Below, piece by piece: positions 1 through 64,000 of a stretch of 64,000 bases of DNA. The translations under genes were made by a program, and so were the position numbers. The notes beneath the pieces were generated by a model that did no database searches, was not told the DNA's origin, and worked only from the letters and a program-made list of their open reading frames with translations. Each line of letters opens with the position of its first letter. Positions within the stretch are counted from its first letter, which is position 1. This stretch comes from Orbicella franksi (Eukaryota), in NCBI GenBank assembly GCA_964199315.1, contig OZ116701.1, positions 8,122,001 to 8,186,000 on the forward strand, in the 5' to 3' direction.

Positions 1-12239: not shown

Positions 12240-13134
12240 TATGACTGCAATACGAATTTTCTCCAATTTTAGCAAGTTACCAGCGGAATCCCAAAATATT
12301 TAGTAATCAAATCAAGAAATACAGAGCCACTGGAAAACGAACTATATACAAAAAGTACCTTTCTGTTTCAGTTAGACGACTCTACACAAATACAACTGGA
12401 TAATGTTGAAACTAGAGACTTCTACGCTTTACTAAACCGGAAAATTTACTGTGACGGCCCGACTAGCCCAATGAATTGGAACAGCAAAATAAGACTAGAT
12501 AAGAATGCCTGGAAAAAATTTTCACCTCCCTAAAGAGCATCTGCAAGGAGACAAAATTGAAGGAATTCCAGTTTAAATTAATTCATAGAATTGTAGTTAC
12601 TAAAAAAGAGCTTCATCGATGTGGAATTAAAGCGGACGATGAATATCTCTACTGTGGTGAGAAAGATTCAATTGATCATACTTTTCTTAACTGTCGACTG
12701 CAAAGATTTTCCTTAACAACGTAACTGACGCTACCAACAACTCACAATTTTCTCCAACAGTTGAAGAGAAACTATTTGGTATCATATCTGGCCCATACGA
12801 AAAAGAAATATTAAAGAAATTACACGATCCTATTTATGAAATACTTCATATACACTAGTAAGATGCAGAACCAAGCTATTTGCCTTTCAGTCTTTGTTAA
12901 TAAAGTTTTATTTAAGTATAGAATAGAAAACTTTAGTCATTAGCTACAAAAAAATGCCCCTCGCAAAAGCGCAAAACCTTACCCGAAATTAGTTAAGTTA
13001 TAATTGAGAGAAATGTTAAAACTAGTTTTGGTAACCAATGTAAAGTAGATTGGGCGATATATGTGATAGTTGTTGTAATTACTAGTAATGCAGGAAACCA
13101 ATAAAGTACTTAACTACCGAAAAAACAAACAAAA
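12240..13134 (+). mobile_element. 5'-truncated non-LTR retrotransposon (3' end of ORF2 with Cys/His zinc-binding motif); copies at ~27715-28520 and ~35630-36440, stub in unit 2
   Basis: KEFQFKLIHRIVVTKKELHRCGIKADDEYLYCGEKDSIDHTFLNC, AATAAA plus A-rich tail, 11-bp TSD attagtgcacg at 12229-12239 and 13135-13145. Confidence 0.85.
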
Positions 13135-13192
13135 ATTAGTGCACGAGGATTGAATTTCATGTTTCCTAATGTTTCTAGTGCCACCTTCTTTT

Positions 13193-14235
13193 TAGGCTGT
13201 GTACAGTCCCCTATTTTTCCGTGAGATCGTAGAGGTCGATCGTTGAGCTTGACGGGCCCCGATCTTGGTCTCTTGATGCGAGCGAAACTGGAGAGAGTAC
13301 AAAATGCCCGTTGGTAGGGGTGGTGGAAGGTACGGCTGGCGGAAAAAATAGGGAGACTGTAACAGCTTCACTCCGTCTCGTGTTCAAGGGGTGCGGCCAC
13401 CAGTTTGGCGCCTCCGTTAATCAAATCAATTAACAAATCTTCTCCCTTGAGAAAAAACTTGTCAAATCATGGATGATGATGATATGAATACATGTTACTG
13501 TGTTGTGAATTTCGAAACATTTTGAAGGTTTACTAAGTTGAGTCGAATGAATGCGGGACGGAAGAACTCTTCTCTGACTCCAAAAAAAGGGGCAAAGCCC
13601 GCAGAGAATACCAATTATTCAGATGCGTGCCGTCTTTGCCCGGCGTCTTTGTGGCATTAATTGTAAAATTTCAGTCGGAAATAAGAACAACCAACGGAGC
13701 TTTCAGCCATTTCCTTCGCCAAAACGAAACATTGATATATTAAACTCTTGCCAAAACCAGTTGGAAGAACCGCCAAAACATCTTTTCCTTCTAGTAAACG
13801 AGAAACACACTCCTTTTGCTCGTGCTTTAACACCAATCCTCCAAGACAAGAAGCAGACAGACGATCAAAATCAAAACATTCTCCAGAAAATTCTCTTGAA
13901 ATCGATGCCGTTTCGGCCTGAGTCGCGAAGTGATGAATGTCACTTTCTGTCACTCAAGTTGTCAACGCTCTGCTCGCTCTGATGAATTCTGTTGTCCCTT
14001 TCACCAATCAGGTGTTGCCGTTGCTGGAGCAACTAACGCAGCGAATACCAGACAGAGGGAAGCTGTTACAGTCTCCCTATTTTTTCCGCCAGCCGTGCCC
14101 TCCCCCACCCCTACCCACGGGCGTTTTGTACTCTCTCTAGTTTCGCTCGCATCAAGAGACCAAGATCGCGGCCCGTCAAGCTCAACGACCGACATCTACG
14201 ATCCCACGGGAAAAAAGGGGGCTGTGAACAGTCTA
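13193..14235 (-). mobile_element. Non-autonomous Academ-type (AcademH-like) DNA transposon carrying a RecQ-like helicase fragment
   Basis: TAGGCTG...CAGTCTA termini, ~175-bp TIRs, 9-bp TSD ccttc(t/c)ttt, internal LKHEQKECVSRLLEGKDVLAVLPTGFGKSLIYQ (SF2 helicase motif I). The empty site is present in units 3 and 4. Confidence 0.8.
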
Positions 14236-15102
14236 CCTTCCTTTTGGCAATATCAATATCTTCGTTCACATTTTTGGAATAAAGGCGCAAATTTAGACTA
14301 CATACTACATACTACTGCATTACATACTTAGCTGAGTTTGTAATGTTAGTAAGCTTACCATACCAAAATTTTGTTTCCCTTTAGATTTTCTCTTCATAGT
14401 AGGTTGCTCACGTAACTTGAATTTATAGTTCTATTTTTGGATTTGATATTTGAGCAGGATTTTATTTATTCCAAAAAGTTATTTTGAAGACAGAAATTTA
14501 ACCAGCCAAAACTTGATACGATCGATAAACTCATCTTTAGGTCATCTTCCTCTCGAGCTCTGGGTTTACTCAAGAAATCTTAACTTTTAATGTACTCCTA
14601 TTTCCATATATCTATAACTGAAAAGCTATCTCTTGCCAGGTCAAATCCTGGGCGAAAAAAACGTTAATGCAAGATTCTGTCATTTACAGAATAAAGGATT
14701 CTGGCATTGACAACAAAGTGCAAGTGAATTGAAAAATATGGTCTGGAACTTCGTTGAACTTAAATTATAAGATCCGTCTATTAAATAACCATTTACAATA
14801 ATTAAGCCAGTGTGGTTTATCTACTTTAAAGTGAACTTCAGAGTCCAGATGCCGGCTGTAGCCACGCGGTAAATTGAAACACAGTCACAGTTTACAATTA
14901 ACAATTCCATGTATTTATGGAAACTTCCTTTATGGGTATTAACACAGAATCAAGGAAAAAAGATAACAGGTCCCATTAACCGCTCTATCCAAAATAGCTT
15001 CCTTTCACTCAAGTTGATCTAGGTTAATATTATGGCTATGACGAAAGAAAAAGCCACGTTCACCACGATTTTACTATTAATAGCTCGGCAGAATTGTATT
15101 TC

Positions 15103-15166
15103 ATTGGTTAAAACGGCGGCAAAGATACTATAAAAAGCTTGCAAGAACAAAAATATTATCTTAGTC
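15103..15166 (+). promoter_or_regulatory. Putative core promoter of peptide gene copy 1: ATTGG (CCAAT), TATAAAA 15129-15135, initiator-like TTAGTC
   Basis: Motif order and spacing 25-90 bp upstream of ATG 15190, largely conserved in the paralogs. No transcript data. Confidence 0.5.
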
Positions 15167-15189
15167 GTCGATAGAAGAAAAGAGGAGCT

Positions 15190-15616
15190 ATGAAGGCTAA
15201 ACTACTTATTCTCTTCGTGCTTGTAGCTGGCTCAATTCTCGCCTGTACAGAAGGCAGTTTATCGTACATTGGGCAACCACCCATTGGAAGAAAGAGAGAG
15301 GTACGCTTGTATTTTGGTTTTTAGCTACAGTCACCAGTCTGGCTTTTTTTTTAGCGAACTTTCTGTACAAGAATACTCTAAGTAAAAACCAAAGGTTCAT
15401 GCAATAAGTCTTGGAGGTACTCCTTAAAATGTTTCATTTGAATCGTTATAAATAACAATCAAACCACTAGTTTCACCAACACTTTTCATTTGGATTACAT
15501 TATCATTTTAGTTTCAGAAGGTCCAACTAGAAGTGTGCCGAGCAGCAAGGCAGATTCGATGTGATGATTTGGAAGACAAAGGAATGAAAGAGATGACTAC
15601 AGGCTACAATCGTTAA
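15190..15616 (+). CDS. Secreted amidated-peptide precursor, copy 1; exons 15190-15300 and 15518-15616; 69 aa MKAKLLILFVLVAGSILACTEG-SLSYIGQPPI-GRKR-EKVQLEVCRAARQIRCDDLEDKGMKEMTTGYNR
   Basis: Hydrophobic signal peptide ending TEG, Gly plus basic RKR site, phase-0 GT...AG intron (GAG|gtacgc, tttcag|AAG), two-Cys tail, stop TAA. Intact in four paralogs. Confidence 0.85.
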
Positions 15617-17428
15617 CTGAAACCCGGAAAACTGACACAAGAACCAAGGACCTAAGGAATGTTTTAACTGGACTTGATATCATGGAATTAAATCTGTCTT
15701 AAATTAACTAATAATAGAAAATAGAAGGAATCGTAAAAATTTAAACGTCTTTTTCTTTGTCACTTTGGCTGATTGGTCTCGATTATGGACTATTTGACGC
15801 GAATAGGGGATTTTTAGTCGTGTGGATAGCACGCTAGATCGTCGAAGGTACACTGTACCCCCGCCCCCCTCCCGCCATCTTGAGTTTTGCCCCTTCCCCT
15901 TCACACTCCTTTGCTCCTTGGTGGTAAGTACAAGTTAGGTTTCTCTTTTCCTGGTCAAGCTAAAAAGACAAAGAGAAACTCAACCATTTCTTTCGATCTA
16001 TTTTTAGCGGTATAGAACTAATTTTCCGTAAATTATCGACACGATAATGACACTGCAAAATTTCGGAAGTTTGATTTTTGCCAGATTGATCTTAAAGCCA
16101 GTAATTTCCCAATACAACTCTTCGTGCGACCATGTTTGCATTGCAAGTTGAAAATGCAAGTATTATCAACGTTCTACAAGTTACAACAACATCATGATAT
16201 TGCATCGAGCTGGAACGAGTTTCAGGGCGTTCGAGCCTAGTGTTTCTGCGCTTCCTTACTACACAGGAGACTCATTTTGCAATGCCACGCCACGTTAAGA
16301 AAAGAGATGTACAGCTGTTTCGACAAAGCTTGTGCACAAAAACGTAAAAGCGTACGCGACAGGACCACTGTATCCGGGGTCCAGCTCGCTTGGCTTATTT
16401 TCTGTTTTGAAGCAAGACGTTCCCGCCTCCCCTCCCCTCCCCCCCCCCCCGAAAAAAAACCTTTTAAAGAGACTGCTACAAGAGTTAAATGAATGGTGTA
16501 AATAGTTTCTTATTGGGGCGTCTATAAGTTGAGACAACAGGAAAACTACGGCTGCTTTTCATTATGCCAGACCAACCAGTTAGAGAGCAGTGGATTAACC
16601 CAGGAAAATGGAGGAACATTTTTCGGTCAAATCTGGACAACTGAAAGGAACGGCTTTGACCATTTTCTATTCGACCACCAAAGTGAAAATCTACGGAATA
16701 GAAGTAGGGCGAACCGATTTGTCAAAATGGAACGGCCAATTGCGGTCCGATCGGTCAGACCGATCCGAAACGGACCTTTCCATTTGACGTTCTACCGAAA
16801 TTTCCGGAATTTTTGGCACCATGGAAAGCACCCTAAGACTCCTCAACCAATCAGTGCGATAGTTCTGCCATAATTTGTATCCTGATGAAACTCATGTGAA
16901 TCTGGGTGTTGAAGTCTGCGTGATTCAAGAACAGCTTGTCAGCTGTTTCCTCTTATGCTGATAACTCGAGCCATTTTTGTTAGGAGAATTTCTCGAGCAG
17001 CAAAAAGGGTCTTGAAATTCAACTAAAAGCTAAATGAAACTCACTTTAACCAGTTTTATTATTATTATTATTATTATTATTTCTATTTTTATTATTATTT
17101 GTTTTTTTTTCATCTTATCTTATTTTATTTTAGGCTCTTTTTCTACTTCTCTACAGATTCTGTGTAAAGTTGAAGGCGGAAATAATGAAATGAAGTTAGA
17201 CACTTACGCTAACAACTTATCTAGTTTAACCTAGTTTATCTTTAAATTGATTGCTACTTGAAAATAGCAGTTAACTAAGATAGAAAAACACCAAAGAGAT
17301 GATAATAAACCATAAAGGAACAAGAAATGAGAAGATTAACTCGGATTACAAACGATGAACCTGAACATTTTAGGCTAAACTTTTCAAGACGAGCAAACCA
17401 TGATGTAGCTCATTTAAATATGCGTGGC

Positions 17429-18367
17429 TTAATTTACTCTTTCAGTCAAAGAGCTTTCTGTTCGCGCTAGAGTATTTAAAGCAAACGAAAATCCATCGTT
17501 ACGAGTGCCTTTCTCCTTCCAAACATCTCCAGGCTCGCTGGGATTTTGATGGTCCGTCCACGCTCTCTTTTCGTTGTCCGCACCAATGGCTTCGCTTTGC
17601 TTCACTTGTTTCAGCTTGCATTCAGTGTCCTCTCTCTTGCGGATGCGCATGCAGTAATCGCCCTTTAGACTCCGGGAAATGCGAAAAGCCTTCTTTGCAG
17701 CTTTCCTGAATTCTTTGCTCTTAAACGAACACACTGAGGGATTAAACAGCGCATGCGAAAAGGCTAGTATCTCCACAGTAACAACGAGAGTCCCGAATGA
17801 GTCGAACTGGTCCATTATAGGTGTCACATACAACAACTCAATGACTTTCAGGGGCGTTAGACACACCACCAACACTATAAATACAACTAAATGCATTCTT
17901 ATGATGCTCCTTCGCATTTTCACGGTGCCACAGATATCAAATCGTGACCGTGATCGAAATCGTTGCACAACGGTGCGGAGTTTTCTCGAAACTCTTGCGA
18001 ACGTAAAGGACAGAATTACAAGAGGTATAAAATAAAGCAAAATAAAGACTGGCACATGATAACAAAGGAAAACTAGTAAGTAGTCATCTGGGCGCTCCTC
18101 GGTACAAACTAGTCTATCTTTCGACATGGTAGTTGAGCTGAAGAAGACCTGTGACTGAGCCAAAATACACGCTGCAATCGAAAAGTAAGTCCGCTGTCAC
18201 CATGTTGCAAAGCAGATTGTTGGTCACATTTCGCAGTTCCTTTACTCGATAGAATACAAACAATATGGCTGTGTCGACGACGAAAGCGAGAACAAGAAGC
18301 GTCACATAAAGTCCAAACCCAAAAACGTGAAGCCATTCGGGAAGCTCGTCTACAGAAAATATGCCTG
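17429..18367 (-). pseudogene. GPCR pseudogene copy 1
   Basis: Paralog of 39630-40880. Lacks the first 21 codons, has a 218-bp frameshifting deletion (TM2-TM4) and a private 40-bp deletion at the C-terminus. Confidence 0.93.
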
Positions 18368-20510
18368 AAAATCGGAGGTCTTCCCTTTGGTTTTGGTCTT
18401 TCGAGACTGATGGGTATAAATTTAGTTTGAGGTAGTTAAGGGTAATAGAACGTAGCGTTGCAACGCTACGTTCTATTGGCCTTAGCTACATCAAGAGGAA
18501 AGGCCCGACACCACCAAAACCAATGTTAAGAGCGATAGGTCAGCTAATGAAGAGAAACGATATTGTAATTACGCGACCAGATAAAGGCTCAAGAGTCGTG
18601 ATCTTGGACAAAACAGAATATGTCAGCCTACTGAGGGAATCATCTATTAGTGATGAAACTAAATTTATACCCATCAGTCTCGAAAGACCAAAAGCAAAGG
18701 GAAGACCTCTGAAGCATTACCACCCACTACTTAAAAAGGAGAAGGATCTGTCCTCCATCGTGCAAAGAATTCTTCCGAAACCCATAGCCGACTCACTGAT
18801 CCAAAAGGGTTCTAGGCTCGCACACCTTTATGGTTTGCCAAAGACCCACAAGAAGAAACTAGCGGTCCGTCCAATCCTGTCAGCAACAAGAACCTACAAT
18901 TACAAGCTTGCTAAGGGGCTTGATGAGGAGCTAAAACCTTTGTCCGTCAACGACCAAACCGTTAATGACATCTTCTCGTTTGCTGGTGATCTTCATGAGA
19001 TGAAAATCGACGAACAGGACATTTTAGTGTCATACGATGTTCCGTCTCTTTTCGCAAACGTACCAGTGGATGAAACAATCGAAATCCTAGCGGAAAAAGC
19101 TTTCAAACCCGATTGATTCAATAAGGAATATGACCTCAACACCACAAAAACTGACCTTATGGAGCTGTTAGAAGTTGCTACGAAAAACCGGCTTTTCCAA
19201 TTCGAAGGAAATCTGTATGAGCAAGTGGACCGGGTTACCATGGGCTCTCCCCTCGGGTCACTAATGGCAAATGCGTTTATGTGCAATATTGAAGAAAAAT
19301 TGGAAAACTAAAACAAGATGCCTGTTTTCTATAAGCGCTATGTCGACGACACCCTCAGCAAATGCCCGATGTTTCATCTGCCTCTGAATTCTTGTTAACA
19401 CTGAATGAAATCCACCCCTCACTCAGCTTCACAATGGAATTCGAAGACAACGGCAAGCTTCCCTTTCTTGGAATAGTGATTATCAGAAATGGTCCCCGAC
19501 TAGATACGAAGGTCTACGTGAAACCGACCGATACTGGGCTTTTACTGCATTACCAAAGCCATGTTGACCTAAGGTATAAACATTCTGTACTGAAGACAAT
19601 GTTAAACCGTGCGTTCAAACTCTCCTCGAATTGGCAGTTCTTCCATCAAGAATGTGAACGTCTTAAAATGGTTTTTGCTCGCCTGCATTATCCCAAAACC
19701 CTCGTAGAGGACGTAGAGGACACCATCAGACATTTTATTGAAATGAAAGTTACTGAGAATGTGTGTTCTAAACAACAAGTATCCATGAACAAGATGCTCC
19801 CATCAGAATTGTCTTACCGTTCAAAGACCAGAAATCGGCGAATGCGGTAAGACACCAACTCGGTGATCTCAGTCGAAAGATTGATGCCGTTGTCCAGCCT
19901 GTTTACACAAGTCAGAATATCAAGAGACAATTCAAACCAAAGGAACATAAACCTCCAATTGAGAATCAACAAAACGTTGTTTATTATTACGAGTGTGGTC
20001 TGTGCGATGCAGACTATGCCGGCCTCACGAGTTGACACCTACATCAACGTGTGGAGGAACATAAGCGATCAACAGTCGGCAACGACGTAAAGGATGAGCA
20101 CGGAAAGGATCCAGAGACCATTGGAAGCAATTTCAAGATTTTGAAAAAATGTCAGAGTAAACTCGACTGTTTGATTATTGAAAAGCTTTTTATTCGTAAA
20201 CTTCAACCAAAATTGAACAAACAGAGTGACTCGATCCGCGCGAAGCTATTTACTTAATTATTTTTAAATTATTTTATTTCAAATCGTTTCTATCGCCTTA
20301 ACGTTTTTATTGCTCATGCCGCAATTTTCTTGTATTGTTTCTATGTAGTCAGTGTCTCATTAGCATTTTCATTAGCATTCTCATAATCGATTGTATATAT
20401 TTGGACGCATGCAAAACTTTTACTTTTCAATTTGAAAATGACCGTCGAGCGGTCGGTTGTCTTTTAACGTTAACGTTTTTAGTGAAATCCGTTTCTAAAA
20501 ATTTGTTGAT
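18368..20510 (+). mobile_element. Penelope-like retroelement (RT plus GIY-YIG), 5'-truncated with inverted 5' end, inactive; copy 1
   Basis: ITRPDKG, LYGLPKTHK, RPILS, SYDVPSLF, MGSPLG, RYVDD, LPFLG, VYVKPT, VVYYYECGLCDADY, EKLFIRKLQPKLNKQ. Contains stops and frameshifts. Confidence 0.93.
18444..18477. repeat. Perfect 34-bp palindrome at the fold-back centre of the retroelement 5' end (also 24692-24723 and 32607-32642)
   Basis: aatagaacgtagcgttg|caacgctacgttctatt. Confidence 0.95.
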
Positions 20511-21613
20511 TCGAAAAAATCGTTTTACCATAAAAGCATAGCATTTGTAACACACAGCCCTTTTTCTCCATTATATTCCTTTCGTCTTCTTGTTAACTGA
20601 TAGTAGCAATTATTTGTTATAGCATACAACAAAGCTAAGTTCAAAATAGCTGCCGGCAGATGAATCGGACTATTTTTAACGTCGTACCACAACTATTTTT
20701 TGCCTCGTACAACATGGATTAAAACCATTAATGCTAAAAATCGTCTCCTGTTACATACTAGCAATGTGAGTTTACTAAACTGGGAAGTGCTAGAAAGTTC
20801 GGAGCAAGTGTTTTATTAGTCAAAGAAAACTGCAAAATATTGACAGCATTCATAACAGAAAACTCTACAGAATGTTTCCACCTAGGCGCTCCCCATGTCG
20901 TTTCTCTCAAATTGAGGCCAGTAATGCCTCATCAACAAAACTACACCACTCTCTAGACTGAAGGGCATCGACATTTATTGATTACGTGATCTTAGTGGTC
21001 AAGTATTGAAGTGCAGCAAGCATGAGAAGAGCCCTGATAATTATGCCGAGCAACTCCTCTTTGAAAAGCTGCCAACTTGATTTCGACTTCCGCTCATTTA
21101 GTCTCTCTTTGTAGCAACAAATGTTCAAAACCAACGAAAACGAAAATACTGGATCTGTCAGAGAATAAAAGATCCCGCAATTGTTGATAAAGTTCTAACA
21201 AATTTTCCGAGTGCAAAATGTGCTGACCATTTGCAATTCTTCACCGCTATCGTGAAATTATGATATTATGATGTGGTTGAGCTCGTCTTGGTCTCTTACA
21301 GTAAGGGGAAGGAAGAGGGGAGTGGAGGGAGAGAGGATAAAATGGTAAATGGCCAATCCGAACGCAACTTACAATCAGGGATTTCTGCTTGCCATTTGTA
21401 CAAACCTTTGACTAAACGGTTTCTTCGTGTAAAGGGTAAATAACCTGAGTGTCATTAGTGCAGCTATGACTGCAATACGAGTTTTCTCCAATTTTACCAA
21501 GTTACCAGCGCAATCCCAAAATATTTAGTTAAAACGGCGGCAAAGATACTATAAAAAAAGCTTGCAAGAAGAAAAAATATTATCTTATTCGTCGATAGAA
21601 GAAAAGAGGAGCT

Positions 21614-22036
21614 ATGAAGGCTAAACTACTTATTCTCTTCGTGCTTGTAGCTGGCGCAATTCTCGCCTGTACAGAAGGCAGTATATTGTCCATTGGGCAA
21701 CCACCCATTGGAAGAAAGAGGGAGGTACGCTTGAGTTTTGGTTTTTAACTACAGTCACCAGTTTGGCTTGTTTTTTAGTGAGCTTTCTGTACAAGAATAC
21801 TTTAAGTAATAAGCAAAGGTTCATGCAATAAGTCTTGGAGTTACTCCTTAAAATGTTTCATTTGAATCGTTGTAACAATCAAACCACTAGTTTCACCAAC
21901 ACTTTCCATTTGGATTATATTATCATTTTAGTTTCAGAAGGTCCAACGAGATGTGTGCCGAGCAGCAAGGCAGATTCAATGTGATGATTTAGAAAACGAA
22001 GGAATGAAAGAGATGACTACAGGCTACAATCGTTAA
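21614..22036 (+). CDS. Secreted amidated-peptide precursor, copy 2; exons 21614-21724 and 21938-22036; peptide SILSIGQPPI-GRKR
   Basis: Same architecture and splice sites, 69 aa, tail KVQRDVCRAARQIQCDDLENEGMKEMTTGYNR. Confidence 0.85.
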
Positions 22037-23645
22037 CTGAAACCCGGAAAACTGACACAAGAACCAAGGACTTAAGGAACGTTTTAACTGGACTTGATAT
22101 CATGGGATTAAATCTGGCTTAAATTAACTAATATTAGAAAATAAAAGGAATCGTAAAAATTTAAACGTCTTTTTCTTTGTCACTTTGGCTCATTGGTCTC
22201 GATTATGGGCTATTTATGCGAATAGGTGCGAATAGGGCATTGTTAGTCGTGTGGATAGAACGCTAGATCGTCGAAGGTGCACGGTAACTCTCCCCCCTCC
22301 CCCCCTCCTAGAGTTTTGCCCCTTCCCCGTCACACTATTCTACTCCTTGGTGGTGAGTAGAAGTTAGGTTTCTCTTTTCCTGGTCAAGCTAAAAAGGCAA
22401 AGAGAAACTCAACCATTTCTTTCCATCTGTTTTCAGAGGTATAGGACTAATTTGCCATAAATTGTCTACACGATAATGATACTGCAAAATTTCGGGAAGT
22501 TTGATTTTTGCCCCAAGGATCTTAAAGCCAGTAATTTTCCAATGGAACTTGTCGTGCGACCATGTTTGCATTACAAGTTGAAAATGCAAGTATTATCAAC
22601 ATTCTACATTTACAACAACATCATGATATTGTATCCAGCAGGAACGAGTTTCAGGGCGTTCGAGCCTAGTGTTTCTGGGCTTAGTTACTACACATGAGAC
22701 TCATTTTGCAATGCCACGCCACTTTAAGAAAAGAGATGTACAGCTGTTTCGACAAAGCTTGTGCACAAAAACGTAAAAGCGTACGCGACAGGACCACTGT
22801 ATCCGGGGTCCAGCTCGCTTGGCTTATTTTCTGTTTTGAAGCGAGACGTTCCCGTCTCCCCTCCCCTCCCCCTCTCCCCTCCGAAAAAAAAAACTCTTTT
22901 AAAAAGACTGCTACGACAGTTTAATGAATGGTATAAATAGCTTCTTATTAGGGCGTCTATAAGTTGAGACAACTGGAAAACTACGGGTGCTTTTCATTAT
23001 GCCAGACCAACCGGTCAGAGACCAGCGGGATTAACCCAGGAAAATGGAATAAAATTTTTCGGTCAAATCTGGACAACTGAAAGGAATGGCTCTGAACACT
23101 TTCTATTCGGCCACAAAAGTGAAAATCTACGGAAAAGAAGTAGGGCAACGAACCGATTTGTCAAAATGGAACGGCCAATTGCGGTCCGACCGGTCAGACC
23201 GAACCGAAATGGACCTTTCCACTTGACGTTCTACTGAAATTGCCGGAATTTTTTCATCTTATCTTATTTTATTTCAGGCTCTTTTTCTACTTTTCCACTG
23301 ATTCTGTGTAAAGTGGAAGGCGGAAATAAACGCGTGAAAATCCAATTTGCTTGGACATGCCAAGGCTTATTGAAAGATGTGGCTCTGATTCACTTTTTGA
23401 AATGAAGTTAGACACTTACTTTAGCAGCTGATCTAGTTTAATCACGTACAAAATTGATTGCTACTTGAAGATAGCAGTTAACTAAGATAGAAAAACACCA
23501 AGGAGATGATAATAAACCATAAAGGAACAAGAAATGAGAAGATTAACTCGGATTACAAACGATGAACCTGAACATTTTAGGCTAAACTTTTCAAGACGAG
23601 CAAACCATGATGTAGCTCATTTAAATATGCGTGGCTTAATTTACT

Positions 23646-24614
23646 CTAACTTTTGCCATAGTCTTCCTCCCTAGGTATATCAGTCGTTTCAGTCAAAGAG
23701 CTTTCTGTTCGCGCTAGAGTATTTAAAGCAAACGAAAATCCATCGTTACGAGTGCCTTTCTCCTTCCAAACATCTCCAGGCTCGCTGGGATTTTGATGGT
23801 CCGTCCACGCTCTCTTTTCGTTGTCCGCACCAATGGCTTCGCTTTGCTTCACTTGTTTCAGCTTGCATTCAGTGTCCTCTCTCTTGCGGATGCGCATGCA
23901 GTAATCGCCCTTTAGACTCCGGGAAATGCGAAAAGCCTTCTTTGCAGCTTTCCTGAATTCTTTGCTCTTAAACGAACACACTGAGGGATTAAACAGCGCA
24001 TGCGAAAAGGCTAGTATCTCCACAGTAACAACGAGAGTCCCGAATGAGTCGAACTGGTCCATTATAGGTGTCACATACAACAACTCAATGACTTTTAGGG
24101 GCGTTAGACACACCACCAACACTATAAATACAACTAAATGCATTCTTATGATGCTCCTTCGCATTTTCACGGTGCCACAGATATCAAATCGTGACCGTGA
24201 TCGAAATCGTTGCACAACGGTGCGGAGTTTTCTCGAAACTCTTGCGAACGTAAAGGACAGAATTACAAGAGGTATAAAATAAAGCAAAATAAAGACTGGC
24301 ACATGATAACAAAGGAAAACTAGTAAGTAGTCATCTGGGCGCTCCTCGGTACAAACTAGTCTATCTTTCGACATGGTAGTTGAGCTGAAGAAGACCTGTG
24401 ACTGAGCCAAAATACACGCTGCAATCGAAAAGTAAGTCCGCTGTCACCATGTTGCAAAGCAGATTGTTGGTCACATTTCGCAGTTCCTTTACTCGATAGA
24501 ATACAAACAATATGGCTGTGTCGACGACGAAAGCGAGAACAAGAAGCGTCACATAAAGTCCAAACCCAAAAACGTGAAGCCATTCGGGAAGCTCGTCTAC
24601 AGAAAATATGCCTG
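23646..24614 (-). pseudogene. GPCR pseudogene copy 2
   Basis: Same 5' truncation and 218-bp deletion as copy 1. Confidence 0.93.
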
Positions 24615-26757
24615 AAAATCGGAGGTCTTCCCTTTGGTTTTGGTCTTTCGAGACTGATGGGTATAAATTTAGTTTGAGGTAGTTAAGGGCAATAGAACGT
24701 AGCGTTGCAACGCTACGTTCTATCGGCCTTAGCTACATCAAGAGGAAAGGCCCGACACCACCAAAACCAATGTTAAGAGCGATAGGTCAGCTAATGAAGA
24801 GAGACGATATTGTAATTACGCGACCGGATAAAGGCTCGAGAGACGTGATCTTGGACAAAACAGAATATGTCAGCCTACTGAGGGAATCATCTATTAGTGA
24901 TGAAACTAAATTTATACCCATCAGTCTCGAAAGACCAAAAGCAAAGGGAAGACCTCTGAAGCATTACCACCCACTACTTAAAAAGGAGAAGGATCTGTCC
25001 TCCATCGTGCAAAGAATTCTTCCGAAACCCATAGCCCACTCACTGATCCAAAAGGGTTCTAGGCTCGCACACCTTTATGGTTTGCCAAAGACCCACAAGA
25101 AGAAACTAGCGGTCCGTCCAATCCTGTCACCAACAAGAACCTACAATTACAAGCTTGCTAAGGGGCTTGATGAGGAGCTAAAACCTTTGTCCGTCAACGA
25201 CCAAACCGTTAATGACATCTTCTCGATTGCTGGTGATCTTCATGAGATGAAAATCGACGAACAGGACATTTTAGTGTCATACGATGTTCCGTCTCTTTTC
25301 GCAAACGTACCAGTGGATGAAACAATCGAAATCCTAGCGGAAAAAGCTTTCAAACCCGATTGATTCAATAAGGAATATGACCTCAACATCACAAAAACTG
25401 ACCTTATGGAGCTGTTAGAAGTTGCTACGAAAAACCGGCTTTTCCAATTCGAAGGAAATCTGTATGAGCAAGTGGACCGGGTTGCCATGGGCTCTCCCCT
25501 CGGGTCACTAATGGCAAATGCGTTTATGTGCAATATTGAAGAAAAATTGGAAAAGCAAAACAAGATGCCTGTTTTCTATAACCGCTATGTCGACGACACC
25601 CTCAGCAAATGCCCGATGTTTCATCTGCCTCTGAATTCTTGTTAACACTGAATGAAATCCACCCCTCACTCAGCTTCACAATGGAATTCGAAGACAACGG
25701 CAAGCTTCCCTTTCTTGGAATAGTGATTACCAGAAATGGTCCCCGACTAGATACGAAGGTCTACGTGAAACCGACCGATACTGGGCTTTTACTGCATTAC
25801 CAAAGCCATGTTGACCTAAGGTATAAACATTCTGTACTGAAGACAATGTTAAACCGTGCGTTCAAACTCTCCTCGAATTGGCAGTTCTTCCATCAAGAAT
25901 GTGAACGTCTTAAAATGGTTTTTGCTCGCCTGCATTATCCCAAAACCCTCGTAGAGGACGTAGAGGACACCATCAGACATTTTATTGAAATGAAAGTTAC
26001 TGAGAATGTGTGTTCTAAACAACAAGTATCCATGAATAAGATGCTCCCATCAGAATTGTCTTACCGTTCAAAGACCAGAAATCGGCGAATGCGGTAAGTC
26101 ACCAACTCGGTGATCTCAGTCGAAAGATTGATGCCGTTGTCCAGCCTGTTTACACAAGTCAGAATATCAAGAGACAATTCAAACCAAAGGAACATAAACC
26201 TCCAATTGAGAATCAACAAAACGTTGTTTATTATTACGAGTGTGGTCTGTGCGATGCAGACTATGCCGGCTTCACGAGTTGACACCTACATCAACGTGTG
26301 GAGGAACATAAGCGATCAACAGTCGGCAACGACGTAAAGGATGAGCACGGAAAGGATCCAGAGACCATTGAAAGCAACTTCAAGATTTTGAAAAAATGTC
26401 AGAGTAAACTCGACTGTTTGATTTTTGAAAAGCTTTTTATTCGTAAACTTCAACCAAAATTGAACAAACAGAGTGACTCGATCCGCGCGAAGCTATTTAC
26501 TTAATTATTTTAAAATTATTTTATTTCAAATCGTTTCTATCGCCTTAACGTTTTTATTACTCATGCCGCAATTTTCTTGTATTGTTTCTATGTAGTCAGT
26601 GTCTCATTAGCATTTTCATTAGCATTCTCATAATCGATTGTATATATTTGGACGCATGCAAAACTTTTACTTTTGAACTTGAAAATGACCGTCGAGCGGT
26701 CGGTTGTTTTTTAACGTTAACGCTTTTAGTGAAATCCGTTTCTAAAAATTTGTTGAT
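24615..26757 (+). mobile_element. Penelope-like retroelement, copy 2
   Basis: 2143 bp, same ends and the same shared lesions (e.g. KPD-stop) as copies 1 and 3. Confidence 0.93.
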
Positions 26758-29527
26758 TCGAAAAAATCGTTTTACCATAAAAGCATAGCATTTGTAACAC
26801 ACAGCCCTTTTTCTCCATTATATTTCCTTTCGTCTTCTTGTTAACTGATAGTAGCAATTATTTGTTATAGTATACAACAAAGCTAAGTTCAAAATAGCTG
26901 CCGGCAGATGAATCGGACTATTTTTAACGTCGTACCACAACTATTTTTTGCCTCGTACAACATGGATTAAAACCATTAATGCTAAAAATCGTCTCCTGTT
27001 ACATACTAGCAGTGTGAGTTTACTAAACTGGGAAGTGCTAGAAAGTTCGGAGCAAGTGTTTTATTAGTCAAAGAAAACTGCAAAATATTGACAGCATTCA
27101 TAACAGAAAACTCTACAGAATGTTTCCAACTAGCCGCTCCCCATGTCGTTTCTCTCAAATTGAGGCCAGTAATGCCTCATCAACAAAACTACACCACTCT
27201 CTAGACTGAAGGGCATCGACATTTATTGATTACGTGATCTTAGTGGTCAAGTATTGAAGTGCAGCAAGCATGAGAAGAGCCCTGATAATTATGCCGAGCA
27301 ACTCCTCTTTGAAATGCTGCCAACTTGATTTCGACTTCCGCTCATTTAGTCTCTCTTTGTAGCAACAAATGTTCAAAACCAACGAAAACGAAAATACTGG
27401 ATCTGTCAGAGAATACAAGATCCCGCAATTGTTGATAAAGTTCTAACAAATTTTCCGAGTGCAAAATGTGCTGACCATTTGCAATTCTTCACCGCTATCG
27501 TGAAATTATGATATTATGATGTGGTTGAGCTCGTCTTGGTCTCTTACAGTAAGGGGAAGGAAGAGGGGAGTGGAGGGAGAGAGGATAAAATGGTAAATGG
27601 CCAATCCGAACGCAACTTACAATCAGGGATTTCTGCTTGCCATTTGTACAAACCTTTGACTAAACGGTTTCTCCGTGTAAAGAGTAAATAACCTGAGTGT
27701 CATTAGTGCAGCTATGACTGCAATACGAGTTTTCTCCAATTTTACCAAGTTACCAGCGCAATCCCAAAATATTTAGTAATCAAAGCAAGAAATACAGAGC
27801 CACTGGAAAACGAACTATATACAAGAAATAACTTTCTGTATCAGTTAGACGACTCTACACAAATATAACTCGATAATGCTAAAACTAGAGACTTCTATGC
27901 TTTACTAAACCGGAAAATTTACACTGTCAGCAAGACTGGCCCAATGAATTGAAGCAGTAAAATAAGACTAGATGAGAATGTCTGGATAAAAATTTTCACC
28001 TCCATAAAGAGCATCTGCAAGGAGACAAAATTGAAGGAATTCCAGTTTAAATTAATTCATAGGATTGTAGTTACTAAAAAAGAGCTTCATCGATGTGGGA
28101 TTAAAGCGGACGATGAATATCTCTACTGTGGTAAGAAAGATTCAATTGAAGAGAAACTATTTGGTATCATATCTGGCCCATACGAAAAAGAAATATTAAA
28201 GAAATTTAATTACACGATCCTATTTATGAAATACTTCATATACACCAGTAAGATGGAGAACCAAGCTATTTACCTTTCAGTCTTTGTTAATAAAGTTTTA
28301 TTTAAGTATGGAATAGAAAACTTTAGTCCGGCATTAGCTACGAAAAACTGCCCCTCGCAAAAGCGCAGAACCTTACATAAAATTAGTTAAATTATACTTG
28401 AGAGCAATGTTAACGTTAGTAATGGAAACCAATGTTAAGTAGCCTAAGCGATATATGTGATAGTTGTTGTAATTACTAGTAGTGCAGGAAACCAATAAAG
28501 TACTTAACTACTAAAAAAAAAATTAGTGCACGAGGATTTAATTTCATGTTTCCTAGTGCTTCCAGTACCTCCTTCCTTTTGGCAATATCAGTGTGTTCCT
28601 TCACATTTTTGGAATAAAGGCGCAAATTTGGACTACATACTACATACTACTGCATTACATACTTAGCTGAGTTTTAAATGTTAGTAAACTTACCATTCCA
28701 AAATTTTGTTTCCCTTTAGGTTTTCTCTTCATAGTAGGTTGCTCACGTAACTTGAACTTATAGCTCTATTTTGGATTTGAGACTTGAGTAGGAGTTCCTT
28801 TATTCCAAAAAGTTATTTTGAAGACAGAAATTTAACCAGCCAAAACTTGATACGATCGATAAACTCATCTTTAGGTCATCTTCCTCTCGAGCTCTGGGCT
28901 TACTCAAGAAATCTTAGCTTTTAATGTACTCCTATTTCCATATATCTACAACTGAAAAGTTGTCTTTTGCCAGGTCAAATCCTGAGCGAAACAAACGTCA
29001 ATGCAAGATTCTGTCATTTACAGAATAAAGGATTCCGGCATTGACAAGAAAGTGCAAGTGAATTGAAAAATATGGTCTGAAACTTCGTTGAACTTAAATT
29101 ATAAGATCCGTCTATTAAATAACCATTTACAATAATTAAGCCAGTGTGGTTTATCTACCTTAAAGTGAACTTCAGAGTCCAGATGCCGGCTGTAGCCACG
29201 CGGTAAATTGAAACACAGTCACAGTTTACAATTAACAATTCCATGTATTTATGGAAACTTCCTTTATGGGTATTAACACAGAATCATGGAAAAAAAGATA
29301 ACAGGTCCCATTAACCGCTCTATCCAAAATAGCTTCCTCTTACACAAGTTGATCTAGGTTAATATTATGGCTATGACGAAAGGAAAAGCCACGTTCACCA
29401 CAATTTTACTATTGATAGCTCGGCAGACTTGTATTTCATTGGTTAAAACGGCGGCAAAGATACTATAAAAAAAGCTTGCAAGAAGAAAAAATATTATCTT
29501 ATTCGTCGATAGAAGAAAAGAGGAGCT

Positions 29528-29947
29528 ATGAAGGCTAAACTACTTATTCTCTTCGTGCTTGTAGCTGGCTCAATTCTCGCCTGTACAGAAGGCAGTATAT
29601 CCATTGGGCAACCACCCATTGGAAGAAAGAGAGAGGTACGCTTGAGTTTTGGTTTTTAACTACAGTCACCAGTTTGGCTTGTTTTTTAGTGAGCTTTCTG
29701 TACAAGATTACTTTAAGTAATAAGCAAAGGTTCATGCAATAAGTCTTGGAGTTACTCCTTAAAATGTTTCATTTGAATCGTTGTAACAATCAAACCACTA
29801 GTTTCACCAACACTTTCCATTTGGATTATATTATCATTTTAGTTTCAGAAGGTCCAACGAGATGTGTGCCGAGCAGCAAGGCAGATTCAATGTGATGATT
29901 TAGAAAACGAAGGAATGAAAGAGATGACTACAGGCTACAATCGTTAA
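29528..29947 (+). CDS. Secreted amidated-peptide precursor, copy 3; exons 29528-29635 and 29849-29947; peptide SISIGQPPI-GRKR
   Basis: 68 aa; in-frame 3-bp deletion inside the peptide; splice sites intact. Confidence 0.85.
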
Positions 29948-31562
29948 CTGAAACCCGGAAAACTGACACAAGAACCAAGGACTTAAGGAACGTTTTAACT
30001 GGACTTGATATCATGGGATTAAATCTGGCTTAAATTAACTAATATTAGAAAATAAAAGGAATCGTAAAAATTTAAACGTCTTTTTCTTTGTCACTTTGGC
30101 TCATTGGTCTCGATTATGGGCTATTGATGCGAATAGGTGCGAATAGGGCATTGTTAGTCGTGTGGATAGAACGCTAGATCGTCGAAGGTGCACGGTAACT
30201 CTCTCCCCCCCCCCCCCCCCTCCTAGAGTTTTGCCCCTTCCCCGTCACACTATTCTACTCCTTGGTGGTGAGTAGAAGTTAGGTTTCTCTTTTCCTCGTC
30301 AAGCTAAAAAGGCAAAGAGAAACTCAACCATTTCTTTCCATCTGTTTTCAGAGGTATAGGACTAATTTGCCATAAATTGTCTACACGATAATGATACTGC
30401 AAAATTTCGGGAAGTTTGATTTTTGCCCCAAGGATCTTAAAGCCAGTAATTTTCCAATGGAACTTGTCGTGCGACCATGTTTGCATTGCAAGTTGAAAAT
30501 GCAAGTATTATCAACATTCTACATTTACAACAACATCATGATATTGTATCCAGCAAGAACGAGTTTCAGGGCATTCGAGCCTAGTGTTTCTGGGCTTAGT
30601 TACTACACATGAGACTCATTTTGCAATGCCACGCCACTTTAAGAAAAGAGATGTACAGCTGTTTCGACAAAGCTTGTGCACAAAAACGTAAAAGCGTACG
30701 CGACAGGACCACTGTATCCGGGGTCCAGCTCGCTTGGCTTATTTTCTGTTTTGAAGCAAGACGTTCCCGTCTCCCCTCCCCTCCCCCTCTCCCCTCCGAA
30801 AAAAAAAAAACTCTTTTAAAAAGACTGCTACGACAGGTTAATGAATGGTATAAATAGCTTCTTATTAGGGCGTCTATAAGTTGAGACAACTGGAAAACTA
30901 CGGGTGCTTTTCATTATGCCAGACCAACCGGTCAGAGACCAGCGGGATTAACCCAGGAAAATGGAATAAAATTTTTCGGTCAAATCTGGACAACTGAAAG
31001 GAATGGCTCTGAACACTTTCTATTCGGCCACAAAAGTGAAAATCTACGGAAAAGAAGTAGGGCAACGAACCGATTTGTCAAAATGGAACGGCCAATTGCG
31101 GTCCGACCGGTCAGACCGAACCGAAACGGACCTTTCCACTTGACGTTCTACTGAAATTGCCGGAATTTTTTCATCTTATCTTATTTTATTTCAGGCTCTT
31201 TTTCTACTTTTCCACTGATTCTGTGTAAAGTGGAAGGCGGAAATAAACGCGTGAAAATCCAATTTGCTTGGACATGCCAAGGCTTATTGAAAGATGTGGC
31301 TCTGATTCACTTTTTGAAATGAAGTTAGACACTTACTTTAGCAGCTGATCTAGTTTAATCACGTACAAAATTGATTGCTACTTGAAGATAGCAGTTAACT
31401 AAGATAGAAAAACACCAAGGAGATGATAATAAACCATAAAGGAACAAGAAATGAGAAGATTAACTCGGATTACAAACGATGAACCTGAACATTTTAGGCT
31501 AAACTTTTCAAGACGAGCAAACCATGATGTAGCTCATTTAAATATGCGTGGCTTAATTAACT

Positions 31563-32531
31563 CTAACTTTTGCCATAGTCTTCCTCCCTAGGTATATCAG
31601 TCGTTTCAGTCAAAGAGCTTTCTGTTCGCGCTAGAGTATTTAAAGCAAACGAAAATCCATCGTTACGAGTGCCTTTTTCCTTCCAAACATCTCCAGGCTC
31701 GCTGGGATTTTGATGGTCCGTCCACGCTCTCTTTTCGTTGTCCGCACCAATGGCTTCGCTTTGCTTCACTTGTTTCAGCTTGCATTCAGTGTCCTCTCTC
31801 TTGCGGATGCGCATGCAGTAATCGCCCTTTAGACTCCGCGAAATGCGAAAAGCCTTCTTTGCAGCCTTCCTGAATTCTTTGCTCATAAACGAACACACTA
31901 AGGGATTAAACAGCGCATGCGAAAAGGCTAGTATCTCCACAGTAACAACGAGCGTCCCGAATGGGTCGAACTGGTCCATTATAGGTGTCACATGCAACAA
32001 CTCAATGACTTTTAGGGGCGTTAGACACACCACCAACACTATAAATACAACTAAATGCATTCTTATGATGCTCCTTCGCATTTTCACGGTGCCACAGATA
32101 TCAAATCGTGACCGTGATCGAAATCGTTGCACAACGGTGCGGAGTTTTCTCGAAACTCTTGCGAACGTAAAGGACAGAATTACAAGAGGTATAAAATAAA
32201 GCAAAATAAAGACTGGCACATGATAACAAAGGAAAACTAGTAAGTAGTCATCTGGGCGCTCCTCGGTACAAACTAGTCTATCTTTCGACATGGTAGTTGA
32301 GCTGAAGAAGACCTGTGGCTGAGCCAAAATACACGCTGCAATCGAAAAGTAAGTCCGCTGTCACTATGTTGCAAAGCAGATTGTTAGTCACATTTCGCAG
32401 TTCCTTTACTCGATAGAATACAAACAATATGGCTGTGTCGACAACGAAAGCGAGAACAAGAAGCGTCACATAAAGTCCAAACCCAAAAACGTGAAGCCAT
32501 TCGGGAAGCTCGTCTACAGAAAATATGCCTG
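31563..32531 (-). pseudogene. GPCR pseudogene copy 3
   Basis: Same 5' truncation and 218-bp deletion. Confidence 0.93.
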
Positions 32532-34674
32532 AAAATCGGAGGTCTTCCCTTTGGTTTTGGTCTTTCGAGACTGATGGGTATAAATTTAGTTTGAGGTAGT
32601 TAAGGGCAATAGAACGTAGCGTTGCAACGCTACGTTCTATTGGCCTTAGCTACATCAAGAGGAAAGGCCCGACACCACCAAAACCAATGTTAAGAGCGAT
32701 AGGTCAGCTAATGAAGAGAGACGATATTGTAATTACGCGACCGGATAAAGGCTCGAGAGACGTGATCTTGGACAAAACAGAATATGTCAGCCTACTGAGG
32801 GAATCATCTATTAGTGATGAAACTAAATTTATACCCATCAGTCTCGAAAGACCAAAAGCAAAGGGAAGACCTCTGAAGCATTACCACCCACTACTTAAAA
32901 AGGAGAAGGATCTGTCCTCCATCGTGCAAAGAATTCTTCCGAAACCCATAGCCCACTCACTGATCCAAAAGGGTTCTAGGCTCGCACACCTTTATGGTTT
33001 GCCAAAGACCCACAAGAAGAAACTAGCGGTCCGTCCAATCCTGTCACCAACAAGAACCTACAATTACAAGCTTGCTAAGGGGCTTGATGAGGAGCTAAAA
33101 CCTTTGTCCGTCAACGACCAAACCGTTAATGACATCTTCTCGATTGCTGGTGATCTTCATGAGATGAAAATCGACGAACAGGACATTTTAGTGTCATACG
33201 ATGTTCCGTCTCTTTTCGCAAACGTACCAGTGGATGAAACAATCGAAATCCTAGCGGAAAAAGCTTTCAAACCCGATTGATTCAATAAGGAATATGACCT
33301 CAACATCACAAAAACTGACCTTATGGAGCTGTTAGAAGTTGCTACGAAAAACCGGCTTTTCCAATTCGAAGGAAATCTGTATGAGCAAGTGGACCGGGTT
33401 GCCATGGGCTCTCCCCTCGGGTCACTAATGGCAAATGCGTTTATGTGCAATATTGAAGAAAAATTGGAAAAGCAAAACAAGATGCCTGTTTTCTATAAGC
33501 GCTATGTCGACGACATCCTCAGCAAATGCCCGATGTTTCATCTGCCTCTGAATTCTTGTTAACACTGAATGAAATCCACCCCTCACTCAGCTTCACAATG
33601 GAATTCGAAGACAACGGCAAGCTTCCCTTTCTTGGAATAGTGATTATCAGAAATGGTCCCCGACTAGATACGAAGGTCTACGTGAAACCGACCGATACTG
33701 GGCTTTTACTGCATTACCAAAGCCATGTTGACCTAAGGTATAAACATTCTGTACTGAAGACAATGTTAAACCGTGCGTTCAAACTCTCCTCGAATTGGCA
33801 GTTCTTCCATCAAGAATGTGAACGTCTTAAAATGGTTTTTGCTCGCCTGCATTATCCCAAAACCCTCGTAGAGGACGTAGAGGACACCATCAGACATTTT
33901 ATTGAAATGAAAGTTACTGAGAATGTGTGTTCTAAACAACAAGTATCCATGAACAAGATGCTCCCATCAGAATTGTCTTACCGTTCAAAGACCAGAAATC
34001 GGCGAATGCGGTAAGACACCAACTCGGTGATCTCAGTCGAAAGATTGATGCCGTTGTCCAGCCTGTTTACACAAGTCAGAATATCAAGAGACAATTCAAA
34101 CCAAAGGAACATAAACCTCCAATTGAGAATCAACAAAACGTTGTTTATTATTACGAGTGTGGTCTGTGCGATGCAGACTATGCCGGCTTCACGAGTTGAC
34201 ACCTACATCAACGTGTGGAGTAACATAAGCGATCAACAGTCGGCAACGACGTAAAGGATGAGCACGGAAAGGATCCAGAGACCATCGGAAGCAACTTCAA
34301 GATTTTGAAAAAATGTCAGAGTAAACTCGACTGTTTGATTTTTGAAAAGCTTTTTATTCGTAAACTTCAACCAAAATTGAACAAACAGAGTGACTCGATC
34401 CGCGCGAAGCTATTTACTTAATTATTTTAAAATTATTTTATTTCAAATCGTTTCTATCGCCTTAACGTTTTTATTACTCATGCCGCAATTTTCTTGTATT
34501 GTTTCTATGTAGTCAGTGTCTCATTAGCATTTTCATTAGCATTCTCATAATCGATTGTATATATTTGGACGCATGCAAAACTTTTACTTTTCAATTTAAA
34601 AATGACCGTCGAGCGATCGGTTGTTTTTTAACGTTAACGCTTTTAGTGAAATCCGTTTCTAAAAATTTGTTGAT
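32532..34674 (+). mobile_element. Penelope-like retroelement, copy 3
   Basis: 2143 bp, same ends and lesions. Confidence 0.93.
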
Positions 34675-37419
34675 TCGAAAAAATCGTTTTACCATAAAAG
34701 CATAGCATTTGTAACACACAGCCCTTTTTCTCCATTATATTCCTTTCGTCTTCTTGTTAACTGATAGTAGCAATTATTTGTTATAGTATACAACAAAGCT
34801 AAGTTCAAAATAGCTGCCGGCAGATGAATCGGACTATTTTTAACGTCGTACCACAACTATTTTTTGCCTCGTACAACATGGATTAAAACCATTAATGCTA
34901 AAAATCGTCTCCTGTTACATACTAGCAGTGTGAGTTTACTAAACTGGGAAGTGCTAGAAAGTTCGGAGCAAGTGTTTTATTAGTCAAAGAAAACTGCAAA
35001 ATATTGACAGCATTCATAACAGAAAACTCTACAGAATGTTTCCAACTAGCCGCTCCCCATGTCGTTTCTCTCAAATTGAGGCCAGTAATGCCTCATCAAC
35101 AAAAATACACCACTCTCTAGACTGAAGGGCATCGACATTTATTGATTACGTGATCTTAGTGGTCAAGTATTGAAGTGCAGCAAGCATGAGAAGAGCCCTG
35201 ATAATTATGCCGAGTAACTCCTCTTTGAAATGCTGCCAACTTGATTTCGACTTCCGCTCATTTAGTCTCTCTTTGTAGCAACAAATGTTCAAAACTAACG
35301 AAAACGAAAATACTGGATCTGTCAGAGAATACAAGATCCCGCAATTGTTGATAAAGTTCTAACAAATTTCCGAGTGCAAAATGTGCTGACCATTTGCAAT
35401 TCTTCACCGCTATCGTGAAATTATGATATTATGATGTGATTGAGCTCGTCTTGGTCTCTTACAGTAAGGGGAAGGAAGAGGGGAGTGGAGGGAGAGAGGA
35501 TAAAATGGTAAATGGCCAATCCGAACGCAACTTACAATCAGGGATTTCTGCTTGCCATTCGTACAAACCTTTGACTAAACGGTTTCTCCGTGTAAAGAGT
35601 AAATAACCTGAGTGTCATTAGTGCAGCTATGACTGCAATACGAGTTTTCTCCAATTTTACCAAGTTACCAGCGCAATCCCAAAATATTTAGTAATCAAAG
35701 CAAGAAATACAGAGCCACTGGAAAACGAACTATATACAAGAAATAACTTTCTGTATCAGTTAGACGACTCTACACAAATATAACTCGATAATGCTAAAAC
35801 TAGAGACTTCTATGCTTTACTAAACCGGAAAATTTACACTGTCAGCAAGACTGGCCCAATGAATTGAAGCAGCAAAATAAGACTAGATGAGAATGTCTGG
35901 ATAAAAATTTTCACCTCCATAAAGAGCATCTGCAAGGAGACAAAATTGAAGGAATTCCAGTTTAAATTAATTCATAGGATTGTAGTTACTAAAAAAGAGC
36001 TTCATCGATGTGGGATTAAAGCGGACGATGAATATCTCTACTGTGGTAAGAAAGATTCAATTGAAGAGAAACTATTTGGTATCATATCTGGCCCATACGA
36101 AAAAGAAATATTAAAGAAATTTAATTACACGATCCTATTTATGAAATACTTCATATACACCAGTAAGATGGAGAACCAAGCTATTTACCTTTCAGTCTTT
36201 GTTAATAAAGTTTTATTTAAGTATGGAATAGAAAACTTTAGTCCGGCATTAGCTACGAAAAACTGCCCCTCGCAAAAGCGCAGAACCTTACATAAAATTA
36301 GTTAAATTATACTTGAGAGCAATGTTAACGTTAGTAATGGAAACCAATGTTAAGTAGCCTAAGCGATATATGTGATAGTTGTTGTAATTACTAGTAGTGC
36401 AGGAAACCAATAAAGTACTTAACTACTAAAAAAAAAAATTAGTGCACGAGGATTTAATTTCATGTTTCCTAATGTTTCCAGTGCCACCTTCCTTTTGGCA
36501 ATATCAATGTGTTCGTTCACATTTTTGGAATAAAGGCGCAAATTTGGACTACATACTACATACTACTGCATTACATACTTAGCTGAGTTTGTAATGTTAG
36601 TAAGCTTACCATTCCAAAATTTTGTTTCCCTTTAGATTTTCTCTTCATGGTAGGTTGCTCACGTAACTTGAACTTATAGCTCTATTTTGGATTTGAGACT
36701 TGAGTAGGAGTTCCTTTATTCCAAAAAGTTATTTTGAAGACAGAAATTTAACCAGCCAAAACTTGATACGATCGATAAACTCATCTTTAGGTCATCTTCC
36801 TCTCGAGCTCTGGGTTTACTCAAGAAATCTTAGCTTTTAATGTACTCCTATTTCCATATATCTACAACTGAAAAGTTATCTTTTGCCAGGTCAAATCCTG
36901 AGCGAAACAAACGTCAATGCAAGATTCTGTCATTTACAGAATAAAGGATTCCGGCATTGACAACAAAGTGCAAACGAATTGAAAAATATGGTCTGAAACT
37001 TCGTTGAACTTAAATTATAAGATCCGTCTATTAAATAACCATTTACAATAATTAAGCCAGTGTGGTTTTTATCTTCCATAAATTGAACTTCAAAGTCCAG
37101 ATGCCGGCTGTAGCCACGCGGTAAATTGAAACACAGTCACAGTTTACAATTAACAATTCCATGTATTTATGGAAACTCTACTTCCTTTATGGGTATTAAT
37201 ATAGAATCAAGGAAAAAAAGACAACAGGTCCCATTAACCTCTCTATCCCAAATAGCTTACTCTTACATAAGTTGATCTAGGTTAATATCACCACAATTTT
37301 ACTATTAATAGCTCGGCAGAATTGTATTTCATTGGTTAAAACGACGGCAAAGATACCATAAAAAAGCTTGCAAGAAGAAAAAATATTATCTTATTCGTCG
37401 ATAGAAGAAAAGAGGAACT

Positions 37420-37841
37420 ATGAAGGCTAAACTACTTATTCTCTTCGTACTTGTAGCTGGCTCAATTGTCGCCTGCACGGAAGGCAGGAGAGGGCCCGTT
37501 TGGCAAGCACCCGTTGGAAGAAAGAGAGAGGTACGCTTGTGTTGTGGTTTTTAACTACAGTCACCAGTTTGGCTTTTTTTCAGCGAGCTTTCTGTACAAG
37601 AATACTTTAAGTAATAACCAAAGGTCCATGCAATAAGCCTTGGAGTTACTCCTTAAAATGTTTCATTTGAATCGTTATAACAATCAAACCACTAGTTTCA
37701 CTAACACTTTCCATTTGGATTATATTATCGTTTTAGTTTCAGAAGGTCCAACGAGATGTGTGCCGAGCAGCAAGGCAGATTCAGTGTGATGATTTAGAAA
37801 ACGAAGGAATGAAAGAGATGACTACAGGCTACAATCGTTAA
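37420..37841 (+). CDS. Secreted amidated-peptide precursor, copy 4; exons 37420-37530 and 37743-37841; peptide RRGPVWQAPV-GRKR
   Basis: 69 aa; signal, GRKRE, splice sites and Cys tail conserved; mature segment strongly diverged. Confidence 0.85.
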
Positions 37842-50570: not shown

Positions 50571-52112
50571 GGCATTATAAAAACACAGAAATGGCTATCT
50601 TGTTTTTAAATTGAAATGATTCTTCTTTCACCCTTGTGCAAAACAAAAGTAAACCGGAACGCAAACTTCTTCACCTCACAAACAAGCGAAAGGTCAGGTT
50701 AATTTTCTGGTGGTGAACAAATTTGTTGTCAGATCTTAAAGGAATAGTTTGAATCGATTTCCTTGGCGTTTATCTCTTGATGACAAGGTGCGTCACAAGC
50801 AGTGTAAAAAATAGTTTCATTATTTGGCAGCAAATTTTTATAATCTACCGTTCATGAGATAGTTAATTCAGCGCGTGAGAAAGCTAAAAAGAATCATGGA
50901 TTAACTTCAATATAATTTAACTTAAAATGAAATTAAGTGAAATTTGATAAAATTACGATCGTTGACACAGTTACATATATATATGTACAATGAATTACAA
51001 CTGCCTGACGTTTACAATATGTGCTTGTCGTTGCTCCCACGCAAATCCACAGATAACACAACTGCAAGTGGACTTATAAGCCAGTCTCGTCCCAGAACCA
51101 TTCATTAAAAAGCACTCCCAAAAGTAATGTTCTAGAAGCCGAGATACTCTTTTTAGGACCAATATTGATTTTGTTCAGAGAGCCGGTCTTCTTTGACCAC
51201 TTACCAAAAAGCGCAGGATCATTTGACGAGATTGAAACCCTTTGCTTCAACTGCGCAACCGAAGTCATTTTTTCCCCTCGCATACCCATTCTCTTGCCAG
51301 AGCCTCCGTTTCTCTTGGTCACGTGGCCATTATAAAACCAGTAGCAATGGGGACGAGGATGATCTCATACCCAGAGCTCGCGCTTTCCGTCAGCGGAGAG
51401 TGCCCGAAAAGCGAGACCAAGAAATCAAAGTCCCAGTTTTGGGACTAGGATAGGCACGTATGTGCAAGCGTAATATTCTAAGCAATGTAACAGAGGAGTA
51501 ATGGTATGAAGGCGTGAGAAATTAATTGAGAATTTACACTACTCGAGATATCTGAAAATTCTTACAAAGGTCAGTGCAAATTTGGGTTTCAAATATCACT
51601 CGTACTGTTAATCCTTAATTGCAAGCGCATTACGATAATCTATACTCATTTGTTCTAGCTTTATATCGTTTCATTTTTTTTAAAAACATTTTGGAAAAGC
51701 TTTCTTGGGACGATCTTTCTATTAGTTGTCCATAAGACAAGCGAATCACAAAATTCTAAGCCTTAGATGTGAGCACCATTTTATTCCAAGACATGTCAAT
51801 TCATAACAGCTGCTACCACTCATTATGTCAGAGTGAGAGAATAAAATTGATGATTGTGACATGTCTAATTCTACCTCTCCCTCCCCTCCCCTCCCTCCTA
51901 ACACGGTCCACTTATCCCACCCCACCCTTGAGTATTCCAGTCGCATCAAGGACACCATTTCGGTTCCTTAGTTAAGTATTTCATCTTTATCAATTTACGT
52001 CTCAATCATCAACGTCCTCAAGTATTGTTAATGTACGGTTAAAGTATTGTTAATCGTTCTTATTTTGAAACATTCATTAGGTTCATCTATTTAGTAATAC
52101 AAAATCAAAATA

Positions 52113-52293
52113 ATAAAGCGTTTACAGTCACGTGGCACAGCAGCTATCCGAATTTATTGGAACAAAAGAAAGTGTTTTCATACGAAAAGAGTTCAACTCC
52201 CACAGGACTGGTTTGGTACACCAACATGGCCGCCGTTTTCTTTCTTTCGAGAGACCAAGATGGCTGCCGCGACGTCATGTGAAAACACTCTAT
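52113..52293. mobile_element. Short MITE (atagagtgttttcacatgacgtc-type terminus)
   Basis: Imperfect TIR ataaagcgtttacagtcacgt / gacgtcatgtgaaaacactctat. Confidence 0.55.
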
Positions 52294-53754
52294 GCCATTG
52301 CTTCTCTCAATTCCTTCATATTCCCTCCCTCCTACCTGATAAACCTTCCTTTAAATATAAATCTCCTGACAGTGTTCGAGCAAGTTAGCCAATCAATTGA
52401 ACTTTATCCAATCTTCTGACCCTACTTGCCGCACAATTTAGGATAAATGAACGGAAAATAAGCTTCCCCTCGTCCCTTCCCCCCTTCCCCACTACAACAG
52501 AGCTTATGTTTCTCCAAAAAGGAAGTCGGAAGTCGACTAGGTTTGAACAATGATACACAACTAATGTAAGCACAGTGATTTGCAAAGTGATGCCATCACG
52601 TCTTAATAGTGTATGTACAATGAATGTCTGTCAGTAACTGTCAACTGCTGGCGGAAATATTTTCGTGTAAAAAGTCTCGCCAACTTGGCAGATAACTCTA
52701 TTTGTCAGCGAGAAAGAACCGAACTTCAGAGGGCAAAGATTACTATCACTTATTTCCATTATTTTGAAATTGGAAGGTCAACTCATCTCATTGGTACGCG
52801 AAACTCGCGAAACTCGAGTTTTTATCGCACCACTGTTCACGTGATTGCAAGGCTGCTTCAAACCCACGCTTGCATCACATGCCACGTGATTTGGACCACG
52901 TGAGCAAAAACATCCATCACAAAGTATTACTCACGTGATGGAGGTAAATATATCACGTGATGTAAATGGGTTTGACTGTATCACAATTCTGAAGTACTAC
53001 AATAAAATCTCAGTTTTGCGGTTCAATTGGACGAGTCTGAGTCTATCATTTGTGTCTTGAGACTGTCGTAAATAGTTTGCCAGACTCTTCTCCCTGCTAA
53101 CCTCTATCTACAACACTAAACTACAAAATTAATTTTTAACCTTATCCATGCAACCCTGTCTTCCATATGTGTTACTTCAACAGAGGTCCCGCTGTACAGT
53201 AGTCACGCCCGCGCAACGTGACGCCCTGGCAGTGACTACAGTGTACTACACAATAAAACGCGCCGTGCTGTTGCTACGCGACGAAGTTTTTGATCAATTT
53301 TGTTATATTTTAGTAGGGTTCCTTTTGATTTAACGAACGAAAATGTAGGATAAAAGTTACCATGGTAAACAAAAGATATGCCACAGGCGCCGGTCGCCGT
53401 GTCAAGTCCACTCTCGCGTGACTTCAAAGGAGCTACGTCACGGTTGCGCATTTTGAGAAGTTTAGCCGCCAAGTTCGTCGTTTGCAATCCGTGTCAATCT
53501 TGACCATCCTTGTTCCTTTATGGTTTATTATTACCTATTTGTTTTTTTTTTCTACCTTACTGTTAGTAAACTATTATTTTCAGGTTTCCTTCAATTTAAA
53601 GGTCATTCTCTACGTGCCCAAAATACCGTGACTGAGCTCCTTAAAGTGGTCAAAACAAATAGAAGCTGTTACAAAGGTGTCAAAAGTGAATCAAAAACTT
53701 CGCACATGAACTGCCCAGGATGGCACAGGATACAGATACAAGTACGACTGAACT

Positions 53755-56700
53755 TCAAGCCATGAAGACGACAAAGACGATGAAGAAGACGATGAGAACG
53801 CAGAATATTTTGACAATTAACCATCTGTTGGATGTGACTGATTGAAAATATTTCAACAGTTCACCGTGCGCCGCTTCCACATTCAGCTCTGTTGCTTCTA
53901 CATTAGCATCAATCCTATAAACAGAGACAAACACGCATTAGCCGGCTTCAAATGGCTTTGGAAACAAATTAGCAGCAAGGGCGCCGAAAATAATTTTAAA
54001 ATACAATGGAATTTACATTTGCTTACGCTGCGTAAGCTTTTCAGCACCAGAGACAACCGGTTGCCAGTTTCCACATGCTTATTACTAGTTGCCTGTTTTC
54101 CACAACTTCACTCGTTGCCTGTTTCCCCACGCTTACTACTGGCTACCTTTTTTTCCAGTGCTTGGCACTGGATTCCTGTTTTCCCGCGCTCGACACTGGC
54201 TGCCTCTTTTCTCGCGCTTAGTACTAGTTACATTTTTTTCAAACCCTTGGCACTGGTTGCCTATTTTCCCGCGCACAGCACCAGCCGCGAGACCAGTAGC
54301 ATGTTTTTGCTTTGAGTTTGAGTTTCGTTAGTTTTATTGCATTATTATTAGTTGTTTTATTTTCGATTGGCCAGATGTCATTACAAATGTCCTTTGGTCT
54401 TCGCTTTACCATAGTGGTTAAAAACCAGGTCAAGCCTTGCCAGAAATTATGAACATAGACTAGAGATCTGTATGCGTTATCTCCAAACCTTTCAATCTGC
54501 TCCTCCTGCTCCTTAACCATGTGAGCAAGCTCTTGAAATATGCTGCCAAGTTCTACAATTGTTGACTCAATGTTCTCCATGGCTGAAGCCCGGCTTTGAA
54601 TGTACTCATCCTAGTGACAAGACACGATAAACAGGTTAGTTAATAAATAGCAGCTTACTGATGTAAATGCATGTAATCAATCCTGCCAGGGGTGAGGAAA
54701 GCAAATACCCTTATCAATTCTTTCTATTATCACAATGAGACCATGTGCAATGTACACTGTGCACTTCAAGACAACAACTTCTCTGTACTTAGTTGCAAGG
54801 TTACCCAATATTATAAGGAAGCGTTTGATTAGAACTATTTCGTACCTCTCCATAAAAAATAGTGACCACCACAATCAATGTGACATAAGTGGAGCGCACT
54901 AACGAAAGTAAGGCGTAATACTGTTGAGTTTACACGTACATGTACAAGGCTTTGCTGGATTCTGATTCCAGGCTGTATTTTCTATGACATGGTATAAATA
55001 GCATTATCCTAAAAATCATGCCACCATAATCCTGGGATTTCATTAAGGACCATGTACCAGGCAAGTTAACCGGTTGTGAGGATGATTTTGCCCACCTGGT
55101 TTGACCATCTGGATGAAAGTTTTATAAAGCATTTCAGCACAAAAAGTTTTGCCCGCCTGTGAAAACTAGTTGCTATCCTGCTGAAAATGTTAATGAAATC
55201 CCTGCGTAGTCTCTAAGACCCTACTTCTAACCTGCTGTTCTACCAGCTGCATTTGGCTCATGTCATTAGACATTGGTGGTCTTGCATCCATGTGATCCAT
55301 GTCTATTGCAACTGCAGCATCGCCTCCTTGCCCCATGTTCCTTGATGCACTGGATCTTTGCAGGACAGAGCCTGGTATGGAAGCTGGAGGCAGGCTGTCC
55401 ACTGCACTTCCTTGAGAGAACTGTTCTCTTCTCTCCTTTTGCTGTTTGAGGTTCTGTTGAATTAAATAGTTCAACAAACATTCAGTTGCCAAGCATTACT
55501 TTCTCCTAACAATACAGGACATCATCAGGAAGGCAGGTAATGAGAAGTAGGAAAATCAACAAAGTAGGTTACGGTAGGTGATATTGTCTTGACGTAGACT
55601 GAAGCACAAAATTACTTTCAGAACATCAAGATGGATAAAAATCAACTAAACCTTCTAATAATGAATTAAAAGAAAAATGCAGTGGTAGACAGTGGCTGTG
55701 ACTGAGGGATACATGTTTACAAAATGATGCAATCCAAGTTATTACATTGCAAACCCTAGACTTAAAACACTGAAAATTTCTCCTGTGAAATAATTTGCAG
55801 TATCCCTTGAAGACAGTAATATTTGTTGACTACAAAACACATGTACTGAACACTCAAACACAGTGACTAGTGTAACTACTTGTAATAATATGGTGACAAA
55901 GCAAATGATCCACATAGTTAGAGCAATAACACTAACAAAGAACTGACATATGAGGATGTTGCTTACCTCTGTTCTCACTTCCAGGACACCTTTAAAATCC
56001 TTGGACATTCTTGCTAATTTTGACTGCAACATTAGAGCAGAGTTATGTAAACACTACATGTAAATTGATAGTTTGTACATACATGTATAGTGTACATGTA
56101 TTTATATAAGAAATGTTACAGTTTTACAAGTTCATGAAACTAGCAAGTTATTACTAAACTGATGTAGGGTGCATAGGCAAATCACAGGTGTACATCTAAT
56201 TACAGCATGTTACAAATGTATATGCTGTAGTTGAAAATGATTTCAGGTCAAAATGATTTCAGACTAGTTATATTTGTATCTTTCTTTGCTTTAGGATTAT
56301 GGTGATAAATGTTCAACAAAGGAAGATACAAATGTAGTAAGTAGTTATTTTAAAATGACAGAGAAATAAGGCCATGTTTTAAGAAATAAATAGCCAAAAT
56401 GACAGGTAAATTATTTTACATTTATCCTGTGCGTGGTGTAGCAGAGTTGACTATCACTCATAGAAAATGAGGGAGAGTAGTCTATGTGTAATTGTTTTAG
56501 TACACTCTTGGTTTAGTCATTTCGTAAACATTCCTTATAGCCCCCAGTGGGGCATAGGACCGCATATAGCCATTTGCCACATCATTATTCTGCTGTACAG
56601 ACCTGAAGTGAGAGCACCACTGTACTGGAGTGAGTTTGTAAATGCTTCCCCTGTGTACTGGCTTTTGACCTCACAAGCTGAAACAAACAAACAAACAAAC

Positions 56701-59700
56701 CATTATGATGATAATTGTGAAAACAGCATCAATGAACTGACAATTTTGGTGTTATTCTCTATCTGTGGAGGTTTCGTTCAATTTAACAGTATTTTAAATA
56801 ATCAGAAATCGACTTAACAATCATGCAAAAAATCTCTTGTTTCTCTATTTTAAGAGTTATATTAAGAATCACAAGTGGAAGCCTGGGAGGATGAAAAAAT
56901 GACATGGGATCAAGAACCACAGTGAAGTGCTCTGACCACACCTTTTTTGCATTATCCTTTGTATCATTCTGGAGTGCTTTTATAAAAGGATAGTGTTTTC
57001 TGTTTCTTTTAGAAGACACTGATGATCATCAAAATGTAAATTATCAATAATTTTGTTAGAGTGAGTTATAATAACAGCTTGTGTAAGTTCTGTGTTTCTA
57101 GATATAGCTTTTAGCATGCACTTTCTTACGCAGTGTTCTCTTAACAAATTGAATTTACTGCAAAGATGCATACTGTAGTTACAGTGTATATTTTAGTCAT
57201 GGAAAAAGTACCCTACATCAAACATACCTCTTGTAACTGGGCAATTTGTTGGTTGAGACTATTAATGTCCTGCAACACCAAACAAAATTGTATTGTCCAT
57301 CATTAACTTGTGACATACTTACATGTACATACTGTCAGTAAATAAATAAATAAATAAAATATAACTTTTTATAGCTTTTAGTCTGATGATTAAAGCTAAA
57401 TTGCTATCCTGACTAAAAGTGAAAGGGAAGAGTGAAGGTCTTGGATTGTAGTTAAAAGAGTCACAGAAATATCTGACGAGTGTGTGACCAGGGCTACACA
57501 TTAAAATGTAACTGAACTTGGTTCTACACATACAAGCTTATAATTGTTATTACAAATTTCTTGGCCATCATTGTGCCAAATTTTCAAGACCATTATCAAC
57601 AATGCTGGGCAACAAACTGTATTTTGAAAGTTATTTCTCTGATTTCAACTAAAAACAAATAGACTGTACAGTGTACCTGCTTTATTATGTAAGTCAGCTC
57701 TTGAATTTCCATGGGTCTGTCATCAAATAATGATTTCTTTTTGGCCACTACATTGTATCATTGAAATAAAATGTGTAACATACATAATTATCTAGTATAT
57801 ATTATAATATTATAAACTTACATAATTGTATAAGATTTTGTTACAGTGTATATTAAGGCAATACAGAAGTATGAACTACAAGTAGCAAGCTATTTTAGAA
57901 ATAATCAAATAATGCTATGAAGGTGAAATTGATATTTACTGGATGATCTAAGATATATTTTTGGCCTATTTGAAACACTCAGTTACAACTATCAATGATG
58001 ATGACAATATGCAGGGCTGTCAATAAGGGCTGTAACCCGCAACACCTGTTATGGCTGAGTATGTTTGATGGACCCTTGATGTTATGGGTTAACAGGCCTG
58101 TAGTTGATACAATTCACTCAAAATGTAACAAGTTTGCTACAGGTGTGAAGATCAAGGGGTGAGTTAGAACTTAATGACAGTTCTGATATGTAAATAAGGA
58201 TTGCTTTAGGTTGAAGAGTTGAACTGATCTGTTTTCAACAGGCTCTTGACGTAAAACTATGAATTCAAAAAGGGTTATAATTTGCATATACACATGTATA
58301 TCAAGTCATTATCTAATGAAATTGATCATGTTCACTCACAGATAGCAAGCTTTTCCAGTTTTGCAAAAGTGTTGCTGATGTCCTTTCCGATGTGCCTGAA
58401 GTAGATGTATTTGATTTAATTAACAAAATTAAATCTAAATAATTGACCGTAAATTAAAAGCAGTCTGAAAGTACAATCCTCCCACAAAGTGGCCCCTTGT
58501 AAAAATTAATGATCATGTGAAACCAGCAACTTCAAATGTACATGTAGCTTGGATTTCTTTTGCATTTCAGAACAAGGATCTTGGCCTCTCAGTGATTCCC
58601 AGTGATTCCCTGACTGACTGAGGGACAACAACATGGTGCCTCCATACCAAGCTCAATAAATTTGGGTGAAACATTTCTCTGAATGGTGCAGTATGAAAAA
58701 CCGCACAAACCCTAATCTTGGTGACGTTTTTTATTCGTCTGTGTATTTCAACCATTTATAACACCACAGGACCAACCCAGCATTCATCAACCCTCCTTCA
58801 TTTTTTTCTTTGTCTCATACATGTACTGTAATCTCATGAAGTTTTGTGTTACATCTCTTTGATATCAAGGGTCATTACTTTGAGAATTTTACTACATGTA
58901 CTTTTATAATTTAGCACACAGGCACTTGAAGTAGTCTGGCAAAAGCACTGTCTTAGTTTTTTACTTTAAGACTTACTTGGCAATGACAAAAAACTGACTT
59001 TTCTGAAGTCCATTTGGCCTTTGATGGTCTAGCCTTTTTCCAGTCAAATTATTTCCCTGCAAAACATGTAATTGATCAAATCAAATTACTTTATTGTACA
59101 GTAAAGAAAATGTCACTATTATTAAAATTTCTAAATTTTAAACTGGTACAACTGCATTTTGACACACATTTCACACAAGTTTATGTATCACCTTGGCACA
59201 ACTTTGATCGAGCCACATTGCAGATTACAGGTTATACACAATGTACATGTTGTATGTACATAGTCTCTTGCAGGATGATATACTTTTGATCTCATCCAGA
59301 TGAGACTATGTTATGTCTCCTGACATGAGAATCACTTCTCTTGACATAAGAAACAATGTGAGCTCTTCCAATGGTAAACAAACAGACAACTTGACTCTGC
59401 AACAATAGCCAAACGTATACCACAATAGCTATGCTGTGGTTCAGTTATACCCTGCAGCACAATTTGGAATTTACTTTGTTCTGATGTGGTGGTGGCCTCA
59501 TGGTCAGTGTGCTCTACTTCAGATCTAGTAGCCCAGGTTCAAGCCCTGGCCAGGGACATTGTGTTGTGTCATTGGGCAAGGTACTTATACTTCACCCCAA
59601 CAATGGGCACCAGCAAATTTACATGTAATGCTGAGGGTATCCCTGCAATAGACTAGCATCTCATCCAGGGGGGAGTAATTCAGAAAACAAAGAATATCGA

Positions 59701-61285
59701 GTCAGTTTTGAAACACTGAGATATTTTAAAAGCAGCATAAAGGGAAAACAACAATAACGATAGCAATAAAAAACATGCAGCGCGAGTTAAATCTGAGCAT
59801 GTACGTGTACAATCAGGTACATGTAGGTGGCAAAGTGACAGGGACAAGAACCATATTGGTCAGGGCTCGAAACTGTGACTCACTAGTTGCCAATGCGACC
59901 AAAAACTGAGCACTGGCGACTAAATTTTCAGAACTGGTTGCCAGCTGGCGACTAGTGACTCACGTTTTGTTCGATAACTAAAGAAAACCCCGACACAACT
60001 TTTGTTTTTAAATCTTTATATTAGGAAATCAATCGGATATGGTAGCTAGTATACAACTCTCCTTTCCGTCCCCAGTAAAATAATGTCTGAATATTACAAG
60101 ATAATTGAAAACTTGAATGTATTTCGACACGTCGATACTGCGTTCACAACGCGCCATATTGTTTCAGCGGCTTCTTCCGAAACTGTTTGTCGGCAGCGAA
60201 AGGCGTTGAGGAAAGCAAGTCGAAAATAAAGAACGGCATTTTGAAGAAGTAGCAAAGGGAAAATACGCAAGGACCCGTGTTTGTCTCACGATGAAAACCA
60301 CGGACTTGAAATGTTTTATGTTTCGCTTCATTTAAAATGACTATGGAGATAACCATCACCTTCGGACCAGGGACGTATCACCTGAGAACAGCAGTAGCTT
60401 TCTGTAACTAAGTGTTACTCGTGTTGTTTTTAATTGTTTTCGCTCTTCAATTGTGACTTTTCTTGCGTGCGAAGTAACGTATAAAATCTTGTTCATTTGT
60501 AAGTTATATATAAAATAAGTTGGCGACCAAAATTTACGATCTGGTGATCAAAATTTTTCCGTTAGTTGCCAGCTGGCTCCCAAACGAAAAAGTTAATTTC
60601 GAGCCCTGTTGGTAAGATAGCAATGACCCTTAGATAACTTCCCTTAGTACGCCTCCAATGCAATGGAACTTGTAGTTCAATGTGAGTGGTTTTTAAATAA
60701 TATCATTCAAATATCACTACCATATATTCTCACAATATTGTCACCCTCTAAGTTGCATGATACACAAAACTAAATCAAAATAATCCCTTCAAATTTTGAA
60801 GCCAGTCTAAGCTGTTAAAGTATACAGCTGAATAAAATTTGATAATCAAGGTACTAGCTAGTTCATCTGTTCCAGATGGACATTTAAGCCTATAATTTAA
60901 GCTTAATCACAATCGTAAAGAATTCAGTCGACTCATACAGGACAACAAAACTGCGGATCTACATCAAACGCTTAAAAAATAGCCAAGCTAAAGTACAGGT
61001 CAGCCGGTTAGTACATCTAGTTTCGTAATGTATTACCAAATAATGCACGTAAAGTTCAATTTTTAGCTAAACAATTACTGTTCAACTGAACTTAAACAAG
61101 GACATTTCTAACTTTACCTGTCGTGACTGGAGTGATTTTACGGCGGAGATAAACTCCGATGTTCTGTCTCTACATGTCGTCATATCCACTGCTGCTAAGT
61201 TGAAGCTGTTTTCACTTGAAAACTCCACTCGAGTTTGATCACTGTCTTCACCGCTCGACCGTGTTCGGCGGCGTCGAGTGATCAT
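53755..61285 (-). CDS. STX5: Syntaxin-5, 350 aa; 10 coding exons: 61285-61118, 59056-58977, 58395-58340, 57747-57677, 57269-57228, 56677-56603, 56023-55967, 55453-55232, 54610-54489, 53914-53755
   Basis: All introns GT-AG with consistent phases, 1053 nt in total. Motifs CRDRTSEF, IGKDISNTFAKLEKL, AKKKSLFDD, MENIESTIVELGSIFQELAHMVKEQEE, LLKYFQSVTSNRWL and a C-terminal TM anchor. Confidence 0.96.
54055..54300. repeat. Degenerate ~29-bp tandem repeat (gttttcccgcgcttggcactggttgcct-like) in the last STX5 intron
   Basis: About 8 imperfect units. Confidence 0.75.
59491..59677 (+). mobile_element. Truncated, CpG-decayed copy of the tRNA-derived SINE in STX5 intron 1
   Basis: Aligns with 43139-43340. 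Confidence 0.75.
59861..60608. mobile_element. 748-bp non-autonomous hAT-like element with 12-bp TIR CAGGGCTCGAAA and a 5-bp TSD
   Basis: TTGGT at 59856-59860 and 60609-60613. Confidence 0.75.
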
Positions 61286-61706
61286 GGGGACACTACATGG
61301 GTGAGTGTTTAACCCTCATTTCTCCTCTAACACCTTCCCATATTGTGATACTTTTATGAAATAAAAGTCCTAGCTTCAGTTGAGAGTACTATATGTGTTA
61401 AAGGGAGCTAGGGTGAAGAAAAAACAAGCAAAATTGTGACACAAATTTCAAATCTTCTTCCCGGCTCAGACAGGAAAGACTCACTGAAATGGTGACGTAG
61501 AACTTAGGGAATAACCGCTGAACATTAGATCGCGGGCCACACAGTCGGCCTTTGACAGATCTTTCTTCCAAGAACTTGAAAACTGACCCCTCTTCCTACG
61601 GATCTTATGGCACGTCAGGTCCACGAAACGCCAATATTATGATTATTGCACTCTTAAACGGTCTTCTTCCGCCTTTGGATGCTTTGAAAACTGCTTTGGA
61701 TTTGTT
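61286..61706. promoter_or_regulatory. Putative bidirectional promoter STX5 / GPR137
   Basis: Only 421 bp between divergent start codons. Confidence 0.6.
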
Positions 61707-63611
61707 ATGATGGAAGAGAGTGAAATGAACTTCATAGTTACACCATCTACAGCTTTCCACGATCACGCAAGTGTTGGCCCAACAAACTATGACAAATCAA
61801 TCCGCAGTTATACAATTAACTTCACCACTCCGGCGGATATTCTGCCTCCTATTTCACACCTTGCGCAGCTTGTGTTAGCCAGTGTCTTCACAGTGTTGTA
61901 CGCTGTCTTATTCCTATTGATTTTAGTGCAACTTTATCTCATCTTGTACTTCAAGCACCGTCGATTGTCGTATCAGAGTGTTTTCTTGTTTATCTACCTG
62001 TTTTGGGCCGCGCTTAGAACTACACTCTTTTCCTTTTATTTCAACGATACTAGTCCGTTGCAAGCGAAGAACCAGAAGAACATCGGTTCTTTAGCAAGAT
62101 GGCTTCTCTTTGCACTGCCGATCTGCCTTCAATTTCTCACTTTGTCGCTGTTAACTCTATACTTGGCGAAGGTAGGAGCGAAAACATATATAAGCTTAAA
62201 TTTAAGGGTTAACCATTTAAAATTGAAGATATCAAATGTTGCATTCTTTCATTAACTACAGACCAAGCTTTTGCAACGACTTTGTGACTTTGCAGGCAAG
62301 TAGAGTGTTTAGCCTATAGCAATTTTTTTTCATTCCAATTTATATTCCTGTGCATTTCCGCCTTTCGCTGGTCACGTGAGAGAAGTTCAACATAGTCAGG
62401 TCTTACTTGACTACGATTGGAGAGGTTGTAATCCTGGAGGGTCGAATTTTGATGATATTTAGATGAGCCTACGTTAATTTTCTAAAAGGCATTTTACCTG
62501 TAGTAATATTTTCTTTACCTTCATGTAGTTATTAATTTTAAAATGCAAATTAGACTCATCTGGTTTTCCATGACATTCTGTTTACAGTTGATGTGGAACT
62601 ATATACACTTAATTACTAGTCTCGAGGGAAACAGTTTTGTTTTCTTGAAGATCTTGATGTTCAAGATGGAAGGGAAAACAGAACTAACTGTTTCCCAAAG
62701 GACCAGTAATTAAGGGTTTTGTTATATCGCTGGAGTTCATGGTGTAAGGTAATAAGTCAAGGAAAAGTCAAAGTAACCTGTGGTTAGTGCAAGAGTGGAC
62801 AACAATTCCATAATGATTGCCCACTGGGGTGACATTTATATTTAGCTGTTGCCACGTGACCATAAATCAGTGAATAAGTGTTTGTGTTACATTCAACTCA
62901 ACTCCATCTATACAACGAGAGCACTTATTTAATGAGCAGCTGGGTTCTAGCAAATGTTATTAAGGTTACTAGGGCAAGCATGACATCTTAAGACTTGGTG
63001 AAATATTTTGCTGATCATGTTTTAGTCTTATGGTGATTTTTGAGATTTAATGCACACAATGTCTTGAATTTTTGTCCTGCGAATGTAAATGTATTCCTGG
63101 CTGTCACTTATCTTGCTTGTCTTGTCGCTTGAGACAATAGGGACAGCCAAGTGACAGCCAAGCAACAGCCCAGGGACAGCCAAGCGACAGCCAGAGAAAC
63201 ATCTTCGTTCACAGGCGATTGAATTTTATAAGGTTAAATATAACTTTTTTTCAAAGAAAACTATTTTAATATGGGGAGGGAGGGATGGTGAGTGTTTTTA
63301 GATTATTAATATGTTGCCAGGCCATGAGTCATCCTTGGGTAGCCAGAGGCAGATAGTCAGGACGAAGCTATTTTTTGGGCGATACAATATTTTCCAATGA
63401 AAGTTTACATCAGAGCGGGAGAGCCCCGCTCTTCTGCTCGTGATGTAAACTTTTGCCTGAAAATATTGCTTGGCCATGAGTTAGATGGGTATCCTTAGTT
63501 ATTTCGTTACCATGCCTTTGGTTAAACTTTTCTTTTGTTCTCTTGGTTATTTTTTAAATCCCAGGTTGTGTTAAAAACCAGAAGAATTTCTTTTGACCCA
63601 ATAACATTTAG
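61707..63611 (+). CDS. GPR137: GPR137/TM7SF1-family integral membrane protein, 5' part; exons 61707-62171 and 63565-63611; continues beyond the window
   Basis: VQLYLILYFKHRRLSYQSVFLF, FWAALRTTLFSFYF, LPICLQFLTLSLL. AAG|gtagg donor, cccag| acceptor, AG|gtaag donor. Confidence 0.85.
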
Positions 63612-64000
63612 GTAAGAAAATATCTATGCAGTATGCACACTTATGTTTTGAGGTGCAATATCATGAGATCTTTTATTTAGGGAGATATTGGACTCTGGTC
63701 AGATTTAGATTTTTTTGTTGTAAACTGGCAGAAAAAAGAACAACACTAATATATGTATTGACTAAACAAGCTACAGCTGTAGTCCAGGTATTATTCTATA
63801 CATTTAATGGATCTATTCAAAACTTTGCTGATGAATAAATGCTTAGACTATCCCCCACTATCCATAATGTATTCTTGGGACTGTATTAAATAATTATGCC
63901 AAAATTACATGTTGGCATTATAGATGTTAAGTTTTCAGTTCACCTTTGTGAAAATCAAAGCATTTTGCCAAAACTATAGTGTATAAATTAGTGAGCAGTC

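Follow-up and report, generated by a model that had tools for sequence, protein, structure and literature searches.

The window analyzed here (64,000 nucleotides of Orbicella franksi contig OZ116701.1) contains four intact two-exon genes in tandem on the forward strand (ATGs at 15190, 21614, 29528 and 37420). These are real, compact RNA polymerase II genes, probably for secreted, prohormone-like precursors that would each yield one short amidated peptide, most likely a neuropeptide or hormone signaling through a GPCR. The analysis shows their gene structure, conservation, selection pattern and synteny. From sequence comparisons, the genes appear to represent an undescribed family whose members found so far all come from robust-clade stony corals (Orbicella, Desmophyllum pertusum and several other coral assemblies).

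A sequence-only reading had proposed these four genes, and their start codons, first exons (111, 111, 108 and 111 nt in copies 1–4), GT donors, AG acceptors, phase-0 junctions and stop codons are all present, with a single phase-0 intron of about 207–211 nt per gene. All four translations also show the proposed layout: a hydrophobic N-terminus, one peptide of 9–10 residues (SLSYIGQPPI, SILSIGQPPI, SISIGQPPI and RRGPVWQAPV in copies 1–4, the first residue after the signal being Ser or Arg), G-R-K-R-E and a C-x7-C tail. The GAG/AAG junction of the earlier gene models, however, is probably 6 nt off. The acceptor region holds three in-frame AGs (TAG TTT CAG AAG), the first of which is the sole acceptor AG invariant (as [TC]AG) across all 14 intron-bearing relatives, the acceptor of the D. 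pertusum gene model and the boundary in an intron-less copy, which argues that exon 2 most likely starts upstream of the earlier call, at 15512, 21932, 29843 and 37737. The corrected proteins have 71, 71, 70 and 71 aa and read ...GRKRE-FQK-VQRDVC... (68–69 aa with the earlier junction). Judged by eye, the putative signal peptide combines an n-region of M-K-A-K with a hydrophobic core of 15 residues and, at -3/-1, small residues (T-E-G); these features are kept throughout the family. In copy 1, ATTGG and the TATA box lie 87 and 61 nt before the ATG, and this promoter block (ATTGGTTAAAAC...GCAAAGATACTATAAAA) is also conserved among the family members of other corals. In copy 2, the boundary between units 1 and 2 (at about 21525) falls roughly 90 nt upstream of the ATG, which has cost this copy its CCAAT box.

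Table 1. Features of the peptide-gene array and its surroundings (window coordinates).
Feature	Coordinates	Strand	Details
Fifth family member, decayed	8977..9395	-	short-tail type
Tandem array	15065..40816	.	unit 1 15065-21529; unit 2 21525-29365; unit 3 29400-37300
Copy 1 core promoter	15103..15136	+	inverted CCAAT box ATTGG 15103-15107; TATA box 15129-15136
Copy 1 exon 1 CDS	15190..15300	+	signal peptide, SLSYIGQPPI, G-RKR-E; donor GAG/GTACGC
Copy 1 exon 2 CDS and stop	15512..15616	+	probable acceptor TAG/TTT; C-x7-C tail; earlier start 15518
Copy 1 ATTAAA	15687-15692	+	
Broken GPCR, unit 1	17441-18422		
Copy 2 TATA box	21550..21559	+	
Copy 2 exon 1	21614..21724	+	signal peptide, SILSIGQPPI, G-RKR-E
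Copy 2 exon 2	21932..22036	+	corrected (probable) acceptor; C-x7-C tail, stop
Copy 2 ATTAAA	22107-22112	+	
Broken GPCR, unit 2	23649-24669		
Copy 3 promoter	29438..29473	+	ATTGG 29438-29442; TATA 29464-29473
Copy 3 exon 1	29528..29635	+	signal peptide, SISIGQPPI (one codon shorter), G-RKR-E
Copy 3 exon 2	29843..29947	+	corrected (probable) acceptor; tail, stop
Copy 3 ATTAAA	30018-30023	+	
Broken GPCR, unit 3	31566..32586	-	
Partial founder unit of array	37293-40816		
Copy 4 promoter	37331..37365	+	ATTGG 37331-37335; TATA-like CATAAAAAA 37357-37365
Copy 4 exon 1	37420..37530	+	signal peptide, RR-GPVWQAPV, G-RKR-E
Copy 4 exon 2	37737..37841	+	corrected (probable) acceptor; tail, stop
Copy 4 ATTAAA	37912-37917	+	
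Intact GPCR	39630..40880	-	416 aa, rhodopsin-class, peptide-receptor-like; convergent with copy 4
Second GPCR	46040..47149	-	369 aa

The array arose recently by segmental duplication of a 6.4–7.9 kb unit in which a dead receptor copy and a retroelement fragment were already present. Within every unit, a peptide gene is accompanied by a dead GPCR and by a degenerate piece of reverse transcriptase (e.g., 33323-33562); units 2 and 3 are 98.8% identical, and the intron of copy 4, the ancestral copy, is about 5% diverged from those of the other copies. With units this young, four intact 70-codon ORFs are expected without selection, and intactness inside the array is no sign of selection. This undercuts the earlier proposal that the peptide gene is the retained cargo of the array. 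Three of the four receptors are indeed broken, but a single deletion of ~218 bp, removing about residues 85–151, is common to all three, so the receptor broke once, before amplification, and three independent losses are ruled out. The intact family members in the window number four, as first reported, although a decayed fifth copy on the minus strand had been overlooked. Its reading frame stops immediately behind the signal peptide, G-R-K-R is in another frame and a GT donor is missing; its promoter block is still recognizable at about 9440–9490, and its lesion is also found in an independent metagenome contig (98.9% identical; L011).

Chance is ruled out by the relatives, not by the array. 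Other robust-clade corals yielded about 16 intact relatives, one of them annotated as a two-exon D. pertusum gene of 81 aa (locus L022). In all of these, frame, splice sites, Gly with basic residues, the Cys pair and the TATA/CCAAT promoter are kept at intron divergences of 14–33%. Every intact member has a cleavage site of the form G-RKR, G-KKR, G-RR or G-KR followed by E/Q, and the 14 intact members with an intron agree without exception in donor (GT), acceptor ([TC]AG), phase (0), Gly with two to three basic residues and both Cys. When we simulated neutral substitution at the observed intron divergences, the probability per lineage of retaining an intact ORF, Gly-basic-basic and both Cys fell from P = 0.025 (p = 0.14) to 0.0003 (p = 0.30). 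One relative (L023) is intron-less, lacking exactly GT...TAG while retaining promoter and flanks; this precise loss at the predicted junctions implies the footprint of a spliced mRNA. At another locus (L004) the peptide-plus-GRKRE module is apparently duplicated as extra phase-0 exons and the tail stays single. Short-tail members end in ...M-K-G-stop, in many members the signal is followed directly by Phe or Tyr, and several members have decayed, indicating high turnover. It is very improbable that these are chance ORFs, young pseudogenes or repeat passengers. The youth of the array, the surrounding retroelement debris and the decayed relatives would fit such an origin, but not the features kept at high intron divergence, the conserved position beside a receptor, the precise intron loss or the relatives' flanks, which are not identical, so that recent horizontal or repeat-borne copying does not account for them.

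The tail is under purifying selection (dN about 0.02–0.14 versus dS 0.1–0.9 and intron distances of 0.25–0.44) and has nine invariant columns, including both Cys; between species, dN/dS for signal plus tail is 0.15–0.6. The 15-nt cleavage site is identical in 10 of 11 close pairs, the single change being synonymous (AGA to AGG). The peptide segment, in contrast, is hypervariable: its codons differ by 26–37% between copy 4 and copies 1–3, compared with 4–5% for non-coding DNA (Fisher p = 3e-4 to 2e-6), and all nine nucleotide differences between the peptide codons of copies 4 and 2 change the amino acid. Within the copy-4 lineage, an octapeptide G-P-[VI]-x-x-x-P-[VMI] is conserved across four species, with G-P directly after Arg at the peptide start in three of them. 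Most of the remaining members carry X-Pro somewhere in their first four residues; copies 1–3 have only the internal Gln-Pro-Pro. That the putative bioactive peptide is the least conserved part of the precursor is unusual for neuropeptides and also fits defence or pheromone peptides.

Relatives also adjoin orthologous receptors in D. pertusum (L022) and at L002, L004 and L001 (two intact copies plus a decayed one), and the pairing of peptide gene and receptor gene recurs in four species. Beyond these loci, nine further metagenome contig types carry family members. In O. franksi the peptide-receptor-like GPCR lies 1.8 kb from copy 4, and the second GPCR lies upstream of the first, in an order matching four other coral assemblies (L001, L003, L004, L024). 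No convergent copy-4-type gene was found within 10 kb of the receptor at the close-species loci L002, L003 and L024, nor any convergent peptide gene within 10 kb at L005 and L006, which carry more distant receptor relatives (57% identity). The neighboring GPCR is a candidate receptor for the peptide. A stronger version, which we regard as rather doubtful, is that peptide gene and convergent GPCR form a cognate pair linked from Orbicella to Desmophyllum, with fast-changing peptides as lineage-specific signals and the conserved Cys-loop tail serving in granule sorting or as a carrier. If so, the Orbicella-specific IGQPPI-amide array would represent lineage-specific signals, for example in reproduction or settlement.

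What we infer for secretion, processing and amidation, as for cell type and receptor, comes from sequence features. The signal peptide would be cleaved off behind the conserved ...[AS]-[CSF]-T-[ED]-G motif, a prohormone convertase would cut after the two or three basic residues, a carboxypeptidase would trim these, and peptidylglycine alpha-amidating monooxygenase would convert the exposed Gly into a C-terminal amide. The product would be a single short peptide that contains proline and has P-[I/V/M]-NH2 at its C-terminus. For copy 4, N-terminal trimming to pGlu-Ala-Pro-Val-NH2 had been suggested; the Arg that orthologues carry directly before the conserved octapeptide favors GPVWQAPV-NH2 (predicted [M+H]+ 852.47) as the most likely product. 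Copies 1–3 would yield S(L/I)xxIGQPPI-NH2 or a trimmed form, possibly pGlu-Pro-Pro-Ile-NH2. The C-terminal piece, with one C-x7-C disulfide loop and then an acidic stretch, would be released alongside, and we suspect that it is a carrier or sorting domain.

Database searches are consistent with the earlier impression that these sequences are undescribed, as they were absent from the literature, Pfam and the neuropeptide catalogue searched. Word-based protein searches with two spliced forms returned no spliced Orbicella product, the sole match being an exon-2 read-through ORF (P0057), and exact look-ups of the four spliced forms with the earlier GAG/AAG junction gave no match; both methods are insensitive for tiny proteins. 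An exon-2 pattern scan of JGI/ENA metagenome contigs for spliced transcripts recovered 13 contigs, all genomic with the intron present. No Pfam family matched at E up to 10 (P0116, P0117, both copy 4 exons), and a PDB sequence search gave no match. Full-text searches for peptide and tail strings returned nothing relevant, a search for coral peptidomics papers nothing specific, and a Nematostella deorphanisation paper no matching peptide. The family is also absent from the lists and 11 supplementary files of a survey covering O. faveolata (PMC7523074).

Two other functional readings bear on the proposed product. The peptides could be secreted but non-neuronal, acting in defence or as antimicrobial, venom-gland or exocrine peptides whose mature part diversifies under positive selection. 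We consider this unlikely: the hypervariable peptide beside an unchanging cleavage site and conserved signal and tail, the exclusively amino acid-changing differences between copies 4 and 2, and birth-and-death turnover with tandem amplification would all fit, but peptides of 5–10 residues that are uncharged or weakly charged, Cys-free and proline-rich are atypical for antimicrobial or pore-forming agents. The octapeptide shared by four species, the pairing with a peptide-type GPCR in as many, and closest feature-space neighbors that are hormone precursors argue in the same direction. Alternatively, the C-x7-C domain itself might carry the function, in the form of a small protein or a disulfide-looped peptide, and the N-terminal amidated stretch would be a co-product or a spacer that can be dispensed with. 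No other coding part is as conserved as the tail, the tail's dN is far below dS, and the short-tail ending ...M-K-G-stop could itself be amidated. Against this stand the Gly and basic residues that every intact member keeps immediately ahead of the tail, the apparent duplication at L004 of the peptide module alone and the between-species conservation of the copy-4-type octapeptide, and we judge it quite improbable.

As an amidated-peptide family, these genes would add to published catalogues, in which stony corals (O. faveolata included) are credited with only about seven neuropeptide families. The regex- and repeat-based screens behind those catalogues miss such genes because of the one peptide copy, tiny exons and hypervariable peptide. 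The family offers a candidate receptor close by (the 416-aa GPCR) in a reef-building coral, a clear example of rapid peptide change next to a cleavage site that stays constant, and two routes to more peptide copies, namely whole-gene tandem duplication here and apparent phase-0 peptide-exon duplication in a relative.

The closest known layouts are the single-copy hexacorallian preprohormones of Antho-RWamide and of the phenyllactyl peptides Antho-RNamide, Antho-RIamide and Antho-KAamide (Koch and Grimmelikhuijzen, 2020; PMC7523074). These bear out the sequence-only suggestion of a single peptide directly after the signal, but not that of a two-Cys tail, as Antho tails lack the Cys pair. Both groups have precursors of about 65–85 aa with a signal, exactly one short peptide directly after it, Gly plus basic residues and a charged tail of 30–50 residues, and both have several paralogous genes per species with variant peptides. 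The C-termini differ (RW/RN/RI/KA-amide versus P-[IVM]-amide), and no sequence similarity to Antho-RWamide or phenyllactyl precursors was detectable (including Additional file 10 of PMC7523074); homology to the Antho-RWamide and Antho-RIamide precursors was rejected. The peptides end in P-[IVM]-Gly, not in the (L/I)RW-Gly of Antho-RWamides. Phenyllactyl precursors start with Phe after the signal, as do many members of the new family (Phe or Tyr), and contain a tri- or tetrapeptide ahead of Gly and the basic residues, but the window copies start with Ser or Arg, and the Phe-starting relatives have 5–10-residue peptides and unrelated tails; phenyllactyl peptides are reported only from sea anemones (PMC7523074).

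When placed in a language-model feature space, the D. pertusum member lies closest, among named clusters, to the GnRH, AKH, corazonin, PDH, NPF, spexin and PrRP prohormones; the scores (0.81–0.88) are below the tool's own reliability line and serve as a lead only. GnRH, AKH and corazonin precursors share the layout of signal, one peptide, G-K/R-R and associated peptide. AKH-associated peptides carry Cys. Unlike these hormones, the new family has no pGlu-...-W motif and no sign of common descent, and it does not match Pfam GnRH, Adipokin_hormo or Corazonin.

PRPamides are oocyte-maturation hormones of hydrozoans. Other short proline-containing cnidarian amides are the X1PRX2amides/GPRGamide and the RPamides (PMC7523074). 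Like all of these, the new peptides would be short, amidated and proline-protected, with predicted cnidarian-type processing; the known ones, however, have multi-copy precursors and Arg in the core, whereas the new family has a Pro plus aliphatic C-terminus, one copy per precursor and a Cys-loop tail. Conotoxins and frog skin peptides combine a conserved signal or pro-region with a hypervariable mature peptide. The new family resembles them in its unchanged cleavage site, fast-changing mature peptide and tandem duplication, but its variable peptide is N-terminal, tiny and Cys-free, and the copy 4-type lineage keeps its peptide across genera.

All four two-exon peptide-precursor genes proposed in the sequence-only reading are present in the window (copies 1–4), with start codons, exons and stops as described apart from a corrected start of the second exon (see table). 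The first coding exon is 108–111 nt long and terminates in GAG/GTACGC, and an intron of slightly more than 200 nt separates it from the second. The encoded proteins begin with M-K-A-K, a 15-residue hydrophobic stretch and C-T-E-G, by inspection a putative signal peptide, followed by a variable peptide, G-R-K-R-E and a C-terminal part (the tail) with C-R-A-A-R-Q-I-[QR]-C. A TATA box lies approximately 61–64 nt 5' of the ATG in all four copies, and ATTAAA occurs 71 nt past the stop in 4/4. Copies 1, 3, and 4 also have an inverted CCAAT box about 25 nt upstream of the TATA box, which copy 2 has lost to the unit 1/unit 2 junction some 90 nt 5' of its ATG.

Features of the peptide gene array and adjoining receptors (window coordinates)
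Feature	Coordinates	Exon 2 start (corrected)	Strand	Product or basis
Copy 1	15190–15616	15512	+	SLSYIGQPPI; 71 aa
Copy 2	21614–22036	21932	+	SILSIGQPPI; 71 aa
Copy 3	29528–29947	29843	+	SISIGQPPI; 70 aa
Copy 4	37420–37841	37737	+	RRGPVWQAPV; 71 aa
Fifth copy (decayed)	9395–8977		-	translated search of the window
Unit 1	15065–21529			self-comparison
Unit 2	21525–29365			self-comparison
Unit 3	29400–37300			self-comparison
Partial founder unit	37293–40816			self-comparison
Receptor 1	39630–40880		-	rhodopsin-family, 416-aa ORF
Receptor 2	46040–47149		-	rhodopsin-family, 369-aa ORF

The placement of exon 2 draws on a relative that has no intron. This member (P0117) is encoded at L023:310-501, on a contig that aligns with intron-bearing relatives over the promoter block and on either flank; compared with its relative L012, the stretch from GT through TAG, exactly 240 nt, is absent. 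Its ORF is intact, and its tail carries one additional Cys and one inserted residue. Precise intron loss at a native locus is what recombination with a reverse-transcribed copy of a spliced mRNA classically leaves behind, which implies that a family member was transcribed and spliced at these junctions. Both this junction and a Desmophyllum pertusum gene model place the acceptor 6 nt upstream of the one read earlier (GAG/AAG). In the window, the acceptor reads TAG/TTT CAG AAG, with three in-frame AGs (15510–15520, 21930–21940, 29841–29851, and 37735–37745); the first [TC]AG is the only acceptor AG found in 14/14 intron-bearing members, and the six extra bases vary in a coding-like manner (TTT/CTT/ATC and GAG/GAA/CAG). 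Thus, we moved the start of exon 2 to the first AG, the earlier acceptor being probably 6 nt too far downstream. Use of another acceptor would alter the product by 2 or 3 residues directly past the cleavage site. Protein searches, which are weak for proteins this small, returned no spliced Orbicella product, and exact look-ups of spliced forms built on the uncorrected junction gave no match.

The units of the tandem array are closely similar (98.8% identity between units 2 and 3), and receptor 1 is convergent with copy 4. Peptide receptors are the nearest relatives of both receptor ORFs, in feature space as well as by name. The closest match to receptor 1 (P0001) is 98% identical, and its 90%-identity cluster includes Orbicella faveolata XP_020623656.1 and two truncated O. 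faveolata models, which marks this genome as Orbicella or very closely related. Receptor 2, whose 90% cluster holds O. faveolata XP_020623687.1, lies about 5 kb from receptor 1, with the same order and orientation at four loci from other assemblies (L001, L003, L004, and L024). Each unit also contains a degenerate reverse-transcriptase fragment (e.g., 33323–33562; units 1 and 2 have equivalents), seen in every unit as a weak RVT_1 match (E = 1.4e-4, below the Pfam cut-off); the 197-aa and 162-aa ORFs beside it have no Pfam match. Dispersed copies of in-unit sequences 30382–31119 and 34678–35335, 80–91% identical, occur at 469–1245 and 7782–8463 and are probably repeat elements.

It had been argued that the peptide gene is the retained cargo of the array, since every peptide copy is intact and three receptor copies are broken. 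All three in-unit receptor copies, however, have one common deletion of about 218 bp that removes roughly residues 85–151; a single break of the receptor thus preceded the amplification of the unit. Introns within the array diverge by only 1–7%, and extrapolation from a neutral simulation gives a 70-codon ORF roughly one chance in two of remaining intact without selection at 5% divergence. Intact ORFs are thus expected here without selection, and the argument fails.

A translated search of the window uncovered a fifth, decayed family member that had been missed. A stop codon immediately follows its signal peptide, the Gly-RKR lies in a different frame and a GT donor is lacking. The same lesion recurs in an independent metagenome contig (98.9% identity across 9.6 kb) and is therefore not an assembly error. 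Another decayed member is common to three contigs from different samples (L015:3304-3704, L017, and L019); it is thrown out of phase by 2 nt inserted into an A-run of its cleavage site, and it also has Arg and Pro within the signal core and a displaced stop.

What supports these genes is found in other corals. From their assemblies, we retrieved 21-kb loci anchored on receptor orthologues. Locus L001 (receptor 90% identical) has an intact copy 4 orthologue of equal length in the same convergent position (peptide YGGPVGQAPM, then GRKRE), a second intact member (FGFPAQQVPM) and one decayed member. At L004 (12264–15636, minus strand; receptor 71% identical), the first exon encodes the signal and EYRPPMYPI-GRKRE and the last the Cys loop. 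Between them sit two identical 57-nt phase-0 exons (13179–13123 and 14985–14929), each with a pyrimidine tract, its own AG acceptor and its own GAG/GTA donor, and each encoding TSAIARGPILQAPI-GRKRE; judging from these exons, this relative appears to have turned into a three-peptide precursor. A tail profile matched only three of 1.84 billion representative proteins: an exon-2 read-through ORF, the intron-less P0117, and P0116, an annotated 81-aa two-exon gene of D. pertusum (GCA_029204205.1) that is convergent with a receptor 1.1 kb away (68% identical to that of the window). Convergent pairing of peptide gene and receptor is seen at the Orbicella locus, at L001 and L004, and in D. pertusum; at L003 and L024, no convergent peptide gene was found within 10 kb of the receptor.

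One exon-2 pattern scan of metagenome contigs added 13 contigs, all with the intron, and their peptides include FGRPSKPM, FGRPSAPM, YGRPSAPI, YVPVPYIK, and FLPSV. A short-tail member is the sole type within 10 kb of the receptor at L002. This and other short-tail members (L009, L012, L013, L014, and L016) terminate in E-G-M/V-K-G-stop, and the C-terminal Gly could permit amidation of the tail peptide itself. Two further short-tail relatives (L010:1300-1800 and L018, minus strand, approximately 4280–4770) have a repeat-like insertion in the intron, and their first exon was not recovered in the 900 nt searched.

Between species, dN/dS of signal and tail is 0.15–0.6; two within-array pairs exceed this range (1.88 for copy 1 versus copy 2). 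For the tail alone, dN is about 0.02–0.14, against dS of 0.1–0.9 and intron distances of 0.25–0.44, and nine columns, including both Cys, are invariant. About 16 distinct members retain the ORF, the Gly with two basic residues and both Cys, a combination that survives neutrally with P = 0.025 when divergence is 14% and P = 0.0003 when it is 30%, in a simulation that models substitutions and ignores indels. The peptide segment behaves differently: between copy 4 and copies 1–3, 7–11 of 27–30 nt differ, compared with 4–5% in non-coding DNA (Fisher p = 3e-4 to 2e-6), and all nine nucleotide differences between the peptide codons of copies 4 and 2 alter the amino acid. The adjacent 15-nt cleavage site has one synonymous change in eleven close pairs. 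This pattern could reflect positive selection on the peptide; equally, gene conversion could have homogenised everything but that segment.

Peptides of the copy 4 lineage are conserved in four species (RR-GPVWQAPV, YG-GPVGQAPM, AR-GPILQAPI, and AR-GPVGWPPM) and point to a mature octapeptide beginning at Gly-Pro. Calculated [M+H]+ values are 852.47 for GPVWQAPV-NH2, 1073.60, 1023.62, and 910.54 for the full-length amides predicted from copies 1–3, and 436.26 and 396.22 for the pGlu tetrapeptides suggested in the sequence-only reading. Following established secretory-pathway biochemistry, signal peptidase would cut off the signal peptide, a prohormone convertase would cleave the precursor at basic residues and a carboxypeptidase would trim these, so that the exposed Gly could be amidated to give a short peptide ending in P-[I/V/M]-NH2, with a disulfide-looped acidic C-terminal peptide as co-product. 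Granins and POMC have disulfide-loop sorting signals, and by analogy the tail may be a carrier or sorting domain. The adjoining receptor is a candidate target of the peptide.

The sequence-only reading did not recognize these peptides, and nor do the sources consulted: the family has no Pfam or PDB match, the peptide and tail strings had no match in the literature searched, and GRKRE, PIGRKR, PVGRKR, and PMGRKR occur in 0/11 supplementary files of the survey by Koch and Grimmelikhuijzen (PMC7523074), which reports seven families in Scleractinia and covers O. faveolata. In a language-model feature search, the nearest named clusters to the D. pertusum member were GnRH, AKH, corazonin, PDH, NPF, spexin, and PrRP prohormones, at scores (0.81–0.88) that the tool rates as a lead only. 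The architecture itself, which the sequence-only reading took to be possibly known, is indeed on record: the same survey describes single-copy preprohormones in which the peptide follows the signal immediately, both for Antho-RWamide and for sea-anemone phenyllactyl peptides. Those precursors lack the Cys pair and have no sequence similarity to the coral family. We file the coral precursors as a new family of an already known kind.

Follow-up and report, generated by a model that had tools for sequence, protein, structure and literature searches.

Fast-changing putative amidated peptides and a mosaic copy in a cluster of small prepropeptide genes of the stony coral Orbicella franksi

Tandem paralogs that appear to differ almost only in the short peptide they encode raise the question of what confines variation to the product. 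Four such copies (c1–c4) lie in the 64,000-nucleotide stretch of the Orbicella franksi genome analysed here (contig OZ116701.1, positions 8,122,001 to 8,186,000; hereafter, the window). The initial annotation read them as a conserved frame around a hypervariable mature peptide, typical of toxins, antimicrobial or recognition peptides rather than of classical neuropeptides.

The Orbicella franksi genome holds nine loci of this family within 62 kb of one chromosome and no copy elsewhere. Four genes and a pseudogene (E) lie inside the window, the remaining four loci (A–D) being found upstream, and the whole is arranged as head-to-head pairs plus one tandem expansion (Table 1). The family is restricted to stony corals, and c1–c4 are tandem paralogs, small prepropeptide genes. 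Each gene has two exons encoding a putative signal peptide, one peptide of 8–12 aa, G-RKR-E and an acidic, conserved tail with a C-x7-C loop, the tail being encoded by its own exon. By inspection only, the signal region comprises MKAK and a 14-residue hydrophobic core, with small residues at −3/−1 (T-E-G); the 70-aa precursor has no second G-basic site. G-R-K-R-E is unchanged in 8/8 intact loci of the genome and, among other corals, in six relatives. The earlier statement that GRKRE, the Cys residues and the splice sites never change holds for c1–c4, where both exon-2 Cys, the donor (GAG/GTACG) and the acceptor are unchanged, except for a single synonymous AGA>AGG change in the GRKRE codons of c2. 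We set the c1 acceptor by homology to the spliced mRNAs of two relatives (L054 and L055), in which it lies 6 nt upstream of the site first assigned, so exon 2 measures 105 nt (GRKRE-FQ-KVQRD...) and not 99.

Table 1. Features of the peptide gene cluster in the window (positions within the window).
Feature	Position	Strand	Details
c1	15190..15616	+	exon 1 15190-15300; intron 15301-15511; exon 2 15512-15616 incl. stop
c1, parts of exon 1	15190-15300	+	signal 15190-15255; peptide SLSYIGQPPI 15256-15285; GRKRE 15286-15300
c1, TATA-like box	15129		
c2	21614..22036	+	exon 1 21614-21724; peptide SILSIGQPPI 21680-21709; exon 2 21932-22036
c3	29528..29947	+	exon 1 29528-29635; peptide SISIGQPPI 29594-29620; exon 2 29843-29947
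c4	37420..37841	+	exon 1 37420-37530; peptide RRGPVWQAPV 37486-37515; exon 2 37737-37841
Mosaic module of c4	36975..37507 (-445..+88)	+	promoter, 5'UTR, signal, peptide; groups with paralog D, not c2/c3
E	8983..9395	-	pseudogene of second subfamily (A-type); frameshift in signal/peptide region, splice donor lost, exon 2 kept with early stop
Class-A GPCR	39630..40880	-	intact, 416 aa; convergent with c4
Truncated GPCR copy	23646..24410	-	C-terminal 254 aa, 91% identity; part of tandem unit
Equivalent truncated GPCR fragments	17429-18163; 31563-32327		

Relatives were found in other corals, with the peptides HSNGAYTGQGPI, FNPPVSQGPI, FGAAPAAQIPL, APPIGQAPM, ARGPVGWPPM and FVPSQRPA, each with GRKRE and the shared tail behind it. 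Spliced protein relatives came only from an exhaustive profile search, word-index protein searches giving one match each, and exact look-up of the spliced c3 and c4 proteins found neither on record. The sole public annotation of any member is "hypothetical protein OS493_022322" of Desmophyllum pertusum (KAJ7390764.1 / A0A9X0DAA8; P0004), a true family member that has the exon structure, GRKRE and tail of the family, a peptide (ARGPVGWPPM) like those of c4 and D and, downstream and convergent with it, the same GPCR as c4, but also a longer N-terminal pro-part (RTTDGA) and is the one copy in the 20 kb inspected. Searching the literature by possible amidated C-terminal peptide names, we found no name for the family, and such peptides are absent from the Nematostella deorphanisation paper and the coral-larva cell atlas.

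Two contigs lack the intron exactly, L055 and L054 (98% identical to gene A), and therefore derive from spliced RNA. For c2, poly-A RNA runs contain a fraction of 0.43 of the exon-1 words; RNA contigs aligned to the gene, at a depth of about 4-5, extend from the 3' portion of the intron through exon 2 into the 3'UTR, without exon 1 and with no splice joint seen, and a raw poly-A run gave no reads on it. A DNA contig from another coral sample spans 21589-21733 of c2 with 2 differences and an identical peptide, and DNA contigs aligned to c2 break around the peptide.

As predicted from the precursor, the product would be a C-terminally amidated, Pro-containing peptide with the core [VI]-G-Q-[AP]-P-[IVM]-NH2, and is probably a neuropeptide or hormone acting through a GPCR; cleavage, amidation and the exact mature N-terminus are likewise putative. 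There are two peptide classes, (R)GPVxxxP-aliphatic (c4, D and Desmophyllum), which is the older, and the derived xxxxIGQPPI (c1–c3). Mean amino-acid identity is 0.36-0.40 in the peptide, compared with 0.68-0.85 in the signal, 0.68-0.84 in the tail and 1.0 in GRKRE. The variable residues are mostly N-terminal (identity 0.26-0.28, vs 0.53-0.57 for the last four residues), as are all length differences over the family, and x-P-aliphatic-G-RKRE is kept, with the C-termini PPI, APV, API, APM, RPA and GPA. Core positions change too (Q/L, G/W, P/A, I/V). Cnidarian peptides are protected N-terminally by pQ or X-P(-P) (PMC7523074), and the rules derived from Nematostella mass spectrometry include RR-x, cleavage before Q, a Pro in second or third position and an acidic residue 1-2 positions before the cut (PMC11087051). 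At the level of sequence, motifs in agreement with these published rules are present in c4 and D (TEG-RR/GPV), c1–c3 (internal Q-P-P), L055 (TEG/APP) and A-type genes (TDG/FVP).

The counts behind the initial annotation were reproduced: c2 and c4 differ at 9/30 nt in the peptide, 5/66 in the signal and 1/99 in exon 2; c1 and c4 at 11/30 and 4/66 (3/4 synonymous) in peptide and signal; and c1 and c2 by 3 peptide changes, 3/3 nonsynonymous. The sole coding indel is, as reported there, the in-frame loss of a codon (TTG) that leaves the c3 peptide one codon shorter; apart from this and 2 further sites, c3 is nearly identical to c2. As neutral yardstick we used introns and proximal flanks, dropping far flanks because duplication boundaries make them unalignable. 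The clustering in the peptide is greater than expected by chance, also when the local background divergence is allowed for, both for c2 and c4 (9/30 vs a local noncoding rate of 4.7%; binomial, 6e-6) and for c3 and c4 (7/27 vs 30/651; Fisher, 3e-4). Peptide divergence of 26-33% is several-fold above the 5-8% of adjoining introns, and the peptide has 13 nonsynonymous and no synonymous substitutions, vs 10:10 in signal, GRKRE and exon 2 (Fisher, 0.002), or 20:0 vs 17:15 when pooled with other comparisons (p = 1e-4). The fast-peptide pattern recurs in three comparisons, namely A with its spliced homolog L054 (peptide 4/24 vs 22/1199), A with C, and within another coral genus; replicates include L042a vs L042b (8/30 in the peptide vs 11/474) and L042a vs L020 (10/30 vs 6.5% noncoding).

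Not every contrast carries this signal. Taken alone, neither c4 vs D nor c1 vs c2 (3/30 each) is significantly over the intron rate. The pairwise contrasts are not independent, as c2 and c3 arose by recent duplication and remain nearly identical, c4 being a mosaic, and the independent evolutionary events behind the peptide statistics are few. Changes also come in adjacent runs (69-79 in c-type genes; 76, 77, 79 and 80 in A vs L054), which could be single multi-nucleotide events that make the rate as well as the nonsynonymous:synonymous ratio too high. In c2–c4, the "conserved frame" is in large part a result of recent duplication rather than of constraint, and c1 exon 2 has four private changes, 4/4 nonsynonymous, at the intron rate, with no sign of constraint.

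The structure of c4 explains part of the pattern. At 17 sites, all within -445..+88 and none outside, D agrees with c4 against c1 and c3. The flanks of c4, in contrast, group with c2/c3, with 30 sites at which c3 = c4 upstream of -586 and 27 at which c2 = c3 = c4 downstream of +189. The breakpoints fall between 36834 and 36975 on the left and between 37507 and 37608 on the right, giving a module of 0.5-0.8 kb. The sharpest contrast in the initial annotation thus comes from copies that exchange DNA segments. That annotation had named a single conversion tract from an outside paralog as what would undo its reading; a module grouping with D does exist, yet clustering in the peptide persists inside it, where 7/19 class-defining sites lie in 30 of 533 nt (p = 5e-5).

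We also considered where the segments came from. Recent conversion of c4 by D itself was ruled out, since divergence within the tract is 4.5% between c4 and D, compared with 0.35% between c3 and c4 at +531..+1100. Because c1–c3 are unusually alike inside the tract (2.6% vs 7-10% outside), it is at least as likely that c1 and the ancestor of c2/c3 underwent conversion with each other. Conversion of the c1–c3 peptide class from an extant outside paralog was rejected, as the genome holds no outside donor and only c1 and c2 match the segment within 3 mismatches. Between A and C, identity is 99% in the gene core and 76-91% in the flanks. With gene conversion this pervasive, flanks may look young where the peptides are old.

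The explanation that we prefer, giving it about an even chance of being right, is a neuropeptide-like family whose duplicates change their ligand fast, the class mosaic and selection on the peptide segment together producing the apparent restriction of variation to the peptide. Gene conversion or unequal exchange would homogenise the flanks, leaving c4 like c2/c3 except for its promoter-to-peptide module, and the residues just after the signal-cleavage site would repeatedly gain nonsynonymous changes and in-frame indels faster than introns after duplication. Episodic positive selection, in the form of ligand neofunctionalisation, may be the cause, with multi-nucleotide mutations perhaps inflating the signal; selection as such we infer from the peptide excess. 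Diversifying selection, as first proposed, was supported in so far as the peptide evolves under a different regime (nonsynonymous bias, excess over introns, replicates), but the change looks episodic after duplication rather than a continual arms race, as the c4/D-type peptide is kept as far as Desmophyllum pertusum (RGPVG shared). Nor does the pattern set the family apart from classical neuropeptides: a kept C-terminal x-P-aliphatic-Gly-RKR behind a variable N-terminal extension is also found in other cnidarian peptide families with paralogs (PMC7523074).

It is possible, although we think it rather unlikely, that the variable residues are a discarded spacer, an unconstrained linker removed by aminopeptidase-type trimming back to a protective Q or X-P-P, in which multi-nucleotide mutations and small indels create the excess within a 12-18 nt stretch. 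Trimming may remove the variable residues of c1–c3, so that all three would give the same pQPPI-amide, and c4 would give pQAPV- or GPVWQAPV-amide. Q-P-P-I fits both cnidarian N-terminal protection motifs (PMC7523074; and the rules included in PMC11087051), the c1–c3 peptides differ only upstream of IGQPPI, codon indel included, and the N-terminal length variation, the low N-terminal identity and the adjacent runs of changes point the same way. However, a neutral linker predicts the intron rate and not the divergence observed, with 0 of 13-20 changes synonymous; R-G-P-V-G is kept in the c4/D class as far as Desmophyllum, which leaves no free spacer there, and the core positions change as well.

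Ligand change after duplication, our preferred reading, gains a candidate partner in the neighbouring GPCR. c4, the positional counterpart of the Desmophyllum gene, is convergent with the intact receptor gene, and an ortholog (68% identity) adjoins the Desmophyllum pertusum member in the same convergent position. This conserved neighbour is the obvious receptor candidate, which suggests a ligand-receptor pair. A bolder and doubtful extension is that a linked ligand-receptor module has been kept from Desmophyllum to O. franksi, with partial tandem duplications yielding new ligands (c1–c3, every one accompanied by a dead piece of the receptor) that were positively selected away from the ancestral GPVxxxP-aliphatic-amide. 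If so, the cluster would provide a lineage-specific agonist/antagonist set acting on a single receptor, with spawning or settlement signals as conceivable roles.

The truncated receptor copies also bear on whether c1–c3 work at all. They could be young, redundant or decaying duplicates that arose along with a retroelement and the truncated receptor copies and are now drifting towards pseudogenes, with only c4 (and D) working; units 1-3 each have a truncated GPCR copy only, E has already decayed to a pseudogene within this cluster, and the private changes of c1 exon 2 and the splicing of c2, not observed in RNA contigs, would fit. We consider this improbable: c1–c3 keep their start codons and open reading frames, and their GRKRE, TATA-like box and two splice sites are undamaged; the one coding indel preserves the frame; another coral sample contains an exon 1 of c2 type that encodes the identical peptide; exon-1 words are found in poly-A RNA assemblies; and under drift the peptide should change at the intron rate rather than show a local excess of 4-6-fold. 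Least probable are the defence, toxin or external recognition/pheromone peptides under a continual arms race first proposed: conserved signal and pro-parts around a fast product, the nonsynonymous excess and tandem copy-number expansion recall conotoxin/antimicrobial superfamilies, but nothing else points there, the product being 4-12 aa, Pro-rich, uncharged or weakly charged, without Cys or amphipathic cationic character, its amidated C-terminal motif and the entire older-class peptide being kept across distant corals, a peptide-type GPCR being the conserved neighbour and the change looking episodic.

To our knowledge, only a handful of peptide families are known in reef-coral signalling (GLWamide, RFamide, PRXamide and RWamide). 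The cluster is an undescribed stony-coral peptide family with an adjoining receptor candidate and natural ligand variants, so that synthetic peptides would allow direct tests of ligand-receptor pairing and of ligand evolution after duplication. It also carries a caution of method: in tandem arrays with gene conversion, pairwise counts of a conserved frame and a variable product overstate diversifying selection unless recombination is modelled.

Conotoxins and amphibian and other antimicrobial peptides form tandem families that keep signal and pro-regions while the product accumulates nonsynonymous changes. The coral family shares the tandem genes and the evolutionary signature, but its product is tiny (8-12 aa), Cys-free and Pro-rich, with a conserved, putatively amidated end and a net charge before trimming of 0 in c1–c3 and no more than +2 in c4/D, which makes it neither a Cys-rich toxin nor a cationic amphipathic peptide of 12 aa or longer; moreover, its non-product tail is most conserved and one peptide class is kept across distant corals. 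In Clytia, very short amidated Pro-containing peptides of the PRPamide type (MIH) act through a class-A GPCR (MIHR), and hydrozoan precursors of this type hold several peptide copies each with the motif x-P-R-x-amide, related variants coming from paralogous precursors. By description, the coral genes would likewise yield short amidated Pro-containing variants from paralogous precursors, but with a single peptide copy, Pro at -2 and no Arg. The same separates them from X1PRX2amides (GPRGamide etc.), tetrapeptides with a Pro at -3 next to an Arg at -2, of which one precursor has many copies; c-type peptides are without Arg at -2.

The closest likeness in layout is to single-copy preprohormones of Hexacorallia, of the Antho-RWamide/LRWamide, Antho-RIamide, Antho-RNamide and Antho-KAamide types (Koch & Grimmelikhuijzen 2020, PMC7523074). 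In both, one immature peptide sits right behind the signal, followed by Gly and basic residues, a species has several paralogs, and pQ or X-P(-P) serves as N-terminal protection, putatively so in the coral family; Hexacorallia paralogs share the amidated C-terminus and vary N-terminally, as in pQGLRWamide, pQLLGIRWamide and pQPVASQKHGLRWamide (PMC7523074). The coral family is absent from the scleractinian list of that study and set apart by description: its peptides would end in P-aliphatic-amide, not RW-, RI-, RN- or KA-amide, and so lack the C-terminal (L/I)RW-amide of Antho-RWamide/LRWamide, and the precursor has a Cys-loop tail on its own exon. To the known type of preprohormone with a single peptide after the signal, the family would thus add an undescribed peptide motif, roughly [VI]-G-Q-x-P-aliphatic-amide.

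In the 64-kb window, C4:8,122,001-8,186,000 on a chromosome-scale contig of a 497-Mb stony-coral genome, a tandem repeat of four units (6.4-7.9 kb each) carries a two-exon gene at the start of each unit (copies c1 to c4). Exon 1 encodes a 22-aa signal-like leader, a peptide of 9-10 aa and G-R-K-R-E (a Gly amidation donor, an RKR convertase site and E). The donor reads GAG|GTACG and the intron spans about 210 nt; exon 2 encodes an acidic tail of 32-34 aa with two Cys (C-x7-C). Whole-genome DNA and profile searches identified nine family loci, all inside C4:8,097,926-8,159,838, and no copies outside this interval. Three head-to-head pairs (A/B and C/D at C4:8,097,926-8,109,628, then E/c1) precede the tandem run c2-c4. 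Each pair joins a minus-strand member of the '[FY]VP..' subfamily to a plus-strand member of the '..GQxP-aliphatic' subfamily, a pairing also present in another coral genus (L020, L042), where the minus-strand partner is pseudogenised on three contigs (ATG then TAG, plus frameshifts). Relatives were found in one annotated genome and in metagenome and transcriptome contigs of coral origin, and every relative's peptide precedes GRKRE and the same tail.

Positions and peptides of the family loci, their relatives and neighbouring features (window positions unless a contig is named)
Feature	Position	Strand	Peptide or remark
A (upstream of window)	C4:8,097,206-8,098,661 (segment compared with C)	minus	FVPMGRPA
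B (upstream of window)		plus	VLGASQAPM
C (upstream of window)	C4:8,103,637-8,105,134 (segment compared with A)	minus	FVPTGGPA
D (upstream of window)		plus	RRGPVGLAPI
E	8983-9395	minus	pseudogene: frameshift, donor lost
c1	ATG 15190	plus	SLSYIGQPPI
c2	ATG 21614	plus	SILSIGQPPI
c3	ATG 29528	plus	SISIGQPPI
c4	ATG 37420	plus	RRGPVWQAPV
TATA-like box, c1-c3	15129, 21550, 29464		TATAAAAA
TATA-like box, c4	~37355		CATAAAAA
c1 exon 2	15512-15616		
Conserved intron start, c4	37531-37590		equivalents in c1-c3
Conserved intron start, L020	L020:4063-4125		
Truncated GPCR copies, units 1-3	17429-18163, 23646-24410, 31563-32327	minus	
Full receptor	39630-40880		
Two ORFs (197, 162 aa), units 1-3	18523-19116, 19362-19850; repeats 24770-26097, 32687-34014		
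c4 and GPCR, convergent	37420-40880		
Desmophyllum pertusum peptide gene and GPCR, convergent	L056:10001-12990		
5' extensions of spliced contigs	L054:1-309, L055:1-683		
L020			HSNGAYTGQGPI
L042, two paralogs			FNPPVSQGPI and FGAAPAAQIPL; identical signal peptides
L055			APPIGQAPM
L054			FVPSQRPA; 98% identical to gene A
L050			FVPMPS
Desmophyllum pertusum KAJ7390764.1			ARGPVGWPPM; 'hypothetical protein'

The intron is exactly absent from two contigs of relatives, L054 and L055, which demonstrates transcription and splicing of family members. Both use an acceptor 6 nt upstream, giving GRKRE-FE/FQ-K..., so that exon 2 comprises 105 nt rather than 99. For this species, no splice joint of c1-c4 was seen in RNA contigs aligned to c2; exon-1 words were contained in poly-A RNA assemblies (0.43 of 14), and another coral sample carries a c2-type exon 1 with an identical peptide. 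Upstream of the ATG, both spliced contigs extend 300-680 nt colinearly with genomic DNA, far past the TATA-like box (~60-65 nt upstream of the ATG), which points to a start site farther upstream, to a long 5'UTR, or to contigs in which unspliced or adjacent transcripts were co-assembled. This box differs in c4 by a copy-specific change at -63. The first ~60 nt of the intron are ~90% identical between coral genera, in contrast to the adjoining upstream peptide-coding stretch (~45%) and the remaining intron (40-70%); this conservation is absent in Desmophyllum, and the stretch may act in splicing or regulation.

The initial annotation had described variation confined to the peptide, and its counts reproduce: exactly for c2 versus c4 (9/30 nt in the peptide, 5/66 in the signal, 1/99 in exon 2), and likewise for c1 versus c4 (11/30 and 4/66, three of the latter synonymous) and for the three peptide changes, all nonsynonymous, between c1 and c2. 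The in-frame codon loss in c3 and the constancy of GRKRE, the Cys residues and the splice sites across c1-c4 were also confirmed. A site-pattern comparison among D, c1, c3 and c4 shows that c4 is a mosaic. D and c4 agree against c1 and c3 at 17 sites, every one of them within -445 to +88 of the ATG; the 30 sites shared by c3 and c4 are confined to the region upstream of -586, and the 27 shared by c2, c3 and c4 to the region downstream of +189. In agreement with these patterns, c3 and c4 diverge by 4.3% at -445..0, 6% in the signal, 26% in the peptide, 5.3% in the intron, 1% in exon 2 and 0.35% at +531..+1100, and c1 and c3 by 2.6% at -445..0, 7% in the intron and 10% downstream. Thus, the promoter-to-peptide module has been set apart from its flanks by conversion or exchange, at least once; the transfer could have run from a D-like donor to c4, or from c1 to the c2/c3 ancestor. 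The c2-c4 and c1-c4 contrasts therefore represent one event, not two. The cluster contains one further instance of gene-core conversion: A and C are 99% identical at -53 to +490 but 76-91% outside.

A conversion tract had been raised beforehand as an alternative source of the clustered changes. Although the c4 module is indeed mosaic, the peptide excess survives this correction and persists inside the tract, where 7/19 class-separating sites fall within the 30 peptide nt of 533 (p = 5e-5). The c1-c3 peptide segment has no match at any other place in the genome. Among five close copies, peptide substitutions were 13 nonsynonymous and 0 synonymous, against 10 and 10 in the signal, GRKRE and exon 2 (Fisher 0.002). 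Largely independent comparisons gave a similar picture: A versus L054 (peptide 4/24, elsewhere 22/1199, p = 0.001), A versus C (2/24, homologous core about 5/520), the two L042 paralogs (8/30, elsewhere 11/474, p = 3e-6), and the first of these, L042a, versus L020 (10/30, noncoding 6.5%, p = 2e-5). The excess was not significant for c4 versus D or c1 versus c2, each taken alone. Pooled nonsynonymous-to-synonymous changes were 20:0 in the peptide and 17:15 elsewhere (p = 1e-4), a figure reflecting few independent events, in which runs of adjacent changes could be single multi-nucleotide events. Near-identity of the flanks is, given the conversion or exchange, no evidence of constraint. Four substitutions are private to exon 2 of c1; each is nonsynonymous (R>L, D>E, Q>R, E>K), and together they amount to about the intron rate, which means relaxed constraint or adaptive change of the conserved tail in this copy alone.

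Variation in both sequence and length sits immediately after the signal cleavage site. Aligned at the C-terminus, c-type peptides follow x(3-7)-[VI/S]-[G/S/A]-[Q/L/W]-[P/A/G/I]-P-[I/V/M/L], with Pro at -2, the aliphatic last residue, Gly and RKRE invariant. Identity is 0.26-0.28 in the N-terminal part of the peptide and 0.53-0.57 in its last four residues, compared with 0.68-0.85 in the signal and 0.68-0.84 in the tail. Between genera, the N-terminal stretch matches at 13/30 nt, flanked by the signal (26/30) and by core, GRKRE and intron start (28/30). Hypervariability does not extend to the c4/D class, which shares R-G-P-V-G with Desmophyllum.

Both here and in Desmophyllum pertusum, the peptide gene is convergent with a class-A GPCR gene; the two receptors are orthologs with 68% identity across 413 aa. 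Such conserved microsynteny is consistent with, but no proof of, a ligand-receptor pair. Another GPCR lies at 46040-47149. Tandem units 1-3 each carry just a truncated GPCR copy (TM4 to C-terminus, 244-254 aa, 91% identical to the full receptor's C-terminal 254 aa) with changes at conserved positions, e.g., the NP motif of the last helix, showing that the duplication unit cut the receptor. As both R-G-P-V-G and the convergent receptor recur in Desmophyllum, c4 looks like the ancestral copy, and c1-c3 look like derived copies that lost the N-terminal RR-GP of the peptide. Units 1-3 also share two ORFs with no Pfam match.

According to the Nematostella mass-spectrometry rules given in PMC11087051, cleavage follows RR or precedes Q; the rules also include Pro at position 2 or 3 and an acidic residue lying 1-2 positions ahead of the cleavage. 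By analogy, we predict GPVWQAPV-NH2 from c4 and GPVGLAPI-NH2 from D; for c1-c3 the full decapeptide is one predicted product, and pQPPI-NH2 from each of the three copies is the likelier one. The main rival to a changing ligand takes the variable residues for a spacer that is trimmed away. The preprohormone architecture and the predicted processing favour a neuropeptide- or hormone-like family, for which we infer processing, cell type and receptor pairing. In such a family, new duplicates would rapidly alter their ligand, and conversion would homogenise the remainder of the gene. The toxin or antimicrobial-peptide reading put forward initially was set aside, being without support.

Twelve plausible names for the peptides did not occur in the searchable literature, the sole database entry is the Desmophyllum hypothetical protein, and the family is absent from the scleractinian list of PMC7523074. 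That study describes hexacoral preprohormones with a 'single peptide directly after the signal sequence', and the architecture of the present family is the same: the kind of gene is already known, and the family itself is new to it.
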